57,631 nt of DNA from Candidatus Curtissbacteria bacterium. GTDB lineage: Bacteria > Patescibacteriota > Microgenomatia > Curtissbacterales > GWA2-41-24. The stretch covers positions 210,524 through 268,154 of the forward strand of contig JANLHP010000017.1 in assembly GCA_024654445.1 (NCBI GenBank). The letters run 5' to 3'. Numbering within the stretch: the first letter of the stretch is position 1; each line of letters begins with the position of its first letter. Below are positions 1 to 57,631 of the stretch, piece after piece. The notes beneath the pieces are model-generated. The model searched no databases and was not told where the DNA came from. It saw only the letters and a list, made by a program, of their open reading frames with translations. The position numbers were made by a program, and so were the translations under genes.

Positions 1-121
1 ATGTTGTCGACATAACAAGTGCGACTGTGCCATTTTTAAGAATCACCAGGTTGTCGATGATGTCCTCGATGTCCAGATGTGCCTGAGTTGAAGCTGTGGT
101 TTTGGACTGTTTTTTAGCCAT
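1..121 (-). CDS. partial CDS (5' end only, continues past left edge); hypothetical, positional candidate for the VirB4/PrgJ-type ATPase that usually follows a PrgI-like gene
   Basis: ATG at 119-121 on minus strand, open to window edge: MAKKQSKTTASTQAHLDIEDIIDNLVILKNGTVALVMSTT...; too short for the ORF track. Confidence 0.4.
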   Translation of the reverse strand, partial: MAKKQSKTTASTQAHLDIEDIIDNLVILKNGTVALVMSTT

Positions 122-236
122 ATTGGTTTTAATTTCTAATTTAAAATTTCTAATTTTTAATCAAATTCTAAAATCTAATTTTTAAAACATTAATTCATTG
201 AAAATTCATTAAAAATTTCAAATTAAGAATTAAAAA

Positions 237-1580
237 TTATGAATCATTGTTTAGTTTTATTTCCATTGGGTTGACGATTTGCCCGTTTAGGTCTATTTGA
301 AGTGTGTGTGGAGTCTGTTGGGTTTGAGACTCTATTTCTACTGTGTAGGCGCCGTTTCGGAGCGGGGTAGTGGAGAGAAATTGGCCATTCTTGTTGGTTT
401 TTAAGGCTCTTACAGGTACGCCATCGCGATCCTTAACGATTAGGATGACATTTTCTATGGGAGCCCCGTCATTGTTCTTGATAAATCCAGAAACTACGTT
501 TGGTGTTGAGCCTATCGGGTTTGCGATAGGATTTTGGACAGGTGGCGTTGGTGGCACAATACTTTGCATAGTTTCTTGAGGAGCCGCAGGCGTGTTTTCA
601 ACTGGCGCAACGGTGGTTTCTTGAGAGCCTTCTTCGCCACCAAAGCGTTTTTTTAACTCCTCTGAAATTTCAAAGCGTCTTTCTCCCAATATCGGAAGCT
701 TGGAAAGATCAAAGCCTTCTGGGGGCGCGAAGTGGAGTTTTCTGGTGCGAGTCTTTCCGATGCCATGTATCAGCCTAGTATTCTCGCCTGGGGGTTTAAT
801 AGAAATTACGTTTTCGATAGTGAAGTTTGCTTCTGACGCGAGCCTCGTTTTTACGTTCGGTGGAGCGATATTTACCGTTTGGTGAGGAGGTTCTTGCTGC
901 TTTAGCCTCTTTTCGAGGCCGGGGATTGCGTATGGCTTGGCGAAATGGGCGATTTTGGGGCTGCTTGTGGGGGCTGCGTGTACAGATGTAGCTTCGCCCA
1001 ACTGTGGAAGAGATTCCGGGGCAAGAAATTGTCCTTCTTCACGAGGTTTTGTCGGCCAGGAAATTACGGGGGGCAATTTGCCAGTAAGCGTTTCTTGGGT
1101 GGGAATTTGAGGGCTAAGGCCGAGCCTTTGAAGCGCGATTTGTTCTTTCGTATCTAAAGGAGAGGATTGTTGTTGGGGCAGGGTTCTCAGGTACGCGTCG
1201 AGGCGCTCTCTGCCTTGGGCGGTGACAGGCTCCTGGTTTAAGTCCTGGTTTGAAACTAAAGAAGTGACGACATTGAGATATTCGGGCACCCTCGTCTCTT
1301 TAACCCAAACTCTTTGAGTAGGAGAAGTGACCGCCTTTATGAAATCTACGAGCCATTTGTCTAACGGCCTGCCTTGAATGGGAATGAGCGCTGAAAAGAG
1401 GGCAAAAAGGCCGATTACGAGGGCAAGCGGAAGCCTAACTACGGCTGGAAGTGGGGAAAAAAAGGTTAAAACGGCGACGGACATCGGGATTGCCAAAGTT
1501 ATAAATTGGCGGATGGTCAAATTCCCAAAGAGCTTGAATTGGAATGAAGCTATATGCTGCGGGACAGGATGTTGTTCCAT
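237..1580 (-). CDS. PrgI-family T4SS membrane protein with long Pro/Gln-rich linker and C-terminal carboxypeptidase-regulatory-like beta domain
   Basis: N-terminus VPQHIASFQFKLFGNLTIRQFITLAI + two TM helices matches the PrgI pattern; C-terminus VVSGFIKNNDGAPIENVILIVKDRDGVPVRALKTNKNGQF resembles CarboxypepD_reg-type repeats. Confidence 0.65.
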   Translation of the reverse strand: MEQHPVPQHIASFQFKLFGNLTIRQFITLAIPMSVAVLTFFSPLPAVVRLPLALVIGLFALFSALIPIQGRPLDKWLVDFIKAVTSPTQRVWVKETRVPEYLNVVTSLVSNQDLNQEPVTAQGRERLDAYLRTLPQQQSSPLDTKEQIALQRLGLSPQIPTQETLTGKLPPVISWPTKPREEGQFLAPESLPQLGEATSVHAAPTSSPKIAHFAKPYAIPGLEKRLKQQEPPHQTVNIAPPNVKTRLASEANFTIENVISIKPPGENTRLIHGIGKTRTRKLHFAPPEGFDLSKLPILGERRFEISEELKKRFGGEEGSQETTVAPVENTPAAPQETMQSIVPPTPPVQNPIANPIGSTPNVVSGFIKNNDGAPIENVILIVKDRDGVPVRALKTNKNGQFLSTTPLRNGAYTVEIESQTQQTPHTLQIDLNGQIVNPMEIKLNNDS

Positions 1581-1874
1581 GGGCGTAAATCGGTTAATCG
1601 CTGAATCGATAAATTGCTAAATAGATTAATCGCATAATCGCTGAAATTGTCACTGTGTTGTGGCTAGAACGATTGAACAGTTAAACGATTCACCAATTTC
1701 ACAAATTTAACGATTTAACTATATATCAATGTAACGATTAAACCTTAACATATGAAACAAGGTGCGAATAGTAGAACATTTAGTCTCAAAAACCTGACAT
1801 TTTCACAAAAATTTACCTTTTCAGAAAACTCAGCCAAATCAGAAAACCGGGCCTCAATCGGAAAATCGGAGAAA

Positions 1875-2029
1875 AGGTCTCCCTGAGTTCAAAGGTGAAA
1901 TCCTTCGTGATTTAAGGTGGCATCCTTGCTTGCCCGCCTTTGGAGGGAGTTTTTGAAAGGTGCCCTACCTTAAATCTAAAAAGTACTTCCAGGTATTTAA
2001 GGTCTCACCTTAAAGAAGGGTGAGACCTT
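1875..2029. repeat. mosaic repeat block: degenerate A hairpin, short C element (1910-1975, reverse orientation), perfect A hairpin AAGGTCTCACC-n9-GGTGAGACCTT (1999-2029)
   Basis: read directly; C element ATTTAAGGTGGCATCC…GGTGCCCTACCTTAAAT. Confidence 0.8.
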
Positions 2030-2186
2030 CTTTAAGACTTTACTGACACTCTGACCATCTGACTTTCTGAGTATTCCGAGTTTTTTGGGTGTCTTTTCCT
2101 GTCCGGATTCGTGTCAGGGTTAAGTCAAGCAACTATAGGACAAGTCGGTATAATTGGCCAAAGTGAAGGAGCACTTAGAAATATAA

Positions 2187-5100
2187 ATGAGTATGGAACT
2201 TGATATAATTCAACTAATGCCTGAAGGAACCTCCCGTAGAAAAGAGGACGAGTATCCTCAAGACGAGCTGAAAAAAGACGCCCAAGCTGAAAAATCGAGG
2301 GCTGAGGCTAAAGCACGTGAGAAGGATAAAAGAGAGGCTGAGCGCAAAGGCAGGCAAAAAGAGAATGAGGCGCAGGTAAAGAACAACGAAGACGCTGCTT
2401 CTCAGGCACAAAAAACTCCCAAAAAACAAGAAGAGGAAGAAGAACGAGTAGTTGTCTTCAAAGACATGAGGGTTGCTTCAGAACTTTCAAACGCGGTTCG
2501 CAATAAGCAAGATATTGTTGCTTCAGAAGACGAACTTCAATCCTTAAGAAATATTCTGACGGTTGTTGGCAATGATTTGAAAGATGTCGAAAAGATGTCT
2601 GTCGGTCAAATGTTGGTTGCCGTTCAAGAAGTTGCGCAGGATGAGCGTATTGTTGTGGCTGACGCTGAGGAAGAGGACTGGCTGAATGAGAAGGGACAAC
2701 CCGAAAGAGTCGCAGAGGAGAAAGAAGTGCAGCAGTTGATAGAGACTGCCAGAAGTAAGGACGAAGTGAAGCTCGATGCAGAAAAAGTCGAAAAGTATGT
2801 GAAGGTCTCGACAGAAAAAGTAAGTAAACCCAGGGCTAAGGCCGCAGTACAACAAGCGGAAATTGATCCTGACAGTCGTGCGCTCAAGCTCGAGGGCGAG
2901 GGTGGGACAACGTATGTCGTTGCCACATCCAAGCGACTTTACAACTTAGAACATCGCCAAGTAGAAGCTGTTTTCAGGTCGCAGGGCGTCGATGTCAAAG
3001 TGCCGAGTGCTGAAAGATGGAATAGGGCGAGCGGTTGGGTGCGTCAAAAATGGTTACACAAACACGACATTGTTAACACTACCGAATTGCCGGAGGTGGA
3101 TGACGAGGGACGATTTATATACAAGGACAGAGGACACGGGATGACTTTTGTGGTGGCCAAGGATGGTACCAAAAAAGGACTTATTTATGGTCAACGAGGC
3201 CGAGATATAGACTTTGACGCGCTTAATGGACTGGTAGCCCGAGCCGGGATCGATGTTGATATAGAAAAACCAGAGGGTTGGGAAGATATGTCTTTTGATA
3301 GAAAGAAAGACTTGTTTAGAGAAAAGGAGATCTTCTTGCCTTTACCCGCATCCGGTGGTGCTGGTGGGGGTGTTATTTACTATGACACGCAAGACTTAGG
3401 TGTGGAGATGGTGGCGGGTCCTCCAGGTACTCCACCCAGGCGTCAGTTGAATCACCAGGAGGCAACCACGCTTTTGATGAGAAGGCTAGTTGATCTGGAT
3501 ACTGACGAGCTGACGCAACCCGCTGCGAATGTCGATAGACAAGAAGTTTTTGAAAGGCTGAGAGATGTTTCGGGGGAATATTATGACATTCTCCGTAACA
3601 CCCGAGGTATCCCTTACGAGCGTTATAAAGGTACTGTAATTGAAGTTTCGCTAATTGAGCTTAAAGCTTTAGAGTCTCTTGAGCGAAATATGGGCACTGC
3701 AGCTTTCGCTACCTCCGGTTATGAGGCTGAACGACAAGCACTTTATAGAGAGTTAGCGGACATTGGGTCTACAGAGGAAATTCTTCATAGAATAATTTAT
3801 ATAAAAACAGAGCCTGTTCCTGGGCCTCCAACGCCCGCTCAACATGACGAACTTCAAGCCCTGATTGGAGCAGTCGAATTTCAAGTCGGGACTGCTGAGA
3901 ATTTGGCAGCAGCTAAGGGTGAAGGATTCAGGTTGGTGAACAACGTGATAAAGGGTCTGGAAAAGCAGGAAGTTTTAACGCAAAAGATTCCGAACCAGAG
4001 AGATGTCCTTGATGACACAATTTCTGAGACACGAAGGAAGGATTTGAGGGCTTTGTTAAAGGAGATGGGTGGGCATTTTAAGGAAGTAGAGAGGCAGATC
4101 GGAGTGAAGGCAAAGAATTCTCTTTACATTCCCCTCAATGAAAAAATAGATGAATTGGAAAAGTTGGCAAGTATGGGAAGCACTAATAAGGACGAGATCG
4201 ATGAGCAGCTATATATTTTTGCTTTAAGTTTGCCTTCACCTCGCGGCACAGAAGGACTTTTGGAGTGGCGCGCGGCTATTTCTACAGAAGGGGTTGAAAG
4301 GAACATTTTGCGACAGGCGGAGGTGGGTGTACCTCGCGCTTGGAGTGAATCGGAGAGAAACGCTGAAAATAACTTTAGATACATAGAATCTTCGGACCTT
4401 TCCCAGGAAGAAGTGCGTGCCGCTCTCGGAAACGTTGTCGCAATTTCCGAGGCATTGTCGCGTATCAAAGGAACTGAAAGGATTGACGCTCTACGAATGA
4501 AAGAGAAGATAGACAAGCAAAAACTCGCGGTAGAAGGTAAATATTATCAAAGAAAATTGACGTGGAATGGCGACGGGAACCCGGAGAAGTTTATTCAGAT
4601 TTTTGAAGGTGACCAATGGAATGATGAAACGAGGGGTGTTTTTCAATCGAGGTTTGACAGAGATCATGAAGGGAACGAATACAAAGGGACTGATAACTTC
4701 GGCAACGAAGTAAAATTTAACATGGCTGATTTGTCCACAACGACTTGGTATAGACAACTTTATCGCGACCACGAGGATTTTAATTTGATAGAACCTTTGA
4801 CAGCTTTAAACATCTCGGCACAAATAGTACGGGGTGACGCTACGTGTAACCAAATTGAGGGGATGCTTCGGAGAAGGCTTTTGGATTCGGAGATAACGAG
4901 ATTGAACGAATTAAGGCAGATTTTTAAGAATGAGGTTACACCCGAGGTTTCCTTAATTCCGAATCGTCCTCCCGGTCCCCCTTCCGATGCTGAAATTGAC
5001 AAGTATTGGGCTGACCCGAAAAATGCCGAAGGTATTATCTCTGCTTGGCATAAGAGGACTACTCTTGTGGGTGCGCATGGCAAGGATGATAGTGTTGCCA

Positions 5101-6398
5101 ATGTTGCTCTTGCTCAGCAAAAAAAGGACGTTTGGAAAGGCAGAATACATCAGGATTTAGTAGATCGCTTAAGGAACGAATTCCACATAAGTAACGAGAC
5201 CATAGAAGAATGGGAAGAAGCAGGTTTACTGGATCAGGCTGTAAATGTGGGCTATTGGGAAGGGTACATGGATTCGGCTTTTTCGGAGTTTGGACTTGTG
5301 AGGATTTTTGACAGGAGGAAAGTGTTCTATCGTTTGGATAATGCAAAAATTATGGGAATACCGCCTGCGGGTGGAGGACCTGCTGGGTATGAAAATATGG
5401 ACAACGTTGTCCATTACCAGGTGTATTCTTCGGTCTACGGAGAAGAAAGCAATATTTATAACCAACGAAGGATAGATTTTGGTCCTGAATGGATTCTCGA
5501 TGAACTTAGGGGGAAAACAGGCAAAAACGTAGACAGGGATTTGGATACAAATACGGTATTATGGGAAAAAATGCTTGGCAAAAGAAGGGGTATGCTTCAC
5601 AACAATAGGATGTCAGTAAAGTACACAAGCGATAAATTCCGAGAATCGAAAGATTTTGCGCCAAAACTTTTAACAGCTAAAGCCAAAGAATATGGCTATA
5701 GTACTTTTGAGGATTTTAAGAAACTATTAAAGGATACGATGAATAATTTGGACAATGTAAGAACTTTGGACATCAACGATGATGAATTTGATGAATCCTG
5801 GGCAAGAGGGGCCGCTCTAGCGGAGTTATTCGAGGACGGCTTTCTCTCTTTTGAGGGAATTAATTGGAGCGAAGTCTACAATAATAACGACACAAACGTT
5901 TCCAAATTCAACATGGGTGACTGGACGGGCGATCGTAAATCGACGTGGGATTTTTATGGGACAGAAGGTTTGCAACGCTACCTGAAAACGCCGAACACTA
6001 AGATTTTCTTCGATGTTATGAGTGAAAAGTTCTTCTATTCCAAGAGGGAAAATCGGCTTAAGTCTTGGTACAAAATAGTGCTTCCTGCGCATTTCGAAAT
6101 TGGGGATCACTGGAAGGAATGGTATAGCTCGAACTACAACATGACTAGCGCCGAGAAGGAAGAGATGATCGAAGAGGCCGTTTCTATCAACCGATTGGAA
6201 AAAGAGGCTGAGAGTGCTTTTAAAGCGCAGAATTTAGGAATACTTCCGGTTCGCAGAGCATTTCAATTTTATGAAACATGGAGAATAATAGCTGAAGAGA
6301 CAATCACTAAAAGATCTTTCAATCTTTTCCTCAATTTCTTACTAGAAATGTTTAAAGGAATGTTTGGGCAATCAATGGCTCAGCTAGAGGGAAAATAA
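2187..6398 (+). CDS. 1403-aa hypothetical protein, no recognisable domain; K/E-rich N-terminus, no signal peptide or TM
   Basis: single uninterrupted ORF, AGGAG at 2167-2171, TATAAT at 2149-2154; all antisense ORFs are short. Confidence 0.85.
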   Translation: MSMELDIIQLMPEGTSRRKEDEYPQDELKKDAQAEKSRAEAKAREKDKREAERKGRQKENEAQVKNNEDAASQAQKTPKKQEEEEERVVVFKDMRVASELSNAVRNKQDIVASEDELQSLRNILTVVGNDLKDVEKMSVGQMLVAVQEVAQDERIVVADAEEEDWLNEKGQPERVAEEKEVQQLIETARSKDEVKLDAEKVEKYVKVSTEKVSKPRAKAAVQQAEIDPDSRALKLEGEGGTTYVVATSKRLYNLEHRQVEAVFRSQGVDVKVPSAERWNRASGWVRQKWLHKHDIVNTTELPEVDDEGRFIYKDRGHGMTFVVAKDGTKKGLIYGQRGRDIDFDALNGLVARAGIDVDIEKPEGWEDMSFDRKKDLFREKEIFLPLPASGGAGGGVIYYDTQDLGVEMVAGPPGTPPRRQLNHQEATTLLMRRLVDLDTDELTQPAANVDRQEVFERLRDVSGEYYDILRNTRGIPYERYKGTVIEVSLIELKALESLERNMGTAAFATSGYEAERQALYRELADIGSTEEILHRIIYIKTEPVPGPPTPAQHDELQALIGAVEFQVGTAENLAAAKGEGFRLVNNVIKGLEKQEVLTQKIPNQRDVLDDTISETRRKDLRALLKEMGGHFKEVERQIGVKAKNSLYIPLNEKIDELEKLASMGSTNKDEIDEQLYIFALSLPSPRGTEGLLEWRAAISTEGVERNILRQAEVGVPRAWSESERNAENNFRYIESSDLSQEEVRAALGNVVAISEALSRIKGTERIDALRMKEKIDKQKLAVEGKYYQRKLTWNGDGNPEKFIQIFEGDQWNDETRGVFQSRFDRDHEGNEYKGTDNFGNEVKFNMADLSTTTWYRQLYRDHEDFNLIEPLTALNISAQIVRGDATCNQIEGMLRRRLLDSEITRLNELRQIFKNEVTPEVSLIPNRPPGPPSDAEIDKYWADPKNAEGIISAWHKRTTLVGAHGKDDSVANVALAQQKKDVWKGRIHQDLVDRLRNEFHISNETIEEWEEAGLLDQAVNVGYWEGYMDSAFSEFGLVRIFDRRKVFYRLDNAKIMGIPPAGGGPAGYENMDNVVHYQVYSSVYGEESNIYNQRRIDFGPEWILDELRGKTGKNVDRDLDTNTVLWEKMLGKRRGMLHNNRMSVKYTSDKFRESKDFAPKLLTAKAKEYGYSTFEDFKKLLKDTMNNLDNVRTLDINDDEFDESWARGAALAELFEDGFLSFEGINWSEVYNNNDTNVSKFNMGDWTGDRKSTWDFYGTEGLQRYLKTPNTKIFFDVMSEKFFYSKRENRLKSWYKIVLPAHFEIGDHWKEWYSSNYNMTSAEKEEMIEEAVSINRLEKEAESAFKAQNLGILPVRRAFQFYETWRIIAEETITKRSFNLFLNFLLEMFKGMFGQSMAQLEGK

Positions 6399-6458
6399 CG
6401 TCTTCGGCGACCAAATTAATGTTCTAATCCTAAAACTGAAGCCTTTACGTTCTCTCCA

Positions 6459-7940
6459 TTATTCTTCGCGCGGTCCGGGTCTTGTGTGCATTTCCTTTCC
6501 ATACATACCCCTGCTATAAATTCTCTCAAATGCAGCTTCTCTGGTCGCGTGGGCTCGTGCTTCACCGACTGGTTTATACGCTTCTCTAAATGGTCTGGCC
6601 GCAAGACTACCCGCAGCTCCAACAGCTGCTACGCCGCCCCCGATATTCAATCCGCCTTTGACTCCAAACCTATCTTTTACAAGTTGCGCCGCGCTCGGGG
6701 TCATCAGCAAGAATCCCAAGCCGATTAAACTCCCTATATTATTGAGGCCAAGGTTACCAGAAAGAAGGGGAAATTGTCCAATGTCGCCCGGTTTAAACGC
6801 GGGTTGGTCGTTTATGCCTCCTAGGTTACCAACGCCGGAAAGTATGCCCGCGAAAATGAACATTATCGCGACAACTGGAAAAACGGCTATATTGGCGCCT
6901 AGCTGCCTGAACCATTCTCTGGCGCCGTTATTACCAGGCATTGCCTGGACCAATAGTAGAAAAGGTCCGAAAACTGTAAGGATGATAATGGTTACGTAAG
7001 CCATCAAAAGCATGAAGAAAACCCGGAACATGATGAAAAGCATCGCTATTGCTAAAATTATGCCGGCTATTGACCCTCCAAACATGCCGACCACCTTGGA
7101 CAAAAATCCATCTCCAAATAATTGACTAATAAGGTTTTGGATAGCCGTAAAAACTTGATCGAATATTCCCGTAAGTGAGCCCATGACTACGCTAAACACG
7201 TTCGATTTAACTACGTTTTGAGCATTTTCGTTAACAAGGCCCGCTTGTTCAAGAGTAGTTATTACAACGTTTAGAAAAACGAACATTAGGTCTATCATGA
7301 GGCCAACTATCGCGTAACTGAAGGTGACAAGAATTAAGGCGATAACGATTCTCGGTATGGAATCTTGAACTGTAGCGACTGCCTGCGGGGAAATGTGTGT
7401 GCGGAACATGACCATAAAGCCAATGATGACAAAAACTATCACGAAGCCCATGTAGGAAATATTGCGAAAGACGGTCCATAAATTCTGGACTGGTGTTAAG
7501 GCTTGGTAGCCGATTCCCTGGGCGTAGGCCGGCTGAATCGGGTTAAACCTTTCTATTTGTTGCGCGAAGTATTGAGTGCCGGAAGCGGGGGGAGTCGTGA
7601 TTATGCCTGCGACCATTCTGCCTGTTACGTTGAGCGCTCCGGTGGTTTTTGTAACGTCGTTTGTTTCTGAGTGGAGCTGAGAATGACCTGTCAAAAGCGT
7701 GAGCAAGCTGTCGGCAGTTCCCGCGATTTGGTTTAAGTTGAATATTTTATCGTCGTAAACTTGTTTAGTTACAGCCGTTGTGTTGAGTTCTCTGATGCTT
7801 TCAGCTGCGTCGAGAGGTGTTTGAGCGTAGACTGGCGACAGAGTTAAGAGAATAGAGAGTAGAGCTAAAAGCGCAAAAATTACTAAAGCGATTGACAATT
7901 TACGATTAACAATTAACGATAAAACGGCAGTTATTTTCAT
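6459..7940 (-). CDS. polytopic membrane protein, VirB6/TrbL-like
   Basis: signal-like N-terminus (…LTLSPVYAQ), then at least 6 hydrophobic helices and a Gly-rich tail; context within T4SS-like locus. Confidence 0.5.
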   Translation of the reverse strand: MKITAVLSLIVNRKLSIALVIFALLALLSILLTLSPVYAQTPLDAAESIRELNTTAVTKQVYDDKIFNLNQIAGTADSLLTLLTGHSQLHSETNDVTKTTGALNVTGRMVAGIITTPPASGTQYFAQQIERFNPIQPAYAQGIGYQALTPVQNLWTVFRNISYMGFVIVFVIIGFMVMFRTHISPQAVATVQDSIPRIVIALILVTFSYAIVGLMIDLMFVFLNVVITTLEQAGLVNENAQNVVKSNVFSVVMGSLTGIFDQVFTAIQNLISQLFGDGFLSKVVGMFGGSIAGIILAIAMLFIMFRVFFMLLMAYVTIIILTVFGPFLLLVQAMPGNNGAREWFRQLGANIAVFPVVAIMFIFAGILSGVGNLGGINDQPAFKPGDIGQFPLLSGNLGLNNIGSLIGLGFLLMTPSAAQLVKDRFGVKGGLNIGGGVAAVGAAGSLAARPFREAYKPVGEARAHATREAAFERIYSRGMYGKEMHTRPGPREE

Positions 7941-8006
7941 GCGGGCTGTAGCCGACTTGTGTGGCTTAATTCCATATTAGGAGTAAAGGGTAGGGTAGGT
8001 CAAATG

Positions 8007-9125
8007 TTAAGAGGCTTTCTGTTGGTCTGCCAGTTGGTCCTTAAGGGTTGCTGGTACTTCTGTGGTGCTTACCGCCGCGGCTCGCGGCAATCCTCTTATA
8101 AATTCTTCAACCATTGCAAGGAGAAGAGATCTTCTCCCTGGGTCGTTCTCCTTAATGGCTTGGAGCATTTTATCGGCCATTTTTACAAGATTTTCTTGGG
8201 TTTCCTTTAAGGCTTTGTTTGATTCTCGCAACTGACCTCTAAGCTCTGCCATTTGTTCCATTAGATCCCCGATTGCTTCTTCCTGGCGCTCGGGTGTGTT
8301 GGCTATTCGATTGAGCGCGTCTTTTATTTTGGGGTCTGAATCTGCCAGTTTCTGGGCTTCTTCGGGGTGATCTCTCACGAACTTATAAGCAGCTACATCG
8401 AGTTCATTTTGTATTATTTGCTCCCTTTCCTCAAGCGTTATACCCCTTGGGTCTGGATTTTCCGGGTCTTTTTCCTTTGCTTTCGTTTCTTTTGCTCTAA
8501 TTTCTGCGTCTCTTGCTGTTACTCTTGCTTCTGCTGCTTCTCGGACGTTTTCGTAGTCCGGAGTGCCTACATCTGAGACTTCGATTGGCTCGGACACAGC
8601 CTGTTTTTGAGCGTCGATTTTATCAAGTGCTGATTTTACAAGGGGATCTCTTCCGGCTAATGCTCTAGCTTGATCTGGGTGCTGCGTGGCATACGCGAAA
8701 GCGGCGATTTCAAGATTGTTTTGGCGGATTTGTGCTTTTAATTCGGGGGCGATATTTTCTCCTGCTGTTTCTCTTGCAGTGATGCTATCGTTTGTCGTTC
8801 TCTCGGCCTGGTCGACCATCGCTTGATAAGCAGGATCTTGTATTTGTTGTTCTGGAGCAGGAGGGGGAGGTGTGGGTGGTTCTGCGTGTGGAGGTAAGAC
8901 TTGAGGCGGATCTCCCTCACTCGGTACATGGGCAATTGTGCCTTGGGCTAATTCTTGTACGACTTGCTCTGTGCCGGCTCCACTGGCGGCTTGTTCAAGA
9001 GCGGCAGCCGCGTCAGGTCCTGTTGCTTCCGGCCCTGTTCTCGGAGGAACAGGTTCTGGGGGCGGAACGGGTCTGGGAGCTTCAACTGGTGTTACTGGAG
9101 GTACTTCTGTAAAATCTCCTGGCAT
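8007..9125 (-). CDS. hypothetical protein, Pro-rich N-terminus, internal ~60-aa duplication, C-terminal coiled coil
   Basis: ORF; duplicated motif NLEIAAFAYATQHPDQARALAGRDPLVKSALDKI / NELDVAAYKFVRDHPEEAQKLADSDPKIKDALNRI; start overlaps upstream stop (ATGA-type junction at 9125). Confidence 0.7.
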   Translation of the reverse strand: MPGDFTEVPPVTPVEAPRPVPPPEPVPPRTGPEATGPDAAAALEQAASGAGTEQVVQELAQGTIAHVPSEGDPPQVLPPHAEPPTPPPPAPEQQIQDPAYQAMVDQAERTTNDSITARETAGENIAPELKAQIRQNNLEIAAFAYATQHPDQARALAGRDPLVKSALDKIDAQKQAVSEPIEVSDVGTPDYENVREAAEARVTARDAEIRAKETKAKEKDPENPDPRGITLEEREQIIQNELDVAAYKFVRDHPEEAQKLADSDPKIKDALNRIANTPERQEEAIGDLMEQMAELRGQLRESNKALKETQENLVKMADKMLQAIKENDPGRRSLLLAMVEEFIRGLPRAAAVSTTEVPATLKDQLADQQKAS

Positions 9126-9454
9126 TATGCCGCCTTTCTGGCAACTTCTAGTGCTTCTTCTACTTTGCCGCCTCTTATTAATTGTTGCATCTGTGATACT
9201 GCCGCCTTTGCCTTTTCGTCCTCGTAAGGGGCAGCATGCTTTAAGTATACAGATTTTGCTTCGGGGTATTTTTCGCCAAGAGTATTAATTTTTCCCAGAA
9301 AATCCTCTTTATTGACAGCGGGCAGAATGGCTAGGAAATCGCGGGCAAGATTTTGGGCTTGGCCCATCGTAATTTTGCTCTCGCGCATGTGGGTGATGAT
9401 GTAAAAAAGGAGGTCTTTTTCGACGCTATCGGTCAATTGCTCGAGGTCGGTCAT
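9125..9454 (-). CDS. hypothetical 109-aa protein
   Basis: ORF translationally coupled to downstream gene. Confidence 0.6.
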   Translation of the reverse strand: MTDLEQLTDSVEKDLLFYIITHMRESKITMGQAQNLARDFLAILPAVNKEDFLGKINTLGEKYPEAKSVYLKHAAPYEDEKAKAAVSQMQQLIRGGKVEEALEVARKAA

Positions 9455-9476
9455 AACTAAATCATATCAAACGTAG

Positions 9477-10844
9477 TTATTCGGCGCATGTCGCTTCGAG
9501 GCCACACCTTGGACATTCTGTTGTGCCAGATCCATAAATGATTATGGTGCCGCAGCGAGGGCAGGGGAAATCGCTGTCGTCTTCGCCAGCATCATTTGTA
9601 GAAGGGGCAAAGTCGGCGGCGGATTGAGCACTGATTGCTTTTGCGAGTCTCGATATGGCAGGGGTGAGACTGAAGCCTTTTTGTTTCCCCGGGCAACCTC
9701 GTCTGCTTGTTTTTGGCATGCGTCTGCCCTTAATTTGGATTTGTTCTTCGATGTCTTCATCGTTTGTGCGAACGAGGTTTCTTGAGGTCCACAAAATTTT
9801 TGCTTTTTCTTGCTTGAACTTTGTAAAAGCATCCTGTTTTACTTTTTTTACTTTTTGTTTGATCTTCTCAACTTCTTCGTCGAAAGTGTTGAGGGTAGTA
9901 TTCCAGATCATTTTGAGTCGCTCTATTGCTAGGGGGGTATCGGCGAGCGTTCGGATGTAGGCTAAAAAATAGGGAATGCAGGGTTCCAATGCCTCTTGAA
10001 GTAGCTCTGTATTTTTTGCCCGATTGTCGAGGGCGAAGTTTTCCAGAATTTGGGGAAGATTAAATTTAGTTTCGGCAGGTCGGGAGAGCATATAGGCAGC
10101 GTTTAAAGTTTGCTCTTGATTTGGTCTTTGGTAGCCTGGGTCTACTTGGCAAAGCGCATCTAAAAACCCGGCATTGGAGTGGTTGGAGTGGTATTTGTTC
10201 GCGGTGATGGTTTCACCATTCTGTTCTATAACGTAAAAAATGTTGTCATGGTAAAGGATGTCGTCGTCCTCGCCTTTTGGTTCCTCTTCTTCGCCGTGTT
10301 TGCAACGTTCCGATCTTGGAGAGGCGACAACTAAGGTGACATCTCTCCTCTCTGCTAGAAGCCTTATTATTTCTTCGAAACCATCAATTTCTGCTAACTC
10401 TCTTTCGACTTCGTTGCTGCCGTTTTCTTCCAGAAATTGTTGACCCTTTTTATATCTTTCGATAACGGGTAGGGGATAATCGTCGCTCCAGAGTTGACTC
10501 TCGTCGTCCAGGTAGTAATGAAAAGTGCTTCTTTCGACCGCCAGACGCTCGCCTAGAGTCTTTTCTAAGTTGTGATAGGTTCTGTCGTTTGTTTGATCAA
10601 GAAGGCTTTCATACTCGGTCTGGGGAATTTTCCCGCGCAGAGGTTGGAGGTCGAGATAATCCTGGATGTCGTGGCGAGGGTTGTAAGCTAGAATTCCTTC
10701 AAAATCTTCGGGTATATTCCAGCGGACCGACTCGCGGGTAACAAGGTGAGACCTTGTCATACAGTGCCATGCGGTCCTCGTCCTTCGGACTGCGGGCCTA
10801 AAGGTCTCTCCTTGTTGATTTAGGTTGCTTGGAATTCGTTCCAT
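9477..10844 (-). CDS. hypothetical 455-aa protein with acidic patch and C-terminal CPxCG…CPxCG zinc ribbon
   Basis: ORF; AGGAGG 8 nt upstream of ATG 10844; C-terminus FPCPRCGTIIIYGSGTTECPRCG. Confidence 0.75.
   Translation of the reverse strand: MERIPSNLNQQGETFRPAVRRTRTAWHCMTRSHLVTRESVRWNIPEDFEGILAYNPRHDIQDYLDLQPLRGKIPQTEYESLLDQTNDRTYHNLEKTLGERLAVERSTFHYYLDDESQLWSDDYPLPVIERYKKGQQFLEENGSNEVERELAEIDGFEEIIRLLAERRDVTLVVASPRSERCKHGEEEEPKGEDDDILYHDNIFYVIEQNGETITANKYHSNHSNAGFLDALCQVDPGYQRPNQEQTLNAAYMLSRPAETKFNLPQILENFALDNRAKNTELLQEALEPCIPYFLAYIRTLADTPLAIERLKMIWNTTLNTFDEEVEKIKQKVKKVKQDAFTKFKQEKAKILWTSRNLVRTNDEDIEEQIQIKGRRMPKTSRRGCPGKQKGFSLTPAISRLAKAISAQSAADFAPSTNDAGEDDSDFPCPRCGTIIIYGSGTTECPRCGLEATCAE
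10743..10813. repeat. A-type stem (AAGGTGAGACCTT / AAGGTCTCTCCTT) whose loop holds a B module; lies inside the first 34 codons of CDS 9477-10844
   Basis: AAGGTGAGACCTT-GTCATACAGTGCCAT-GCGGTCCTC GTCC ttcg GGAC TGCGGGCCTA-AAGGTCTCTCCTT. Confidence 0.75.
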
Positions 10845-11208
10845 TAAAAAACCTCCTATTTAGTCTCGAGGAGGTTTACAAGTCGCTTTAGACCCGCAAT
10901 GCTAATGAGGATCGCAAGCTTCGCTTTTTGGGCGAGTTATCCTGCTCGGGACTATCCTGCGCTAAAGCTTCGGATAGCAAGCTTTTTTAGCTAAGGATTC
11001 CAATCCATTGCGGTATTAGGACTTATACATTGCTTACTAAAGCTTTGTAATTACCTTTGCGGCACAGTTCCGGAGTCAAACCGGATTCCCCGCTTGCCCG
11101 CCTAAATTGAGTCTTTGACTCTATTTGGCGAGGCGATGGAATTTAGATTGTAAATCTAGATTAGCACTGGGGGTGTGAGGAATCAATAGCCCTCGTTTAC
11201 TAAAGCAG

Positions 11209-11441
11209 AAGGTCTCATCCCTGACAGGGTGAGACCTTAAATACTCGGGAGTAACTTTTAGATTTAAGGAATTTTTTAAAATTCCTTGCGGTCCTCGACT
11301 AAAGTCTGCGGGCCTAAAGGTAGGGCACCTCTTCGAGTCTGAGCAATGAGGCTTACCTCAGAGTCGATGACTTTTGAAGACTCCCTCCGTCGCTCTATTA
11401 GAGCAGAGCTCTGGCGAGCAGGCAAGGATGCCACCTTTAAT
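11209..11441. repeat. mosaic block: A hairpin (11209-11238), AAGGAATTTTTTAAAATTCCTT palindrome (11266-11287), B module (11288-11317), full-length C element (~11315-11441)
   Basis: read directly. Confidence 0.8.
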
Positions 11442-11445
11442 CATT

Positions 11446-11937
11446 TCAGCAGCCGTCCGGAAGGATGTTGAAGTTGGGGTTTTGCTGCTTTAGTTCAAAA
11501 TTTAGAATAAACCTAACCGGAAGAGTGCAGAGGTCTTGCTGTTTGAGTTCAAAATCCAAAAACCACTTTTGCGCGAGAACTCTGGATTCAATTGGATTTT
11601 GGTTGACCATTACGAAGAATATATCCGGAGTAGGTACGTAAACAATCCTGAAATCTTGAGATTCAAATAATACGATGTCGCCGTTTTGATTTGATAATTC
11701 CGAAGCTATAATTTTGTCCCTTATCGGTTTTATATCTTTGTTTTCCTGAACAGTTTTTTCTTTAGGAGGGATTATTACTTCTGGAGATAGAGCTGAAGGA
11801 TTTGGTGATTCTAATGGAGTAGGTGACTTCTTGTCGCGTGCCGAAAAGACGCTTAAGAGTATTAAGCCAATTAGGACAAAAATAACCGCAATCGTGAACA
11901 GTGGTGATCTTTGTCTAATCGCGTTTAAATTTAACAT
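11446..11937 (-). CDS. hypothetical single-pass membrane protein (163 aa)
   Basis: N-terminal TM LFTIAVIFVLIGLILLSVF; start overlaps stop of upstream gene (11931-11937). Confidence 0.65.
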   Translation of the reverse strand: MLNLNAIRQRSPLFTIAVIFVLIGLILLSVFSARDKKSPTPLESPNPSALSPEVIIPPKEKTVQENKDIKPIRDKIIASELSNQNGDIVLFESQDFRIVYVPTPDIFFVMVNQNPIESRVLAQKWFLDFELKQQDLCTLPVRFILNFELKQQNPNFNILPDGC

Positions 11938-14048
11938 CCTTTTGCGATACCGCTTTTCCTTGCTACTTGCCAGTAGCAGAAAGGCGTAATGGATTTGTTA
12001 TAGTTGATGGCATTTGTTATTTGAACTCGCCAAGGAACATCACCGTGATCAAATGTTCCATTTTTGCCCCTTCCCATTTGAAACAATCCCCAGGCTCCAG
12101 CTGTGTCTGGTGTGTCGTCTGCCCCTGCTTGTTGATGGGGGCGGTAAGCATTTGGTCCGTAACTGCTTTCTCCCGCGATGATTGTTAGCCAAGTAGAAAA
12201 ATTCGCCGGATCCTCGGCTTGGACCATTTGGGACATTAATTCGAAGCTGAAATCACAAGCCGGATCGCCGAAGTTACCGAGAGGATTATTGAGCGCGTAC
12301 TTGCCCCCGCAATTGTCAGCGGTAACGGGATGGCTTCCCGGGGCACTTTGCCCGAAATCACTGCAGCCCGCGCTTCTTAGTGTTGGATCTTGCTGGTCAA
12401 CAGGAGTCAGGGAAATATTAACTGTTTGCTTGCTGCAGTTTACTGTGCCCACGCCCCTTGTTTTTGGGTCGTCATTTGCCGAAGCACCTTGTGTTTGACC
12501 CGGTTGCTTAAGACCAGGAAGATATTTTCCACCGATTAAGCTATTAGGTATGAAGTAAGAATAAACACCTGGATTTTTTTTATCCGAGTAGCTCAAGTTG
12601 TTCCAAGCTTCAGCTGTCCAGGGTAAGTTAAAAATGGGCCAAATCCTGACAGTAATGTCGCAGTCGTACCGGTCAGAGGTTCCCTGTATGAGGGTACAGT
12701 CTGGTCCTGGCACGGGGTATCGGTTGAGTATGGGCATCTCGTTGCCCCCTTCAGTTGATAATCCGGGCCACCGAAGTGTAAAAGTGCAAACGACATTGTC
12801 ATTGCCTTCTTCAAGTTTGTTGTTATCTACTATATTTTTATAGGGATTGTCACACCTTACATTCATGCCATCGATTTGGTTTATGCGATCAATTTCACCG
12901 GGAGGGAATGGGCAATAGGGTGCCTGACCCGCTTTGGGGTCCTTGCTGGTAATGATACAAGTGGAATTTTCAGGCACTACTTCGGCAAATGCGGGCCTGA
13001 TGAGATCTAGCCTTTCCATTGTTATCTGTATTATTTTGCCGAGGTTTTTAGCTAATCCTTCAGATGTTTTGGTGAGCAGATTTTTACAGAGGTCGATGGT
13101 TGCCGCGAAGATATTGCCGGAGTCTATAGAGCTGGTTTGAACCTCTTTGCATCGTGGATCATTCGGATCTAATTCTGGGTTCAAGATTCTGTGGCACTTG
13201 TCTCTTTGGGTGTCCAAAGGAACAATCAGGCGGTTGAGCTGGTCGGAAATATGGGCGGTACGGAAATGTTCTGGGAGGGTGATGTTTATTTTATAAGACT
13301 GAAAAAGGCACTGACCCTGTTCTAAGCGCTTGATATCTTTTTGTCCGACTGCTGATTTAAAGTTGATAAAACCTTTATGGAATTCGCTATAGGAGGTTGG
13401 GATTTTTTCCCAATATCTGCCCCAAGTGTTAGGGTCTTGAGTTTCTCCTACAGGTTTTGGGTGGCCGAAATCCGTTACCATCTGAAAAATAGTCCTGGGG
13501 TCGCCTCCTTTAATGTCTGAAATTTGAGTTTCGGCTTCTGGTAAATTGTGGCCGGCTTCGGAAGAGACGTAATTAATGTATTTAATTTTTAAATCGTCGA
13601 TCAAAATTTTATCTGAGAGTTTTTGTGCAGGGCCGTGGTAGTTATTCAAATCTTCACCATTGAAGCTGGTTATATCAGAAAGTTGATGCGCAGGATCCTG
13701 GAATTTTCCTCCCCCAAAGTCGGAGTTTTCGGGAGCAAAGACTGCTTGAAGTTTTGAAAAGTCGACTAGGAATGGGAAGTCTTTGGATTCAAGGGGAATG
13801 TATTTCTCGTTGCTTACAGGTATAGTTTGTGCCTGAACATTGCGTAGAGAGTAATTTAATATTATTGGGGCTTCGCCGTCTTCGGCAATTATCGGATTTT
13901 CTGATAAATCTTTTGCGTCTTTTGGAAACGCACATGGTTGAGGGTCGGGAGCAACGGGCGTTTGGGCGGATGCCGAAGAGGGTATAGAGAATAGAGTTAA
14001 GAGGAAGATAAAGATAATTAACTTTAAAATCTTTGGCAGCGCAGGCAT
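11931..14048 (-). CDS. secreted 705-aa protein with C-terminal lytic-transglycosylase (SLT/VirB1-like) domain
   Basis: signal peptide …SSASAQ; C-terminus IIAGESSYGPNAY…AWGLFQMGRG…AINYN has the E-S / GLxQ / Y pattern of SLT domains. Confidence 0.6.
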   Translation of the reverse strand: MPALPKILKLIIFIFLLTLFSIPSSASAQTPVAPDPQPCAFPKDAKDLSENPIIAEDGEAPIILNYSLRNVQAQTIPVSNEKYIPLESKDFPFLVDFSKLQAVFAPENSDFGGGKFQDPAHQLSDITSFNGEDLNNYHGPAQKLSDKILIDDLKIKYINYVSSEAGHNLPEAETQISDIKGGDPRTIFQMVTDFGHPKPVGETQDPNTWGRYWEKIPTSYSEFHKGFINFKSAVGQKDIKRLEQGQCLFQSYKINITLPEHFRTAHISDQLNRLIVPLDTQRDKCHRILNPELDPNDPRCKEVQTSSIDSGNIFAATIDLCKNLLTKTSEGLAKNLGKIIQITMERLDLIRPAFAEVVPENSTCIITSKDPKAGQAPYCPFPPGEIDRINQIDGMNVRCDNPYKNIVDNNKLEEGNDNVVCTFTLRWPGLSTEGGNEMPILNRYPVPGPDCTLIQGTSDRYDCDITVRIWPIFNLPWTAEAWNNLSYSDKKNPGVYSYFIPNSLIGGKYLPGLKQPGQTQGASANDDPKTRGVGTVNCSKQTVNISLTPVDQQDPTLRSAGCSDFGQSAPGSHPVTADNCGGKYALNNPLGNFGDPACDFSFELMSQMVQAEDPANFSTWLTIIAGESSYGPNAYRPHQQAGADDTPDTAGAWGLFQMGRGKNGTFDHGDVPWRVQITNAINYNKSITPFCYWQVARKSGIAKGC

Positions 14049-14101
14049 AAGTTCAGTATATCAATAATTGTTGATTGTTGTGTTGCTAACGATGTGTGGA
14101 G

Positions 14102-14133
14102 AAGGTCTCACCTTGATTCAAGGATGAGACCTT
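14102..14133. repeat. A hairpin AAGGTCTCACCTT-gattc-AAGGATGAGACCTT
   Basis: between pilin 14170 stop and transglycosylase start. Confidence 0.8.
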
Positions 14134-14169
14134 AAATCTAATAATTTTAACGATGTATCGATTTAACAA

Positions 14170-14448
14170 TTACTCTGGAATTCTGACAGTAGTGACGTCT
14201 ACGCCTGTGACCCTTCCAATAAGCTGGAGAATTAGCCAGGACGCGACAACTAAAACAATACCGATTACGGCATAGGTGAGTATGCTTTGCGCCTGGCCGA
14301 CGTTTTTAGGATCGCCGCCCGAGGTGATGTATTTAAAACCGCCGACAATAAGCATGACGAAAAACGCGATCCCTGCCGCCGGAGCGAGCAAAGATATTAT
14401 GCGTTGCAAGACGTCTAGGATATCCGTAATCTGGGCTGGGCCGTCCAT
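14170..14448 (-). CDS. T4SS pilin-like (VirB2/TrbC-type two-TM hairpin) protein, 92 aa
   Basis: FFVMLIVGGFKYITSGGDPKNVGQAQSILTYAVIGIVLVVASWLILQLI module shared by six neighbours. Confidence 0.7.
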   Translation of the reverse strand: MDGPAQITDILDVLQRIISLLAPAAGIAFFVMLIVGGFKYITSGGDPKNVGQAQSILTYAVIGIVLVVASWLILQLIGRVTGVDVTTVRIPE

Positions 14449-14483
14449 ATAAACCTGTAGTTATCGTCTGCCTTGCTAACTTT

Positions 14484-14900
14484 TTAGCACTCTAACTGTT
14501 TTACAGTTGGAATACAGACTCCTCCGCTTAATATCGGGATTCCGAAGAAGGTCTCTACAAGCCTGATCAACGCAAAAGCAATCAAGACAACAACTAAACC
14601 GATTAAAGCAGCTGTTATAGTGCTTCTTGCGTTTGCGACAGCTTTTTCATCTCCACCTGCAAGTATCCAGCGAATACCGCCAACCAAAAGCATGATGAAT
14701 GCGATAACAAAGGCAACAACGATTATGAATTGAATAACTGCTTGGACAATTCCGATTATGTTGTTGACGCCGGGGTCATCAAGGGGAGGTGGTACTATTG
14801 GGCCTTCTCTATCAAGTGGAGCAGGTTGAGCAATTAGTACGGGAGCATAAAAATTAGCGTTTTTGTGTACTAAGTCGATTATTTTTTTAACTTTTAACAT
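14484..14900 (-). CDS. T4SS pilin-like protein, 138 aa
   Basis: FIMLLVGGIRWILAGGDEKAVANARSTITAALIGLVVVLIAFALIRLV; GGAGGTGA SD upstream of ATG. Confidence 0.7.
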   Translation of the reverse strand: MLKVKKIIDLVHKNANFYAPVLIAQPAPLDREGPIVPPPLDDPGVNNIIGIVQAVIQFIIVVAFVIAFIMLLVGGIRWILAGGDEKAVANARSTITAALIGLVVVLIAFALIRLVETFFGIPILSGGVCIPTVKQLEC

Positions 14901-14917
14901 ATATTTATCTCACCTCC

Positions 14918-15427
14918 TCATGGACTTGATCTTGTCGGTAGCTGAAATCCTCCTGAAATAATTTCTATACCAAAGAAGGTTTCTACCAATTTGATTATAG
15001 CAAAAGCACCCAGCACAATTACCAGTCCCAGAAGACCCCAATATATTCTGCTCCAGGCGGTTGAAATGTTTTTGGGGTCACCGTTCGCGAAGATAAAGCT
15101 ATAGCCCGCGAATATCATCCAAATCACGGCGATTACGAAGGCGACGATTATAAGAAGCCAGATGCCGTTTCTGATGAAACCCGCGATGAAATCGGAAACG
15201 CTTTGGTTGCCAATATCTACCACTCCTGAGGGGGCTTCTATCGTTCCGATTCCGGGTTGGACATTCCCTGGCGCTTGATCAATAGGGCCGCGGGGAGCAT
15301 CCTGATCACCGACGCCGTCTTGCGGAGGCGGGAAGGACGGGTCACCTTCTCCTTGAGCGAAAACCGTGGTCGATGAGAAAAGGAAGAGCAGGAGAGGTAA
15401 GGTAAGTGTGATTAAAAGCTTTTTCAT
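14918..15427 (-). CDS. T4SS pilin-like protein with signal peptide and Pro/Gly-rich ectodomain, 169 aa
   Basis: signal …TTVFAQ; VIWMIFAGYSFIFANGDPKNISTAWSRIYWGLLGLVIVLGAFAIIKLV. Confidence 0.7.
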   Translation of the reverse strand: MKKLLITLTLPLLLFLFSSTTVFAQGEGDPSFPPPQDGVGDQDAPRGPIDQAPGNVQPGIGTIEAPSGVVDIGNQSVSDFIAGFIRNGIWLLIIVAFVIAVIWMIFAGYSFIFANGDPKNISTAWSRIYWGLLGLVIVLGAFAIIKLVETFFGIEIISGGFQLPTRSSP

Positions 15428-15438
15428 TTGCGTTTGTT

Positions 15439-15522
15439 CAAGGATCTCACCTCTTCGAGTCTGAGCGATGAGGGCTTGTCCCTCAGAGTCGAAGACTTTC
15501 GAAGACTCAAGGAGAGACCTTG
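15439..15522. repeat. hybrid element: A-type arms (AAGGATCTCACC … GGAGAGACCTT) enclosing the internal core of element C
   Basis: core TCTTCGAGTCTGAGCGATGAGGGCTTGTCCCTCAGAGTCGAAGACTTTCGAAGACTC ~90% identical to cores at 11330-11385 and 17926-17980. Confidence 0.8.
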
Positions 15523-15528
15523 AAGCTT

Positions 15529-15837
15529 CTAAAACTGAATGTTTGTACCCAAGAAATACTGTACAGCTTTTAGGATAACAAATGCCAGAGCGGTTACAAC
15601 AAGGCCGACAACGGCATAAGTTATCATCGCGCCTGCCGCCGACAACTTTTTGGGGTCTCCACCGGATGTTACGAGTCTGATTCCGCCAATAATTATGAAT
15701 ACAACAGCGATTACACCAGCTATACTTGTTAGGATAAGAATGAGGTCGCTTGCCAGGCTGCCTATGTCGGAAAAGAGTCCGGCTGGCTGAAAAATGTCAC
15801 TGTTAATTCTAAATTCTGCAGCGTATGTGTCAAACAT
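15529..15837 (-). CDS. T4SS pilin-like protein, 102 aa
   Basis: VVFIIIGGIRLVTSGGDPKKLSAAGAMITYAVVGLVVTALAFVILKAV. Confidence 0.7.
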   Translation of the reverse strand: MFDTYAAEFRINSDIFQPAGLFSDIGSLASDLILILTSIAGVIAVVFIIIGGIRLVTSGGDPKKLSAAGAMITYAVVGLVVTALAFVILKAVQYFLGTNIQF

Positions 15838-15879
15838 GGACTAATTGTTAATTTCTAATTTTTAATTTTAAAAAATCTG

Positions 15880-15969
15880 ATTTAAGGTGGCATCCTTGAG
15901 TCCTCGAGAGGTGCCCTACCTTAAATCTTAAAAGTTCAAGGATGAGACCTTAACAAGGATCTCACCTTG
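15880..15969. repeat. minimal C element (TIRs only, 15880-15926) plus A-type hairpin (15937-15969)
   Basis: ATTTAAGGTGGCATCC-ttgagtcctcgaga-GGTGCCCTACCTTAAAT. Confidence 0.8.
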
Positions 15970-15991
15970 AACACCAGATTCTCCGAGTTTT

Positions 15992-16624
15992 CTACGTTAT
16001 CGTCGTTCCCAAGAACAATCTGTTAACTACTTGTAATATAGCAAAAGCCAAAAGAATAATGACAAAGCCAATTATGGCGTACATTAGCCTTCCTCGTGCC
16101 TTGCCAACGGCTTCTGGGTTGCCCCCGGACGTGATGAATTGAATACCAGAAAATATTATGAATAGGACTGTAATCATGCCAGCGATGGGGAGGACAACTT
16201 TGAGCGCTGCTTCAACTAAAGTTGGAACCAAATCCTGCTCTTTTTTAAATTTCAAATCGTCGACAGCGATATCTTTTAGGCAGTCACTGAAGCCTTTACA
16301 TGGTTGGGACGAGGTGCCCGAACCGGGTTGTTGTGTGTTCCTGCCACCCGGGTCTGGTTGAGTATTCCCGTCGTCCTGATCTGGTGGGGAGGCGGTTTTT
16401 AGAAAACACGCGGGATGTCCGTACGAATCTATCTCTTCTTCAGTAGCCGAGTTGCAGCCCTCCGGTGGTCTGTCTCGTCCGCATCGGGGGCCGCCCGTAG
16501 TTACATTATGTACATATGGATCTGAGCAATGATTGGCAGAGACAGGGTTCGAGAGGACGGAAAGTGGAGCCAAAATAAGAAAGATAAAAATTAAAATAGT
16601 GAGAGAAAGTTTTTGCCAGATCAT
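15992..16624 (-). CDS. T4SS pilin-like protein with Cys-containing ectodomain, 210 aa
   Basis: signal/TM N-terminus; VLFIIFSGIQFITSGGNPEAVGKARGRLMYAIIGFVIILLAFAILQVV. Confidence 0.7.
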   Translation of the reverse strand: MIWQKLSLTILIFIFLILAPLSVLSNPVSANHCSDPYVHNVTTGGPRCGRDRPPEGCNSATEEEIDSYGHPACFLKTASPPDQDDGNTQPDPGGRNTQQPGSGTSSQPCKGFSDCLKDIAVDDLKFKKEQDLVPTLVEAALKVVLPIAGMITVLFIIFSGIQFITSGGNPEAVGKARGRLMYAIIGFVIILLAFAILQVVNRLFLGTTIT

Positions 16625-16625
16625 T

Positions 16626-17768
16626 TTAAAAACCCAAAGTAGGGCCCAAGATACTCGAACCGATAAATCGTAGAATTAGCACGCTGAGTATTAAAAAGAT
16701 CAAGCCCGCAATAGCAGCGACAAACATGTCTTTTCCCGCCGTTAACTTTTGTTGGTCTCCAGATGAGGTGATTACTCTTATCGCGCCAATTGACATGAGT
16801 ATCAAAGCGATTCCGCCCGCTACGCCCAATGAGATTGTTAAGAATCTCTTAATAAAACCGGCGGGGTCGGTGGGAATGTCACCTACTGCCGTATCGCAGA
16901 CATTGTTTTGGCAAGGATTTTGGCCGGAGATTAGGTTTGATGCGTCTTCTTTATTTGGATCGTTGGTAGGCGGAAGAACTTGCCCACCCGCAGGGTCTAT
17001 CTTTACTACGAACCTTTTATACGTAAATCCCCCGGAACATTCGCGGGTGTCCCCAGATATCGAATGCTCGTCAACTTTCTCGTTAATGTCGATTACGTAT
17101 GTCCCAGCTTCTACAGGGGGGAAAGAAACTCTTGTAGAGCCTGTTTCTGGGATCGTGAAGCATCTTTCCTGTTTAAATCCGCCTCCGGTTTGAGTTTTCA
17201 TAACAGCTTGGTAATTATTGCGGTCGTCGGGGCCTGGTCTTCTGCCACTTGCATCGACGAACGTTTGGTCCGAGGGCGTGAAGGTTCCCGAAGAAGTAAC
17301 CGTTACGTTTATCGATAGGTATTCGTGTTTTACCTTAAAGGCTGCTGTTTGAACCTCGCTATTACTGCCTTCGGGGTAAAGCCTAATCCTATAAGTATGT
17401 CCGCCGTGAAAATAGTCGTCGGGGCCACAGTCCTGGTTTATTTTAACGGCATCCTGGCCGTCTCCGCATACTCTTACAGATATCTTATTCTCTGCGTCAG
17501 ACCTTACATCTTTTCTAGCCCAAGCGTCATTGACGATTATCCGGTTGTGAGTTATAGACTCGCAGTGATGTGGGTCAGACAATACACAAAGGTCATAATC
17601 TTTATTCGGCTGTAATCCCGAAAAGACAATGTCTACGAAAGGAACTGTTTCGTTAAGTTCTGTAAAGGTGGGAGGAAATATGATTTCTTGAGCGTGGGCG
17701 GAATTGACTTGGGCTACAAGCGAGGTTGCGAGGACGGCTAGTCCGACAAAAAGTTTCTTGAAATTCAT
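16626..17768 (-). CDS. T4SS pilin-like module fused to ~300-aa Cys-rich secreted ectodomain, 380 aa
   Basis: signal …NSAHAQE; C-terminus LILMSIGAIRVITSSGDQQKLTAGKDMFVAAIAGLIFLILSVLILRFI. Confidence 0.7.
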   Translation of the reverse strand: MNFKKLFVGLAVLATSLVAQVNSAHAQEIIFPPTFTELNETVPFVDIVFSGLQPNKDYDLCVLSDPHHCESITHNRIIVNDAWARKDVRSDAENKISVRVCGDGQDAVKINQDCGPDDYFHGGHTYRIRLYPEGSNSEVQTAAFKVKHEYLSINVTVTSSGTFTPSDQTFVDASGRRPGPDDRNNYQAVMKTQTGGGFKQERCFTIPETGSTRVSFPPVEAGTYVIDINEKVDEHSISGDTRECSGGFTYKRFVVKIDPAGGQVLPPTNDPNKEDASNLISGQNPCQNNVCDTAVGDIPTDPAGFIKRFLTISLGVAGGIALILMSIGAIRVITSSGDQQKLTAGKDMFVAAIAGLIFLILSVLILRFIGSSILGPTLGF

Positions 17769-17861
17769 CTCAATTTCAGTTTAGCACTAGGAAAGTGTAG
17801 GTAGCAAAAGAAATGATAATTGTTACATTGTTAAATTGGTGATTGATAAATTGTTAGGGAA

Positions 17862-18016
17862 AAGGTCTCATCCTTCTTTAAGGTGAGACCTTAAATACCA
17901 AGAGTTAGATTTAAGGTAGGGCACCTCTTCGAGTCTGAGCAATGAGGCTTACCTCAGAGTCGATGACTCTCGACGACTCCCTCCAAGGGCGGGCAAGCAA
18001 GGATGCCACCTTAAAT
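17862..18016. repeat. A hairpin (17862-17892) plus full-length C element (17909-18016)
   Basis: ATTTAAGGTAGGGCACC…GGATGCCACCTTAAAT, 108 nt. Confidence 0.8.
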
Positions 18017-18044
18017 CGCTTCTTCTGTTGTACCAGTTTTCAAC

Positions 18045-18053
18045 TGGTATAAT
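18045..18053 (+). promoter_or_regulatory. extended -10 promoter TGGTATAAT upstream of SpoIID-like gene
   Basis: sequence match only; same 9-mer at 27529-27537. Confidence 0.5.
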
Positions 18054-18079
18054 ACAAGGACGGTAAGTGCCGGTTTCCC

Positions 18080-19732
18080 ATGCGAAAGATCTTTGTTTTT
18101 ATTCTAATTGCTGCTTTGGGGCTTTTCTATGGAGTTTCCACAACGCGCGCGGACGAGATTGAAGACTTGCAGAAACAGATTAACGATCTCGCGAAACAGT
18201 TAGAGGGCTCTAAAGCTGCGACAACACCTCTGGAATCTGAAGTTAAATCCCTTGAAGGACAATTAGCATCGATCAATGGTCGACTTGTTGTTTTGCAGAA
18301 AGATTTGCAAAAAAGCGAGGACGAGCTGGAGCTTCAAAAAAAGATACTGGCAAGGACGGTGCGAAATTTTTATATAGGAAGTTTTATTGATATACCGCTC
18401 CTGACGCTGTTTTCTTCGGGGGACGCGACGAGTGTTCTAAGAACGATTACCTTTCAGCAAGAATCGAGTAGGCAAGACAGGGCTTTTATCAGAAATATTT
18501 CTGAGCAAATTGTAAAACTCGCGGACGACAAAAAAAGATTGGCAACAGCTCAGGGGCAAATAAATAAGCAGTCACAGTTTTTGAAGGGGGAAATCGCTTC
18601 CGCAAAATCTTTTCAATCCGAAGTTTCGGGTAAGATCGCCGCGCTTTCTGCCAAACAACAGGAAATTTTGGCCGCGAAATCCGGACAGTTCACGGCAAGT
18701 ATTGGCGACAGCGAACTTGCCGACGATTACAACGCGTCTATTAAAGGCTTTCGGGAAGCGGCACCGGCAGGTTCTTTTGCCGTTTTTTCTTTCGGGGCGC
18801 ATACCCATAGAAAAGGGATGAGCCAGTACGGGGCAAGGGGGAGAGCGCAGTCCGGGCAGAATTATAAGACGATTCTAAACGCGTACTTTGGCAAGCAACC
18901 GGTTTCCAAGGAGACCGGAGGTACGATTAAGGTTTCGGGATTTGGCGATATGGATTTTGAAACGACTTATTTGTACGGGATCGCGGAAATGCCTTCTTCA
19001 TGGAATCCGGAAGCTTTGAAGTCACAGGCAGTTGCCGCCAGAACCTATGCTTACCGATATAAGCAGAAAGGGGATGAGATATGTACTTCAGAAGATTGCC
19101 AGGTTTTTTCAAAATCGAAATCCGACAATGTGCCCGCATCCTGGAAAAGTGCGGTTGATTCCACCAAGGGGGAGGTTTTGGAGGACGTTGTTACCTATTA
19201 CGCTTCTACACACGGAGGATACGCTTTTCCTGTTGGCTGGGATACGACGGACGGTTCGGGAGGCAGTAATTTTGTCGATAAGTCGTATGACAAAATTGGC
19301 GGTTCTCCCTGGGTTTATAAAGCATGGTATACCAAGGGCTACAGCCCGTCTTCGGACAAATGCGGGAGGAGTAATCCCTGGCTTAGTCCTGTTGAAATGG
19401 CCGATATCGTTAATGCCGCTATTGCACTGAAAACATCAGGAATTGATACAGGTAGAATAACTCCGATAACAACATCCTGCTGGGGGGGCAATCCCTACAG
19501 TATTGATGAACTTAGGAATTTGGTTAGCGGGAAGGGGGGGCTTAGTTCCGCAAGTAGCGTTTCTGTTTCACAAGGTAGTGGTTCAACAGGAACGGTTAAT
19601 ATTAACGGGGTACCTTTAAATGGCGATGAGTTTTGTAAGGCATTTAATTTGAGAGCCCCTGGGTATTTGCAGATACCACAATGGTCGGGTAACCAATGCG
19701 GCGGCGCGTTTTTTAATATAGAGAAGAAGTAG
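18080..19732 (+). CDS. SpoIID/LytB-domain protein with N-terminal coiled coil
   Basis: signal/TM, coiled-coil region, then HRKGMSQYGARGRAQSGQNYKTILNAYF and AVAARTYAY motifs typical of SpoIID. Confidence 0.7.
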   Translation: MRKIFVFILIAALGLFYGVSTTRADEIEDLQKQINDLAKQLEGSKAATTPLESEVKSLEGQLASINGRLVVLQKDLQKSEDELELQKKILARTVRNFYIGSFIDIPLLTLFSSGDATSVLRTITFQQESSRQDRAFIRNISEQIVKLADDKKRLATAQGQINKQSQFLKGEIASAKSFQSEVSGKIAALSAKQQEILAAKSGQFTASIGDSELADDYNASIKGFREAAPAGSFAVFSFGAHTHRKGMSQYGARGRAQSGQNYKTILNAYFGKQPVSKETGGTIKVSGFGDMDFETTYLYGIAEMPSSWNPEALKSQAVAARTYAYRYKQKGDEICTSEDCQVFSKSKSDNVPASWKSAVDSTKGEVLEDVVTYYASTHGGYAFPVGWDTTDGSGGSNFVDKSYDKIGGSPWVYKAWYTKGYSPSSDKCGRSNPWLSPVEMADIVNAAIALKTSGIDTGRITPITTSCWGGNPYSIDELRNLVSGKGGLSSASSVSVSQGSGSTGTVNINGVPLNGDEFCKAFNLRAPGYLQIPQWSGNQCGGAFFNIEKK

Positions 19733-19747
19733 TGCTAGAATTAATTA

Positions 19748-20344
19748 GTGCCTGAAGATACGATTCACACCACAAATCCTTTCGCGATGTTCGCGCCTCA
19801 ACCGATCGGGGTGTCTTTTGAAGGAAGAGAAAGAGGCGAGAAGATCGTTTTGATGTTGCGGGCACACATTGTGACGTTAGTTCCGCAAATTATTTTCGTT
19901 ATTTTTTTATTAATTTTACCCATTATTATTGGTCCAATACTTTCCACAATAGGAGTTGATATTTTTGGTTCTTTAAACGTGGGCCAGAGATTTTTGCTGG
20001 GAGTTTTGTGGTACTTTTTTGTATTCGGTTACGCTTTTTATAAATTTATTTTTTGGTACTTTAATATTTATATGCTTACAAGCGAACGTATAATCGACTT
20101 TGATTTTAAGGGAGTTTTACATAGGGAAACTTCGTACGCAAATCTTACCCAGATCGAAGATGTTTCCCCCAAAAGCATTGGTTTTTTTAGCGCGTTTTTT
20201 CATTTTGGAAATGTTTTTGTTCAAACTGCCGGCGAAAAACCGGAGTTCGAATTTCACCACGTTCCAAGACCTAACGATGTTGCCAAAGAGATTTTAGAGC
20301 AAATAAGAAGAGAAGAGGGAGAAAGGCGAGGATCGGTCGGATAA
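19748..20344 (+). CDS. membrane protein with bacterial PH (YdbS/YdbT-like) domain
   Basis: two TM helices followed by RIIDFDFKG…GNVFVQTAGEKPEFEFHHVPRPNDV; GTG start as given by track (start uncertain). Confidence 0.55.
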   Translation: MPEDTIHTTNPFAMFAPQPIGVSFEGRERGEKIVLMLRAHIVTLVPQIIFVIFLLILPIIIGPILSTIGVDIFGSLNVGQRFLLGVLWYFFVFGYAFYKFIFWYFNIYMLTSERIIDFDFKGVLHRETSYANLTQIEDVSPKSIGFFSAFFHFGNVFVQTAGEKPEFEFHHVPRPNDVAKEILEQIRREEGERRGSVG

Positions 20345-20580
20345 TGATTGTCGAAAATGGTTTTTTTAGTTTAGACTTTTTAACTGGTGCTTTTACGATC
20401 AAGGCGTTCGCGGTTTTGTTCCTTGTTTTTTACAGCGTGTTTAGCTTGATTCTTTACAGACAAATCCAGTTGATGGCAAGAAGTGTCCAAATCCAGCTGG
20501 CTTCAGTTTTAAAGGCTATTGCGATTGTTCAAATAGGAGTATCGATCGCTTTGATTTTTATAATTATCGGAGCATTTTAA
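20344..20580 (+). CDS. small two-TM membrane protein
   Basis: ORF, ATG overlaps upstream stop (TAATG). Confidence 0.55.
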   Translation: MIVENGFFSLDFLTGAFTIKAFAVLFLVFYSVFSLILYRQIQLMARSVQIQLASVLKAIAIVQIGVSIALIFIIIGAF

Positions 20581-20619
20581 GAAAAGAGAGCTTATATTTA
20601 TCGCTAAAAAGCTCAAAAT

Positions 20620-22653
20620 ATGGAAGAAGCATCTATCCACGTAGAAAAAGTTACAGGGCTTCCAGGGGAAGGCGTAGCCTGTCGCGTTTTTACGACAAAG
20701 GTTTCAATTGCCGATTTTGTAGGTACAGTTGTTTCCTGCATTTACGTTGTTGGGAAGGAAGCAGAATCTAGCGAAGTACTTTCGGACGTATTTGATCTTT
20801 CTGTTAAAAAACTTGAGGAAGGTGAAGATGGTGTGCTTTCCGCCCTTAAGCAGACGAGCGCAAACGTTAGGAGTTATCTTGCGGGAAAAGACTTGGAGCT
20901 TCATTTTGCAACGGTCGTTTTCTATCAAGGCGCGGCTTACATTTGCCGATTTGGAGAAAGTGTAAAAGTATTTGTTTTTAGTCCTCCAAAATCAAGTGAG
21001 CTTACTTTTGAGGTGGGTTCGGGCAGAGTCGGGTCGGGACAAATATATCTTTTGGCAACAGAAGCGTTTCTTTCACTTTTTGACACGTCTGTTTTTGCAA
21101 AAGAAGCAGAGGTCGATTTTGAAGAAATTATAGACGGACTGGCAACGGAAATTTCGGCCGAAGCTGACCAGAGCAAGGTAGGTGCGGCGTTTGCGCAGAT
21201 TAGGGGAGATAAACAGGCCGTAATTGACGAGGAGACAGAAAAGGAAAGAGAAGGTAAAGAGGATAAAGAAGGTGGAGAGGATACAGAAGGGACATTAGTA
21301 GGAAGCGAAGAGGAAGTTGCGGAGGACAAGACTATCGGTGATGAGATAGCGGCGGAGGACAAACATGAAGTTTCAGAGGGTGCAAGTGTCGAGGAAAGAG
21401 GAGTCGGAAGTATTGGCGAGGAGGAGACAGCGGTCCCAAGGGATGAAGGCAGAACTGAGATGCCTGAAGCTTTCGCGAACCAAACAGATTACGCATTTGG
21501 TGAAGCCGAACAAGGGGTACGGGAGGAGAAATCACCGAAATTTAAAAATCCTTTGCCCATTATTTTGGGTGCTGTAGGGCGAGAAATTTCAAGGTTGAGG
21601 CATGGTGATGTTGGGGCAGTCTTTAGACTCAGACGAAACATAGTTTTTATTGCAGTTGTAGTTTTATTGATTTTGGCAAGTTCGGTGGCGTTTGCGATAA
21701 GACAAGGCAACGAAAAAGAAAAGCAGGCCGCATTTGATGCCCATATGGCGACCGCTTCGAGTAAATTTAGCGAAGGTTCCGCGATTGTTGATCTGAACAG
21801 ACAAAGAGCGAGGGAAGTTTTGATTGATGCGGAACGTGAAGTTGGGCTTGCTCTTGAACTTAGGCCTAAAGATGAGCGCGCGCAAAAACTCAAGGATGAT
21901 ATTGCAGCTAGATTAAAAGCTACGGAGTCTAATTCGAATGTGAATTTTTCGACTTTTGCCCAAATCGGGGAGAGTGTTAATTCTTTGGGAATTTCGGGGA
22001 AAAACGTGGTAGTGGTTTCGGTTGACAAAATTACGGTTGTTGACAGTGGTGGTGAGACAGTAGATGAGGTTGAAGGAGTGAAAGGAGCAAAAACGGCGCA
22101 AGTTTTTGACAGCAGAGTTTTTGCGAGCAGCGGCTCTGGTGTTACAAGAGTGAATCTTGGAGGAGGGGAAGCTGTTAGGGTTGCGGATGGTGGTGCAGGT
22201 GAAGTAGGTGTATTTTTTGGAAATGTTTATCTGCTTTTTGGCAACAAGATCGACAAACATGTGCCTGTAGAGGGAGGTTACTCTGGTCCAAGCGCGTATT
22301 TGTCAGGCTCTTACGATTTTGGTCAAAACCCCAGCTTTGCGATCGACGGTATGATTTGGGTTTCCGGAGGTAACAAGATTTATAAGTTCAACAGGGGGCA
22401 GGAAGAAACATTTTCTGTTTCTGGAATGCAGGGGAATCCGACTTTCGGTGTGATCTACACCAGTGGTGAAATTGATAATTTGTATGTCGTTGACCGCGCT
22501 AATTCGGCGCTTTTGGTTATCGGCAAAGACGGAGTTTTCAAGAGTGCTTATCAGTCGCCGGAATTTGCAAAAGCTGCCGATGTTTTAATCAACGAAGACG
22601 AACAGAAGATGTATATTACTTCCGAAAACAAAGTGCTTGTCGCACCCCTTTAA
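20620..22653 (+). CDS. hypothetical 677-aa single-pass membrane protein (weak PP2C-like N-terminal region, acidic linker, beta-rich C-terminus)
   Basis: long ORF; TM IVFIAVVVLLILASSVAFAI mid-protein; domain call is pattern-level only. Confidence 0.6.
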   Translation: MEEASIHVEKVTGLPGEGVACRVFTTKVSIADFVGTVVSCIYVVGKEAESSEVLSDVFDLSVKKLEEGEDGVLSALKQTSANVRSYLAGKDLELHFATVVFYQGAAYICRFGESVKVFVFSPPKSSELTFEVGSGRVGSGQIYLLATEAFLSLFDTSVFAKEAEVDFEEIIDGLATEISAEADQSKVGAAFAQIRGDKQAVIDEETEKEREGKEDKEGGEDTEGTLVGSEEEVAEDKTIGDEIAAEDKHEVSEGASVEERGVGSIGEEETAVPRDEGRTEMPEAFANQTDYAFGEAEQGVREEKSPKFKNPLPIILGAVGREISRLRHGDVGAVFRLRRNIVFIAVVVLLILASSVAFAIRQGNEKEKQAAFDAHMATASSKFSEGSAIVDLNRQRAREVLIDAEREVGLALELRPKDERAQKLKDDIAARLKATESNSNVNFSTFAQIGESVNSLGISGKNVVVVSVDKITVVDSGGETVDEVEGVKGAKTAQVFDSRVFASSGSGVTRVNLGGGEAVRVADGGAGEVGVFFGNVYLLFGNKIDKHVPVEGGYSGPSAYLSGSYDFGQNPSFAIDGMIWVSGGNKIYKFNRGQEETFSVSGMQGNPTFGVIYTSGEIDNLYVVDRANSALLVIGKDGVFKSAYQSPEFAKAADVLINEDEQKMYITSENKVLVAPL

Positions 22654-22838
22654 ACTTGATTTTGAAGCTAATTTTTGGTAGACTGTGTCTTCCTGTTCTC
22701 TCTCAAAATCGAAAGATTTTGAAAAGGAGAAATACGATTTATAATGATTTGAATCTGGCTTTGCCAGTTCAAATTCTCCTCTTAAGGGAAAGAGGAATAT
22801 TAAGGAGAAAACCGTAGGTTGTCTCCTTAAAGTAACCT

Positions 22839-23206
22839 GGGGATGTATTGTTTCGACAGGATGGCTCTTTAAAAACTGCAAGCCGAATACGATTCTAAGT
22901 GCGTCAAACTTGAATCAAATTTACGTGCAGACAGAGATGTCTCACCGGCTCCAAGAGGCTTTGCTTTTGCATAAGTTTCTTTAAGAGTCTGTCTTTTAAG
23001 TCTTTTCTCGACGTGACTTACTAGGCAACAACTCAGTCGAGAGTAGGACTTAGGTTCTGATCAAACCTCAGTCTGAAACTTAGATCTTTGTTCTAAATTA
23101 GCCTGTTAATCGGCCACAATTTAAAACGAGATTTTATAGATTAAATAAGCTTGTAGATGTTTTTAAAATGTTTTCTTGGACGAGGGCTCAAAACCCTCCA
23201 TCTCCA
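22839..23206 (+). ncRNA. ssrA: tmRNA (SsrA)
   Basis: 5' GGGGATGTATTGTTTCGACAGGATGG…; 3' GGACGAGGGCTCAAAACCCTCCATCTCCA with acceptor pairing GGGGATG/CATCTCC incl. G3:U70; in-frame tag ending …GFAFA-TAA (stop 22972-22974); smpB adjacent. Confidence 0.9.
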
Positions 23207-23219
23207 CACACTCTCTCTG

Positions 23220-23277
23220 GTCATCCTGAACTTGATTCAGGATCTAAAAATGGATTCCAGATCAAGTCTGGAATGAC
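23220..23277. repeat. GTCATYCTG-family MITE-like element (two opposed hairpin units)
   Basis: GTCATCCTGAACTTGATTCAGGATC … ATTCCAGATCAAGTCTGGAATGAC. Confidence 0.7.
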
Positions 23278-23323
23278 AAGTTTGTAAGTTATCGACTTCG
23301 ATCGAACAATATTCAATCCGTTT

Positions 23324-23375
23324 GTCATTCTCGACCAGACCCTTGAATCTAGATCCCCGCTTTCGCGGGAATGAC
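23324..23375. repeat. GTCATYCTG-family element
   Basis: GTCATTCTCGACC…CCCGCTTTCGCGGGAATGAC. Confidence 0.65.
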
Positions 23376-23386
23376 GGGAAGAGTAG

Positions 23387-23824
23387 TTATTTGTTCTCTC
23401 TTATCTCTCTCTCGACGTCGCGTTCTATCGTTTTTTTCTTAAGATCTGCTCGTTTGTCGTATTTTGCTTTTGTTTTGGCGAGTGCAACCTCTGTTTTTGC
23501 TAGATTTCCTTTTATGTAGATAGAGAGCGGAACAATTGTTAGATTTCCGCCCGCAATTTTCCCTAACCAGTTTAGAATCTGCCTTTTGTGCATTAAAAGT
23601 TTTCGTTCGCGCCGGCTGTCCGCGTATTTTTGGGAACCCATCCAGGGATTTATAAAAGCATTGACCAAGAAAACTTCGCCGTCTTTAATCCTGGCGAAGC
23701 TTTCGGAAAGGTCAGCTCGCCCAGCACGGATAGACTTGATTTCTGCCCCATTCAATACGATTCCAGCCTCGACTTTTTCCAAAATATGGTATTTATTTTT
23801 GGCTCGTCTGTTAAAAATTCTCAT
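23387..23824 (-). CDS. smpB: SsrA-binding protein SmpB
   Basis: KNKYHILEKVEAGIVLNGAEIKSIRAGRADLSESFARI…; typical length and basic tail. Confidence 0.9.
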   Translation of the reverse strand: MRIFNRRAKNKYHILEKVEAGIVLNGAEIKSIRAGRADLSESFARIKDGEVFLVNAFINPWMGSQKYADSRRERKLLMHKRQILNWLGKIAGGNLTIVPLSIYIKGNLAKTEVALAKTKAKYDKRADLKKKTIERDVEREIRENK

Positions 23825-23832
23825 TTGAATTT

Positions 23833-23908
23833 GTCATTCTGGCTTGTCCAGAATCCGATTTTGCTTGCAAAACTTATCTTCTGGAGTCGCTTCGCTCCCC
23901 AGAATGAC
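23833..23908. repeat. GTCATYCTG-family element
   Basis: GTCATTCTGGCTTGTCCAGAATC…CCCCAGAATGAC. Confidence 0.7.
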
Positions 23909-23991
23909 GTAAGTAAGTTGCTGCTTGTCCTATAATTTCTCAAGAAATTAATGAGAAGAAATTGTATTCTTCGAATATAATAGCATCCCAA

Positions 23992-24666
23992 ATGGCTTTA
24001 TCTTTTTTAGATTTGGTTTTTCCCAAGCGCTGTGTTTCTTGCCGTAGGCTTGGAAATTATATATGTACTGATTGTTTTTTGAAAATTGAGTTTTTGGAAC
24101 ATCCGGTTTGCCCGGTTTGCCAGAGACAGGCAATAGGTGGGCGAGTACACCCTGGGTGTAAGACGCTGTATACGTTGGACGGACTAGTAGTTGCTTGTAA
24201 ATATAGAGGTCCGGTTCGAAATGCGATAAAGAAGGTGAAATATAGATGGGTTCGAAGCATCGAAAAGGTTTTAGTCGATCTTTTGGTCTCGCAAATTTGG
24301 AGGTTTGACTTACCGGAGGATGTAATCCTGGTGCCAGTCCCACTTCATATTAAACGTGAAAGGTGGAGAGGATTTAACCAGTCCGAAATTTTGGCAAGCA
24401 CCCTAGGGAGAGAATTCAAAGTTCAGTCTAATCTATCGATTAATCGATTAATCGATACAAAAGCGCAAGTAAGGCTGGATAGAAAAGCAAGGAAAGAAAA
24501 TGTGAAAGGGGCTTTCGCTATTGCGAGGGGTGCAAAAGTAGAAGGGACAAATATTATATTAGTGGATGATGTTTATACGAGCGGTTCGACGATGAGCGAG
24601 TGCGCAAAAGTTTTAAAAAAAGCTGGCGCAAAAAGCGTTTTGGGAGCAGCAATTGCTCTGGGGTAA
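23992..24666 (+). CDS. ComF-family phosphoribosyltransferase-like protein
   Basis: N-terminal CxxC…CxxC zinc fingers (CVSCRR…CTDC, CPVC…HPGC) and PRTase motif IILVDDVYTSGSTM; ATG 23992 preferred over upstream TTG. Confidence 0.8.
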   Translation: MALSFLDLVFPKRCVSCRRLGNYICTDCFLKIEFLEHPVCPVCQRQAIGGRVHPGCKTLYTLDGLVVACKYRGPVRNAIKKVKYRWVRSIEKVLVDLLVSQIWRFDLPEDVILVPVPLHIKRERWRGFNQSEILASTLGREFKVQSNLSINRLIDTKAQVRLDRKARKENVKGAFAIARGAKVEGTNIILVDDVYTSGSTMSECAKVLKKAGAKSVLGAAIALG

Positions 24667-24677
24667 CTCTCCACCAT

Positions 24678-24833
24678 GTCATTATGTAGCCCTTCACTCC
24701 TGTCATCCTGAGCGGAGCGAAGGATCTGTCCTTTGTTCAGGGTAAACTCCGCGCGAGAATCTTTTCTAGATCCTATTTCGAGTTCGCGAGAAACAAGCTC
24801 TCTTTTCGTGGTCGTTGCCACTCCAGGATGACA
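24678..24833. repeat. 156-nt GTCATYCTG-family element, paralog of 27354-27503
   Basis: …CCTGTCATCCTGAGCGGAGCGAAGGATCTGTCCTTTGTTCAGGGTAAACTCCGCG…CTCCAGGATGACA. Confidence 0.75.
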
Positions 24834-24847
24834 AGGGCGATGCATTT

Positions 24848-24856
24848 TGGTAGAAT
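24848..24856 (+). promoter_or_regulatory. extended -10 TGGTAGAAT, 9 nt before ATG 24866
   Basis: sequence match only. Confidence 0.45.
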
Positions 24857-24865
24857 TTGGCCGAT

Positions 24866-25567
24866 ATGACTGAATCTGACGCAGGAACAATACACTCACA
24901 AGCAGAACAAGCTCGCGAACGAGGGGATTTTACAGAAGCATTGAAGCTTACTGAGGATGCTTTCGCCGCTTATAATTCCGAAGGAAATGGTGCTAAAGCT
25001 GCTGAAGTCTTAGCGTCGAAGACCTTAACTCTTCGCCACTTATATGAGCAGACTGGGGATATATCTTATTTGGATCAGGCAAAAGAAGAGGCTAGAAGAT
25101 CGGTCCAGGTTGCTACAGCCAGCGGTGTTGGTGGAGCCACGATTTTGCCTCGTTACAATTTAGCAAAAGTCTTAGAAACTTCTGGAGAATTAGAAGAAGC
25201 TACGGGAGTAATGGAAGGGGTTGTTGATGACATGATGAAAAATCCTCCCGAGGAGCTTAAACGTCCATCTGTTAAAGCGGAAATGGAAGTAAGACTTGCA
25301 ACTTTCGAGTATAGAGGTGGCGATAAGAGTGCTTTAGAGCGAGCAGAAAAATCACTTTCAGACCTTGAAGCAGCGGATGAACCAGATGAGTATGCCAGAG
25401 ATGTTTGGGTTTCTGGTGGCCATATGAAAATTGCCGCGATGTTAGTTGAAGATGATCCTGCGAAGGCAAAAGAACACTTAGAAAAAGCAAGAGCAATTAT
25501 TGACGGTAACCCTAAATTAACACTTCGAAGAGCTCAATTCGAAAAACTCTCCCAAAGCTTCAGTTAA
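24866..25567 (+). CDS. hypothetical helical-repeat (TPR-like) protein
   Basis: ORF; ATG 24866 lies 9 nt after TGGTAGAAT (24848-24856). Confidence 0.6.
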   Translation: MTESDAGTIHSQAEQARERGDFTEALKLTEDAFAAYNSEGNGAKAAEVLASKTLTLRHLYEQTGDISYLDQAKEEARRSVQVATASGVGGATILPRYNLAKVLETSGELEEATGVMEGVVDDMMKNPPEELKRPSVKAEMEVRLATFEYRGGDKSALERAEKSLSDLEAADEPDEYARDVWVSGGHMKIAAMLVEDDPAKAKEHLEKARAIIDGNPKLTLRRAQFEKLSQSFS

Positions 25568-25595
25568 CTCCAAATCCTGAATAAATACTAGACAA

Positions 25596-25874
25596 TGGCG
25601 GAGGAGGTGGGATTTACAACTAAAGTTGTAGTATAGTGCACTTCGCTTGCACTATAAACGAACCCTTCCTGCGGAGGCGAGAGGATTCGAACCTCTGAGA
25701 GCCTTACGGCCCTAGTTGTTTTCAAGACAACCGCACTAGTCCACTATGCGACGCCTCCGAGTTGTCCAATTATCGCACTAGTCCACATTAGGCCCGCAGA
25801 TCTGCTATGCAGATCGAGGACCGCATGCCATGGCCCTGAGTAATCGAAGGGGCACTGTATATGCGACCTCTCCC
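25596..25874 (-). other. tRNA-Ser-like outer shell (5' acceptor/D-arm piece with 72-nt D-loop insert; T-arm/acceptor/CCA piece with 44-nt T-loop insert) enclosing tRNA-Ser(UGA)
   Basis: minus-strand reading GGGAGAGGTCGCATA[72 nt]TGTGGACTAGTGCG…[tRNA]…GGAAGGGTTCG[44 nt]AATCCCACCTCCTCCGCCA; compare genuine GGAGGCGTCGCATAGTGGACTAGTGCG and GGGTTCGAATCCCACCTCCTCCGCC. Confidence 0.6.
25672..25758 (-). tRNA. tRNA-Ser(UGA), class II
   Basis: folded by hand: acceptor GGAGGCG/CGCCTCC, anticodon stem GTTGT/ACAAC, loop CTTGAAA, 18-nt variable arm, T-arm AGAGG-TTCGAAT-CCTCT. Confidence 0.9.
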
Positions 25875-25877
25875 AGT

Positions 25878-25950
25878 TGGCGGAGGAGGTGGGATGTGCG
25901 CTTTTTGCGCGAATAGTGCACTCCGTTTACACTATTTACGAACCAATGGG
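25878..25950 (-). other. orphan tRNA-Ser 3'-half-like fragment with 43-nt T-loop insert, immediately downstream of tRNA-Ser(GCU)
   Basis: minus strand …GGTTCG[TAAATAGTGTAAACGGAGTGCACTATTCGCGCAAAAAGCGCAC]ATCCCACCTCCTCCGCCA. Confidence 0.55.
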
Positions 25951-26012
25951 TTCTCATCAGCCACCTCTCTTTTACAAAATTAGGACTAAAAAAGCCCAAT
26001 TTCGCAAAAGGG

Positions 26013-26101
26013 CGGAGGAGGTGGGATTCGAACCCACGCGAGCCGGTAAAGGCTCAAGGGTTTAGCAAACCCTCGCAATGGACCAACTATGCGACTCCTC
26101 C
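26013..26101 (-). tRNA. tRNA-Ser(GCU), class II
   Basis: acceptor GGAGGAG/CTCCTCC, anticodon stem AGGGT/ACCCT, loop TTGCTAA, 19-nt variable arm, T-arm GTGGG-TTCGAAT-CCCAC. Confidence 0.9.
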
Positions 26102-26150
26102 TAAATTGCTGCCTCATTTTACCAGAGACAGGTTTGTACATCAATGAATT

Positions 26151-26663
26151 ATGAGTTATATTTACCGCAATAATCTTAAGATTGGTACTGTGATTCTTAA
26201 TTTCAATCTCACCAGAAGAAACTTACTCGCAATTTTTCTTGGTTTTTTAGTGTTCTTGGTGCTTTTTATAGTGGCAAAAGTGTTAGTTTTATTCACATTT
26301 CATCAAGCGGTGTTGAATTTTCCTTTAGGAGATATTGAGGGTTCTCTTTCCCGTCAGCCATTTGCTGCCATCCTTTGGATATCAAGAACCTTGTCACTAA
26401 TGGCTCCGTTATTAGGAGGAGTTGTAATAGGTTATATGGTTAGAGAAAGAGGATGGTTTTATGGTGGTTTGCTGGGAGTTTTACTGGCAATTATTTTTAT
26501 GGGAATTATCTCTCTAGGTTTTTTTGTGCCCGAATCTTTTAATCCCAACTCATTCGGCGAGATTATACTTGAGGTGATTTTTTACTTGCCTTTATATGTA
26601 GTTTTGACTGCTCTTGGAGGTTGGTTGGGAGAAATACTTAAAAACAGGAAGTCATTGGTTTGA
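26151..26663 (+). CDS. hypothetical polytopic membrane protein
   Basis: ORF with 4-5 hydrophobic helices. Confidence 0.6.
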   Translation: MSYIYRNNLKIGTVILNFNLTRRNLLAIFLGFLVFLVLFIVAKVLVLFTFHQAVLNFPLGDIEGSLSRQPFAAILWISRTLSLMAPLLGGVVIGYMVRERGWFYGGLLGVLLAIIFMGIISLGFFVPESFNPNSFGEIILEVIFYLPLYVVLTALGGWLGEILKNRKSLV

Positions 26664-26692
26664 TCTTTTTGTGATAAACTAAAACTGCCAAA

Positions 26693-27268
26693 ATGCCCAG
26701 ATTCCACAAAACAGACGTAAACGTAGACCATCACTCCGGCAGAGTTATTTCCAAGGAAGAACTTGATGCCAAAAGACAGGCAGCGGTTGAATCCAGAACG
26801 ATAGTTTCCTGGAAATCTCCGGTCCACATTTTTAAACAAAGGTCTAAAAAATACTTCACAAAAGTGGCGCTTTACGCGTTTGTCTTTATTCTGGCGGCGA
26901 TCGCTTTTGGAGAATTTTTCTTGGTCGGTGTAATTATCGCTTTGGTTTTTGTTGTTTATGTATTTGCCAATTCTGCTCCAGAGGTAATTGAACACAAAAT
27001 TACTAATTTGGGGATAATCAGCGGTGGGCGAGTATTTTTATGGGAAGAGCTGGATTCTTTTTGGTTCGATAAAAAGGGAGATGAGAGGCTGCTTTTGGTG
27101 CAAACTCACATGCATTTTCCTTCGCGGTTGATCTTGATTCTGACAACGATTTCGGAAAGAACCCTTTTAGAGCAACTGGAAAGACATCTCCATTATCACG
27201 CTGCACCGGTGCACACACTTTTGGATAAATGGGCCCATAAACTTCAGAGTAAAATAAGCTTAGATTAG
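26693..27268 (+). CDS. hypothetical membrane protein
   Basis: ORF, two central TM helices. Confidence 0.6.
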   Translation: MPRFHKTDVNVDHHSGRVISKEELDAKRQAAVESRTIVSWKSPVHIFKQRSKKYFTKVALYAFVFILAAIAFGEFFLVGVIIALVFVVYVFANSAPEVIEHKITNLGIISGGRVFLWEELDSFWFDKKGDERLLLVQTHMHFPSRLILILTTISERTLLEQLERHLHYHAAPVHTLLDKWAHKLQSKISLD

Positions 27269-27353
27269 CCTTCTGAAGCTTGCGGTACTCGTTCTGAAAC
27301 AGAACTCCGTGCCTAAAACTCCAAAGCAAAATTTCATTGGATTAATTTTTATT

Positions 27354-27503
27354 GTCATTCTGGAGCCCTTCATTCCTGTCATCCTGAGCGGAGCGAAGGA
27401 ATCGTCCTTTGTTCATGATAAACTCCGCGACAGAATCTATCCTTGAGATCCTATTCGAAGAAAAGCTTTGCTTATCGGTCGTTTTACTCCCTCCAGGATG
27501 ACA
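27354..27503. repeat. 150-nt GTCATYCTG-family element with TIR TGTCATTCTGGAG / CTCCAGGATGACA
   Basis: long stretches identical to 24678-24833. Confidence 0.75.
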
Positions 27504-27528
27504 ACCCTTAATGTACACAGCCTTCGGC

Positions 27529-27537
27529 TGGTATAAT
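27529..27537 (+). promoter_or_regulatory. extended -10 promoter TGGTATAAT upstream of tRNA-Arg
   Basis: 40 nt upstream of mature tRNA 5' end. Confidence 0.55.
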
Positions 27538-27576
27538 TACGACGTTAAGTTGCGAGCAAAATTGGATATTATGTTT

Positions 27577-27653
27577 GTCCCTGTAGTTCAATTGGACAGA
27601 ACGCTTCCCTGCGAAGGAAGAGATTGGCCGTTCGAGTCGGCCCAGGGGCACCA
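27577..27653 (+). tRNA. tRNA-Arg(GCG) with encoded CCA
   Basis: acceptor GTCCCTG/CAGGGGC, D-stem GTTC/GAAC, anticodon stem CTTCC/GGAAG, loop CTGCGAA, T-arm GGCCG-TTCGAGT-CGGCC, ACCA end; TGGTATAAT 40 nt upstream. Confidence 0.9.
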
Positions 27654-27659
27654 TTTAAT

Positions 27660-27938
27660 ATGAAACTGACAGACGAAGAGGTACAAAATAAAATAAAAGA
27701 TTTACCGCTGTGGAAATATTCCGACGGTTTTCTTAGCAGAGAGCTGGAGTTTAACAGTTTTAGCGAGGCGCTGGAATTTGTAAATAATGTCGGTAAATTG
27801 GCGGAAAAGATGAATCATCATCCAAATATTTTGATGCATGATTACAAGAAAGTAGATATCACAACTTCTACTCACGACGAAGGTGGTGTTACCGCAAAAG
27901 ACTTTGAGTTAGCAAGGGGAATCGAGGAACTGACTTAA
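27660..27938 (+). CDS. pterin-4a-carbinolamine dehydratase (PCD/DCoH family)
   Basis: …FNSFSEALEFVNNVGKLAEKMNHHPNILMHDYKKVDITTSTHDEGGVT…; start moved to ATG 27660 because track start overlaps tRNA-Arg. Confidence 0.8.
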   Translation: MKLTDEEVQNKIKDLPLWKYSDGFLSRELEFNSFSEALEFVNNVGKLAEKMNHHPNILMHDYKKVDITTSTHDEGGVTAKDFELARGIEELT

Positions 27939-28384
27939 TGATCAAATGTACATTCGAAAATGGGACGCCGGCTTCTTTGAGGCATGTTGTGGTGGATGCG
28001 ATTGTAGTAAACAAAAAGAAAGAAATTTTACTCGTTAAGCGATCAAAAGATAAAGTTACAGAGGGTGGTAAGTGGGCACTGCCTGGGGGATTTATGGATC
28101 GAGACGAAACATTAATTGAAGCTGTTCTAAGAGAAACGAAAGAAGAAACAGGCTGGGAAATTGGGGACGTGGAGCTTTTGAGGGTTGTTGATAATCCGAA
28201 AAGGAGAAATGAGGATAGGCAGAACGTTGCATTTTTTTACACATGTGTTCCTGTTAAGAAATCCGGTAAAGCAGACGACGAATCAAGTGAGCAGAGATGG
28301 TTTAAGTTAGATGGGTTGCCTGAAGAGGAAGAAACGGCCTTCGATCATCTGGAAATTATCGAGTTTTATTTAAGGAATAAGTAG
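27938..28384 (+). CDS. NUDIX hydrolase
   Basis: Nudix box GGKWALPGGFMDRDETLIEAVLRETKEETG. Confidence 0.85.
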   Translation: MIKCTFENGTPASLRHVVVDAIVVNKKKEILLVKRSKDKVTEGGKWALPGGFMDRDETLIEAVLRETKEETGWEIGDVELLRVVDNPKRRNEDRQNVAFFYTCVPVKKSGKADDESSEQRWFKLDGLPEEEETAFDHLEIIEFYLRNK

Positions 28385-28470
28385 GAGGCGTCGCATAGTG
28401 GACTAGTGCGGTCGTTTCGAAAACGACTTTCGGGGCAACTCGAACGCAGGTTCGAATCCTGCCGCCTCCG
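28384..28470 (+). tRNA. tRNA-Ser(CGA), class II
   Basis: acceptor GGAGGCG/CGCCTCC, anticodon stem GTCGT/ACGAC, loop TTCGAAA, 18-nt variable arm, T-arm GCAGG-TTCGAAT-CCTGC; first nt overlaps NUDIX stop. Confidence 0.9.
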
Positions 28471-28490
28471 CCTTCGTCCGACGAAGAATT

Positions 28491-28898
28491 ATGAAAAGAG
28501 TTTTTAGTGCTGGTGGAATAGTAGTAAGGGATTTTGATGGCGAGAAAAAGGTTCTGGTCACTCAACATTCCGGCCATCATGGTTGGGATTTTCCAAAAGG
28601 ACATGTGGAGAAAGGTGAAAAGAGTGTTGATGCTGCAATTCGTGAGGTGGAGGAAGAGACTGGAGTTAAAGCGGAAGTTGTCGAAAAGGTTGGAGACACG
28701 AAGTATTTTTACGACGAGGAGAAGGAGAAAGTTTTTAAGACGGTTGTTTATTTTTTAATGAAATATGTAGAAGAAGGTGAAGCGACTACAGCTTGGGAGG
28801 TTTCTGCAAAAGAGTGGCTACCTGTCGACGAAGTAGAAGATAAATTAACGTTTGGTGATTCTAAAAAACTATTTAGTGAGGTAAAGAGTAGAATTTAA
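28491..28898 (+). CDS. NUDIX hydrolase
   Basis: Nudix box WDFPKGHVEKGEKSVDAAIREVEEETG. Confidence 0.85.
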   Translation: MKRVFSAGGIVVRDFDGEKKVLVTQHSGHHGWDFPKGHVEKGEKSVDAAIREVEEETGVKAEVVEKVGDTKYFYDEEKEKVFKTVVYFLMKYVEEGEATTAWEVSAKEWLPVDEVEDKLTFGDSKKLFSEVKSRI

Positions 28899-28906
28899 TA
28901 AATTCT

Positions 28907-28943
28907 GCGGTCCTCGTCGAGCGTGGCTCGACTGCGGGCCTAA
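28907..28943 (+). repeat. module B stem-loop element (GCGGTCCTC-hairpin-TGCGGGCCTAA), solo copy
   Basis: GCGGTCCTC GTCGAGC gtg GCTCGAC TGCGGGCCTAA. Confidence 0.7.
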
Positions 28944-28961
28944 GAATAAGTGATTAAATTT

Positions 28962-29224
28962 GGAGGAGTCGCATATACAGTGCCCCTTCCATAACTCAGG
29001 GCCATGGCATGCGGTCCTCGACTAAAGTCTGCGGGCCTAATGTGGACTAGTCAGACATGGTGGGATGCGAGAGTGGTTTAATCGGCGGACCTGGAAAGTC
29101 CGTGTAGTCGTAAGATTACCGTGGGTTCGAATCCCACTCCCACCGCAGGAGAACGAGGAGGTTGGTAAATAGTGCAACTGAAAGGCACTATTCGCGCGAA
29201 TGCGCACATCCCTCCTCCTCCGCA
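28962..29224 (+). other. second tRNA-Ser-like outer shell (65-nt D-loop insert, 42-nt T-loop insert) enclosing tRNA-Ser(GGA)
   Basis: GGAGGAGTCGCATA[65 nt]TGTGGACTAGTCAGACAT[tRNA]GGAGAACGAGGAGGTTGG[42 nt]ATCCCTCCTCCTCCGCA; outer acceptor GGAGGAG/CTCCTCC fully complementary. Confidence 0.6.
29059..29145 (+). tRNA. tRNA-Ser(GGA), class II
   Basis: acceptor GGTGGGA/TCCCACC, anticodon stem CGGAC/GTCCG, loop CTGGAAA, long variable arm, T-arm GTGGG-TTCGAAT-CCCAC. Confidence 0.9.
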
Positions 29225-29239
29225 TCGGTTTGACGACAG

Positions 29240-29734
29240 ATGAAAAATATTTCTTTAGACGAATTAAATAGGTTTTTAGGAGAGGCTTCTCTTAAAACTT
29301 ATGCTGGAACCGGTGTGGAGACGAAGGCTACAATAAAGGGTTTTAAAGAATTGGAGTATAGGGATGGCGATTGGTATTACAGGGATAATTACACGGGCTT
29401 TTTTAAATCTTGGGGACAGGAAGTAGTTTGGTATAAGGATCAGCCCGTCTGGATGAGTCTTTACGGAGGAGGTTTGGAGAAAGAATTTTATGGAGACGAA
29501 GCCTTTGCAATTAAAATCTTTAATTTTTTAAAAAAGGCATTATCTTCCGGGGAAAAGTCCAAGAACTTTCAGCCCAGAGGCCCCAAAAATTTAAGTGATG
29601 GGGATTGGGTTTATCATTGTCAATGGACTGGAGATTTATCAGATTTCAAAGGTCATGAAGAAATTTTATATAAAGGCAGGGTGGTATTTACCCACGATTT
29701 TATTGGGGGAGTAGTTATTCCGAGAAAAGTGTAG
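29240..29734 (+). CDS. hypothetical protein (resembles DUF5680-type domain)
   Basis: ORF; family assignment from memory of …YRDGDWYYRDNYTGFF…-type sequences, unverified. Confidence 0.55.
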   Translation: MKNISLDELNRFLGEASLKTYAGTGVETKATIKGFKELEYRDGDWYYRDNYTGFFKSWGQEVVWYKDQPVWMSLYGGGLEKEFYGDEAFAIKIFNFLKKALSSGEKSKNFQPRGPKNLSDGDWVYHCQWTGDLSDFKGHEEILYKGRVVFTHDFIGGVVIPRKV

Positions 29735-29748
29735 AATACAGGGCGCAG

Positions 29749-31518
29749 ATGGACCAGGTAGACGAGGTTAAGAGCAAGGTAGACATTGTAGAAGTTATTT
29801 CTTCTTATATTCCTTTAAAAAAAGCTGGGCGTAATTATTCGGGGCTTTGCCCGTTTCACGGAGAAAAGACGCCTTCTTTTATGGTTTCTCCGGAACGCCA
29901 GGCTTTTAAGTGTTTCGGTTGTGGTGAAGGTGGAGATGTTTTTACGTTTCTGGAAAAGCAGGAAGGTTGGGATTTTAAGGAAACCTTGGAGGAGTTGGCA
30001 AAAAGAGCTGGTGTTACGCTTCGTGACTTTAAACCGACGAAACAAAGTACTCAGAAAGAAAAATTATTAGAAATTCACAAGCTTTCGGAAAAGTTTTATA
30101 ACTACATACTTTTGGAGCACAAAAGCGGTGAAAGAGCACGGGATTATTTGAAGAACAGGGGAGTCGAGCGCGATTTGTGGGAAAAATTTGGAATAGGTTT
30201 TGCGCCAAAAGGTTGGGAGAATCTAGCTGGATTTTTAGCTAAGCACAAATTTAATTTGGCGGACATTTCGACTGCGGGGCTGGTTGTTGGCAGGAGCGGC
30301 AGAGCGGGATCTTACTACGATCGGTTCCGCGAAAGAATTATGTTTCCTCTCAAAGATTCGCGAGGTGTAATTATGGGTTTTGCGGGGCGAGTTTTAGACG
30401 CAAATGCCAAAGAAGCAAAATACGTCAACAGTCCGCAAACGCCTATATACAATAAAGGCTCTTTGCTTTTTGGATTGGATTTGGCAAGGAATGCGATTCG
30501 CGAGAAAAATGAAGCAGTTTTAGTCGAAGGTGAATTTGACGTAATTTCTGCCCATAAAGCCGGAGTTTTGAACGTTGTTGCTTCTAAGGGAACAGCGCTT
30601 ACAGAAGGACAGGTGGCGATTCTTTCCAGGATTTGCGACAAAGTTATAGTTTGCTTCGATACGGATTTGGCCGGGGATGCTGCAGCGAGGCGGGGAATAG
30701 AACTTTTGGATCTTGCGGGGGTAAGCATTCGAGTTGCAGACATGGGTAAGTTTAAAGATCCGGATGAATTTGCGCAAAATGATCCTGCGGGTTTTGCCCA
30801 AGCGCTGGAAAAAAGCAAAGACGTTTATGATTATTTTATAGATTCAGCAAGCAGCAGGTTTAATGCAACGAGCAGTGAAGGTAAAAAGAAAATCGGGCGT
30901 GAGGTTTTGCCGATTTTGGGCAAGATTACGGACGACTTGGTGAGAGCGCACTATATCGCCAGGCTTGCTAAGGTGTTGGACCTTGATGTTCAATTGGTTT
31001 CGGAGGCTGTCAGTAAAAAGTCCACGTTTATTGGTAGTAGTGATGTTCCAGGCCAGGGTGTTGTTAATAAACAGGTGAGTCAGGAGGATTATTTTCTGGC
31101 GCTTTTGGTTTACAAAGAGGACATTGTAAGTGACTTTTTTGAGATACTTAAGGCGCAAGACTTTACAAGTGACAGTGCGAAGAAGTTTTGGGTGGCGCTG
31201 CGTGGTATAATTAAGGATCCTAAAATCCGGACTATGAGCCGGGCAGTAGGTAAACTGCCAAAAGATCTTTCCGATTATTGCGACCATCTATATCTTGTCA
31301 ACCTAAGCCTAGAGTTTGACGATAGGGAATTGTGGGCGCAAGAGGTAATAAAAATTAGCGGTATGATAAAGCGAGCGTCACTTAAAAGACAGCTTGAAGG
31401 ATTGTCACAGAAGCTAAAAGAGGCTCAAAACAAGGAAAATGACCGCGAAATTGGAATTTTACTCGCGCAATTTGGGAAGATATCAGAAGACATTCGACAA
31501 CTAGAAGCAAATAGTTAA
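29749..31518 (+). CDS. dnaG: DNA primase DnaG
   Basis: zinc finger [34 protein letters not shown]; [24 protein letters not shown] … [14 protein letters not shown]. Confidence 0.92.
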
Positions 31519-31531
31519 AGGAGAAAATACA

Positions 31532-32695
31532 GTGCCAAGAGTTGCAAAATCAAAAACACAAACAGTAGACCCAACAGAAAAAACTGAAGAACAACGCGAA
31601 AAAGCGGCTGCTCTAACTCGCAAATTAGAGATCAGGAAACTTCTTAAAAGAGGTAAAGATCAAGGATTTGTCGCGCAAGAAGAAATTCTAGCGATCTTTC
31701 CTATGGTTGAGCGAAACATCGAGGAAGTAGATGATCTTTACTTCAAATTGCTAACAGAGGGTGTCGACGTTTTCGACACGACAGAAATGGACTCTTCGGA
31801 TATGTCCAAATCTGTGACCGAGCTTGAAAAAGAGCTTGAAGGTTTGGCGACACTCGAGGAAGGATATCTTTCTGATCCGGTGAGGATGTATCTGCGGGAA
31901 ATTGGTCGAGTTTCTTTGCTTACTTATGAGGAAGAGGTTTCTCTTGCAAAGAGGGTTGAGAAGAACGATAGAAGGGCGAGAGAGCGTTTAATTAACGCCA
32001 ACTTAAGGCTTGTTGTTTCCATCGCCAAGAAATATGTAAACCGTGGACTTACTCTTCTGGATTTGATCGAGGAAGGAAACATCGGACTGATGAGGGCGGT
32101 CGAAAAATACGACTGGAGACGCGGATACAAATTCTCTACATACGCGACTTGGTGGATCAGGCAGGCAATAACTAGGGCGATTGCGGACCAGGCAAGGACG
32201 ATTCGAATTCCCGTCCACATGGTCGAAACGATCAACAAATTCAACAGAATTTCCAGAAAATTAATGCAGGAATTAGGACGTGAACCGACTCCGGAAGAAG
32301 TTGCGCTCGAGATGGAGATCGAGCCGGATAAGGTTCGTGAAATTATTAAAGTTTCACAAGAACCAGCATCTTTGGAGGCACCTGTTGGTGAGGAAGAGGA
32401 TAGCAGGCTTGGAGATTTCATTCAGGACGCTTCTGCTTCACCGACGGATCAGGCAACACAGGCGCTGCTTAAAGATCACATCCGTGAAGTTTTAGGGTCA
32501 CTTTCACCGAGGGAAGCAAAGGTTTTAGAATACAGATTTGGTCTGGAGGATGGGAAACAGAGGACGCTGGAAGAAGTAGGAAAAGAATTCGGTGTAACGC
32601 GTGAGCGAATCAGGCAGATTGAAGCAAAAGCGATCAGAAAACTTCGACATCCTACCCGCGCGAAGAAACTTCGAGACTATTTAGAGACTGTTTAG
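31532..32695 (+). CDS. rpoD: RNA polymerase sigma-70 factor RpoD
   Basis: regions 1.2-4: [79 protein letters not shown]; GTG start 8 nt after AGGAG. Confidence 0.92.
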
Positions 32696-32735
32696 GCTTC
32701 TGTTCTTCTCCTTTTGACTGTGATTTAATAGCAGG

Positions 32736-32978
32736 GTGAAATTTTTGAAACTCCTCTGGCGAAAGTGGAAGCCGATTGCTCACGCAATTGGTGACTTTCA
32801 GGCCCAGGTAATTTTAACTATTTTCTACTTCGTATTTTTTCTACCGCTCGGAATTATTTTTGCAGTAATTGCCGATCCTCTGAGGATTCACTACAGTCGA
32901 GCTAAAAAGAAAAGGTCTAATTTTGTTGATTGGGAACACGAAAAGGACAATTTAGCCACTGCTCACCGGCAATTTTGA
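32736..32978 (+). CDS. small membrane protein, SxtJ-like
   Basis: …AQVILTIFYFVFFLPLGIIFAVIADPLRI…; sits directly upstream of carbamoyltransferase as sxtJ homologs do. Confidence 0.5.
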   Translation: MKFLKLLWRKWKPIAHAIGDFQAQVILTIFYFVFFLPLGIIFAVIADPLRIHYSRAKKKRSNFVDWEHEKDNLATAHRQF

Positions 32979-33082
32979 ATTGACCTAATTGGTCTAATTA
33001 TTCTAATTAACCTAAATAATTTAGAAATTCCTAAATTAAAAAATTGATTAGAAATTAGGAATTAGAAATTAAAAATTTCAGA

Positions 33083-34867
33083 ATGTATATTCTCGGAATC
33101 GCATGTTTTTATCACGAATCCAGCGCTTGTTTAATACGCGACGGAAAGGTCGTTGCCGCTAGCGCGGAAGAGAGATTTACAAGAAAAAAGCACGACAGTG
33201 ATTTTCCAAAAGAAGCGATTAAATTTTGTCTCCAGAAAGCGGGAATTAAGATTAAAGATGTCAATTACGTTGTCTATTACGAAAAGCCATTCTGGAAATT
33301 TGCCAGAATATTATTTTCCACTCTAGCTTCTTATCCGCAAGCTTACAGATTATTTGCAAAAGGAATGATTACTTGGCTTTCCGACAAACTTTGGGTAAGG
33401 TCGATAATCGCGGACGAACTTAATATCGGCAAAGAAAAGATTCTATTTGTTCCTCATCACGTCTCTCACGCGGCATCGGCCTTTTATCCCTCGGGTTTTG
33501 ATGAAGCGGCTGTTATGACTTTTGACGGAGTCGGGGAGTGGACAACCGCAACTTACGGTGTTGGACGGGGGAAAGACCTTGATATATACGCTGAAATTAG
33601 ATTTCCACATAGCATTGGGCTTTTGTATTCGGTTTTTACGGCGTTTTTAGGCTTCGAAGTTAATGACGGGGAATACAAAGTGATGGGCATGGCGCCATAT
33701 GGAAAGCCGAAATATTTGGACAAGGTGCGAAAATTGGTCAAGGTTTATCCCGATGGTTCTCTGCATCTTAAAATGGAATATTTTACCTTCCACAAGTCTC
33801 CAGAAAAATCATATTCCGACAAATTCATAGAGCTGTTTGGTGAACCCCGGCCTCATGATTTCTATTTTTTTACGAGAAGTAGCGGATATCCTGATTATTT
33901 TGGAGAAAAACCGAAGAACTACAAAGAGCTTGCGGACTTAAACCAAAAATACGCAGACATTGCGGCTTCGATTCAAGCTTTTACAGAAGAAATAATCCTG
34001 AAACTGGCCGATACAGTTCATAGGAAAACTAAGATGGATAATATTTGTATTGCCGGAGGAGTCGGATTGAATAGTGTGGCAAACGGAGTGCTTCTGAGGA
34101 AAGGACCTTTTAAAAGAGTATTTGTGCAACCGGCTGCGGGTGATGACGGCGGCAGTTTGGGTGCCGCACTTTACGTGTATCATGCGATTTTAGGTAAAAG
34201 AAGAACATTTGTTCAGGATAATTGTTATTTTGGTGCGGATTTTACAGATTCTCAAATTGAAAAGTTTTTGAGAAAAAAGAGGATTAAATTTAAAAAGATC
34301 ACTTCCGAAGAAAAGCTGACGGATTTTCTTGCGAGTTCTATTGTGGACGGGAAGGTAATCGGGCTGTATCACGGCAGGGCAGAGTGGGGGCCGAGGGCAC
34401 TTGGCGCAAGATCGATAATGGCGGACCCGAGGCGCGACGAAATGAAGGATATTGTTAATACCAAGATTAAATTCCGAGAGCCTTATAGACCTTTCGCGCC
34501 TGTAGTCTTGGCCGAGAAAGCGAAAGACTACTTTGAGCTTGGCGATTTGGAGCACGAATACCTGACACGCTTTATGCTTGGAGTTTTTCCGGTCAAAAAG
34601 GATAAAAGGAAGGTGATTCCAGCGATTACTCACGTAGATGGATCGGGTCGTTTGCAGATAATTTCGGAAAAACAGAATGCGCGTTATTACAACATCATCA
34701 AAAAATTCGGCAAAAAGACGGGCGTTTATGTTCTAATGAATACCTCCTTTAACCTAAAAGGCGAGCCAATTGTAAATTCACCGGAAAACGCTTTCAATAC
34801 GTTTTCCAAGTCGGGTTTGGATATTTTAGCGCTTGAAAAATATATAGTTCTTAAGGAAGACCTTTAA
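33083..34867 (+). CDS. carbamoyltransferase (NodU/CmcH/SxtI family)
   Basis: MYILGI…YHESSACLIRDGKVVAASAEERFTRKKHDSDFP; C-terminal …HVDGSGRLQ…VLMNTSFNLKGEPIV. Confidence 0.88.
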   Translation: MYILGIACFYHESSACLIRDGKVVAASAEERFTRKKHDSDFPKEAIKFCLQKAGIKIKDVNYVVYYEKPFWKFARILFSTLASYPQAYRLFAKGMITWLSDKLWVRSIIADELNIGKEKILFVPHHVSHAASAFYPSGFDEAAVMTFDGVGEWTTATYGVGRGKDLDIYAEIRFPHSIGLLYSVFTAFLGFEVNDGEYKVMGMAPYGKPKYLDKVRKLVKVYPDGSLHLKMEYFTFHKSPEKSYSDKFIELFGEPRPHDFYFFTRSSGYPDYFGEKPKNYKELADLNQKYADIAASIQAFTEEIILKLADTVHRKTKMDNICIAGGVGLNSVANGVLLRKGPFKRVFVQPAAGDDGGSLGAALYVYHAILGKRRTFVQDNCYFGADFTDSQIEKFLRKKRIKFKKITSEEKLTDFLASSIVDGKVIGLYHGRAEWGPRALGARSIMADPRRDEMKDIVNTKIKFREPYRPFAPVVLAEKAKDYFELGDLEHEYLTRFMLGVFPVKKDKRKVIPAITHVDGSGRLQIISEKQNARYYNIIKKFGKKTGVYVLMNTSFNLKGEPIVNSPENAFNTFSKSGLDILALEKYIVLKEDL

Positions 34868-34985
34868 TCAAAATTCGAAACAATTTCAAATGTTCAAATT
34901 TTCGAATTGATGTTTTGAGAATTTTAATTTAAGATTTAGAAGATTGTTTCGGATTTTGATATTCGATATTCGGATTTTTAAACTT

Positions 34986-35165
34986 ATGAAGTTTCTTAAG
35001 GGATTTGTTTCTAGAAGCGGTGAGGCTGGGGAGTTGTTAGAGTTTCTGTGGAAAGCTAAGCTTTGGTTTTTGATTCCATTTGTAATCGTTCTTCTTGCGT
35101 TTGGTTTGCTCCTGGTCTTTGCTCAGGCTACTGGAGTCGCTCCATTTATCTACACATTGATTTAA
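34986..35165 (+). CDS. DUF5989 (SxtK-like) small membrane protein
   Basis: LLEFLWKAKLWFLIPFVIVLLAFGLLLVFAQATGVAPFIYTLI; start moved to MKFLKG. Confidence 0.65.
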   Translation: MKFLKGFVSRSGEAGELLEFLWKAKLWFLIPFVIVLLAFGLLLVFAQATGVAPFIYTLI

Positions 35166-35189
35166 AAAAAGAGTTTATTTCTAAGAAAA

Positions 35190-35534
35190 TTAGTGAGGTT
35201 TTATATATTGGAGGACTTGAGTAACGGGGGCTATCGCGTCTTGTCCACGAACGAAAGCTGATCCAGGTGTTTCTCTGTAAGTAACAGAGTCGAAGCCGCC
35301 ACCGGCGGTCAAGTTCACTTCTATCGGTTCATGACTGGAACATAGTATTTTCAGTTCGATGTGATCGGCATCTCCTTCGTGCTGATAGATCGCGTCCACA
35401 ATTGGTTCTCTGGTACCGTTAACAGGTCTGTTTACGGCTCCTGAATATCCATCGAAACCTAGGGCGGATTTGTAGCCTCTCATGAGGCTGGCTGCATTGG
35501 GGACAGAAGGTTGTCTTTCGTTTCGTTCTCGCAT
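35190..35534 (-). CDS. hypothetical protein
   Basis: ORF only. Confidence 0.45.
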   Translation of the reverse strand: MRERNERQPSVPNAASLMRGYKSALGFDGYSGAVNRPVNGTREPIVDAIYQHEGDADHIELKILCSSHEPIEVNLTAGGGFDSVTYRETPGSAFVRGQDAIAPVTQVLQYIKPH

Positions 35535-35563
35535 TTGAAATTTACACGGGCAGACTTGATAAT
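35535..35563 (+). promoter_or_regulatory. sigma-70-type promoter TTGAAA-17 nt-GATAAT; ATG of YfhO gene 6 nt downstream (leaderless candidate)
   Basis: hexamers and spacing read directly; no SD between -10 and ATG. Confidence 0.55.
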
Positions 35564-35569
35564 CTCTCT

Positions 35570-38053
35570 ATGATTAAGAAATATCCTTTGCGTATTTTCT
35601 TGCTCTTTACCGTTCTAACTCTGATTATATTTTGGCCCATATTAATGGGAAAAGTCAACCTGAACGGCAATCTTTTAGTTTCTTATTACCCGCCTTATAG
35701 TGAAAACCTGCCATTCAAGAACACTGGTTGGGATCAGCTGCGAATTTATTTTCCGTTTTACCAAGTCACTTTCGAACAATTTCGCAATTTTATTATTCCT
35801 TTGTGGAACCCATACGCGTTTTCGGGGCACCCTCATGCAGCTGATTTTCAAAGCGCCGTTTTTTACCCTTTAAATGTTTTTGGCTTGTTTTTGCCCCAGA
35901 TTGAGCTTTGGCATCTACTCAGGGTAACTCCGACGATTTTAGCCTCGTTTTTTATGTTTCTGTATCTGCGCAGCCTTAAGCTTGTTAAGATTGCCGCTAT
36001 TTTTGGAGCGTTAACTTTCGGTTTTAGCCCTTTTATTCTGACATGGGGAGAAGAAGTGGTGATGTCGCCTCATTCAATTTTGTGGCTGCCCCTAATCTTA
36101 CTTGCGATTGAACGATTCGATCTTCTTTCTTCCCGTCATCCTGAGCGAAGCGAAGGATCTCAAACTTCGACAATTAGAAACAGATTGCTTCGCTCAGCTC
36201 GCAACGACAAGAAATGGTATTTGCTGATAATTTCTCTTTCGACCGCGTTTAGCTTCCTTGCGGGCTACATGCAGACTTCTATTTATCTTTTTATTTTTGT
36301 CGCTTTTTACATACTTTTTAGGCTTGGTCTCAAGCCCCTATTCACGCGTGATGGGGCAAAACTTATTGGTGCTTTTGTGCTTGGGGCGATGCTTGCCGCT
36401 ATTCAGCTTGTTATTTCCGCGGAAATATTTGTAAATTCAGCGCGGTCTCAGATCGCCTTAACAGAGACACTTTTTGAGTTTTTGGTTCCTGTCGAGGGGC
36501 TCTTGACGTTTATCGCGCCTGATTTTTTCGGGCATCCGGCAACCTACAATATGTTTCGCGGAGGCTCCGCGCAATATTACGAAGCAATAATGTTTAGCGG
36601 TATCGCCGCTCTTCTTTTTGCCCTTTATTCGATTTACGCGAAATATAAAGACAAGCTTGTTCTTTTTCTGACGGTATTTGTTGTTGTTTCTCTATCGACG
36701 ACTTTAGATTTGCCGACATCGAGGCTATTTCTTTCTCTGCCGATTCCTTTCCTTTCGACTTCAATTGCCAACAGAATTCTTTTTATTGATGCATTTTGTA
36801 TCGCAACCCTGGGGGCTATTGGTCTTAATGAATGGCTGACGAAGGGGGGGGAGGGGATTTTGAGAGTGGTTGCTGCTTTGGCCGTAGTTTACATCTTTGT
36901 GATTGGGTATCTTTTGGCAGCAAAGCAATTTGGACTACCTTACTTTGAGAGGGGTGGGGCTCCAATCGGTCAAACCGTAAATATTAGCCTAAGAAATATG
37001 GTAATTCCGTTTGGAGTCTTCACAATTACGACATTTTTGGTCGTTTTTGCAACATTTTTTGCCAAATTCAAGAAAAATGTTGCCATTTTGATCATTTTTA
37101 TTGCATTTTTGCACATTTTTTACTTTTCTTGGAAGTATTTTTCGTTTAGTGATAGAAAATACGTCTTTCCAACAAGTCCGGAGTTGAGTTTTATCAGAGA
37201 TCATCAGGAGAATTTCAGGTCGTGGGGAATAGGGGACGCTTTTTTTGAAGTGAATTTTGCGAGTCAATACGGTCTTTACTGGCCAGAAGGGTATGACTCT
37301 CTCAACAACAAGAGCTATGGAGAGTTTACGTACGCGATGCAGGGGCAAGACCTTAGCTCGTTCACATTTCGGGCGGATGCGAGCTTGGGGCGGAGTGACA
37401 CCGCGACTATTCTGGGTAGCGAGGCGAGAAGAAGACTGGTTGACATGGTAGGTGTCAAATACGTTATCGGGAAAAACAGTGAAAGTGAGCTAATTACCAA
37501 AAACAACTTCAAGAAAGTTTTTGAAGGGAATAAGTATTCAGTTTTCGAGAATTTACAAGTTGTACCGAGGGTGATGCTTGCCTCTAATTATGAGGGACCG
37601 CCTGATTTTAAGGATGATTCCCTGAGTGATTCCGAAGTTAAAAAGATACGACGAAGCAGGATCTTTGAAAAACTGACGAGGAAAGATTTTGACTTCCGAA
37701 ACACTGTGATTTTGGAAGAACCTTCTCCTATCAGTCCGCAGTTTGGGGAGGGAAGTGCGCAAATAACTAGGTATGAACCTTCTGAAGTTGTGGTTAAAAC
37801 AAGATCCGAACAGCCGAAATTGTTGGTTTTAAGCGACAATTATTTTCCCGGGTGGAAGGCGACGGTTGATGGGGATGAGGTCAAGATTTTGCGGGCTAAT
37901 TACACATTTCGCGCTGTTCCTCTAACTCCTGGCGAGCACAGCGTGAGGTTTGTTTACGATCCGCTGTCATTTAAGTTGGGTGTGATTGTTTCTGCGGTGA
38001 GCCTAGGGGCACTAGTTGTCTTCTTTATGAGGCCACGTTTTAAATTGACCTAA
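35570..38053 (+). CDS. YfhO-family polytopic membrane (glycosyl)transferase, carrying an in-frame repeat insertion
   Basis: many TM helices, N-terminal …YYPPYSENLPF…WNPYAFSGHPH…, C-terminal …LVLSDNYFPGWKATVDG…. Confidence 0.75.
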   Translation: MIKKYPLRIFLLFTVLTLIIFWPILMGKVNLNGNLLVSYYPPYSENLPFKNTGWDQLRIYFPFYQVTFEQFRNFIIPLWNPYAFSGHPHAADFQSAVFYPLNVFGLFLPQIELWHLLRVTPTILASFFMFLYLRSLKLVKIAAIFGALTFGFSPFILTWGEEVVMSPHSILWLPLILLAIERFDLLSSRHPERSEGSQTSTIRNRLLRSARNDKKWYLLIISLSTAFSFLAGYMQTSIYLFIFVAFYILFRLGLKPLFTRDGAKLIGAFVLGAMLAAIQLVISAEIFVNSARSQIALTETLFEFLVPVEGLLTFIAPDFFGHPATYNMFRGGSAQYYEAIMFSGIAALLFALYSIYAKYKDKLVLFLTVFVVVSLSTTLDLPTSRLFLSLPIPFLSTSIANRILFIDAFCIATLGAIGLNEWLTKGGEGILRVVAALAVVYIFVIGYLLAAKQFGLPYFERGGAPIGQTVNISLRNMVIPFGVFTITTFLVVFATFFAKFKKNVAILIIFIAFLHIFYFSWKYFSFSDRKYVFPTSPELSFIRDHQENFRSWGIGDAFFEVNFASQYGLYWPEGYDSLNNKSYGEFTYAMQGQDLSSFTFRADASLGRSDTATILGSEARRRLVDMVGVKYVIGKNSESELITKNNFKKVFEGNKYSVFENLQVVPRVMLASNYEGPPDFKDDSLSDSEVKKIRRSRIFEKLTRKDFDFRNTVILEEPSPISPQFGEGSAQITRYEPSEVVVKTRSEQPKLLVLSDNYFPGWKATVDGDEVKILRANYTFRAVPLTPGEHSVRFVYDPLSFKLGVIVSAVSLGALVVFFMRPRFKLT
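36135..36210. repeat. GTCATYCTG-family element inserted in frame in the YfhO CDS
   Basis: GTCATCCTGAGCGAAGCGAAGGATCTC…GCTTCGCTCAGCTCGCAACGAC; translated as RHPERSEGSQTSTIRNRLLRSARNDK. Confidence 0.75.
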
Positions 38054-38144
38054 TTTTTCTAATTTCTAATTAATCTAAACAATCCCCAATTATAAAAGTC
38101 CTAAGTGTATTTATTAGAAATTAGGTAATTAGAAATTTTCAGGA

Positions 38145-39452
38145 TTATTTTAAAGCGAAATCGATTGATGGGTTGATTTGGTTTTCTTTAAGAAACTCCT
38201 GGTTGATTGTAACGGTTGGTAAGTAGTTTTGCGCGATAAAAGCGGAAAGTAAATTGCCAGTTCGTTTATGTCCAGGAACATTAAAATGTCCATCTCTTTC
38301 AAAATAATAATCTTGAGAATTTTTAACGGCCATGAATTTTAGAAAGTCCAAATTAGCGATTTTCTTATCGTTGAGAAAGTCCCGAAACTCCCTTTGAGGC
38401 TGCTCTTCTTCCAGCTTGTAACCATCTTCAATCTGTCTTCCGATCGACTTTGCTTGTTGCGGGTCAGTTAGGATGGTAACTATAAACGCGCTTTGATTTT
38501 GTGTAACCAGGTCGTTAATTCCGGCGATTAAGGTTTTGGATTTTTCAATTCCTTGTAAAATTTCAGCGACACACGAAGTATTTGTCGCAGTAATATTTGA
38601 AAGACAAGGAACCGCTTCTTCTTGAGAGATCGACTTTGGAGGATTTTCTTGAAACCCGAGTGATTTTTTAATTTTTTTAACTGTATTTGGAGAGCCTTTT
38701 TCCATTGCAGACATTAAAAGGATTCCGAGGTGGGTATTTCTGACAACAGGAATTTCGTATATCCAGTTTTTCTGGTAAATATTTACGATGTAACCGTCTT
38801 CTGTTGACTGAAACTTGGATGTGATTTTATGCGGCAAGCCTCTTTCGTCTACCTCATCCCAGTTCATTTCCAGTAGATCGGTGACGTCGTTGTAAGGGAA
38901 GAGGTTGAGAACAACAAGGTCGGGTTTATACTTTAGACCCATTTCATTTAAGAAAACGTAATAGCTATCTAGGGTTTTACCGCCAGTAAAACCCGCGTTG
39001 ATGACTTCGAAGTTTGTATCAAGATTTGATTCTTTCGACCAGGTATTAAGGTTGTTTTCAAGAACTTTGGCGAAAGTTTCTTCTTCGTTTACTCCCCAGC
39101 CAAAGGTCATTGAATCTCCAAGCAAGAGAATCCTGTAAGTATTTTGAGGCTTTTCCAAAGATATTTCACGGCCACGAATTCCTTGTGAGTTTGTATCTAC
39201 TTTATGTCTAAATTCCAGAGTGTATGCGATATGGTCGTAGTCTTTAACATCTTTTTGAAGCGTAATTGGGAGGGTTTCTGTACTATCGAAAATATTCATT
39301 CCTCGAAGTCTGGCAAAGTTGTAAGTGTTTTGAGGAAGAGTGTGACGGACTATATATTCGCCGACAAGAATCGAAAAAGTAAACGTGAGCAGTGAGATTA
39401 CGAGGCCGATGATGGTCGCGTGCTTGATTAAGGTCTTAGATTTTTCCTGCAT
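38145..39452 (-). CDS. SGNH/GDSL-like hydrolase with N-terminal membrane anchor
   Basis: block I RILLLGDSMTFGWGV; N-terminal TM. Confidence 0.6.
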   Translation of the reverse strand: MQEKSKTLIKHATIIGLVISLLTFTFSILVGEYIVRHTLPQNTYNFARLRGMNIFDSTETLPITLQKDVKDYDHIAYTLEFRHKVDTNSQGIRGREISLEKPQNTYRILLLGDSMTFGWGVNEEETFAKVLENNLNTWSKESNLDTNFEVINAGFTGGKTLDSYYVFLNEMGLKYKPDLVVLNLFPYNDVTDLLEMNWDEVDERGLPHKITSKFQSTEDGYIVNIYQKNWIYEIPVVRNTHLGILLMSAMEKGSPNTVKKIKKSLGFQENPPKSISQEEAVPCLSNITATNTSCVAEILQGIEKSKTLIAGINDLVTQNQSAFIVTILTDPQQAKSIGRQIEDGYKLEEEQPQREFRDFLNDKKIANLDFLKFMAVKNSQDYYFERDGHFNVPGHKRTGNLLSAFIAQNYLPTVTINQEFLKENQINPSIDFALK

Positions 39453-39466
39453 TTATTGGAGCGATA

Positions 39467-40222
39467 CTATTTGAGGGCGAAATCGACTGCTAGATTGATC
39501 GTAACTTCGTTCTGACCGGGTTGGATCTGGCTTGCTTTCTGCATGAGATCTGCTTCGCTTCTTGCCATCATCGGAACAGGGTATCCAAAATCACCTTGCT
39601 CTTGAATCTTTACAGCTTTGCCGAGTTTTCTTCCGGAAAGTTTCGCGAGTTCTTCGGCTTTACTCTTTGCTTCTTCTACCGCGTCTTCTCTGGCCTTACT
39701 CCTTGCTTGTTCCATGGTTTCATCGTCGATCGTTAGGTTCGGGCCGTAAAGGTTGGTTGCTCCATTTTGAGTGAGTGCTGCAAGTACCTCGTCCGATTTA
39801 TCAAAGTTTCGCACTGTGATTTCTAAAGTAGTCGAAACTTGATTAGTATTTGGTCGGGGAGGCGCGGGATAAATCATGGGTGCGGGTTCCGTGCCGCCTA
39901 CGGAAGTTTCATAGCCTGGCCCGCCGGAGAGGTTTTGAGTCTTGATATCTTTTTCCTCAACGCCTAGCTGTTTAATTGCCGAAACGAGATTTGATACTTT
40001 CTGGCTATTTTCTTCTCGAGCTTTGTCTAAGTTATCGTTTGTAGTCTCGATAGTTGCGGAGACTTTGGCGACATTTGGAGTTGCTTGAGTTCTACCCTCA
40101 GCGGTTACTGAAATTGTTTCTTGGGTTTTCGCTTCCCAGGGTCTTAGCCAAAAAGCGGCGAGAGTAAGAATTACAATTACTATTGGCCAAATAAGTGCTG
40201 TGTATCCTGGCTTATTTCTCAT
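39467..40222 (-). CDS. SIMPL (DUF541) domain protein
   Basis: …VSATIETTNDNLDKAREENSQKVSNLVSAIKQLGVEEKDIKTQNLS… and C-terminal …IQPGQNEVTINLAVDFAL. Confidence 0.7.
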   Translation of the reverse strand: MRNKPGYTALIWPIVIVILTLAAFWLRPWEAKTQETISVTAEGRTQATPNVAKVSATIETTNDNLDKAREENSQKVSNLVSAIKQLGVEEKDIKTQNLSGGPGYETSVGGTEPAPMIYPAPPRPNTNQVSTTLEITVRNFDKSDEVLAALTQNGATNLYGPNLTIDDETMEQARSKAREDAVEEAKSKAEELAKLSGRKLGKAVKIQEQGDFGYPVPMMARSEADLMQKASQIQPGQNEVTINLAVDFALK

Positions 40223-40259
40223 ACGGGTGAGTTAAGAGTAGCGTGAAGGCTGTTTTTTG

Positions 40260-40675
40260 TCAATTTGAGCCAATTGGGTTTTTTGAGCCTTCCAGAATAA
40301 CTTTTTTAAGGACATCAAGGTCGATATCCTCCGTCTTTTTAAACCTGATACAGCTTTTGCCAATGCTTGCCTTTGGGAGATCGTCTTTATGAGCTTCGGC
40401 GACGTATTTTCCATCTTTTACACCGCAAACGTAGACGGAAATGTAGTTTTTTTGGCTAGCCAGAGCAATAGTTGCCCACTCTCCTTCGCGACCACTTGCA
40501 TACTTGTAGTGGTATTTTCCGTAACCAATCATGCCCGTTTCGATGTATGGTTTGAGCTTTGGAACTGTTTTTTTAATTAGTGCGTGGAGTTTTTTAATCT
40601 CGGATTTCTCGGCTCTTCGATGAGGTCGATATATTCTTCCGGAGTCTTAGCAGGAGTAGTTTTAAACATGTTCAT
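40260..40675 (-). pseudogene. DUF1801 (YdhG-like) gene split by a 1-nt frameshift
   Basis: 5' piece MNMFKTTPAKTPEEYIDLIEEPRNPRLKNSTH* (40675-40577) and 3' ORF MIGYGKYHYKYASGREGEW…; 3' frame extends upstream as …AEKSEIKKLHALIKKTVPKLKPYIETG without a start. Confidence 0.6.
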
Positions 40676-40706
40676 AGTTGAGATTATATCAGGGCTGTGA
40701 TTTAAA

Positions 40707-41237
40707 TTGAGTAAGATGAACTTTTTGGCGATTCTTGTTATTGTTCTTAAATTTATTGTCCCTGCATTAATTCTAAAATTTCCGTTTCAAGCTTCGTGGG
40801 CTAACTATTTCCTGGACGTTGTAGACGGAGATATTCTACAAGCTATGGGAATGAACGAGGCTTTATATCAGAACGTTGATAAGGTGGCGGATTACGTTTC
40901 TTATATTTTCATGTTGATTGTTGGACTTAGATGGAGGATTAAAGGGTTAATTGTCGCCCTTTTTGCTTACAGGACGGTTGGGCAAATTTTATTTTTTGCA
41001 ACAGGGAATGAAATGATGTTTTTCTACTTTCAAAACTTTCTGGAGCCTCTTTTTATGGCGTATTCACTGTTGATTTTTAAGAGGGGATCAGAAGAAAAGG
41101 CTTATAAATCGTACAGAAAGCACATTATTTTAATCTGGGTGATTGTCATTGGATACAAGCTTTGGAACGAGTGGTATCTGCACTTTGCAAACATAGACCT
41201 GTCGACGATATTTTTCGGGTTTAACGGAGGCAGTTAG
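40707..41237 (+). CDS. hypothetical polytopic membrane protein
   Basis: ORF, 5 hydrophobic helices. Confidence 0.6.
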   Translation: MSKMNFLAILVIVLKFIVPALILKFPFQASWANYFLDVVDGDILQAMGMNEALYQNVDKVADYVSYIFMLIVGLRWRIKGLIVALFAYRTVGQILFFATGNEMMFFYFQNFLEPLFMAYSLLIFKRGSEEKAYKSYRKHIILIWVIVIGYKLWNEWYLHFANIDLSTIFFGFNGGS

Positions 41238-41620
41238 GTAGAGAGACGACCGCGGATTCTTTGAAAAACGTTGGGTTTTGAGAAAGATGATTGGATGAAA
41301 GGAGCGGGTTTTCCAGCTTTAAATCTGGAATTTTCTGTTTCCAATTCGTCTATTTTCGCATGAAGTTTGTTTATTTCTTCTTCGCGGCTTCTGATCCTCC
41401 TATTTTTACCGAAGATTGTTAGAGAATCTGTAATGGACCGCGCCAAATAAACTATCGAAGAAATTCCGACTCCAATTAGAATTGACGCGATTGTGATGAC
41501 ATAAAGCGGGACGTTGGTGAACGTGTACCCAAAAACGCGCAGCGTGATCGGCGCCGTATTCTGGAGCGCGAAAAACGAGAAAACTAATGCAACTAGCAAC
41601 GTAAAAATTAAACTTATCAT
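41234..41620 (-). CDS. LapA-domain (DUF1049) membrane protein
   Basis: MISLIFTLLVALVFSFFALQNTAPITLRVFGYTFTNVPLYVITIASILIG + coiled C-terminus. Confidence 0.65.
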   Translation of the reverse strand: MISLIFTLLVALVFSFFALQNTAPITLRVFGYTFTNVPLYVITIASILIGVGISSIVYLARSITDSLTIFGKNRRIRSREEEINKLHAKIDELETENSRFKAGKPAPFIQSSFSKPNVFQRIRGRLST

Positions 41621-41694
41621 TCTAGATTAGAGGTTAATTGGAAAATGAAGGAATAAGAGGGGAATTTGGTAATAACATTGTAAGATGTTTTTGG

Positions 41695-42285
41695 TTAAAG
41701 TTTTTCTTTTTCCAGCATATGTTCACGGAAGACCTTTTTCTCTTCGTCTGCTGAAGGGAGGAGCGATTGGAGCACGTGGTGATATTTTCTCGGATTATGG
41801 ATTAGATAAAGCGATACCTCTTTTCCCAGAGCCCAGTTATAAAGTTTTAGAGAACCGTAATTTAAGATTCTGCCGATAACATCTTGCTCTATTCGGAGTG
41901 AACCTAGATGTTCTAATTTATACTTTTCTTCTCTCCTGAAAATTAACCCCTTTTTATGAATTATTTCTTTGGAAGTAATTTCGTAATATTCGTTTAACCA
42001 TTGGATGATGATAAAGATCATGATGAATGTTTTTACTAGAACCAGAAGTATGAAGAGAGGGATATTAAAGATAATTAAGTCAGGACTAATCGCGTTTTTT
42101 ACGGTTGGTGAAAGAATAAAATTGTGGAATATAATTATTCCTATCGCCGCGATTATTTCGAGGGCGAGGAGTCTTAAGACAAGGAAAGTAATACTTTCCC
42201 GGATTGTCAGGTGAGAGACTACAATTTGTTCTTCCTTACCGTTTTTGTTGAGTCCTAGGAGTTTTTTGTTTGCAATGCCAGGCAT
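41695..42285 (-). CDS. membrane protein with bacterial PH domain
   Basis: two TM helices then …EYYEITSKEIIHKKGLIFRREEKYKLEHLGSLRIEQDVIGRILNYGSL. Confidence 0.6.
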   Translation of the reverse strand: MPGIANKKLLGLNKNGKEEQIVVSHLTIRESITFLVLRLLALEIIAAIGIIIFHNFILSPTVKNAISPDLIIFNIPLFILLVLVKTFIMIFIIIQWLNEYYEITSKEIIHKKGLIFRREEKYKLEHLGSLRIEQDVIGRILNYGSLKLYNWALGKEVSLYLIHNPRKYHHVLQSLLPSADEEKKVFREHMLEKEKL

Positions 42286-42680
42286 TATTCAGTGGTTTTG
42301 CCGTCGAAATGTTCTTCGCTTGCTTCTGTTTCGGCTTTGGTGTGGTGGACGGTGCCGTCTTTGTGGTTTGGAGGAGAATAGACGGTATATAGTTTGAGGT
42401 CCTCGGTTTGTGAAGTGTTAACAACGTTATGTTTTGTTCCTTGGGGCACAATGATTGCGGAACCATCCTTGATGGGTGTTTCTTGGCCGTTTAAAATCGT
42501 TTTTCCTTTGCCTTTTTCAATCCTCAAAAATTGATCGAGATCATGAACTTCTTCTCCGATTGCCTCTCCAGGCTTAAGGCTCATTACCACGAGTTGAGAA
42601 TTTTTCGCGGTATACAGAACTCGGCGGAAGTCGTTATTCTCTAAAGTCGTTTTTTCGATGTTTGTGACAAGGCCTTTCAT
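42285..42680 (-). CDS. cupin-domain protein
   Basis: GEAIGEEVHDLDQFLRIEKGKGKTILNG…GSAIIVPQGTKHNVVN. Confidence 0.8.
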   Translation of the reverse strand: MKGLVTNIEKTTLENNDFRRVLYTAKNSQLVVMSLKPGEAIGEEVHDLDQFLRIEKGKGKTILNGQETPIKDGSAIIVPQGTKHNVVNTSQTEDLKLYTVYSPPNHKDGTVHHTKAETEASEEHFDGKTTE

Positions 42681-42707
42681 GTGAATAATAATAGCACGGG
42701 GGAAAAG

Positions 42708-43157
42708 TTACTTGTCGACTTTTTGCTCGACTTCCTGGGGAGTTGTGGGCTTAACGAGCTGCATAAGTTCGACTAAACCGTAGGCGATTAATGCGTAGAC
42801 AAGCATCGCGACGATTGTCGTCCATTCGAAAACAGAGCCTTCGGTGACAGTTACACGGAATAGAGTTCTGAAAGGAGAGGTCAATGGGTCGCTGAGAGTG
42901 TAGACAAGGTCTGCGAATCCGCTTGCGGGGTTTGCGCCTAGTGCTTTTAAGGTAAATCTCAGGGCGAGCAAGACTTCGACAACACCAAAAACGTACCAGA
43001 TTATCTGATAAGTTCTAAAAATGGCTTTTTTCTTTTGATAAACGCTTTGCGGGTGTTCTGCAGTAACCGGGGGAGTTGTGGTTGTAGTTGTTTTAACTTC
43101 TCTTTCAACCGTAGCCATGTCTAAGTTCACTATAGCAAAGGTGGAACTCAATGCCAA
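42708..43157 (-). CDS. YggT-family membrane protein
   Basis: …VVEVLLALRFTLKALGANPASGFADLVYTLSDPLTSPFR…. Confidence 0.6.
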   Translation of the reverse strand: MALSSTFAIVNLDMATVEREVKTTTTTTPPVTAEHPQSVYQKKKAIFRTYQIIWYVFGVVEVLLALRFTLKALGANPASGFADLVYTLSDPLTSPFRTLFRVTVTEGSVFEWTTIVAMLVYALIAYGLVELMQLVKPTTPQEVEQKVDK

Positions 43158-43210
43158 GGGTGTTGACGAGTAGGAAATGAGAAGCTATACTAAATGCAAG
43201 TTACTTGCAT

Positions 43211-43636
43211 ATGATACAGATTAAACACGATTGTCGGGAGGAACTAAGAGAAGCAGATCTTAAGGCTACTCCCGCACGCTTGGGTATTCTTCAGGCGCTT
43301 GAGCACACAAGCAAACCGCTGGATGTCAATTCCCTCATTAGTTATCTCAAACGACACAACATAAAAGCAGACGATGTGACCGTTTTCCGCATTATGCATA
43401 TGCTTTCTGATCGTGGCCTTGTGACGCCCCTTCAACTTGGAGAGGGTAAATTTCGTTATGAGCATAGCGGAAGAGAAGACCACCACCATTTTATTTGCGA
43501 AAGCTGCGGATCGATAGAGGACGTTTCGGACTGCAATATCAATGTTATAGAAAAAGAAATTCAGAAAAAGAAAGGGTTTTTGGTCAAAAGACACAGCCTG
43601 GAATTTTTTGGAATCTGTAAATCATGTCGACACTAA
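43211..43636 (+). CDS. Fur-family metalloregulator (Zur-like by context)
   Basis: …TPARLGILQAL…HHHHFICESCGSIEDV…C…FGICKSC; overlaps ZIP transporter start. Confidence 0.85.
   Translation: MIQIKHDCREELREADLKATPARLGILQALEHTSKPLDVNSLISYLKRHNIKADDVTVFRIMHMLSDRGLVTPLQLGEGKFRYEHSGREDHHHFICESCGSIEDVSDCNINVIEKEIQKKKGFLVKRHSLEFFGICKSCRH

Positions 43637-57631: not shown

Follow-up and report, generated by a model that had tools for sequence, protein, structure and literature searches.

[quoted passage not shown] An earlier note on this DNA had proposed a Gram-positive-type T4SS that spans the envelope and includes an array of VirB2-like pilins, as in Patescibacteria. This proposal is supported: the closest homologues of the locus belong to Candidatus Curtissbacteria, and orthologous loci continue leftward with TrsD-like, VirB4 (P-loop_TraG/DUF87) and Peptidase_M23 genes. 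The note's suggestion of a candidate undescribed system does not stand, since a Patescibacteria T4SS has already been published (PMC10633639; PMC12102498; review PMC12857230), and the locus is this non-conjugative system (Wang 2023; Quinonero-Coronel 2025). Such a cluster is what ultrasmall Patescibacteria are thought to tap host bacteria with. The system was described in 2023–2025, and the main interest left lies in its conserved orphan subunits, several of which have no known relatives; foremost among these is a very large, fast-evolving protein encoded beside the VirB6-like gene. All ORFs named in the note are present at the coordinates given there (Table 1).

Table 1 Features of the T4SS locus and a linked neighbouring gene, by position in the window.
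Coordinates	Strand	Feature	Evidence or characteristics
1..121	-	First 40 codons of a TrsD-like / "TraC-like" protein (related to VirB4 N-domain)	Gene leaves the window
237..1580	-	PrgI/VirB3-family membrane protein	Long Pro-rich extension and C-terminal beta-sandwich (CarboxypepD_reg-like)
1581..2186	.	Intergenic region, 606 bp, between divergent PrgI operon and 1403-aa gene	ORF map
2187..6398	+	"X1403", 1403-aa signal-less, highly charged orphan, convergent with VirB6-like gene	Disordered KE-rich N-terminus, all-alpha body, hydrophobic/amphipathic C-terminal helix
6459..7940	-	Divergent VirB6-like polytopic membrane protein	Signal peptide, ~110-aa ectodomain, 5–6 TM segments, cytoplasmic tail
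8007..9125	-	372-aa Pro/Ala/Glu-rich cytoplasmic ORF with ~75-aa internal duplication	Unique to this genome
9125..9454	-	109-aa cytoplasmic ORF, sporadic at T4SS loci	Homologues in only 4 loci
9477..10844	-	"Z455", 455-aa cytoplasmic orphan	C-terminal CPxC...CPxC zinc ribbon
11446..11937	-	163-aa bitopic protein, N-terminal TM anchor and ~100-aa ectodomain	TM at 9–36
11931..14048	-	705-aa Sec-exported protein	~350-aa conserved N-terminal part and rare C-terminal lysozyme/SLT-like domain
14170..14448	-	VirB2-like T4SS pilin, 92 aa	PF18895 E 2e-12, 47.5 bits
14484..14900	-	VirB2-like T4SS pilin, 138 aa	PF18895 30.8 bits, cut-off 26.6
14918..15427	-	VirB2-like T4SS pilin, 169 aa, Sec signal	TrbC 26.4 bits; 55% core identity to 138-aa pilin
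15529..15837	-	VirB2-like T4SS pilin, 102 aa	PF18895 36.0 bits
15992..16624	-	VirB2-like T4SS pilin, 210 aa, Sec signal, Cys-rich N-terminal extension	PF18895 47.7 bits, residues 131–200
16626..17768	-	Leading "long pilin", 380 aa: Sec signal, ~280-aa Cys-rich ectodomain, C-terminal pilin hairpin	PF18895 20.4 bits
18080..19732	+	Secreted SpoIID-domain protein (peptidoglycan lytic transglycosylase family), N-terminal coiled coil	PF08486 E 1.6e-18

The locus is built of two minus-strand units, with the signal-less 1403-aa protein encoded between them on the opposite strand. One unit comprises six divergent VirB2-like pilins, the Sec-exported 705-aa protein, the bitopic 163-aa protein, the cytoplasmic 455-, 109- and 372-aa proteins and the divergent VirB6-like polytopic protein. 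The other opens with the PrgI/VirB3-family gene followed by the TrsD-like gene, to which orthologous loci add a VirB4 ATPase and an M23 peptidase. Across 80 related Microgenomatia loci, the conserved order is pilin array, large secreted protein, VirB6-like gene, convergent large signal-less protein and PrgI-TrsD-VirB4. Pilins occur in all 12 Curtissbacteria loci (mean 5 per array), PrgI in 14 and TrsD in 15 of 16; where Curtissbacteria-type loci have enough flank, the 1403-aa family is found in 15 of 16, the 455-aa family in 12 of 12, the 705-aa family in 11 of 12 and the 163-aa family in 7 of 12.

The PrgI-like gene is confirmed by Pfam (E 1.4e-9; 38.8 bits against a cut-off of 27; residues 5–91). 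Its product has two TM segments at ~23–71 and a C-terminal domain scoring 32.0 bits for CarboxypepD_reg (Pfam cut-off 32.3), and orthologues were found in 42 loci. The ORF at the left edge (N-terminus MAKKQSKTT..., cut by the window edge) had been suspected to encode a VirB4-like ATPase; it is instead the N-terminus of a TrsD/"TraC-like" protein, as judged by its match to the N-termini of 322–326-aa proteins of loci L001 and L003 (71% identity over 35 aa, 57.5% over 40 aa). Those proteins belong to PF26593 (TraC-like), and the next gene in both loci encodes a 606–610-aa P-loop_TraG/DUF87 VirB4. The VirB4 gene lies outside the window and is known here from orthologous loci alone. By gene layout, divergent promoters are presumed between the PrgI and 1403-aa genes, where a promoter scan returned sites no commoner than chance.

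The homology of VirB4, PrgI and TrsD to the MPF_FATA conjugation machinery (PMC12102498), together with the relaxases of a few Patescibacteria genomes, would suit a locus whose task is to pass DNA from cell to cell, as the transfer module belonging to a plasmid remnant or an integrated conjugative element. We nevertheless consider this very improbable. In line with the earlier note, domains of a relaxase, coupling protein or VirB8/9/10/11 were not found among the window ORFs of at least 380 aa. The gene tables of L001 and L003 (±10 kb), like the window, show neither relaxase nor coupling-protein domains, and the 57.6 kb yielded no integrase and no replication gene either. The flanks hold housekeeping genes (DnaG, RpoD, tmRNA, tRNAs), the GC content is level with the surroundings, and several Microgenomatia groups (candidate phyla according to their records) share this gene order and these neighbours (SpoIID, bPH), which fits vertical inheritance.

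All six proteins proposed as VirB2/TrbC-like carry a C-terminal two-TM hairpin, and four of them exceed the T4SS_pilin (PF18895) cut-off (30.8–47.7 bits against 26.6). The other two fall below the cut-offs, the 169-aa protein for TrbC (26.4 against 27.9) and the 380-aa protein for T4SS_pilin; they are pilin paralogues because their cores are up to 55% and 20–36% identical, respectively, to the other five, and because phmmer searches with them returned 151–262 matches each to pilin ORFs of related loci. In 22 of 35 complete arrays the first gene exceeds all others in length (at 200 aa or more), and the long pilin is a candidate tip or adhesin subunit.

The conserved N-terminal part of the 705-aa protein recurs at the same position in proteins of 603–1601 aa in 26 loci. 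Its C-terminus had been described as carrying an SLT motif set, and this stands as far as the signal peptide, the gene position, the motifs and weak in-register matches go, but not as a significant HMM match. The ES...GLxQ...YN set is invariant in its four homologues, with Glu627-Ser628 as the candidate catalytic pair. Among five sequences of this type, one matched Pfam SLT (E 0.093) and one a PHROG transglycosylase family (E 0.026), and hhalign against four E. coli lytic transglycosylases (P 7.5e-4) aligned both GLxQ and the catalytic Glu-Ser in register. The SLT homology is weak and confined to the level of motifs. Beyond position 17,768, a linked SpoIID gene diverges from the pilin array; it occupies the same position in 7 of 12 Curtissbacteria loci and 8 of 34 others.

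Members of the VirB6-like family occur in all 84 related loci. The assignment to VirB6/TrbL draws on polytopic topology, gene position and weak TrbL/VirB6 signals, but a significant HMM match was not obtained, and the protein itself had no match in Pfam or among PDB sequences. Two of 53 family members matched TrbL (best E 5.5e-4), TrwI of R388 ranked second in PDB (E 0.22), and hhalign against six MPF_T VirB6 proteins gave P 0.0027, compared with P of at least 0.18 for ten column-shuffled controls; the homology to VirB6 is weak. The AF2 model (pLDDT 57.6) was too poor for use. Significant HMM matches to T4SS families, which the note's own test asked of every named ORF, were obtained for PrgI and the pilins but not for the VirB6-like and SLT-like ORFs.

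Five ORFs (1403, 455, 372, 163 and 109 aa) had been reported as lacking recognisable motifs. None matches a Pfam or NCBIfam family, but the 455-aa protein ends in a generic zinc ribbon, to which its matches among PDB sequences are confined. Its gene lies directly before the VirB6-like gene in all 12 Curtissbacteria loci with upstream flank, and Cys384, Cys428, Cys431 and Cys447 are invariant. The 163-aa family occurs in 18 loci; a search of PDB sequences gave no match and sequence comparison detected no VirB8 homologue, and its position makes it a candidate VirB8-like subunit. The suggestion that the orphans are lineage-specific components is supported in part: the 1403-, 455-, 163- and 705-aa families are syntenic within Curtissbacteria, whereas the 372-aa ORF is found in this window only and the 109-aa ORF is sporadic. 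The former has no homologue in 85 loci, and its internal duplication gives a self-alignment score of 116 (shuffles 32±6); homologues of the latter are limited to 4 distant Levybacteria-like loci of the 85, where the gene adjoins PrgI. This patchiness, the other small unrelated ORFs between the 455-aa and VirB6-like genes in several loci, and the lack of a T4SS domain in any orphan could mean that the orphans have no part in the apparatus, being neighbours unrelated to it or the contents of a region of variable insertions, and that only PrgI, TrsD, VirB4, the VirB6-like protein and the pilins matter. We think this improbable: although their identity is 25–40%, the 455-, 705-, 163- and 1403-aa families lie in the same place and direction in almost every Curtissbacteria locus; overlaps between reading frames (the end of the 109-aa ORF with the beginning of the 372-aa ORF, and the 705-aa with the 163-aa ORF at their ends) indicate operon membership; and a large opposite-strand ORF follows the VirB6-like gene in 78 of 79 loci.

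For this convergent protein, of 1403 aa here, a set of 1.84 billion proteins yielded no more than 78 representative clusters. AF2 predicted a confident all-alpha body (pLDDT 85, pTM 0.68), for which Foldseek found no match at E<=1e-3 in PDB or BFVD; the top matches were HEAT/ARM proteins (E>1e-3, TM ~0.1), so that kinship to ARM repeats is a fold-class impression from the model. We tentatively read the protein and its positional counterparts as a cytoplasmic platform that is tethered to the membrane and docks on the VirB6-like protein. As such, it would be the detached counterpart of the ARM-repeat domains that in Southlakia are fused C-terminally to two essential VirB6-like proteins, SEML1_0011 and SEML1_0013 (998 and 1088 aa). 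That these proteins are instead translocated substrates, namely effectors delivered to the interior or the surface of the host cell and recognised via a conserved C-terminal module, seems to us rather doubtful. Such a role would agree with the absence of a signal peptide and of TM segments in the body, with a fold without known relative, and with a rate of evolution ~10-fold above the core, the fastest in the locus (0.07 vs 0.8 bits per residue for the VirB6-like protein and PrgI), which fits a substrate better than a scaffold. Moreover, convergent proteins outside Curtissbacteria show no detectable homology to it except over the last ~140 aa, shared with two small clusters (hhalign 95%), reminiscent of the secretion domains, such as XVIPCD and BID, that known T4SS substrates carry at the C-terminus. 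However, about one such gene per locus at a constant position is unusual for effectors, the locus has no coupling protein to recruit cytoplasmic substrates, and the Southlakia fusions also speak against export. Many members also have a hydrophobic helix at the C-terminus, and in 31 of 69 convergent large proteins the most hydrophobic 17-mer falls within the last 60 residues; such a helix suggests anchoring in the producer's own membrane.

As a working model, PrgI, TrsD, VirB4 and the VirB6-like protein would form a membrane translocon of Gram-positive type, in which VirB4 would pull pilin hairpins from the membrane for polymerisation into a tube, possibly tipped by the long first pilin. Exported enzymes (the 705-aa protein through its SLT-like C-terminus, the SpoIID protein encoded next to the locus and the M23 peptidase encoded downstream) would open the peptidoglycan, and the tube would contact or penetrate the host bacterium, with macromolecules rather than plasmid DNA as cargo. 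Its use may be uptake of host material, to which we lean with reserve; export of proteins is a slightly more doubtful option, and adhesion only is unlikely. This ranking is our own estimate.

The published Patescibacteria T4SS likewise combines PrgI/VirB3, TrsD, VirB4, VirB6 and VirB2 arrays without a relaxase (PMC10633639; PMC12102498; PMC12857230), and in Southlakia both the T4SS genes and the pilins are essential (PMC10633639). In a cultured Microgenomatia strain, tubular connections reach into the host and host RNA is acquired (bioRxiv 10.64898/2026.06.21.733656). VirB2 arrays of 2–11 genes are described especially in Microgenomatia, with a mean pilin identity of 25% (PMC12102498), compared with a range of 20–55% in the array analysed here.

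The cluster at positions 1-17768 comprises 14 ORFs on the minus strand, 13 of them complete and one truncated by the left edge of the window, and a single large ORF on the plus strand; our ORF map reproduced the coordinates that the earlier note had given for them. Read along the minus strand, six two-TM proteins are followed by a 705-aa protein with a Sec signal peptide and a 163-aa protein with one N-terminal TM segment; past a 600-bp ORF-free gap come three cytoplasmic proteins of 455, 109 and 372 aa and a 493-aa polytopic protein. The 1403-aa ORF and the 493-aa gene converge, with 60 bp between them; beyond the 1403-aa ORF, the minus strand encodes a 447-aa protein and the ORF that leaves the window. 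Within the gap, neither strand has an ORF of at least 60 aa and Rfam gave no match. A scan for promoters and terminators returned site counts at chance level.

Coordinates of the features discussed (L001 and L003 are related Microgenomatia loci)
Feature	Sequence	Position	Strand
Left-edge ORF (first 40 codons)	window	1-121	-
PrgI/VirB3-family protein, 447 aa	window	237-1580	-
Convergent protein, 1403 aa	window	2187-6398	+
VirB6-like protein, 493 aa	window	6459-7940	-
372-aa ORF	window	8007-9125	-
109-aa ORF	window	9125-9454	-
455-aa ORF	window	9477-10844	-
Intra-operon gap	window	10845-11445	
163-aa ORF	window	11446-11937	-
705-aa protein	window	11931-14048	-
Six-pilin array	window	14170-17768	-
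Long pilin, 380 aa	window	16626-17768	-
SpoIID, bPH_2 and 677-aa trio	window	18080-22653	+
tmRNA, five tRNA, DnaG and RpoD genes	window	22839-23209; 25672-29145; 29749-32695	
Low-GC block	window	50001-56000	
Long PrgI/VirB3 protein	L001	16350-17858	
Long PrgI/VirB3 protein	L003	16824-18377	
130-aa ORF, 23S_rRNA_IVP family	L001	15958-16350	

This cluster is chromosomal and non-conjugative. Profile searches with the window ORFs of at least 380 aa found no relaxase, coupling protein or VirB8-11 domain, the gene tables of L001 and L003 list neither a relaxase nor a coupling protein, and no integrase or replication genes were found in the 57.6-kb window. Homologues of the 493-aa protein carry the name Candidatus Curtissbacteria. 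The remainder of the window encodes DnaG primase, RpoD sigma factor, tmRNA, tRNAs and cell-envelope enzymes, an ordinary chromosomal context. Towards its right end, a block of glycosyltransferase and sulfatase-like genes has a GC content of 0.36-0.38, compared with 0.41-0.48 elsewhere, and may be an acquired envelope-glycan island.

The translocon core begins with the 447-aa protein, which matches Pfam PrgI (PF12666) over residues 5-91 (E 1.4e-9; 38.8 bits against a curated cut-off of 27) and ends in a CarboxypepD_reg-like beta-sandwich. Members of the PrgI/VirB3 family are 260-540 aa long here, as against the usual ~100 aa, with the PrgI domain followed by a long Pro-rich linker and the CarboxypepD_reg-like sandwich. 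For the ORF truncated at the left edge, the earlier note had raised the question of a VirB4-like ATPase. Its 40 residues are instead 57-71% identical to the N-termini of TraC-like proteins of 322-326 aa in orthologous loci, which are called 'TrsD' in PMC12102498, are related to the VirB4 N-domain and lie directly 5' of VirB4. A TrsD-like protein adjoining virB4 is a feature of the Patescibacteria-type T4SS and, to judge from these 40 residues, the left edge carries it. In the orthologous loci L001 and L003, a P-loop_TraG/DUF87 VirB4 of 606-610 aa is found two genes past PrgI, followed by a large Peptidase_M23 protein. Given this gene order and the TrsD-like identity of the left edge, the ATPase would be expected one gene beyond the left-edge ORF. 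Walker A motifs are absent from every ORF of the T4SS region inside the window, so none of the orphan proteins is a hidden ATPase. In L001, a Curtissbacteria relative, the homologue of the 1403-aa gene is separated from PrgI by a 130-aa ORF of the 23S_rRNA_IVP family.

The description of the six tandem proteins as VirB2/TrbC-like held up. Four score above the cut-off of T4SS_pilin (PF18895), and the other two, just below the cut-off (TrbC, 26.4 against 27.9 bits; PF18895, 20.4 bits), are paralogues with the same hairpin and a core identity of 20-55% to the other pilins. Such an array of divergent VirB2-like pilins is likewise a feature of the Patescibacteria-type T4SS. Its first gene usually encodes a 'long pilin' of 200-560 aa, in which a signal peptide and a large Cys-rich ectodomain precede the C-terminal pilin hairpin, as in the window and in L001, L009, L011, L048, L058, L084 and other related loci. 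Among 35 complete arrays, 22 have their longest gene in this first position. We consider this protein a candidate tip or adhesin. Upstream of the pilins and divergent from them lie three genes, whose products are a SpoIID-domain protein (E 1.6e-18), a membrane protein of the bPH_2 family and a protein of 677 aa with one TM segment. The same trio is found there in many Microgenomatia loci, L020, L033, L045, L048, L072 and L078 among them, and may functionally belong to the T4SS as a wall-remodelling unit.

For the 493-aa protein, hydropathy indicates a signal peptide, a short ectodomain, 5-6 TM segments and a cytoplasmic tail, a topology that fits VirB6, and the family holds a fixed place between the pilins and PrgI-VirB4 in 84 loci. 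With at least five TM helices and a gene inside a T4SS cluster, the protein has the topology and setting of TrbL/VirB6. The protein itself has no match in Pfam, NCBIfam or PDB sequences, and TrbL (PF04610) weakly matched two of 53 family members (best E 5.5e-4). Among all PDB chains, TrwI of R388 ranked second for the family profile, also weakly (E 0.22). Aligned with hhalign against six MPF_T VirB6 proteins, the family gave P 0.0027 over one P...F..W helix region, while ten column-shuffled controls gave P of at least 0.18; the profile against TrwI and TrwN as single sequences was not significant. The VirB6/TrbL assignment of the earlier note thus stands on topology, gene position and weak in-register signals, but not on a significant HMM match. 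An AF2 model built from a 25-sequence alignment (pLDDT 57.6, pTM 0.28, zero Foldseek matches) was uninformative on VirB6 either way. Some VirB6-like proteins (those of loci L013, L019 and L022, and proteins P0106 and P0118) reach 810-845 aa through two beta-rich Ig-like domains inserted just past the signal peptide, and these extra domains are extracellular, not cytoplasmic.

The 705-aa protein, which had been credited with a C-terminal SLT motif set, matches nothing in Pfam, NCBIfam or the PDB, and its last 142 residues have just four homologues in 5.8 billion clusters. All five C-terminal sequences share the motifs (C/G)ES..(P)..., AWGL(F/Y)QMGRGKNG and NAI(N/G)YN; the residues E627-S628...AWGLFQM...NAINYN are invariant, which gives the combination of Glu-Ser, GLxQ and YN motifs. 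Pfam SLT (PF01464) and a PHROG transglycosylase family each weakly matched one of five domain homologues (E 0.093 and E 0.026, respectively). In an hhalign comparison with the four E. coli enzymes Slt70, MltC, MltD and EmtA (P 7.5e-4), Glu-Ser and GLxQ fall in register with ES...G(L/I)(M/W)Q of these enzymes. This comparison replaced a strict SLT regular expression, which matches the 705-aa protein but none of the four genuine E. coli enzymes. The Sec signal peptide and the invariant, in-register motifs bear out part of the original claim, while a significant HMM match is missing; the C-terminus is a probable but unproven lysozyme-like domain.

We then placed the locus among its relatives by scanning one genome per species, which yielded 80 loci from Curtiss-, Gottesman-, Shapiro-, Woese- and Levybacteria, calling ORFs in the related loci and searching iteratively with each window protein. 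The common order is a pilin array (2-10 genes), a large exported protein, the VirB6-like protein, a large ORF on the opposite strand, PrgI, TrsD, VirB4 and a peptidase. Among the Curtissbacteria-type loci that have 8 kb or more of flanking sequence, pilins (mean 5) and the 455-aa family were present in 12 of 12, the 705-aa family in 11 of 12, the 163-aa family in 7 of 12, the 1403-aa family and TrsD each in 15 of 16 and PrgI in 14 of 16. Many public MAG records with Curtissbacteria-type T4SS loci are titled 'uncultured Gammaproteobacteria' (L007, L008, L010, L015 and many others) and a few others Nevskiaceae, Clostridia or Pseudomonadales; these titles look like taxonomic mislabels.

These counts support only part of the proposal that the locus is an envelope-spanning apparatus whose orphans are lineage-specific components. 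The kind of machine was recognised correctly, and three of the five orphans (1403, 455 and 163 aa), plus the 705-aa protein, co-occur with it in relatives; the 372-aa ORF does not, and the 109-aa ORF is marginal. Against PDB sequences, the 455-aa family profile found only a generic zinc ribbon, and the profile of the 163-aa family (16 members), whose window member has an N-terminal TM anchor, found no VirB8, TraM or PrgL chain, nor any other. The 372-aa ORF, rich in Pro, Ala and Glu, has no homologue among 85 related loci. A stretch of ~75 aa is duplicated within it (self-alignment score 116; shuffles 32+-6), and the ORF sits in an apparently variable slot that separates the 455-aa gene from the VirB6-like gene. 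Homologues of the 109-aa ORF were found only in four Levybacteria-like loci (L058, L075, L084, L085), where they adjoin PrgI. In these four the cluster is rearranged, running VirB6-like gene, convergent gene, ~440-aa gene, pilins, ~630-aa minus-strand gene, 109-aa homologue and PrgI.

Past the VirB6-like gene, the first ORF of at least 200 aa is on the opposite strand in 78 of 79 loci. These convergent proteins span 600-1800 aa, are ~30% charged and mostly lack TM segments; ten representatives contain no Pfam domain. They could not be treated as a single family, since blastp split them into many separate clusters. By hhalign and an iterated C-terminal HMM, the Curtissbacteria cluster joins only L031, L032 and L046, and only the last ~140 residues link it to two small clusters. 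In 31 of 69 convergent proteins the most hydrophobic 17-mer falls within the last 60 residues, where ~4 would be expected from length alone. An exhaustive HMMER search with residues 230-1403 placed the 1403-aa family in just 78 representative clusters among 1.84 billion proteins; a word-indexed search with the full protein retrieved only itself, the KE-rich N-terminus having probably crowded out other word candidates. The AF2 model of the 1403-aa protein (35-sequence alignment) is confident (pLDDT 85, pTM 0.68) and shows a small alpha/beta N-domain followed by a long all-alpha body with one beta insert. Foldseek searches of PDB and BFVD returned nothing at E of 1e-3 or below, the top rows being generic HEAT/ARM solenoids or long-helical proteins (E>1e-3, TM ~0.1). 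A few rows for phage 'internal virion protein' were not taken as meaningful.

The 1403-aa gene is also the fastest-evolving of the locus, with 0.07 bits per residue against its orthologues, compared with 0.82 for the VirB6-like gene and 0.78 for PrgI. This speed, together with the conserved C-terminal module, would suit a translocated substrate, a role that we regard as rather unlikely. We tentatively favour a membrane-tethered cytoplasmic platform, in view of the protein's constant position and hydrophobic C-terminal helix and of the ARM repeats fused to VirB6-like proteins in Southlakia. A broader generalisation, which we put forward as doubtful, is that the large signal-less convergent proteins past VirB6-like in nearly all Microgenomatia, the 1403-aa protein included, could form an unrecognised obligatory T4SS module, namely a separate, membrane-tethered equivalent of the ARM-repeat domains that are part of the VirB6-like proteins in Saccharibacteria. 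This module would replace the missing coupling protein as a cytoplasmic gate or receptor for pilus traffic.

Gene content, membrane topologies, synteny and the absence of DNA-processing genes are the observed part of a working model. By analogy with established T4SSs, PrgI/VirB3, TrsD, VirB4 and the VirB6-like protein would form the membrane translocon, and VirB4 would extract the pilin hairpins for polymerisation into a tube. Room in the peptidoglycan could be made by exported wall-cutting enzymes: the 705-aa protein with its SLT-like end, the SpoIID protein encoded next to the pilin array and the M23 peptidase further downstream. According to a 2026 preprint, the first cultured Microgenomatia strain forms tubular connections into its host and acquires host RNA (bioRxiv 10.64898/2026.06.21.733656). 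The tube may serve the uptake of host material, which we rank slightly above protein export, itself a possible but less favoured use, because of the missing coupling protein, the auxotrophic lineage and the RNA acquisition of the preprint.

In the sole species tested, epibiotic growth requires the Patescibacteria T4SS, and the system may be the tube by which these ultrasmall bacteria gain access to host cytoplasm. For Microgenomatia, the locus yields a concrete list of conserved parts, among them a VirB6-like family rated scarce in this class by profile surveys, as well as a leading long pilin and conserved orphans (1403, 455 and 163 aa and the N-domain of the 705-aa protein) that may be subunits, adaptors or substrates. 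The remaining interest lies in these conserved unannotated partners, above all the convergent giant protein.

Among known systems, R388 Trw and Agrobacterium VirB (MPF_T) share the two-TM pilin hairpin, with sub-threshold matches to TrbC/VirB2 (PF04956), and R388 TrwI aligns weakly with the VirB6-like family at the one conserved helix region, a similarity not significant by usual standards; the window locus, in contrast, has no VirB5 or VirB7-11. MPF_FATA systems (pCF10 Prg/Pcf, pGO1 Trs) share PrgI (VirB3), a TrsD-like protein, VirB4 (on the window side via orthologous loci), a VirB6 analogue (here the VirB6-like protein), one or more cell-wall hydrolases and the lack of an outer-membrane core (PMC12102498). 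They possess a relaxase, a coupling protein and surface adhesins but no VirB2 pilin, whereas the window has six pilins and no DNA-processing parts.

Closer is the essential T4SS cluster SEML1_0006-0019 of Southlakia epibionticum ML1 (Saccharimonadia; PMC10633639). Its products are PrgI, an unknown protein of ~300 aa, VirB4 and a large peptidase, six PF18895 pilins, one lysozyme-like and one NTF2-like protein, and two VirB6-like proteins of ~1000 aa that end in ARM-repeat domains; it has neither relaxase nor coupling protein. Judged from the published description, the two loci share the block PrgI, ~300-aa TrsD-like protein, ~610-aa VirB4 and large peptidase (on the window side via orthologous loci), an array of six divergent PF18895 pilins, VirB6-like proteins recognised only by remote or structural methods, lytic enzymes within the cluster, the lack of relaxase and coupling protein, and a chromosomal location. 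They differ in that the Southlakia VirB6-like proteins (998 and 1088 aa) have fused ARM repeats, whereas the window has a 493-aa protein followed by a separate, convergent all-alpha protein of 1403 aa. Southlakia's VirB8-like component is the NTF2-like protein with a TAT signal, where the window has only the 163-aa bitopic orphan. The Southlakia pilin genes are oriented divergently from the other genes of the cluster; those of the window point in the same direction as their neighbours and lie upstream. No Southlakia counterpart is stated for the 455-aa zinc-ribbon protein or for the N-terminal domain of the 705-aa family.

A phylum-wide survey described a VirB4 clade related to MPF_FATA together with TrsD, PrgI/VirB3 and VirB6, with VirB2 arrays of 2-11 genes (~25% identity) frequent in Microgenomatia, VirB6 homologues 'scarce' there, which was put down to divergence, and VirB3 mostly not adjoining virB4 (PMC12102498); Patescibacteria T4SSs are also listed in a 2025 review (PMC12857230). 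Our locus and its relatives share TrsD, PrgI/VirB3, a VirB6-like protein, VirB2 arrays, the lack of a relaxase and, as seen in the orthologous loci, VirB4 with this clade, but the VirB6-like family is well conserved in 84 of 84 loci and PrgI lies directly 5' of TrsD-VirB4. The conserved orphans are among the genes that the survey, for want of profile matches, left grey (PMC12102498). As the Patescibacteria T4SS is already published (PMC10633639; PMC12102498), the suggestion of an undescribed system has to be withdrawn: the window locus is no new system, but a further member of a described kind.

Follow-up and report, generated by a model that had tools for sequence, protein, structure and literature searches.

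Why are the spacers of a T4SS-like pilin locus in Candidatus Curtissbacteria so densely occupied by small palindromes, and do these elements serve the locus or reside in it as guests? In the window, the whole 57,631-nucleotide (57.6-kb) stretch of DNA analyzed here, we distinguish three repeat modules, A, B and C, and within the pilin locus repeats make up ~750 of the 2,415 intergenic bases (Table 1). As set out below, A, B and C are probably non-autonomous palindromic repeats, selfish or neutral and similar in type to REP/BIME, Correia-MITE or RPE elements, which inflated the spacers in a lineage-specific manner.

Results

Module A Hairpins in the Pilin Locus

With at most one mismatch, the A arm AAGGTCTCACC is matched 12 times in the 57.6-kb window, compared with 0.89 matches expected, and none of 100 shuffles reached 12. 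Every one of these matches lies within 1999-17892, and a window search with the A 13-mer, allowing up to two mismatches, returned zero matches beyond the locus. An earlier reading of this DNA from the sequence only (hereafter the sequence-only reading) had described A hairpins at seven positions, and all are present: the arms pair as hairpins starting at 1999, 10743, 11209, 14102, 15439, 15937 and 17862, in addition to a degenerate hairpin at 1875-1906, in the spacer from which the PrgI-like gene and a 1403-aa ORF diverge. The terminal inverted repeats of module A consist of two 11-16-nt arms, and the arm is internally a 5-3-5 inverted repeat, AAGGT-CTC-ACCTT. The hairpin at 14102-14133 follows the stop codon of the 92-aa pilin gene by 37 nt, and a further 54 nt separate it from the next gene. 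The composite at 10743-10813, with an outer stem of 16 bp, surrounds or overlaps the Zn-ribbon ORF start. Its 3′ arm (10743-10755) is translated as TRSHL where ORF 9477-10760/10844 begins. The claim that every copy lies between genes does not hold for this composite, which reaches into an ORF at its 5′ end.

Table 1. Positions and properties of the repeat modules in the window
Element	Position	Strand	Predicted folding energy (kcal/mol) or z score	Repeat label	Remarks
Degenerate A-type hairpin, AAGGTCTCCC…GGTGAAATCCTT	1875-1906	.	MFE -7 to -10
C1, 66 nt, internally deleted	1910-1975	-	-25 to -27; z -3.6 to -4.3	D8	reverse relative to C2/C4
Canonical A hairpin	1999-2029	+			ATTT before, CTTT after
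Composite, A arm-B module (10771-10801)-A arm	10743-10813	-	-35 to -39	I10
Canonical A hairpin	11209-11238	-			ATTTAAGG on minus (operon sense) strand
Small palindrome, ATTTAAGGAATTTT/AAAATTCCTT	11262-11286	.			ends in ATTTAAGG
B module	11287-11317	+		D12	100% identical to 29010-29040
C2, full-length, 127 nt	11315-11441	+		D3, D11
Canonical A hairpin	14102-14133	-			no subsequent U-tract
A-variant arms AAGGATCTCACC/GGAGAGACCTT around C core	15439-15521	.	-38.5 to -39	D5, D6
C3, 47 nt, essentially terminal repeats alone	15880-15926	-	z -4.4 to -6.3		reversed
A hairpin, arm order inverted (GATGAGACCTT…AAGGATCTCACC)	15937-15975	.	-20 to -22
Canonical A hairpin	17862-17892	-			divergent spacer, first pilin-like gene/SpoIID
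C4, full-length, 108 nt	17909-18016	+	-41 to -43	D3, D11
B copy beyond locus	25787-25825	-			upstream of tRNA-Ser(tga)
B copy beyond locus	28907-28943	+			variable 7-bp inner hairpin
B copy beyond locus	29010-29040	+			upstream of tRNA-Ser(gga)

Module C, Nesting and Shared Ends

Module C occurs in forms of 127, 108, 66 and 47 nt, in agreement with the full, 66-nt and 47-nt series reported before, and two copies point each way. Its terminal inverted repeats, GATTTAAGGT(AG)GGCACC/GGATGCCACCTTAAATC, pair over ~15 bp with bulges. The full-length copies C2 and C4 share 96% identity over 72 nt; the terminal repeats of C2 are slightly degenerate (TAAAGG…CCTTTAAT), and this copy contains an additional internal hairpin. 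The C core is also found alone between A-type arms (15448-15508), as had been noticed. The modules are nested, with A arms enclosing B or the C core and with the C core also enclosed by the terminal repeats of C. All are bracketed by AAGG…CCTT, mostly with the terminus ATTTAAGG, which is common to A, C and the palindrome at 11262-11286; module ends account for 11 of the 12 matches to ATTTAAGG in the window (4.2 expected). A check for target-site duplications flanking the C copies, which the sequence-only reading had proposed, revealed none, the flanks being cgt and taa for C1, tct and tta for C3, and tta and gct for C4. An Rfam search gave zero matches over A, B or C at E values up to 1 and identified a cobalamin riboswitch that adjoins the modules.

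The copies of the B module, TGCGGTCCTC-hairpin-TGCGGGCCTAA, at 10771-10801 and 11287-11317 lie inside or beside A and C, and its three copies beyond the locus adjoin tRNA-Ser genes. The position of B, between a riboswitch terminator and the start codon, is kept in a relative at 42% identity on the protein level. Neither A nor C occurs in 18.1-57.6 kb, confirming what had been stated for the remaining 39 kb. Restriction to the locus therefore stands for A and C within the window, but not for B, given its copies near tRNA-Ser, nor for the A family, which is multi-copy across Patescibacteria. In a post hoc estimate that assumes uniform intergenic placement, the probability that six occupied spacers all fall in the locus is P ~1.5e-4.

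Syntenic Relatives Lack A and C, and Related Metagenomes Vary

Synteny was anchored on the Zn-ribbon protein and DnaG; the 705-aa locus protein was rejected as an anchor, because its best homolog (P0003, L126) is located outside any T4SS context. The L127 locus has the same gene order as the window (SpoIID, pilins, Zn-ribbon ORF, VirB6-like, PrgI, TraC, VirB4-like), contains no A and no C, and has pilin spacers of 2-48 nt. In L141, A, B and C are all missing from the syntenic region, the spacer between pilin and SpoIID measures 135 nt compared with 311 nt in the window, and the tRNA-Ser genes are 10 nt apart compared with 252 nt. The repeats account for the unusually long spacers of the pilin operon.

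Related metagenome sequences from sediment, with 85-99% identity, conform to what mobile repeats would be expected to produce. In one X1 contig, position 1808 is joined to 2111 and the A′/C1/A block (1809-2110) is replaced by 29 other nt, and an X3 contig has the end of B together with an A arm and a terminal repeat of C in changed order. The absence of A and C from the syntenic spacers of L127 and L141 and of the block from the X1 contig represents presence/absence polymorphism, which, together with the short spacers, fits MITE-like gain and loss, in line with the MITE-like mobility that had been suggested. Module termini have several different flanks in the metagenomes, and their summed contig depth is 20-53 compared with 4-6 for unique sequence, an excess part of which could stem from the same locus in several diverged strains. 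Five sequences matched the C terminus ATTTAAGGTAGGGCACCT in a metagenome scan, each of them by chance and without a C-like continuation. Scans of IMG/VR with the A hairpin and the C terminus retrieved unrelated sequences only and thus provide no link to phages. The 57.6-kb window contains no transposase, RAYT or integrase genes.

The A Palindrome Is Multi-Copy across Patescibacteria

The polar palindrome TTTAAGGTCTCA…TGAGACCTTYT is present in multiple copies in many Patescibacteria MAGs, in which at least 120 stretches match A, with many copies per genome. At least 10 A blocks are scattered along one 971-kb contig, and several other contigs have 3-5 stretches. The flank polarity in these genomes agrees (TTTAAGG…CCTTTTC), and a Berkelbacteria contig harbors A, the variant arm AAGGATCTCACC and a 3′ piece of the C core. 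None of the A-bearing loci elsewhere encodes homologs of the window T4SS proteins. In other Patescibacteria, about 25 A-family copies are contained in ORFs of 200-1500 aa, and the palindrome is often in frame, read xRSHLAxQGETL, in UvrA, LepA, AtpD and others. In-frame copies in unrelated housekeeping ORFs occupy orthologous codons; their outer arms do not vary, whereas the inner stems show compensatory changes, and no consistent duplication flanks them; the AtpD copy fills a variable loop of almost equal length and is no clean insertion. In the covariation test proposed earlier, the inner A stems alone covary; the outer stem never varies and is therefore uninformative on structure, neither for nor against. 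Indeed, the outer 9-bp stem is identical across distant lineages. In one Patescibacteria MAG, 8 of 10 copies are located 6-20 nt upstream of start codons; Shine-Dalgarno mimicry was considered for this MAG and rejected, because the AAGGTGA arm, at 12-19 nt from the starts, is too far away.

We tentatively propose that A represents a new Patescibacteria-wide class of polar mini-palindromes of 27-39 nt, (C)TGAAAAGGTCTCACC-inner stem-loop-GGTGAGACCTTAAAA, which may have colonized spacers, start-proximal sites and protein surface loops, the loops in one frame only (xRSHLAxQGETL/F) and in the essential proteins UvrA, LepA, AtpD, MurD, RecJ and acyl-CoA synthetase. Such a class would also take in the persistence at orthologous codons, the invariant 9-bp outer stem and the genome-specific compensatory variants of the inner stem. 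If this is true, the features taken together would point either to concerted evolution that a conserved trans-acting machine drives or to a sequence-specific nucleic-acid signal that a conserved factor of Patescibacteria recognizes, and the C and B modules of the window would be cargo or relatives that share AAGG/CCTT-bracketed ends.

Functional Explanations for the Hairpins

The hairpins might instead be selected cis-acting RNA elements, intercistronic stem-loops that stabilize the pilin mRNA segments upstream of them or guide processing by RNase III/E, thereby setting the ratio of pilin to assembly-gene transcripts. Very high stability is predicted for the stems, and of the seven A-type hairpins five separate co-directional minus-strand genes of the operon, several of them right after pilin genes. 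The four canonical A copies, moreover, are all oriented alike with respect to the gene downstream. Such RNA roles are well established for REP and Correia repeats (see also PMC10969869). We nonetheless consider this explanation unlikely, as the L127 and L141 operons have 2-48-nt spacers without equivalent GC-rich hairpins, two module clusters occupy divergent promoter spacers, where none follows a cistron, C occurs in both orientations and the transcribed strand displays no folding energy preference. Elsewhere, in addition, the A palindrome is found within ORFs and immediately upstream of start codons.

That a regulator of the locus uses the modules as operators or as architectural protein-binding sites, with AAGGTCTCACCTT as the candidate target, appears quite improbable. 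The invariance of the outer 9-13 nt of A next to variable inner stems, the copies in both divergent promoter spacers and the start-proximal copies in the MAG described above would suit such sites. The orthologous loci, however, lack the modules, other copies are found in unrelated coding regions and between cistrons, and no gene for a DNA-binding regulator was recognized in the locus. The more specific suggestion of operators dedicated to this locus, or of conserved regulatory parts of the T4SS-like operon, is likewise not supported, given also the A copies in other genomes, which occur in unrelated contexts and never beside T4SS genes.

The sequence-only reading had further raised intercistronic termination, and GC-rich stems sited after genes could in principle act as rho-independent terminators or attenuators. 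This we judge highly improbable, because a U-tract follows none of the hairpins (the tails after the stems read AAAT, CTCC and TTCC, with no U-runs) and the 23 terminator-like sites located in 1-19000 include no A or C hairpin; a small terminator-like stem (10794-10807) lies within the A-B-A composite, and the sole clear terminator-like hairpin of the region is part of the riboswitch.

Scarcely credible is a role of the A arm as a DNA uptake sequence: it would be a short conserved motif common to lineages that depend on DNA/nucleotide scavenging, a putative link, and its arms come as inverted pairs, as Neisseria uptake sequences often do, but DUS/USS motifs are mainly single and occur about once per kb genome-wide, whereas here 12 arms in 57.6 kb are clustered and all paired, 39 kb have none, the 971-kb contig has ~10 blocks, and entire palindromes, not single motifs from point mutation, fill 9-13 codons in ORFs.

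The modules are dense in GGTCTC (BsaI-type), GAAGAC and GAGTC sites, and the BsaI-type cut position coincides precisely with the end of the invariant part of A. In total GGTCTC occurs 23 times compared with ~17 expected, 10 of these outside modules, and GAAGAC 37 times compared with 41. As the sites are not depleted outside the modules, a link to restriction was dropped as coincidence.

Discussion

Comparison with Known Repeats

The proposed likeness to BIME/REP mosaics is supported, since small nested palindromes with a deletion series are found as in BIME/REP, Correia or BOX elements. As in REP/BIME, which stabilize upstream mRNA, few module types of short imperfect palindromes form mosaics in either orientation, mainly in operon spacers, and target-site duplications are missing. 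The palindrome size fits the 20-40 nt of REP/BIME, but the head is (A)TTTAAGG, not GT(A/G)G, and none of the window proteins has a RAYT/Y1 transposase domain. In addition, the modules here are nested, whereas REP/BIME alternate with fixed linkers, and the A family is frequently intragenic elsewhere, whereas REP/BIME are strictly extragenic.

With the Correia elements of Neisseria (CREE/NEMIS) the modules share a size of ~100-150 nt, terminal inverted repeats, shorter internally deleted variants and sites beside or between genes. Correia elements harbor 26-bp terminal repeats, a TA duplication, promoters and IHF sites; the 26-bp repeats and TA duplication are not seen here, there is no sequence similarity, and the C terminal repeats have asymmetric bulges. 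BOX elements of Streptococcus pneumoniae, which are intergenic and combine boxA, boxB and boxC in variable combinations and copy numbers with stable RNA structures, are likewise modular, but are linear (A-Bn-C) instead of nested and unrelated in sequence. Once transcribed, the terminal repeats of Correia elements fold into a long stem that is an RNase III substrate, and RPE palindromes occur both in spacers and in frame in unrelated housekeeping genes, to which they add a conserved peptide (PMC10969869). The A family resembles RPE in occupying spacers and reading frames of a reduced-genome host. RPE, however, measure ~100-150 bp and are confined to Rickettsia, whereas A spans 27-39 nt (9-13 codons) across Patescibacteria, and these differences in size and host make the A family an analog, not a member.

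A Model for Spacer Inflation

If the modules are non-autonomous palindromic repeats, as we favor, they would have multiplied recently in a Curtissbacteria-like lineage, inflating spacers in the T4SS-like pilin locus and, in the case of B, also those of the tRNA-Ser cluster. The loss of internal parts is evident from the C deletion series, and A is the local member of a widespread polar palindrome family that tolerates, or is maintained in, a single reading frame within genes. Their spread may have relied on a trans-acting enzyme encoded elsewhere or on hairpin-templated copying with gene conversion. Copies within the operon would presumably be cotranscribed on the minus strand as stem-loops of -17 to -45 kcal/mol without U-tracts, which could stop 3′ exonucleases or provide RNase III sites and so alter the relative stability of pilin mRNA segments. 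We regard any such effect on pilin mRNA as a by-product, not as the cause of the presence of the elements. As a counterpoint, the window encodes no transposase, RAYT or integrase, the C ends show no target-site duplication, and a genuine restriction to the locus in this genome is conceivable. The clustering in one operon could arise from selection for hairpins between pilin cistrons, and the invariant 9-bp A stem and the kept position of B point to some constraint on sequence that pure selfishness would not impose.

Much work has been devoted to small palindromic repeats in Proteobacteria, Neisseria, pneumococci and Rickettsia, and our literature search found no comparable repeats in the Candidate Phyla Radiation. 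The locus suggests that a nested repeat burst is possible even in an ultra-small, streamlined genome. Such repeats are also an annotation hazard, as they can lead to false N-terminal ORF extensions, exemplified by the 455-aa reading compared with the 427-aa gene call. A phylum-wide in-frame palindrome would offer a testable handle on how repeats spread without visible transposases. The A palindrome also bears on how protein loops evolve when genomes are reduced and, possibly, on a system of nucleic-acid recognition conserved in Patescibacteria.

Hairpin Modules Cluster in the T4SS-Like Locus of a Curtissbacteria-Like Genome

The window comes from the chromosome of a Curtissbacteria-like patescibacterium; its DnaG is 57-63% identical to that of Candidatus Curtissbacteria relatives, the best named matches, with other matches reaching 66%. 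Bases 1-18,079 form a CPR-type T4SS-like/pilus locus, in which a minus-strand operon encodes six PF18895 T4SS_pilin proteins and a secreted protein of 705 aa, lytic-transglycosylase-like at one end. The label T4SS-like is justified because the locus of one syntenic relative extends into TraC-like and VirB4/TraG-type ATPase genes. Elsewhere the window carries housekeeping genes (tmRNA, SmpB, four tRNA-Ser, DnaG, RpoD, and others). In a relative (L129 11487-15077; L130 11476-15066), precomputed Pfam hits place an intein with a LAGLIDADG endonuclease domain in the VirB4/TraG-type ATPase of the T4SS-like locus.

The sequence-only reading had assigned correct coordinates to module A, a palindrome with arms AAGGTCTCA/TGAGACCTT, and to module C, an element with imperfect terminal inverted repeats. 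With at most one mismatch, AAGGTCTCACC matches the window 12 times against 0.89 expected, always within 1999-17892, and a window search for the 13-mer with two mismatches added copies in the T4SS-like locus only. The modules account for ~750 of the 2,415 intergenic bases of this locus, which holds all six occupied spacers (P ~1.5e-4 if placement were uniform, calculated post hoc). The terminus ATTTAAGG is common to A, C, and a small palindrome at 11262-11286, 11 of its 12 matches in the window being module ends, and AAGG…CCTT brackets all modules. A has predicted stabilities of -17 to -22 kcal/mol, C and the composites of -20 to -46 kcal/mol, and the short module forms are predicted to fold far better than shuffled sequences. 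We conclude that the repeat system is real and non-random.

Features of the window and loci carrying module A in other genomes
Feature	Position or loci	Remarks
PrgI-family gene	237-1580	minus strand; T4SS-like locus
1403-aa ORF		T4SS-like locus
Operon	6459-17768	minus strand; T4SS-like locus; includes VirB6-like membrane protein
Canonical A hairpins	starts at 1999, 11209, 14102, 17862	
A hairpin	15937	arm order inverted
A arms enclosing module B	10743-10813	composite hairpin
Variant A arms enclosing C core	15439-15521	hairpin
Decayed A-type hairpin (A')	1875-1906	
C, 127-nt form	11315-11441	
C, 108-nt form	17909-18016	
C, 66-nt form	1910-1975	
C, 47-nt form	15880-15926	
GTCATCCTGAGCG(G/A)AGCGAAGGA family	24677-24770, 27353-27446, 36125-36157; also 23879-23908, 45772-45801	
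In-frame A loci	L005, L017, L028, L039, L052, L057, L064, L066, L078, L082, L084, L092, L095, L099, L101, L119, and others	
A loci of JBMOLB010000005.1	L006, L012, L022, L027, L038, L040, L075, L115	

Modules A and C Are Missing from Two Syntenic Relatives

Two syntenic relatives were compared, L127 (GCA_041643115.1) and L141. L127 has the gene order of the window, with genes ~67-75% identical in DNA; its T4SS-like locus contains neither A nor C, and the spacers after its pilin genes measure 2-48 nt and are devoid of GC-rich hairpins. L141 has 135 nt separating SpoIID from the first pilin-like gene, vs. 311 nt in the window, which hold A and C4 (a copy of C), and 10 nt between tRNA-Ser genes, vs. 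252 nt of B-containing repeats. The short spacers of these relatives show that the modules were added in a particular lineage and do not belong to the conserved makeup of the operon. In contrast to the GC-rich modules, AT-rich arrays built from short motifs (AATTGTTA, CGATTTA, and TAATTTCTAATT) make long imperfect inverted repeats in promoter-side spacers of the T4SS-like locus (window 1604-1739, 127-244, and 17826-17858); because similar arrays occur in L127 (5799-5883), these, unlike A and C, may be conserved regulatory DNA.

Relatives at 85-99% identity are present in three sediment metagenome runs. One contig joins 1808 to 2111 via 29 unrelated letters and therefore lacks the block made up of A', C1 (another copy of C), and A. 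This absence, like that from the L127 and L141 spacers, supports the earlier idea of a mosaic with possible MITE-like mobility. Summed contig depth is 20-53 at module termini vs. 4-6 in unique flanks, several contigs run on into different sequence beyond modules, and in one the order of a B end, an A arm, and a C terminal repeat is altered. The pattern fits multi-copy, reshuffled repeats, although part of it could come from this one locus in a number of diverged strains.

Module B Lies beside tRNA-Ser Genes and Just Ahead of a Riboswitch-Associated Gene

Module B, a further small hairpin module, consists of TGCGGTCCTC, a variable hairpin, and TGCGGGCCTAA. Restriction to the T4SS-like locus, tested within the window, holds for A and C and fails for B, three copies of which lie outside it, at 25.8 and 28.9-29.0 kb, next to tRNA-Ser genes. 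The tRNA-Ser (tga) and tRNA-Ser (gga) genes (window 25560-26010 and 28900-29230) are flanked by the same repeated blocks: upstream, a 5' tRNA-Ser-like piece (GGAGGAGTCGCATA…) and a B module; downstream, hairpins ending …ATCCC(A/T)CCTCCTCCGC(C/A), which resemble a tRNA T-arm and acceptor 3' end split by insertions. B itself is almost complementary, in its left half, to the 5' end of tRNA-Ser. In L141, plain tRNA-Ser genes are tightly packed. Another repeat family outside the T4SS-like locus, GTCATCCTGAGCG(G/A)AGCGAAGGA, shows 86-97% identity between copies and has a 27-nt core 96% identical in the distant relative L129 (5290-5322). The same 44-nt sequence is found at the starts of two ORFs, at 48220-48263 for ORF 48249-49037 and at 52323-52366 for ORF 52369-52977 (a SET-domain protein); it stops at the start or overlaps the first few codons, and may be a shared promoter or leader.

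Contrary to the earlier claim, not every copy lies between genes: the composite at 10743-10813 is not intergenic, its arm at 10743-10755 being translated (TRSHL) whichever start codon serves ORF 9477-10844. The longest form of this ORF has 455 aa, and the database gene call has 427 aa, beginning at Met 10760; homologues start at MAER, which aligns with this internal Met immediately after B. The 455-aa reading is thus a false 28-codon extension, the product of the stop-free A-B-A composite. P0025, a relative's gene call, is likewise extended through its own B module.

Upstream of the ORF, a cobalamin riboswitch on the minus strand (10992-11153) matches RF00174 at 29.5 bits (E 1.4e-5), slightly below the gathering score of 31.5, and is followed, before the ORF, by a terminator-like or SD-sequestering hairpin (AAACCTCCT…AGGAGGTTTTT, about 10842-10876). 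In L127 (9830-9921) the riboswitch passes the AdoCbl-II gathering score with 38.9 bits, and two more relatives have weaker matches (L129 3471-3553 and L131 134-290). The gene downstream of it, within the T4SS-like operon, encodes a conserved but functionally uncharacterized protein of 420-480 aa whose C terminus forms a zinc ribbon, a predicted B12-regulated gene in a CPR pilus locus.

Module A Belongs to a Family Found Across Patescibacteria

A search of one genome per species with the pattern AAGGTCTCAYC-N2-20-GRTGAGACCTT returned at least 120 stretches. Single matches, as in Bacillus, Chryseobacterium, and others, have the look of chance hits or of orthologous terminators. Among the matches listed, many Patescibacteria MAGs have several A copies each, with 2-5 stretches apiece in Gottesmanbacteria, Saccharibacteria, and other Patescibacteria. 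The flanks keep the polarity seen in the window, TTTAAGG…CCTTTTC, and a Berkelbacteria contig holds, next to one another, A, the variant arm AAGGATCTCACC, and a 3' piece of the C core. A 971-kb Patescibacteria contig, JBMOLB010000005.1, contains at least 10 A blocks, spread out, with the perfect 27-28-nt palindrome AAGGTCTCACCTT(T)AAGGTGAGACCTT; for 8 of 10 copies a start codon follows after 6-20 nt, and the genes downstream are housekeeping (ndk, atpD, miaA, miaB, rplK, and folA-like). None of the A loci examined in other genomes encodes relatives of the window T4SS proteins.

About 25 A copies lie within long ORFs and, among the matches listed, are almost always read as xRSHLAxQGETL/F. This in-frame palindrome, AAGGTCTCACCTTGC-NNN-GCAAGGTGAGACCTT, spans 33-39 nt and occurs in housekeeping genes of many Patescibacteria MAGs, including those for UvrA, LepA, ATP synthase beta, acyl-CoA synthetase, Xaa-Pro peptidase, MurD, RecJ, and RseP. 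One of the three reading frames is shut by TGA in the second arm, and the bias between the open frames is still strong, about 23 to 4. Orthologous codons carry A in UvrA, acyl-CoA synthetase, and Xaa-Pro peptidase, the first two having it at the same codon in three species each. In these two, the outer arms are identical and the flanks ~75-85% identical, arm conservation being upwardly biased because the loci were chosen for perfect arms, and compensatory changes appear in the inner stems (CTTGC/GCAAG vs. CCTGC/GCAGG). In AtpD, A fills a variable loop of nearly equal length. Degenerate second copies are present in some proteins, as in RRHPAWQGDAF of L082 RecJ.

The Modules as Probable Non-Autonomous Palindromic Repeats

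None of the A and C hairpins carries a U-tract, C occurs twice in each orientation, and the modules fold no better on the transcribed strand than on the other. In addition, an Rfam search of the modules matched no family, no transposase or RAYT is encoded among the genes of the window, and no target-site duplication is visible. Together these features suggest that the modules are probably palindromic repeats similar in kind to REP/BIME, Correia, or RPE; being non-autonomous, they would spread in trans or by hairpin-templated copying. As a by-product, they might plausibly serve on the operon mRNA as exonuclease barriers or RNase III sites.

It is unlikely that the hairpins were selected for an RNA role in pilin stoichiometry, and a function as operator sites is more doubtful still. 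The locus-specific regulation entertained in the sequence-only reading is not supported, given L127 and L141, which lack A and C, and the A copies elsewhere, which are not at T4SS-type loci. Terminators were rejected for want of a U-tract at the A and C hairpins. An uptake-sequence reading of module A was rejected as well.

The modules behave as REP/BIME and Correia repeats do, and in the case of A as do the Rickettsia palindromic elements (PMC10969869). However, they have neither the GTAG head nor, in the window, the RAYT of REP/BIME, they lack the TA duplication of Correia repeats, and A differs from the Rickettsia elements in size and host. Our literature search found no description of such repeats in Patescibacteria, and the phylum-wide in-frame palindrome family that includes A is the most interesting lead.

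Follow-up and report, generated by a model that had tools for sequence, protein, structure and literature searches.

Six tandem genes of a Candidatus Curtissbacteria genome encode proteins that share a C-terminal two-helix module and differ in what precedes it. The question raised by this locus is whether they form a repertoire of alternative surface subunits, as was proposed from the sequence alone, or are distinct parts of one structure. We analysed a window of 57,631 nucleotides (the whole stretch of DNA under study) and used 23 distinct Curtissbacteria-like loci as the comparison sample. All six open reading frames were recovered on the minus strand where the sequence-only reading had placed them, and the three peptides it had quoted occur verbatim in the translations. 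We identify the six genes at 14170-17768 as a VirB2-like pilin array of a chromosomal type IV secretion system (T4SS) in a Curtissbacteria-type ultrasmall bacterium (Table 1). The reading that we favour, and hold to be moderately probable as a whole, is that this array belongs to a monoderm-type (MPF-FATA-related) T4SS of Candidatus Curtissbacteria-like Patescibacteria and supplies six non-redundant subunits to one co-assembled structure.

Table 1. Features of the pilin array and its surroundings, by position in the window (pos1 to pos6 HMM, lineage HMMs, one per array position)
Feature	Positions	Strand	Evidence or remark
ORF off left edge, first 40 codons only	1..121	-	follows PrgI directly, at the expected place of virB4
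PrgI (VirB3-like) T4SS protein, C-terminal CarboxypepD_reg-like domain	237..1580	-	PF12666 38.8 bits, cutoff 27
493-aa protein with hydrophobic stretches	6459..7940	-	~500-aa protein at same place in relatives
Secreted Cys-rich 705-aa protein, conserved downstream neighbour	11931..14048	-	ORF; large protein after array in every related locus
Spacer after position 6, hairpin AAGGTCTCATCCTTG...CAAGGTGAGACCTT	14049..14169	-	z = -4.0
Position 6 pilin, 92 aa	14170..14448	-	ORF; PF18895 47.5 bits; pos6 HMM 168 bits
Position 5 pilin, 138 aa	14484..14900	-	ORF; PF18895 30.8 bits; pos5 HMM 163 bits
Position 5 Shine-Dalgarno site GGAGGTGA, immediately downstream of position 4 stop codon	14910..14917	-	duplex ΔG -15.5 kcal/mol
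Position 4 pilin, 169 aa	14918..15427	-	ORF; TrbC 26.4 bits, PF18895 20.2 bits; pos4 HMM 162 bits
Position 3/4 spacer, long hairpin, partial copy of 72-nt repeat	15428..15528	-	z = -3.5
Position 3 pilin, 102 aa	15529..15837	-	ORF; PF18895 36.0 bits; pos3 HMM 149 bits
Position 2/3 spacer, two stable hairpin repeat units	15838..15991	-	MFE -45.7 kcal/mol, z = -4.3
Position 2 pilin, 210 aa	15992..16624	-	ORF; PF18895 47.7 bits; pos2 HMM 149 bits
Position 1 pilin, 380 aa	16626..17768	-	ORF; PF18895 20.4 bits; pos1 HMM 164 bits
Region upstream of array, divergent from SpoIID-like gene, 72-nt repeat and hairpins	17769..18079	-	17840-17989: z = -3.1

Alignment of the six proteins confirmed that all end in a common module but not that it spans only about 50 residues; it comprises ~70-90 amino acids, namely a hydrophobic helix, the motif (T/A)(S/A)(G/S/N)G(D/N)(P/E/Q)xK and a second hydrophobic helix. 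Similarity among the six modules is far above chance, with 24-35% identity between the array paralogs of this genome. The module had been taken for a pilin, and comparison with VirB2/TrbC/T4SS_pilin profiles bore this out. Four of the six proteins passed the gathering score of T4SS_pilin (PF18895; 26.6 bits), with E values of 2e-12 (92 aa), 1.6e-12 (210 aa), 7.5e-9 (102 aa) and 3e-7 (138 aa), and the 169-aa and 380-aa proteins scored just below it; the former also came close to the cutoff of the TrbC profile (PF04956; E = 8e-6; cutoff 27.9 bits). A profile built from the six modules retrieved 86,597 cluster representatives at E <= 1e-3. The module homologs bear Curtissbacteria or Patescibacteria labels; PF18895 stands in the precomputed annotation column for most of them and for several position 1 orthologs. 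AF2 predicts that the module folds as the expected helical hairpin, both in the 92-aa protein (pLDDT 87; helices 7-42 and 47-81) and in the 380-aa protein (pLDDT 76.6; helices 302-335 and 339-377). Among 350,542 PDB chains, the top Foldseek match to the 92-aa model was the Aeropyrum pernix conjugation pilus 8dfu (TM 0.67/0.72; rmsd 2.5 Å over 75 columns; 13% identity), a match that is not statistically significant (E = 1.2), the helical hairpin being a simple fold; the Agrobacterium T-pilus was also in the list. No VirB2, TraA or TrbC was found by sequence when the module profiles were compared with solved structures. Assignment as a T4SS (VirB2/TrbC-type) pilin module is supported by the profile matches.

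The N-terminal parts of the six proteins, by comparison, are mutually unrelated, as had been noticed, and range from ~0 to 288 amino acids. Signal peptides likewise proved to be present in some copies only: they are clear in the 380-, 210- and 169-aa proteins and absent from the 102- and 92-aa proteins. That of the 138-aa protein is degenerate in this genome, an odd feature for the subunit that we propose below as the major one. In position 1 of this genome (8 Cys), the signal peptide is followed by an ectodomain predicted to form two Ig/FN3-like β-sandwiches, then by a Cys-x4-Cys knuckle and the pilin module; the model gave tandem FN3/Ig matches in Foldseek (E ~4e-6). Position 2 has a signal peptide, a Cys-rich N-region (6 Cys) with no BLASTP match among 9 long position 2 N-regions, and a low-complexity linker before the module. 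The suggestion that the long N-terminal parts are adhesin-like and extracytoplasmic agrees with these signal peptides, Cys-rich regions and predicted folds. An ectodomain had also been ascribed to position 4, but between its signal peptide and module we find only 50 amino acids rich in P/G/Q/D (74% P/G/Q/D/N/S/T/E, no Cys), probably a disordered linker rather than a domain. The short acidic N-tail of position 3 begins with a relic 'YAA' cleavage-site motif, and position 6 is a bare module whose start coincides with the signal-peptide cleavage point of its orthologs. Since long N-regions carry signal peptides and the genes without one have ~27-41-aa N-tails with a mean net charge of -0.8, an N-out topology is suggested: each gene would encode a two-helix membrane hairpin whose termini both lie outside while its short GGD(P/E)K loop points to the cytoplasm, as in VirB2, TrbC and TraA.

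The six genes differ sharply in their ribosome-binding sites. The Shine-Dalgarno site of position 5 is the strongest among the 46 genes in the window, only three of which have a duplex ΔG of -8 or lower. It is strong in 22 of 23 related loci (median -14.4 kcal/mol), in contrast to medians of -0.1 to -3.6 kcal/mol at the other five positions. In L026 and L027 (both labelled Shapirobacteria), L029 and L037 the penultimate gene likewise resembles position 5 and has this strong site; in L033 (Portnoybacteria) and L035 (Saccharibacteria) a pilin gene with a strong site is not the penultimate one. Because a conserved strong site is found at this position alone, position 5 is the leading candidate for major subunit, Shine-Dalgarno strength being an indirect measure of abundance. 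The arrangement first envisaged, of one major pilin with minor (display) pilins that bear adhesins, is plausible. Most probably the six subunits would together build a single extracellular structure associated with the T4SS, a pilus or stalk, its bulk formed by position 5 as the most translated, and positions 3, 4 and 6 would be present in few copies as structural or initiator subunits. The hairpin may serve positions 1 and 2 as an anchor, their variable Ig-like or Cys-rich N-terminal domains contacting the host-cell surface.

No pilus has been observed in the literature for any Patescibacteria T4SS, and the hairpins may instead stay in the cytoplasmic membrane as part of a monoderm T4SS translocation channel or platform, with positions 1 and 2 as membrane-anchored surface receptors or adhesins. 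Among the module homologs, single polypeptides contain 2-17 fused modules (median linker 20 aa), mostly without an obvious signal-peptidase-like site. These would be polytopic proteins, which suit a membrane-embedded assembly no less than a classical pilus. The lack of a significant match to solved pilins points the same way, as does the description, in the literature passages considered here, of Gram-positive T4SSs as normally without a pilus. However, the Pfam match and the weak TrbC homology place the module in a pilin family, and a subset of the fused proteins, including one from the same clade (L037), has AYA|Q or VYA|Q between modules. These motifs are enriched in the fused proteins (61 observed versus 29 ± 5 expected) and suggest release as separate hairpins. 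One highly translated member with five weakly translated ones also suits a polymer better than a channel of fixed stoichiometry. We consider an assembly confined to the membrane to be unlikely, though a possibility of some weight.

That the co-assembling subunits would be non-redundant emerges from the related loci. Across the 23 loci each gene was assigned to its own position by HMM with a margin of at least ~30 bits (usually 50+), the order 1 to 6 was invariant, and all six genes were present wherever the contig allows. Between genomes, modules from one position are 50-70% identical and modules from different positions 20-40%, position 5 being the most conserved (70%). By this comparison the six genes are six old orthogroups that have retained their order, presumably in one operon. 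Ectodomain divergence and module conservation, a comparison recommended at the outset, part company at position 1, where every locus with a readable gene start encodes a signal peptide together with a Cys-rich ectodomain (~146-361 aa): the modules show detectable similarity in all 276 pairs (median 65% identity), the ectodomains in only 35, falling into 9 BLAST clusters. At position 2 the N-region is anywhere from 18 to 747 aa long among related loci. At both positions the ectodomains have either been exchanged or diverged strongly.

These observations bear directly on the repertoire first proposed, in which six interchangeable pilin variants, major or minor, would be differentially expressed, perhaps via the intercistronic hairpins, so that surface properties or the range of hosts could vary; such a role has been suggested for the virB2 paralog families in Anaplasma and Bartonella. 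The high divergence within the array and the stable hairpins between some cistrons are in keeping with it, as are the duplication of position 1 in two genomes (L015 and L019) and the antigenic-variation analogy that PMC12102498 itself draws in the passages considered here. However, the divergence between positions is old, not recent, and every complete locus among the 23 keeps the same six orthogroups in the same order, with no loss and almost unchanged copy number. One-to-one retention of this kind indicates six non-redundant parts rather than interchangeable variants, and pilins are reported to be essential in Southlakia (PMC10633639, in the part considered). The repertoire is in our view improbable.

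Nor does the distribution of the hairpins among related loci favour it. In this genome they fill the four spacers listed in Table 1, their core motif having 10 matches in the window versus 0.18 expected, and the folding z-scores of the repeat-bearing spacers are -3.1 to -4.3. The repeats had been described as specific to this locus; they do occupy some of its junctions but are not strictly confined to it, as one 31-nt unit recurs at 29010-29040, outside the array. Elsewhere in the array the 16624/16626 junction between positions 1 and 2 is as tight as was noted, with a gap of 1 nt. The array promoter presumably lies in the upstream region, where a σ70 promoter scan gave no convincing match above background. 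The hairpin repeat was absent from all 36 related loci in which it was sought, and the pilin junctions there are tight (0-45 nt). Since the repeats are specific to this genome, they are not conserved regulators; the proposed differential expression through them is not borne out, and any regulation by the hairpins would be a peculiarity of this genome.

The surroundings of the array are conserved in the related loci, in the order SpoIID, six pilins, large secreted protein, ~160-aa protein, ~500-aa membrane protein and a large opposite-strand gene; virB4 is not in the window. None of the neighbours but PrgI matched any family in our searches. The 705-aa protein, without a match in Pfam, NCBIfam or PDB, has a C-terminal GES...GLFQMG motif that is reminiscent of a lytic transglycosylase and might make it VirB1-like. 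The 493-aa protein, conserved in position and without a family match in profile searches, is a candidate VirB6-like channel subunit. That the module is a lineage-specific membrane anchor for secreted proteins, close to T4SS genes by coincidence, would suit the mostly unannotated neighbours and the distance of 12.6 kb to PrgI, the only one with a recognisable T4SS domain, but is most improbable, as anchoring would not call for six conserved paralogs, of which three are almost without cargo, and as the passages considered report VirB2-like genes near virB4 in 1,135 assemblies (PMC12102498) and essential Southlakia pilin genes inside a T4SS cluster (PMC10633639).

Several known systems resemble the array. 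The virB2 families of Anaplasma, Bartonella and Rickettsiales likewise comprise several divergent tandem VirB2 genes, but are read as variable alternatives, whereas the paralogs of the present array are all kept, as a fixed set in a fixed order. The VirB2/TrbC/TraA conjugative pilins of Gram-negative bacteria (PF04956; T-pilus 8fai, F-pilus) are also small, with a leader, two hydrophobic helices, a short polar or basic inter-helix loop and T4SS genes for company, and their profile similarity to the array is weak. They differ in having one major pilin plus VirB5 rather than six obligatory paralogs; the array, from a monoderm host, has no significant sequence match to solved pilins, bears N-terminal fusions that reach 288 aa here and 747 aa in relatives, and gives no sign of cyclisation or acetylation. 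The archaeal Ced/Ted DNA-import pili, to which 8dfu belongs, share the single-membrane host and a system not associated with a relaxase, but at this E value and identity homology is undemonstrated. The Mycoplasma ICE Mbov_0395 family (NF045849) is a pilin-like two-helix protein of a monoderm MPF-FATA-type system; position 5 matches it weakly (17.4 bits, E = 0.0026; cutoff 40) and is not a member. Chaperone-usher two-domain tip adhesins (FimH-type receptor plus pilin domain) offer only an analogy, that of a variable receptor domain fused to a polymerisation module, and so do the type IV pili, with one abundant subunit and several low-copy ones; the folds and assembly machines of both are unrelated to the array, whose proteins lack the class III leader and N-terminal hydrophobic helix of type IV pilins.

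The closest counterparts are the arrays already reported in Patescibacteria. In the passages considered here, VirB2-like arrays of 2-11 genes are described from 383 Patescibacteria assemblies, with enrichment in Microgenomates (Quiñonero-Coronel et al. 2025, PMC12102498), and an essential array of six pilins, as many as here, from Southlakia epibionticum ML1 (SEML1_0006-0019 region; Wang et al. 2023, PMC10633639; PMC12857230). They comprise the same PF18895 and PF04956 families and are likewise tandem, chromosomal and beside monoderm-type T4SS genes, with ~25% identity within the array. The present locus is one more such array, with no fundamental difference. The passages of PMC12102498 and PMC10633639 considered here mention neither orthology that is strictly one-to-one by position across a clade of class level nor a single member with a strong Shine-Dalgarno site, and neither N-terminal ectodomain swapping like that of positions 1 and 2 nor the presence or absence of signal peptides. 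To this picture the 23-locus comparison adds the six fixed orthogroups, the Shine-Dalgarno site of position 5, the ectodomain turnover of positions 1 and 2 and the restriction of the hairpins to one genome. The kind of locus is thus already known; here its six subunits are distinct and form a fixed set rather than a pool of alternatives.

Between 14170 and 17768 the minus strand of the window carries a head-to-tail row of six open reading frames, and we refer to them as positions 1 to 6 in the order of their transcription. ORF coordinates and alignments bear out the sequence-only reading in that all six end in a common two-helix module, the length of which, put there at ∼50 amino acids, is corrected by the alignments to about 70-90. 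In each protein the module comprises a hydrophobic helix, a loop of the form (T/A)(S/A)(G/S/N)G(D/N)(P/E/Q)xK and a second hydrophobic helix, and hydropathy analysis found two hydrophobic segments in all six. The comparison with VirB2, TrbC and T4SS_pilin profiles proposed in that reading placed four of the six proteins above the PF18895 (T4SS_pilin) gathering score of 26.6 bits, namely those of 210 aa (47.7 bits), 92 aa (47.5 bits), 102 aa (36.0 bits) and 138 aa (30.8 bits), and two below it, the 169-aa protein (20.2 bits) and the 380-aa protein (20.4 bits). The 169-aa protein scored 26.4 bits against the TrbC/VirB2 profile PF04956, for which the cutoff is 27.9. Lineage HMMs placed the 169-aa and 380-aa proteins in the pilin family with 87-104 bits, and several of their homologs carry PF18895.

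The module is predicted to fold as a helical hairpin, as had been anticipated: the AF2 model of the 92-aa protein, built with 40 homologs, has a pLDDT of 87 and helices at residues 7-42 and 47-81, and the model of the 380-aa protein places the module helices at 302-335 and 339-377. When 350,542 PDB chains were searched with Foldseek, the best match to the 92-aa model was the conjugation pilus of Aeropyrum pernix (8dfu; TM 0.67/0.72, rmsd 2.5 Å) with a non-significant E of 1.2, and the Agrobacterium T-pilus (8fai) also appeared on the short list, again non-significantly (E = 8.8). The module profiles A2 and A5 did not find a solved VirB2, TraA or TrbC among PDB sequences; the matches they did return, de novo designed helical proteins with a GDPKAV-type loop, were rejected as spurious. 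The modelled fold is consistent with a VirB2-type hairpin rather than proof of one. Type IV pilins have a class III short basic leader, a G↓F/M cleavage site, a conserved Glu5 and an N-terminal hydrophobic helix, whereas the hydrophobic module of the window proteins is C-terminal, and none of the six matched an N_methyl or pilin Pfam family at E ≤ 1.

In PMC12102498, PF04956 and PF18895 were used to search 3,035 genomes of Patescibacteria. The yield was 441 VirB2 arrays, each of 2-11 genes, from 383 assemblies, above all of Microgenomates and Saccharibacteria, and identity within arrays averaged 25% with a maximum of 54%. An array was defined there as at least two PF18895/PF04956 genes, in tandem or one gene apart, on the chromosome of a Patescibacteria genome with a T4SS. 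The window holds six consecutive genes, its nearest homologs with a taxon name belong to Candidatus Curtissbacteria (Microgenomates, Patescibacteria), and the presence of dnaG, rpoD, tmRNA and five tRNAs nearby marks the region as chromosomal. Identities are correspondingly low, at 24-35% to the 92-aa member within the window and with means of 20-40% between positions. We regard it as close to certain that these six genes form a VirB2-like pilin array belonging to a Patescibacteria T4SS, and the locus is an ordinary example of a kind of array already catalogued. A similar cluster in Southlakia epibionticum encodes six structurally conserved, sequence-divergent VirB2-like pilins, for which a pilus has been speculated (2025 review, PMC12857230), and in this organism, the only Patescibacterium tested, the T4SS and pilin array are essential for epibiotic growth according to Wang et al. 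(PMC10633639). Reviews call the role of the Patescibacteria T4SS and pilin array completely unknown, and our literature search found no report of a T4SS-dependent extracellular filament for any Patescibacteria.

Coordinates of the pilin array and associated features in the window
Feature	Coordinates	Strand	Remarks
Position 1	16626-17768	-	380 aa ORF
Position 2	15992-16624	-	210 aa ORF
Position 3	15529-15837	-	102 aa ORF
Position 4	14918-15427	-	169 aa ORF
Position 5	14484-14900	-	138 aa ORF
Position 6	14170-14448	-	92 aa ORF
Position 5 Shine-Dalgarno site GGAGGTGA	14910-14917	-	ΔG -15.5 kcal/mol, top of 46 window genes
Secreted Cys-rich 705-aa protein	11931-14048	-	downstream of the array
493-aa protein with hydrophobic stretches	6459-7940	-	candidate VirB6-like, a guess only
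PrgI (VirB3-like)	237-1580	-	PF12666, 38.8 bits (cutoff 27)
Partial ORF MAKKQSKTTASTQAHLDIEDIIDNLVILKNGTVALVMSTT...	1-121	-	begins right after PrgI, exits at the window edge
Palindromic spacer repeats	1914-2029, 11209-11437, 14119-14133, 15884-15951, 17862-18012

Other candidate T4SS genes lie on the same contig (table). VirB4 was not seen within the window, and the partial ORF that follows PrgI is, by its position, probably virB4; the related loci do not extend that far. The gene for the 705-aa protein is followed on the same strand by one for a 163-aa protein and then by three unannotated genes and that of the 493-aa protein; the 705-aa protein, including its C-terminal 124 aa alone, had no match in Pfam, NCBIfam or PDB, and its assignment as VirB1/SLT would be a guess from a motif. 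A 1403-aa gene on the opposite strand separates the 493-aa gene from that of PrgI. A near-threshold cobalamin riboswitch (RF00174, 10992-11153, minus strand; 29.5 bits, gathering score 31.5, E = 1.3e-5 over the full model length) sits in the 600-nt spacer upstream of a 455-aa ORF (9477-10844), which has the second-strongest Shine-Dalgarno (SD) site in the window and encodes a C-terminal rubredoxin-like zinc ribbon. At 22839-23209 and 25671-29146 we also noted the tmRNA gene, followed by a cluster of four tRNA-Ser (tga, gct, cga, gga) and one tRNA-Arg with small ORFs in between.

The syntenic locus was fetched from relatives, a genome scan with the position 5 alignment among the sources, giving 23 distinct Curtissbacteria-like loci, the window included, and all pilin-like ORFs on them were classified with one HMM per array position, built from four genomes. 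Each gene was assigned to its own position, typically at 110-170 bits, the runner-up position scoring 33-90. Across the 23 loci the order 1-2-3-4-5-6 was kept without exception, and all six genes were present wherever the contig permitted; positions 3 and 4 had seemed to be missing from two loci (L013 and L016), but this proved to be an artefact of masked N runs, both genes being present. The sole copy-number change was a duplication of position 1 in loci L015 and L019. Module identity between genomes was 50-70% for the same position versus 20-40% for different positions. Since conservation by position, fixed order and full retention coincide, we conclude that the six paralogs are old and individually conserved. 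The pattern argues for six non-redundant parts over a pool of interchangeable variants, and the repertoire of alternative subunits envisaged in the sequence-only reading finds no support in six orthogroups kept in fixed order in 23 loci. It also separates the array from the variable virB2 families of Anaplasma and Bartonella, in which lineage-specific amplification brings flux of copy number and sequence between close relatives, whereas here the six orthogroups are fixed and only position 1 has been duplicated, in two loci.

Position 5 stands out among the six by its translation signal. SD sites are rare in this genome, only 3 of 46 window genes reaching an anti-SD duplex energy of -8 kcal/mol or below. 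A strong site (GGAGGTGA or GGGGGTGA) lies before position 5 in 22 of the 23 loci, with a median of -14.4 kcal/mol, compared with medians of -0.1 to -3.6 kcal/mol for the other five positions. A penultimate position-5-like gene with a strong SD was also observed in the related loci L026, L027, L029 (two of them labelled Shapirobacteria) and L037; in loci from Portnoybacteria (L033) and Saccharibacteria (L035) a pilin gene elsewhere than in the penultimate place has a strong SD. Of the six modules, that of position 5 is also the most conserved (70% identity). Taking SD strength as a proxy, we infer that position 5 may be the most abundantly made subunit. Scans of the operon for σ70 promoters and intrinsic terminators revealed neither above shuffled background.

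The N-terminal parts before the module (ectodomains) gave no alignment with one another, and in this respect, as in the presence of signal peptides in some copies, the cysteine counts, the close spacing at 16624/16626 and the spacers with hairpins, the locus is as first described. In every locus with a readable gene start, position 1 encodes a signal peptide followed by ∼146-361 aa of Cys-rich ectodomain. The AF2 model of the window copy (19 homologs, pLDDT 76.6) shows two β-sandwiches (∼28-147 and 152-257), after which a linker leads to a small β-hairpin beside a conserved C-x4-C and then to the helical hairpin; it matched tandem FN3/Ig-like domains in Foldseek with E ∼4e-6 and with low TM scores, which is expected of a multi-domain query. 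The suggestion that ectodomain divergence be compared with module conservation was followed at this position, where the modules were similar in all 276 ortholog pairs (median identity 65%) and the ectodomains in 35 of 276, falling into 9 BLAST clusters. The N-regions of position 2 range from 18 to 747 aa across loci, that of the window (87 aa, six Cys) being a singleton among those compared. For the 169-aa protein of position 4, listed earlier among the ectodomain proteins, we found a 50-aa P/G/Q/D-rich linker and no domain. In the two loci with a duplicated position 1 (L015 3478-9487 and L019 3726-9459), position 2 is enlarged (779-834 aa, 15-17 Cys) and an ectodomain of ∼250 aa has been added at position 3; acquisition of ectodomains is therefore not confined to positions 1 and 2.

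Signal-peptide-like N-termini were identified in three of the six window proteins and in most orthologs of positions 1, 5 and 6, the counts for positions 5 and 6 being inexact since the simple rule used under-calls the Ala-rich leaders of position 5. Signal peptides accompany long N-regions; where none is present, the tail measures ∼27-41 aa and its net charge averages -0.8, which fits short leaderless tails that would cross the membrane in an N-out topology. In many leaderless members the start lies just a few residues ahead of a relic cleavage motif (M..YAA for positions 2 and 3, M..LAQ for position 4), and these are the cleavage motifs of orthologs with full signal peptides; the 92-aa protein of position 6 likewise begins where the leaders of its orthologs would be cut. 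Such relic-motif starts were noted in the window at 15529-15837 and 14918-15427 and in orthologs from L001-L025.

In a search of 1.84 billion proteins, a profile of the six window modules identified 86,597 cluster representatives (E ≤ 1e-3), and the best 150 of these (P0204-P0353) all contain 2-17 modules per polypeptide; P0204, for example, has 8 modules in 820 aa and P0207 has 17 matched stretches in 1775 aa. Successive modules are joined by linkers, median length 20 aa, most of which lack a cleavage motif. In a subset of the fused proteins AxA-type sites follow the second helix, with 61 observed versus 29 ± 5 expected from shuffles. One such protein, of 415 aa, is encoded in a syntenic locus labelled Curtissbacteria (L037 6001-7248) and consists of a dockerin-like ectodomain, a position-1-type module and two more modules, with signal-peptidase-like joints (...SSVAYA↓QF... 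and ...SPVYA↓QG...) between them. These arrangements suggest that adjacent modules fuse and split over evolution, which would explain the relic M..YAA and M..LAQ motifs of the leaderless members. For the window array itself, a polyprotein made by stop-codon read-through was rejected, because adjacent genes are out of frame (with a 1-nt gap at 16625) and their stops are a mixture of TAA, TAG and TGA.

The spacers of the array contain stable hairpins (folding z-scores of -3.1 to -4.3) composed of few repeat units, such as AAGGTCTCAYCCTTG paired with its complement. Two copies of a 72-nt unit, at 11317-11388 and 17913-17984, are 96% identical, and a partial one lies at 15448-15508. The core hairpin motif was matched 10 times in the window, where 0.18 matches would be expected, and every match falls in an intergenic spacer between 1.9 and 18 kb. 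The sequence-only reading had raised the possibility of differential expression through these intercistronic elements. The core motif had zero matches in 36 related loci, where pilin gene junctions are typically 0-45 nt, and this absence rules out the hairpins as conserved regulators. They look like genome-specific REP- or MITE-like insertions, which may affect mRNA stability locally, and are outside the conserved design of the array. The junction of positions 2 and 3 seems to be insertion-prone: the hairpin repeats occupy it in the window (15838-15991), and a gene of the 23S_rRNA_IVP family (four-helix bundle) does so in L003 (11497-11865) and L013 (8696-9070).

Several other repeats were observed in the window. 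A 94-nt repeat of 86% identity with the core CCTGTCATCCTGAGCGGAGCGAAGGA is found at 24677-24770, 27353-27446 and 36125-36157; an exact 44-nt repeat (48220-48263 and 52323-52366) lies just upstream of two plus-strand genes; and an exact 31-nt repeat (11287-11317 and 29010-29040) is common to a T4SS spacer and the tRNA region. An AT-rich box, ATTAGAAATTAA(C/A)AAT, at 136-161, 15841-15866 and ∼33060-33080 is directly upstream of three starts, those of the partial virB4-like ORF, position 3 and a carbamoyltransferase gene, and could be a promoter or translation element.

Considering how the array might work, we favor, with some reserve, one T4SS-associated surface structure, a heteromer of six fixed subunit types. 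Its bulk component would be position 5, positions 1 and 2 would carry variable host-contact domains, and positions 3, 4 and 6 would be low-copy structural subunits; the earlier proposal of a major pilin with adhesin-bearing minor pilins is compatible with these roles, position 5 being the candidate major subunit. The alternative that the family forms a membrane-embedded assembly and no classical pilus is kept alive by the fusion of 2-17 modules in one polypeptide, most of whose linkers have no cleavage motif. A fuller version of the heteromeric structure, which we regard as speculative and rather unlikely in its entirety, joins a filament of six obligatory VirB2 paralogs to kinship with the polypilins by fission and fusion. 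The highly translated position 5 would build the shaft, and host-cell specificity would be set by exchangeable N-terminal cassettes, Ig-like or Cys-rich, on anchor positions 1 and 2. Gene fission or fusion would link the array to polypilins of 2-17 hairpins, some of them cut by signal peptidase at AxA↓Q after each second helix, and the M-x-x-Y-A-A and M-x-L-A-Q N-termini of the leaderless members would be relics of AxA↓Q sites.

A fixed six-part kit, with one probably abundant subunit and two subunits whose surface domains are rapidly exchanged, turns a descriptive observation into testable predictions for tractable Saccharibacteria systems. If the heteromeric structure is real, depletion of position 5 would be expected to abolish it, and swapping the ectodomain of position 1 or 2 would change host range.

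Follow-up and report, generated by a model that had tools for sequence, protein, structure and literature searches.

Rickettsia palindromic elements (RPEs) are short, hairpin-forming repeats without an ORF that occur in many copies per small genome. Of the 526 RPEs in R. bellii, 53 lie within protein genes and a single copy lies in the tmRNA gene (PMC1458961), and in-frame RPE fusions have been reviewed (PMC10969869). MITEs and REP-type repeats are likewise small, non-autonomous and multi-copy. tRNA-like sequences broken at several loop positions are found in the disrupted tRNA genes of archaea and Cyanidioschyzon, and non-canonical archaeal introns can occur in tRNA loops; such genes have been described (PMC3241643, PMC3728597). 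In tmRNA, the site of the anticodon arm is taken by a large insert that the acceptor stem and T arm close off. tRNA T loops are established integrase targets, and islands and prophages leave att fragments there. Each of these systems shares some features with the locus described below.

The window, i.e., the whole stretch of 57,631 nt that was analysed, comes from a Candidatus Curtissbacteria-like genome (CPR). ARAGORN found all four Ser isoacceptors intact within it. Two of these tRNA-Ser genes are enclosed in a shell of outer tRNA-Ser pieces. Shell 1 spans 25874-25596 on the minus strand around tRNA-Ser(UGA). The seven pieces that a preliminary description had listed for 25596-25874 were all found in place on that strand, and the two hairpins that it had seen in the T-loop insert were recovered as described. 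Its outer stem held only in part: the pieces are indeed derived from tRNA-Ser, but the acceptor stem is imperfect (GGAGAGG vs CTCCTCC) and the T stem has only 3 base pairs. The second locus with the same architecture, which had been cited as an argument against chance, is shell 2 (28962-29224, plus strand) with tRNA-Ser(GGA) inside. The argument stands: the insert motifs gave 5, 3 and 2 pattern matches against 0.00 expected in shuffles, so the shell features are not chance. The recurrence reflects a repeated process at the DNA level and not a function.

We read the shells as relics of displaced tRNA-Ser pseudogenes that were colonised by selfish hairpin DNA, with a probability of about 70%. 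An old tRNA-Ser pseudogene with mobile modules was among the possibilities raised at the outset, and it is borne out by two observations: the outer pieces equal an allele that is intact at this position in relatives, and the D-loop insert is a dispersed repeat. The D-loop and T-loop inserts are called elements A and B here.

Features of the tRNA-Ser cluster and copies of elements A and B in the window
Feature	Position	Strand	Remarks
Element A copy outside tRNA	10760..10803	+	Antisense to ORF 9480-10760; between SD-like GGAGAG and ATG
Element A, degenerate copy	10889..10915	-	
Element A core	11288..11317	+	AAGGAATTTT..AAAATTCCTT hairpin immediately upstream
tmRNA	22839-23209		Normal; Rfam
Shell 1, 3' relic	25596..25614	-	AATCCCACCTCCTCCGCCA = AATCCCAC + acceptor 3' strand CTCCTCC + G + CCA
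Shell 1, T-loop insert (element B)	25615..25658	-	44 nt, between G57 and A58
Shell 1, linker and T-stem 5' strand	25659..25670	-	Linker AGGAA + GGGTTCG (T-stem 5' strand, first T-loop half)
tRNA-Ser(UGA), intact	25671..25758	-	GGAGGCG-type allele, working gene; ARAGORN; Rfam RF00005, 54.7 bits
Shell 1, remaining D arm and anticodon-arm remnant	25759..25787	-	D arm TGTGGACTAGTGCG + decayed remnant ATAATTGGACAACTC
Shell 1, D-loop insert (element A copy)	25788..25859	-	72-73 nt; end 25787/8
Shell 1, 5' relic	25860..25874	-	Acceptor 5' strand + D-stem 5' strand, GGGAGAGGTCGCATA; GGAGAGG-type UGA allele
3'-only relic downstream of tRNA-Ser(GCU)	25878..25944	-	GGTTCG + element B (25938-25896) + ATCCCACCTCCTCCGCCA
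Spacer, tRNA-Ser(GCU) to its 3' relic	25945..26010	-	Long AU-rich hairpin
tRNA-Ser(GCU), intact	26011..26101	-	ARAGORN + Rfam
Element A, degenerate copy	27282..27315	+	Directly past stop codon of ORF 26693-27268
Element A, solo copy	28890..28943	+	First hairpin overlaps stop codon of NUDIX gene 28491-28898
Shell 2, 5' relic	28962..28975	+	GGAGGAGTCGCATA; 14/14 identical to intact tRNA-Ser(GGA) of L131
Shell 2, element A copy in D loop	28976..29040	+	
Shell 2, remaining D arm and old anticodon stem	29041..29058	+	D arm TGTGGACTAGT + anticodon-stem 5' strand CAGAC + AT
tRNA-Ser(GGA), intact	29059..29146	+	Allele GGTGGGA..TCCCACC, unlike that of shell 2; working gene; ARAGORN + Rfam
Shell 2, linker and degenerate T-stem 5' strand	29147..29165	+	GAGGAGGTTGG
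Shell 2, element B in T loop	29166..29207	+	
Shell 2, 3' relic	29208..29224	+	ATCCCTCCTCCTCCGCA

The 5' piece of shell 1 corresponds to the 5' end of the UGA allele that the nearest relatives, L133 and L126, carry intact; there, this allele directly follows tRNA-Ser(GCU). The succession of the GCU 3' relic, a 4-nt spacer (ACTG) and the shell 1 5' piece reproduces the GCU-UGA gene junction of both relatives. For shell 2, the intact tRNA-Ser(GGA) of L131 occupies the same position between NUDIX and DnaG, and the pieces are identical to it at 14/14, 9/9 and 16/16 nucleotides; the last figure refers to the first 16 nt of the 3' relic (ATCCCTCCTCCTCCGC) and the 3' end of the L131 gene. The D loops of the intact tRNA-Ser alleles are empty of element A. 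The CCA of the relics is not special, because several intact tRNA-Ser alleles in relatives encode CCA too.

The preliminary description had also offered a transcribed scaffold or a multi-intron or split gene. In the latter case, splicing would remove the inserts of a tRNA-Ser gene, in the manner of the disrupted tRNA genes of archaea and red algae; only the positions of the inserts in the D loop, anticodon region and T loop speak for such an arrangement. However, removal of A, B and the inner tRNA leaves 75 nt and 69 nt for the two shells, with the anticodon and variable arms absent, and ARAGORN called no tRNA in these 'spliced' sequences with intron mode on or off and the threshold lowered. 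Furthermore, the supposed D-loop intron is a repeat that is present in both orientations in proteins and spacers, and intact genes exist elsewhere for all four Ser anticodons. The shell is almost certainly not a multi-intron or split gene, and the same results do not support the scaffold version. Remnants of group I or group II introns were rejected as well, as the inserts are far too small and had no Rfam match.

Rfam searches at E<=1 reported the inner tRNAs and no tRNA match to the outer pieces, and no Rfam family matched the shell. Self-cleaving ribozymes (hammerhead, twister, pistol, hatchet, HDV-like) gave no covariance-model match at E<=1 over 24000-30500 or at E<=5 over 10400-11800. 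A hammerhead suggested by CTGATGAG at 25960-25953 was discarded, its core not being kept in the homologous modules of L124 and L136.

Conservation of the shell in relatives had been set beforehand as a check, and its DNA part turned out negative. None of the 12 orthologous tRNA-Ser clusters of other Curtissbacteria (L125-L136) contains a nested shell; nine hold plain tRNA-Ser genes without any relic, and scattered relics occur in L127, L129 and L136 only. In these relatives GCU and UGA are mostly 4-10 nt apart, and GGA stands plain between NUDIX and DnaG. The GGAGGCG-type UGA allele is intact in L128, L129 and L132. L136 presents the reciprocal case: its UGA gene is of the GGAGAGG type, and the relic behind it is of the GGAGGCG type.

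The nested architecture was found in another species, identical over >800 nt in L111 (an NCBI MAG) and in L121, L123 and L124 (JGI contigs). A metagenome scan with the D-loop junction word returned four loci, three of them from the species of L111. The shell of L124/L111 is the L126/L132-type GGA allele, and its inner gene is of the other D-arm type. The architecture occurs in three genomes with differing inner tRNAs, and element A always occupies one and the same D-loop position. In the nested loci, 3-15 nt separate the D arm from the start of the inner gene, and the end of the 5' relic varies among shells from tRNA position 26 to about 44. The recurrence in three genomes with a fixed D-loop site requires a targeted process; no transposase, integrase or target-site duplication was identified.

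These loci also bear on the idea that the nesting is a metagenome assembly artefact, in which tRNA-Ser alleles of different strains were mis-joined through shared 20-nt tRNA words. The alleles do have long identical words in common (GTCGCATAGTGGACTAGTGCG, GGTTCGAATCC), and the shells of the window are known from one assembly. Against this, the architecture of the other species is supported by four independent records, the junctions hold unique sequence (A and B) that is absent from every intact allele, and related relics appear in further assemblies (L136, L127). We consider an artefact extremely unlikely.

Element A is a dispersed palindromic repeat, consisting of a TACAGTGCC..GGCAT hairpin, GCGGTCCTCG, a variable hairpin and CTGCGGGCCTAA. 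It has no ORF of its own. The window contains seven copies in 57.6 kb (five with an exact core and two degenerate) against 0.04 expected. More than 120 matches were obtained in genome contigs, mostly from Curtissbacteria and other low-GC CPR genomes, and the fetched low-GC CPR loci yielded ~95 non-identical copies. Protein genes also host it in frame, in either orientation: AlaRS, CysRS, ArgRS, a class-I aaRS, LepA (twice), trigger factor, Nth/HhH-GPD and an MBL gene. Depending on orientation, it reads ..LRSS..AGLK or LGPQ..RGPH in the protein. Close LepA orthologues (72-79% identity) lack the insert of 11-13 aa and represent empty sites. Visual inspection of the flanks revealed neither a TIR nor a TSD that was consistent among copies, and the ends at the D-loop site are ambiguous by 1-2 nt.

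A role of element A as a cis element at the RNA level (terminator, 3' stabiliser or riboswitch part) was rejected on three grounds. Its orientation relative to genes is unbiased (19 same/same, 17 opposite/opposite), and convergent genes are not preferred (8 convergent vs 7 divergent). Its stems are strand-symmetric, with 287 Watson-Crick, 9 G:T and 6 A:C pairs, which gives Watson-Crick pairing on both strands; the excess of G·U on the top strand that would signal RNA selection was not found in them (9 vs 6). The apical segments pair continuously in 71 of 95 copies, with a mean of 3.7 bp vs 1.6 in shuffles. Pairing of the core with the 5' region of tRNA-Ser (GAGGTCGCAT / ATGCGGTCCTC), suggested by a predicted fold, was set aside, as the copies outside tRNA have no such flanks. 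We interpret element A as a selfish palindromic repeat that is present in many copies in Curtissbacteria and other CPR bacteria and acts at the DNA level. The literature searched, on CPR tRNA introns, Microgenomates ribozymes and Patescibacteria palindromic elements, contained nothing relevant and no account of element A, an absence that does not prove it undescribed.

Element B is rarer and was found in tRNA-Ser relics only. It combines a conserved hairpin, ATAGTGCA-N7-TGCACTAT, with a variable one, which is TACAAC-TTTA-GTTGTA in the shell 1 copy; the stems were read directly, as the MAFFT alignment lost the register of the variable hairpin. The T loop is broken at G57|A58 every time. A module homologous to the GCU 3'-only relic sits at the same place in L136, hairpin spacers occupy the corresponding place in L136 and L124, and the spacer plus element B is homologous among the window, L136 and L124, in GCU and GGA contexts. 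The hairpins of A and B are perfect despite differing sequences, which plain decay alone would not maintain.

The regularity of the T-loop break is in line with a different origin of the relics, namely att-like debris of a miniature site-specific integrating element directed at the T loop of tRNA-Ser (and tRNA-Tyr) genes. Such an element would carry a duplicate of the tRNA 3' end, or even an entire tRNA-Ser gene. The distal 3' piece would be the original chromosomal end, and element B and the hairpin spacer would be its leftovers. Direct repeats of the last 14-18 nt of the tRNA indeed lie 118-180 nt downstream of four tRNA genes (GCU of the window, +118; UGA of L124, +152; GGA of L124, +179; tRNA-Tyr of L080, +143). 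The homology of the spacer and B module points the same way, and the cluster is an insertion hot spot, with IS, TA and GIY-YIG genes in relatives. However, none of the copies contains or adjoins an integrase or recombinase gene, and only 70-180 nt of hairpins separate the repeats. In a normal attR, such as that of L129, the tRNA 3' fragment is continuous and not split by hairpins; further deletions would be needed to account for the 5' relics and for the 20-35 nt that the old gene has lost. The att-site debris proposed at the outset is retained as a possible route to the 3' duplicates; an integrase and an element body are absent. We regard this origin as unlikely though credible; it contests how the relics formed and not what they are.

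If the shell functioned as an RNA, it would be transcribed together with the inner tRNA, either as a whole or at least in its GCCA-terminated 3' module. Its tRNA-like outer stem would guide processing by RNase P/Z, or the product would carry a CCA end and be a minihelix or a tRNA-like RNA in two pieces. Several features are compatible with this. The outer acceptor strands are complementary yet differ between genomes (GGAGGAG/CTCCTCC in shell 2, GGAGAGG/CCTCTCC in L124), and the hairpins are perfect with different sequences. Folding stability exceeds that of shuffles (z -3.1 to -6.9), to which the embedded real tRNA and the palindromes contribute much. The acceptor 3' strand of the intact upstream tRNA is exactly repeated in five of nine relic 3' pieces across genomes with differing alleles, and the relics of the window and of L136 follow the upstream allele in this way; the match could reflect constraint instead of duplication or gene conversion. 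On the other hand, nested shells are missing from every orthologous cluster, nearest relatives included, shell 1 has its acceptor mismatch and shortened T stem, and the limits of the 5' relics differ between shells. Descent from a single tRNA allele fully accounts for the complementarity, the hairpins of element A are indifferent to the direction of transcription, and Rfam families do not match. A functional shell is very unlikely, and we infer that the relics are non-functional.

Under the displacement reading, each shell would be the remnant of a resident tRNA-Ser gene, and a different, functional allele for the same isoacceptor would now occupy the site of its anticodon and variable arms. 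What is left of the old gene would flank this allele: the acceptor and D arm on the 5' side, and the T arm, acceptor and CCA on the 3' side. Such a displacement would have occurred at least three times in the cluster, affecting the old UGA gene (shell 1), the old GGA gene (shell 2) and the old GCU gene, of which a 3' piece only is left. The new allele probably arrived first, or together with the disruption, and made the old gene dispensable; the relics may then have decayed through deletion and insertion. Element A lands in intergenic DNA, in RNA genes and, in frame, in protein genes. In a less likely scenario, A and B would specifically strike the D and T loops of a single tRNA-Ser allele type, and lineages would survive by acquiring a resistant allele; selfish DNA would then drive a serial replacement of tRNA genes.

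The nested tRNA thus requires no new RNA biology and can be taken as a record of tRNA gene turnover in an ultra-small CPR genome, in a clade whose tRNA-Ser genes appear to be interchangeable alleles that replace one another. Of greater interest is element A, an RPE-like repeat in Curtissbacteria and related CPR bacteria. It bears on the persistence of selfish DNA in genomes of ~1 Mb. In the annotation of CPR genomes, it leads to gene calls that are split or odd, to marker proteins with false 'insertions' and to fragments of pseudo-tRNA.

Compared with known systems, the shell is like the archaeal and Cyanidioschyzon disrupted tRNA genes (multiple introns, split, permuted) in the positions of its breaks. 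Those genes rebuild a complete tRNA after processing and depend on an endonuclease that recognises the BHB motif, whereas the shell rebuilds nothing complete and its interruptions are DNA repeats. It is like tmRNA and tRNA scaffolds in its outer acceptor stem, T arm and CCA around foreign sequence; tmRNA, however, is conserved, and the shell is degenerate, missing in relatives and without an Rfam match. With the att fragments of islands and prophages, the relics share duplicated tRNA 3' ends downstream of an intact tRNA, the T-loop break and the insertion hot spot. They differ in lacking an integrase or island between the repeats, where the 'element' amounts to about 70-180 nt of hairpins, in the hairpin module that splits the T loop, and in the presence of 5' relics too, hence the nested working gene. 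With MITEs and REP-type repeats, element A shares its small size, its lack of autonomy, its hairpins and its multi-copy nature. As opposed to MITEs, it showed neither terminal inverted repeats nor a target-site duplication that could be defined, and, as opposed to REPs, it is not confined to extragenic DNA and lacks the convergent-gene preference. Element A resembles the RPEs in behaviour: both are short, ORF-less, hairpin-forming and multi-copy in small genomes, and both occur in spacers, in frame inside unrelated housekeeping protein genes and inside a structured RNA gene. Element A differs from them in phylum (CPR/Patescibacteria), in its much shorter length (about 40-75 nt vs about 100-150) and in its design: between two conserved half-sites, GCGGTCCTCG / CTGCGGGCCTAA, stands an apical hairpin that is hypervariable but perfectly paired, and another variable hairpin lies 5' of the half-sites. 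Furthermore, the RNA-gene hosts of element A are dead relics, as opposed to the working gene that hosts an RPE.

The nested tRNA arrangement is real. Reading of the minus strand from 25400 to 26100 recovered every piece that the preliminary description had assigned to an interrupted tRNA-Ser-like shell around tRNA-Ser(UGA) (shell 1). The layout of the pieces held, but the outer acceptor stem was imperfect and the T stem was down to 3 bp. The second locus, around tRNA-Ser(GGA) (shell 2), was also present. Three motif searches for the inserts gave 5, 3 and 2 matches, compared with none in shuffled sequences. What was left after removal of the inner tRNA and of both inserts, element A in the D loop and element B in the T loop, was 69 to 75 nt without an anticodon or variable arm, on which ARAGORN made no call. 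Intact genes for all four Ser anticodons were found in the window by ARAGORN.

Features of the nested tRNA-Ser loci in the window
Feature	Position	Length	Strand	Basis
Shell 1, 5' piece GGGAGAGGTCGCATA	25874-25860		minus	sequence reading
Shell 1, D-loop insert		72-73 nt	minus	sequence reading
Shell 1, TGTGGACTAGTGCG + ATAATTGGACAACTC	25787-25759		minus	sequence reading
Intact tRNA-Ser(UGA) inside shell 1	25758-25671		minus	ARAGORN; Rfam tRNA 54.7 bits
Shell 1, AGGAA-GGGTTCG	directly after inner tRNA-Ser(UGA)		minus	sequence reading
Shell 1, T-loop insert	25658-25615	44 nt	minus	sequence reading
Shell 1, 3' piece AATCCCACCTCCTCCGCCA	25614-25596		minus	sequence reading
Third copy, 3' part only, downstream of tRNA-Ser(GCU): GGTTCG + insert + ATCCCACCTCCTCCGCCA	25944-25878	43 nt (insert)		
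Shell 2	28962-29224		plus	
tRNA-Ser(GGA) inside shell 2	29059-29146			

Using the hypothetical protein at 26693-27268, between tRNA-Ser(GCU) and tRNA-Arg, as a syntenic anchor, we obtained 12 orthologous clusters from Curtissbacteria relatives (L125-L136). All 12 shared the gene set Ser-GCU, Ser-UGA, Arg-GCG, Ser-CGA, Ser-GGA, NUDIX and DnaG, and none contained a nested shell. GCU and UGA were usually spaced by 4 to 10 nt, and GGA was a plain gene between NUDIX and DnaG, the same context as that of shell 2 in the window. The cluster was rearranged between genomes, with IS, toxin-antitoxin and GIY-YIG genes inserted in some. Small GIY-YIG ORFs (~80 to 95 aa) directly adjoined tRNA-Ser genes or relics (leftover gene pieces) in several genomes (L124 7881-8130, downstream of the L124 GGA shell, and L129 3671-3910). 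A standard tmRNA gene (Rfam, 113 bits) lay at 22839-23209 on the plus strand of the window; in relatives, this tRNA-Ser cluster was immediately preceded by smpB and tmRNA.

The clade carries several tRNA-Ser alleles per anticodon, patchily distributed across genomes; their D arms fall into two main types (GTCGCATAGTGGACTAGTGCG and GTGCCRGAGTGG..), and their acceptor stems vary. The pieces of shell 2 matched the intact L131 tRNA-Ser(GGA) at every base (14/14, 9/9 and 16/16) and retained the old anticodon-stem 5' strand CAGAC, and the inner gene was another GGA allele. The 5' piece of shell 1 was that of a GGAGAGG-type UGA allele, which immediately follows GCU in the nearest relatives (L133 and L126), and the order GCU 3' relic, ACTG, UGA 5' relic in the window reproduced the old gene junction of these relatives. 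In a second species (L111, equal to L121, L123 and L124), the shell was a GGA allele of the L126/L132 type, around an inner gene with the other D-arm type; this shell was identical in four independent records, and an assembly artefact as the source of the shells is therefore unlikely. A CGA gene was nested likewise in L122, L136 showed the reciprocal order of a GGAGAGG-type UGA gene and then a truncated GGAGGCG-type relic, and L127 and L129 had orphan 3' relics. The encoded CCA is not special, since several intact alleles in relatives encode it. Resident alleles supplied the relics, and the working genes are different alleles. These allele matches, the lack of a reconstitutable tRNA and the intact genes for the four Ser anticodons indicate that the shell is a displaced resident gene, and on the same grounds we rejected the shell as a second layer of one gene. 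The earlier proposal of an old tRNA-Ser pseudogene colonised by mobile modules thus largely explains the shell, with resident alleles as the pieces and element A as a selfish palindromic repeat.

The tRNA-Ser genes of L125-L136, L124 and the window were mosaic alleles, which suggests anticodon-arm swaps or recombination among Ser genes; for example, the L135 CGA gene and the window UGA allele had the variable arm, the T arm and the acceptor in common. In L127 (2360-2400), the orphan B module was closely preceded by a minihelix-like sequence with GCCA at its end (GGGAGCG..GGGTCCCAGACCC..GCTCCGCCA), probably a further decayed tRNA relic.

We infer that a new tRNA-Ser allele may have entered the resident gene, or that the resident gene may have been duplicated, with part of it overwritten. 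This would have made the old copy dispensable; deletion could then remove its middle, and hairpin elements could accumulate in it.

Element B comprised T(A/T)(A/C)AT, a conserved hairpin AGTGCA-N7-TGCACT, AT and a second hairpin whose sequence was wholly different between copies (TACAAC/GTTGTA, GCGC/GCGC, GTGCGC/GCGCAC, TTCGC/GCGAA and TATTCC/GGAATA). In ~1.1 Mb of fetched CPR (Patescibacteria) DNA, it occurred only between G57 and A58 of the T loops of tRNA-Ser relics, which had GCU/UGA-, GGA- and CGA-type 3' ends (three in the window, L136, L127 and L111/L124). The spacer and B module after GCU were homologous in the window and L136. In L080 (1283-1445), a relic downstream of tRNA-Tyr(GTA) repeated the T arm and acceptor 3' strand of that gene and had a different hairpin insert (~75 nt) at the same point of the T loop. 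In L114 (2900-2962), 14 nt from the 5' end of a tRNA-Glu were duplicated 56 nt upstream of it. Such relics are therefore not confined to tRNA-Ser. For the formation step of the 3' duplicates, a serious alternative is an att-like origin, in which a miniature element would integrate at the T loop and leave the tRNA with a complete 3' end. Such an origin is consistent with direct repeats of the 3' end of the tRNA itself and with a break point that does not vary, but no recombinase accompanies the duplicates.

The acceptor 3' strand was exactly that of the upstream intact tRNA in five of nine relic 3' pieces, across genomes with different alleles; element A lay at the same D-loop site in all four shells, with the inner gene beginning 3 to 15 nt past the D arm; and the hairpins of the inserts remained perfect. 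These features would fit a functional reading, or a targeted arms race of elements against one tRNA-Ser allele type, to which we give a small probability. The lack of nested shells in the 12 relatives is, within the reach of DNA evidence, the result that the preliminary description had set as refuting a functional shell, put forward there as a transcribed scaffold or a multi-intron or split gene. In itself, the shell is only moderately interesting; serial tRNA-Ser allele replacement and the family of elements in CPR genomes that resemble Rickettsia palindromic elements (RPEs) are more worth pursuing.

Element A comprised a variable hairpin 1 (AAG..CTT or TACAGTGCC..GGCAT), GCGGTCCTCG, a hypervariable hairpin 2 and CTGCGGGCCTAA, with five exact-core and two degenerate copies in the window. 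A scan of species-representative genomes for its conserved core gave >120 loci, mostly in Candidatus Curtissbacteria and other low-GC CPR MAGs; high-GC matches were rejected as chance matches in coding sequence. No Rfam family matched the element. In the low-GC loci, the apical segments of 95 non-identical copies had 66 different sequences and paired continuously in 71 copies. Element A is indifferent to gene direction: between co-directional genes, 19 copies were on the same strand vs 17 on the opposite strand, and convergent and divergent spacers held 8 and 7, respectively. Its stems were Watson-Crick on both strands (287 Watson-Crick, 9 G:T and 6 A:C pairs), which speaks for a palindrome at the DNA level and against selection on a single strand of RNA. 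Element A also lay, in either orientation, within uninterrupted reading frames of conserved proteins, reading as ..LRSS..AGLK in one orientation and LGPQ..RGPH in the other. The hosts were AlaRS, CysRS, ArgRS, a class-I aaRS, LepA (the same loop in two genomes), trigger factor, an HhH-GPD glycosylase and an MBL hydrolase (L061, L103, L022, L044, L102, L036, L090, L021 and L025), and the LepA site was empty in close orthologues. Element A is selfish palindromic DNA.

Short tandem arrays of element A with a period of ~60 to 80 nt occurred in L037 (1700-1950) and L066 (180-300). Plus-strand copies at 27282-27315 and 28890-28943 began at or overlapped the stop codons of ORF 26693-27268 and NUDIX 28491-28898. 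Several low-GC MAGs with element A were titled 'uncultured Gammaproteobacteria' (L006, L008, L009, L013, L021 and others); their gene content and repeats were CPR-like, and the titles may be wrong. Three copies, on both strands within 10760-11317, were located in the leader of ORF 9480-10760, which had no Pfam match and was preceded by a cobalamin-riboswitch-like match (10992-11153, minus strand; 29.5 bits, just below the gathering score of 31.5). One of them, in antisense orientation, separated an SD-like GGAGAG from the ATG at 10760 and lay within the inverted repeat GGTGAGACCTT / AAGGTCTCTCC; folding of the palindrome would bring the SD-ATG distance back to normal.

The same insertion behaviour has been described for RPEs, one of which lies within a tmRNA gene (PMC1458961; PMC10969869). 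Element A appears to be analogous to them in behaviour, being palindromic and inserted in frame within conserved proteins.

Follow-up and report, generated by a model that had tools for sequence, protein, structure and literature searches.

A tRNA-Ser(GGA) gene nested in the remains of another: probable fossil of an endonuclease-driven tRNA gene replacement in a Curtissbacteria-like chromosome

How does a complete tRNA-Ser(GGA) gene come to lie inside the dismembered sequence of a second tRNA gene? The locus that raises this question, termed shell B, extends from 28962 to 29224 of the window, i.e. the whole stretch of 57,631 nucleotides that was analysed, and is situated between NUDIX and dnaG. 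The chromosome is Curtissbacteria-like (CPR/Microgenomates), and a tmRNA in the window at 22839-23209 marks the host as a bacterium. The original prediction had read 28962-29224 as seven pieces in a fixed order, and all of them were located as claimed. They are listed here together with a repeat module that precedes them; 'resident' denotes the tRNA gene to which the outer pieces are assigned.

28906-28943, plus strand: free B module (TGCGGTCCTCG, a variable hairpin, CTGCGGGCCTAA), just past the NUDIX stop and 18 nt upstream of shell B
28962-28975, plus strand: acceptor-side 5' piece GGAGGAGTCGCATA, positions 1-14 of the resident tRNA-Ser(GGA), i.e. GGAGGAG, TC and the D-arm start GCATA
28976-29040, plus strand: D-loop insert ('D element'), 65 nt, or 66 nt including the T at 29041
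29041-29058, plus strand: second resident piece TGTGGACTAGTCAGACAT
29042-29058, plus strand: resident remnant with the remaining D loop GTGGACTAGT, the 5' strand of the anticodon stem, CAGAC, and the junction dinucleotide AT
29059-29145/6, plus strand: inner tRNA-Ser(GGA) of the GGTGGGA lineage (ARAGORN; Rfam tRNA RF00005, 54.3 bits)
29148-29165, plus strand: third resident piece GGAGAACGAGGAGGTTGG, preceded by CA
29147-29165, plus strand: resident remnant with the variable-arm tail, the degraded 5' strand of the T-stem, GAGGaGG, and the degraded T-loop start TTgG
29166-29207, plus strand: T-loop insert ('T element'), 42 nt, two hairpins
29208-29224, plus strand: resident 3' end ATCCCTCCTCCTCCGCA, with the T-loop end AT, the T-stem 3' strand CCCTC, the acceptor strand CTCCTCC, discriminator G, and CA

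In the relative L084, whose DnaG is 64% identical, an intact tRNA-Ser(GGA) (GGAGGAGTCGCATAGTGGACTAGTGCGCAGAC..GAGGGTTCGAATCCCTCCTCCTCCGC) lies between NUDIX and dnaG. Positions 28962-28975 reproduce the sequence of this gene exactly and at the same NUDIX-dnaG position, and 29208-29224 are exactly its 3' end ATCCCTCCTCCTCCGC; the same 3' remnant is present in L085, where it follows an endonuclease gene and a tRNA. When 18 tRNAs were tested, the L084 gene was the best match of the 5' half of shell B (29/29 bar a 3-nt deletion) as well as of its 3' half (27/34). Alignment with the segment GTGGACTAGTGCGCAGAC of the L084 tRNA places a deletion of GCG, the 3' strand of the D-stem, in the 29042-29058 remnant, and the assignment of 29147-29165 is based on alignment with ..GGGTATCGAGGGTTCG of the same gene. 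Relative to L084, shell B retains little of the variable arm and nothing of the anticodon loop or of the anticodon-stem 3' strand, and damage is seen in both its D stem and its T stem. The insertion is untidy: the resident gene has lost about 25-30 nt at the nest. Judging from these alignments, shell B is the local resident tRNA-Ser(GGA) gene, now a presumed pseudogene, which has received three insertions: 66 nt in the D loop, a complete tRNA-Ser(GGA) in the anticodon arm and 42 nt in the T loop. With the inserts removed, shell B is not a tRNA; ARAGORN recognises no tRNA in either spliced shell B or its counterpart, spliced shell A. The full complementarity of the outer acceptor strands GGAGGAG and CTCCTCC (7 bp) was confirmed. 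However, when folding was used to check whether the outer stem closes around the inner tRNA, as the original prediction had envisaged, closure was found to cost +7.5 kcal/mol relative to the MFE, with pair probabilities of ~0.

Two related structures are encoded on the opposite strand of the window:

25595-25873, minus strand: shell A, built on the same plan around a tRNA-Ser(TGA) at 25671-25758
25877-25956, minus strand: A', a 3' half only, with the T element (covariance model, 81.5 bits)

The 5' remnant of shell A is of a GGAGAGG-type tRNA-Ser(TGA) and carries the D element, and its 3' module carries the T element; the GGAGAGG type is the intact tRNA-Ser(TGA) in L084, L085 and L001. A' lies downstream of tRNA-Ser(GCT) (26011-26101) and a spacer hairpin (25968-26008) and has an orthologue in L085 at 1433-1513. 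The non-coding DNA that runs from tRNA-Ser(GCT) to A' is 85% identical in the window and L085, as compared to 69-72% for coding genes; loop inserts and 3' modules surpass nearby coding genes in conservation. A hammerhead ribozyme considered at CUGAUGAG in A' has no Rfam match, the motif being UUGAUAAG in L085, and was dropped.

As had been noted from the sequence, the inner tRNAs of the two shells differ (GGAGGCG.. with anticodon TGA versus GGTGGGA.. with GGA), and the argument that the shell is not a flank duplicated along with one tRNA holds: each shell appears to be the remnant of its own local resident gene. The companion idea that Ser tRNAs are recruited or targeted by a single common shell had to be abandoned, since each shell matches its own isoacceptor, that is the GGA gene of L084 for B and the GGAGAGG-type TGA gene for A. 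Alignment of the shells with the inner tRNAs masked, which had been proposed as a check, yields 83% mean column identity; their resemblance comes from the common ends of all tRNA-Ser genes in this lineage and from the two insert families present in both. The possibility that the similarity would be confined to the B module, the remainder being ordinary tRNA-Ser sequence, was borne out in part. Outside the inserts the shells do align as tRNA-Ser fragments, of two isoacceptors, but what they share also includes T-loop hairpin 1 and the part of the D element beyond the B module.

Nests of this type are not limited to the window. L003 contains a tRNA-Asn nest composed of a 5' half, a GIY-YIG ORF (84 aa, 53.7 bits), an intact tRNA-Asn and a 3' half; in L004, the old tRNA-Arg gene is complete to the anticodon, is followed by a new tRNA-Arg and then resumes; and L089 has nests of tRNA-Arg and tRNA-Ser(TGA), the latter with a GIY-YIG gene beside it. 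In at least five independent nests the new tRNA is placed inside the anticodon arm of the old gene, and the shell halves are hardly mutated in their acceptor strands.

The D element consists of a 4-bp hairpin (GCCC/GGGC) with a conserved 13-nt loop, CUUCNANUACUCA, followed by the B-module hairpin at 29010-29040. Four full copies were found, one each in shells A and B of the window and two in L005 (6245 and 10540), where the copy at 10540-10612 sits in the loop of a hairpin that is not a tRNA. RNAalifold assigns 18 pairs to the element, five of them with compensatory changes. The claimed similarity to the insert at 25788-25859 was verified: the arms 25814-25878 and 28957-29021 are 91% complementary over 65 nt, identity is 100% over 24 nt at the 3' junction, and the window contains precisely two copies of a 26-nt core, ACTCAGGGCCATGGCATGCGGTCCTC, with 0 expected. 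The D-loop junctions show no target duplication. The B module is also present outside the shells, with free copies at 10770-10801 and 11287-11317 in addition to the one listed above, and its pattern, allowing for at most one mismatch, is found 17 times in the window versus 3.6 times expected. With five intact copies in the window and another two in L005, it is a dispersed, putatively REP/MITE-like repeat. What looks like a direct repeat in this module is really a stem, which changes from GGUCC/GGGCC in the window to GCUUC/GAAGC in a relative. An HDV-like or other small ribozyme was rejected for the D element, which has neither an Rfam match nor a fitting pseudoknot.

Of the two hairpins in the T element, the first (AAUAGUGC-loop-GCACUAUU) is conserved and the second (GCGC-GAAU-GCGC) is variable and covarying. 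Covariance model R1 retrieved seven distinct copies in 890 kb, an eighth match in L086 being left out as a duplicate of an L085 contig, and all copies reside within tRNA-Ser 3' remnants of the window, L003 and L085. Pairing holds for 86.7% of alignment cells, both partners change in six pairs, and 0/500 shuffles score as high as the real alignment. The loop of hairpin 1 does not track the isoacceptor, and a role as anticodon-loop mimic was discarded. The inserts can still be described, as they were at the outset, as shared structured modules with covarying stems; we consider the 66-nt and 42-nt loop inserts to be separate small structured elements that match no known family. Both families have so far been seen only in dead tRNA halves, apart from the D element/B module, which also occurs in hairpin loops and intergenic spacers. 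Rfam searches at the gathering score and at E<=10 returned nothing in the shells besides the tRNAs, and a promoter/terminator scan of the unit performed no better than on shuffled sequence.

The inner tRNA (29059-29146) forms a cloverleaf with the long variable arm typical of tRNA-Ser and with the anticodon GGA, and its Rfam score compares with a gathering score of 29. It is the sole GGA isoacceptor in the window, in which ARAGORN finds all four Ser isoacceptors intact, and it is taken to be the working gene. Its identity to the endonuclease-linked tRNAs of L085, L090 and L093 amounts to 82-85%, as compared to 74/71/66% to the resident type in L084/L004/L005; the resident types share 85-91% identity among themselves. 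Two distinct tRNA-Ser(GGA) lineages, resident and inner, are thus shown at the level of sequence.

A DnaG scan of genome contigs yielded one useful relative, L001, and a metagenome scan at least three close ones; in L083 and L086-L088 the upstream region is missing or rearranged. At this locus, an HTH-LAGLIDADG gene adjoins a tRNA-Ser(GGA), of the inner lineage or another, in five other contigs from four organisms, two of the contigs being near-identical. In L085, an ORF (3686-4816) reads into a GGTGGGA-type tRNA, which is followed by the 3' remnant with a T element. The order is NUDIX, endonuclease gene, tRNA-Ser(GGA) in L090; endonuclease gene, 8 nt, tRNA-Ser(GGA), dnaG in L093; and tRNA-Ser(GGA), endonuclease gene, dnaG in L091. 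In L094, read on the tRNA strand, the old 5' half GGAGAGGTCGCATAGTGGCCTAGTGCG abuts the endonuclease gene, with an intact tRNA-Ser(GGA) next. The 5' half is absent in L085, and both halves are absent in L090. The endonuclease gene is always found beside tRNA-Ser(GGA) and upstream of dnaG. Neither the gene nor a recognisable relic was detected by tblastn in the window, and the gene is absent at all other DnaG-anchored loci examined and in most relatives.

The predicted protein combines an HTH domain with a double LAGLIDADG domain and belongs to a family of which ~300 members were found. It matches Pfam LAGLIDADG_3 (PF14528) with 25.5 bits at a cut-off of 22.5, and the motif aspartates (LGDG, DTDG) are invariant in 27 homologs. 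Its AF2 model (pLDDT 83.7) gave I-Tsp061I (E 2e-9, TM 0.77), I-DmoI, I-AniI and I-OnuI as top Foldseek matches. Sequence and profile searches of the PDB returned the HTH domain and weak intein matches and no LAGLIDADG proteins, and PHROGs and NCBIfam contain no match for the endonuclease or DUF5680. The DUF5680 gene was rejected as a part of the cassette, as it is absent beside the L003 and L085 remnants. Between L085 and L091/L093 the endonucleases are 64-65% identical and DnaG 41-42%; between L091 and L093 the corresponding values are 62% and 76%. Judged by gene order and sequence identity, the linkage of the endonuclease gene to this locus, its horizontal mobility and intermediate arrangements in relatives are shown, and the tRNA lineage tracks the endonuclease gene rather than the host.

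Taken together, we favour, with a probability of about 0.62, that shell B is the fossil of an endonuclease-driven tRNA gene replacement, in which the resident gene was split by a tRNA-Ser(GGA) of a second lineage that is now the working copy. The vehicle of entry would most likely have been a free-standing homing cassette, in which an HTH + double LAGLIDADG gene was accompanied by a spare tRNA. The putative endonuclease would cut the resident tRNA gene near its anticodon arm, and repair would copy the cassette into the break, thereby splitting the target. The host would survive since the tRNA of the cassette has the same specificity, presumably with a sequence that is not cut. Decay and loss are the usual fate of homing endonuclease genes; here, too, the endonuclease gene would subsequently have decayed and disappeared, leaving the old halves around the new tRNA. 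That is, the locus of the window would once have held such a gene.

Several observations speak against this homing scenario. Since nothing but the dinucleotide AT lies between the 5' half and the inner tRNA, a very clean loss of the endonuclease gene must be assumed; the insertion was untidy; and the arrangements in relatives are heterogeneous (L085, L090). Moreover, the hardly mutated acceptor strands and conserved 3' modules are more in line with selection or a recent transfer than with an old, neutrally evolving fossil, and the model gives no account of why a hairpin insert is systematically present in the D loop of the 5' half and in the T loop of the 3' half. On a wider reading, nesting would be an active, general selfish strategy in CPR, in which a homing cassette compensates for the essential tRNA gene it destroys by bringing its own copy; the loop inserts would be either functional parts or a new class of tiny hairpin-loop invaders, and the conserved 3' modules selected RNAs. 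We regard this extension as tentative. If it applies, the inserts may wreck the elbow/T-loop motif that is recognised by tRNA enzymes or the endonuclease; alternatively, they may stop the dead halves from misfolding with the live tRNA.

Replacement could also have occurred without homing: the Ser tRNA cluster may have been duplicated, may have recombined unequally or illegitimately, or may have taken up foreign tRNA DNA, with conserved tRNA segments as anchors. The old stubs would then have gathered small repeats, and the endonuclease genes would be bystanders. Such turnover suits a window without an endonuclease gene, as well as the untidy breakpoints and partial deletion of the resident gene. 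The 3' modules of L001, which resemble tandem duplications including 10 nt of trailer, point in the same direction, and so does the inversion of the GCT-A'-shell A segment relative to L084 and L085, which indicates a rearrangement-prone region, and the fact that type-1 and type-2 tRNA-Ser(TGA) are reciprocally intact and fragmentary in the window and L085. However, the endonuclease gene abuts an old half or the new tRNA in L085, L094 and L003, the placement of the new tRNA in the anticodon arm recurs across the independent nests, and the tRNA lineage goes with the endonuclease gene, which renders mere turnover rather unlikely.

Less probable still is that the halves and inserts are a selected leader and trailer of the inner tRNA, serving to guide or delay RNase P/RNase Z, to stabilise the precursor or as small RNAs of their own. 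The hairpins covary, the stretch from tRNA-Ser(GCT) to A' exceeds coding genes in conservation, and changes in the spacer hairpin remain G.U-compatible on the tRNA-sense strand only; in addition to the perfect 7-bp outer complementarity, the B-module strand AUGCGGUCCUC pairs with the 5' end of the shell, with matching differences in L005. These features have to be weighed against L084, the closest fully sampled relative, which is without any of the pieces, and against other relatives having a 5' or a 3' half only. Furthermore, folding does not predict the outer stem, decay has affected the D and T stems inherited from the tRNA, and no promoter or terminator signal frames the unit. A tmRNA-like or Y-RNA-like tRNA mimic was rejected on account of the unformed outer stem and the absence of the pieces in relatives.

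Fragments of tRNA genes beside intact tRNAs are classical att remnants (PMC9897764), and the window is probably metagenome-assembled. Thus, an integrase-island scar (attL/attR) or an assembly chimera between strains might be suspected, given that tRNA gene fragments adjoin intact tRNAs here. We consider this highly improbable: the flanks of the shell are complementary 5' and 3' parts of one gene rather than direct repeats, the inner tRNA shows no chimerism, neither an integrase nor a recombinase is encoded at 22-32 kb and the same architecture was retrieved from independent NCBI, ENA, JGI and Logan assemblies. Finally, a real outer tRNA gene with three intervening sequences that are excised from its transcript, as happens in some archaea, would explain why the insertions occupy three cloverleaf loops and why the old tRNA-Arg of L004 is complete once its inserts are removed, but it is next to negligible and at shell B contradicted by joined 'exons' from which the variable arm, the anticodon loop and one half of the anticodon stem are missing and which ARAGORN rejects, all the more as the four Ser isoacceptors are already intact, no group I or group II intron matches at the gathering score or E<=10 in 25500-29300, with inserts of only 66 and 42 nt against the ~200 nt or more expected of such introns, and the host is a bacterium, a domain not known to have a tRNA splicing endonuclease.

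Homing endonucleases in essential genes normally hide in self-splicing introns or inteins. If the endonuclease-driven replacement proposed here is true, supplying a spare copy of the broken gene would be a third way in which selfish DNA can enter essential genes. In CPR bacteria, with their very reduced genomes, it would also promote horizontal tRNA transfer and the replacement of tRNA genes. The HTH-LAGLIDADG family is a candidate source of endonucleases directed at tRNA genes. We came across no account of nested tRNAs in CPR in our literature searches, and tRNA finders detect the inner gene only, so that the halves can be mistaken for att sites or odd tRNAs. With att scars the halves share their position beside intact tRNA genes, as incomplete genes that invite mis-annotation (PMC9897764); att scars, however, are direct repeats of the 3' part at island ends, whereas 5' and 3' halves of one gene with loop inserts in both are present here. 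Multi-intron, split and permuted tRNA genes of archaea likewise have intervening sequences in the D, anticodon and T loops. Their introns are cut at bulge-helix-bulge motifs, and the exons yield a complete tRNA (e.g. PMC3218864), whereas the 'exons' of shell B are incomplete and the host is bacterial. In 'fractured genes', a free-standing endonuclease gene is located between the halves of a split essential gene, as in the arrangement discussed here, but split inteins restore the protein (Dassa et al. 2009, PMC2677866), while the tRNA halves are dead and a replacement gene is supplied. Similar in terms of organism group, endonuclease superfamily and the choice of a structured RNA gene as target are the LAGLIDADG-encoding insertions at stem-loop tops of CPR rRNA genes, which occur in ORF-containing and ORF-less versions at the same sites and whose discordant phylogenies are evidence of homing (PMC11270868). 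The paper describing them does not mention tRNA (PMC11270868), and in the tRNA case there is no sign that the insert is removed from the RNA; rather, a spare gene rescues function. Finally, 'intronless homing' by SegB of phage T4 takes place in a tRNA gene cluster, its recognition site containing the conserved tRNA T-arm motif (PMC2330249). In both systems the endonuclease gene lies beside tRNA genes, is co-inherited with the flanking tRNA genes and is patchily distributed among relatives (PMC2330249). Unlike with SegB, the host is a cellular CPR chromosome, the predicted enzyme is of the HTH + double LAGLIDADG type (GIY-YIG in the Asn nest), and the incoming tRNA is placed within the anticodon arm of a resident gene of the same specificity, which is thereby destroyed and replaced.

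Shell B, the two halves of an old tRNA-Ser(GGA) on either side of a complete one, is the dead resident gene, i.e. the lineage's original tRNA gene at this locus, lying around its own replacement. Sequence inspection confirmed the position of every piece listed in the original prediction, and the inner gene is, as proposed, a good tRNA-Ser(GGA). The shells and related pieces of the window, together with the tmRNA, are:

22839-23209: tmRNA
25595-25873, minus strand: shell A, the same plan around tRNA-Ser(TGA) at 25671-25758
25877-25956, minus strand: A', a third piece consisting of a 3' half only, after tRNA-Ser(GCT)
28962-29224, plus strand: shell B, around the inner tRNA-Ser(GGA) at 29059-29146

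Decisive for the identity of shell B was the comparison with a relative (L084; DnaG 64% identical), in which an intact tRNA-Ser(GGA) begins 5 nt past a NUDIX gene, with dnaG coming next. The tRNA gene of this relative reads GGAGGAGTCGCATAGTGGACTAGTGCGCAGAC CTGGAAA GTCTG TTTACTCGCAAGGGTATC GAGGG TTCGAAT CCCTC CTCCTCC G. Relative to it, shell B carries a 66-nt insertion after GCATA and has lost GCG; the segment that starts with the anticodon loop and ends midway through the variable arm is swapped for AT, a different complete tRNA-Ser(GGA) and CA; the 5' strand of the T stem is damaged, the T loop holds a 42-nt insertion and the 3' end is untouched. Of the 18 tRNAs compared, it is the L084 gene that both halves of shell B match best (29/29 and 27/34), and none of the shell or insert pieces is present in L084. 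The 5' half of shell A is that of a GGAGAGG-type tRNA-Ser(TGA), of which intact versions occur in L084, L085 and L001. Each shell is thus its own local resident gene, and a shell common to both does not exist. The predicted likeness of the two is real: with the inner tRNAs masked they align at 83% mean column identity, and their D-loop inserts are ~91% identical, the 26-nt core of the insert occurring exactly twice in the window against zero expected. The shells are similar because Ser tRNAs share ends and because both contain the same insert families. Hence, the suggestion that the shell recruits tRNAs gives way to a dead resident gene around its replacement.

Two groups can be distinguished among the tRNA-Ser(GGA) genes of the compared genomes: a resident group (L084, L004 and L005; 85-91% mutual identity) and a GGTGGGA group comprising the inner tRNA of the window and the genes of L003, L085, L090 and L093. 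The inner tRNA shares 74% identity with the L084 resident gene and 85% with the L093 tRNA, while the DnaG proteins of the latter pair are only 44% identical. In L085, a Curtissbacteria MAG from NCBI, a 336-aa ORF lies upstream of the GGTGGGA-type tRNA and reads into it, and downstream of the tRNA comes the old 3' end known from the window (ATCCCTCCTCCTCCGC), here with a T-loop insert of larger size. The ORF product is an HTH and double LAGLIDADG protein: it matches Pfam LAGLIDADG_3 above cut-off, the aspartates of its motifs GIILGDG and GLMDTDGG are invariant across 27 homologs, and its AlphaFold model (pLDDT 83.7) has I-Tsp061I, I-DmoI, I-AniI, I-OnuI and others as structural matches.

Microgenomates contain approximately 300 homologs of this endonuclease, and the contigs that carry them are in many cases very short. 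In all contexts examined (L090, L091/L092, L093, L094-L096) the gene adjoins tRNA-Ser(GGA), and in all except L090, a contig without following dnaG, it lies directly upstream of dnaG. On the tRNA strand of L094, an old tRNA-Ser 5' half (GGAGAGGTCGCATAGTGGCCTAGTGCG) abuts the endonuclease gene, which is followed by an intact tRNA-Ser(GGA); an intermediate on the way to shell B should look like this prior to loss of the endonuclease gene. The gene is mobile: its tree is discordant with the host tree, and the endonucleases of L085 and L091/L093 are 64-65% identical as compared to 41-42% for DnaG, whereas those of L091 and L093 are 62% identical as compared to 76%. Judged from sequence, it behaves as a homing endonuclease gene bound to one target site. 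It is found neither in the window nor in other dnaG-anchored loci, and recombinational turnover without homing is the alternative that survives best, although we consider it unlikely.

An endonuclease-driven origin of shell B is likely for this locus, albeit not proven; what the data show is how the genes are arranged in the genomes, the fold and motifs of the protein, and its mobility. The endonuclease would cut within the anticodon arm of the resident tRNA gene, and donor-templated repair would copy in the endonuclease gene together with its tRNA, thereby splitting the target. Decoding of UCC/UCU would continue via the incoming tRNA, and decay of the endonuclease gene, which presumably once resided at this very locus, would leave the old 5' half, the new tRNA and the old 3' half.

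Over the non-coding stretch that runs from tRNA-Ser(GCT) to A', the window and L085 share 85% identity, as compared to 69-72% DNA identity for dnaG, a 191-aa gene and the NUDIX gene, which points to either selection at the RNA level or recent exchange via co-conversion. A shell selected as leader/trailer scaffold is rather improbable. Folding of shell B did not bear out closure of the outer acceptor stem, whose pair probabilities are ~0; the minimum free energy is -103.8 kcal/mol, and forcing the outer stem shut yields -96.3 at best. In the predicted fold, the 5' strand is instead paired to AUGCGGUCCUC within the D element, the 66-nt D-loop insert, while the 3' module forms a closed structure of its own. 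An att scar or assembly chimera is very improbable; spliced shells A and B are not recognised as tRNAs, and a multi-intron tRNA has practically no standing.

Inserts occupy the D loop of 5' halves and the T loop of 3' halves and occur in no intact tRNA, but the D loop of an old tRNA-Arg in L004 is free of them. The T element, the 42-nt T-loop insert, consists of two hairpins. In 890 kb, a covariance model retrieved seven distinct copies, each of them within a tRNA-Ser 3' remnant (window, L003, L085), an eighth match in L086 being left out as duplicate of an L085 contig. Pair counts speak for both hairpins, with 86.7% of cells paired and six pairs changing on both sides; the covariation score was reached by 0 of 500 shuffles, which is an indication rather than proof because the sequences are few and related. 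The D element comprises a short hairpin whose 13-nt loop is conserved, and then the B module. The latter is a long, irregular hairpin that shows stem covariation between the window and L005. D elements are also present in non-tRNA hairpin loops, at 10540 in L005 and, as a short form, at 10759 in the window, where the enclosing hairpin has 12 bp. Free B-module copies in the window are:

10759-10801 (module from 10770)
10888-10916, minus strand
11287-11317
28906

Those at 10759-11317 frame a 600-nt ORF-free stretch (10844-11446), which has no Rfam match. The loop inserts might be ORF-less relics of further homing insertions, by analogy with those described in CPR rRNA genes (PMC11270868), or might serve to destroy a T-arm recognition motif such as T4 SegB uses (PMC2330249). 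Conceivably, they reflect selection against a tRNA-like elbow in leader and trailer.

The nesting pattern is general, as seen at these loci of related genomes:

L003, 10622-11091: complete tRNA-Asn nest: 5' half (18-nt D-loop hairpin), 84-aa GIY-YIG ORF (10671-10925), intact tRNA-Asn at 10916-10989, 3' half (T-loop insert of ~80 nt)
L004, 2598-2890: Arg(GCG), old gene complete to the anticodon, 30 nt, new tRNA-Arg(GCG), 10 nt, old gene resuming with a T-loop insert of ~100 nt; D loop of the old gene intact
L089, 6945-7316: tRNA-Arg nest; of its fragments, two are 5' and one is 3'
L089, 5751-6061: Ser(TGA), 5' half with 23-nt D-loop insert (CCCTTCGACTTCGCTCAGGGTAA), adjoining an 81-aa GIY-YIG gene
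L005: Ser(GGA), 5' half with D element
L003 and L085: Ser, 3' halves with T element
L001: Ser, homologous 3' modules behind two Ser tRNAs

At the L004 locus, the anticodon loop is clearly where entry took place. A tRNA-Asp (L083, 10979-11256) and a tRNA-Asn (L093, 7127-7427), both missed by ARAGORN, carry anticodon-loop insertions of ~200-230 nt, which we take to be probable group I introns. In the window, 53752-53830 (minus strand; AGGTTCG, GGCAACTTTGCGAAGCAAAGTACCCCTGGTAAATGGT, ATCCTACCCGCGGAGG) resembles an Asp-like tRNA reduced to a 3' remnant, the T loop of which contains a hairpin insert; ARAGORN detected no intact tRNA adjoining it.

The region harbours four tRNA-Ser genes (TGA, GCT, CGA, GGA), which together cover all Ser codons, as well as tRNA-Arg(GCG) and two NUDIX genes, followed by dnaG and rpoD. 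The best matches of its DnaG are 58-66% identical, the named ones being Candidatus Curtissbacteria (CPR/Microgenomates), and the gene order recurs in a Shapirobacteria genome (L001). The tRNA-Ser(GCT)-A'-shell A block (25595-26101) is inverted relative to L084 (6934-7122) and L085 (1289-1700); a TPR gene separates it from a ComF-like gene and a DUF5518 membrane gene from the conserved 191-aa gene. Directly after tRNA-Ser(GCT), a long AU-rich hairpin is conserved in the window (25968-26008, minus strand) and L085 (1382-1420), its pairing in the window being kept via three G.U pairs, and only on the tRNA-sense strand. A DUF5680 gene (29240-29734) separates shell B from dnaG; it is not present in L084, where tRNA and dnaG are 43 nt apart; L003 has an unrelated 257-aa ORF in its place. 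An inverted repeat at 27300-27520 (TGTCATCCTGAGCGGAG / CTCCCTCCAGGATGACA) is of the 'gtcatcctgagc' type also found in L005 around 10470-10690.

In the full-text literature searched, we found no description of a tRNA nested within the remains of a resident tRNA gene that had the same specificity, nor of insertions in CPR tRNA genes. The closest known systems are free-standing homing endonucleases, e.g. T4 SegB in a tRNA cluster, the LAGLIDADG-bearing insertions of CPR rRNA genes, and the 'fractured genes' (Dassa et al. 2009), in which an endonuclease gene lies between the two halves.
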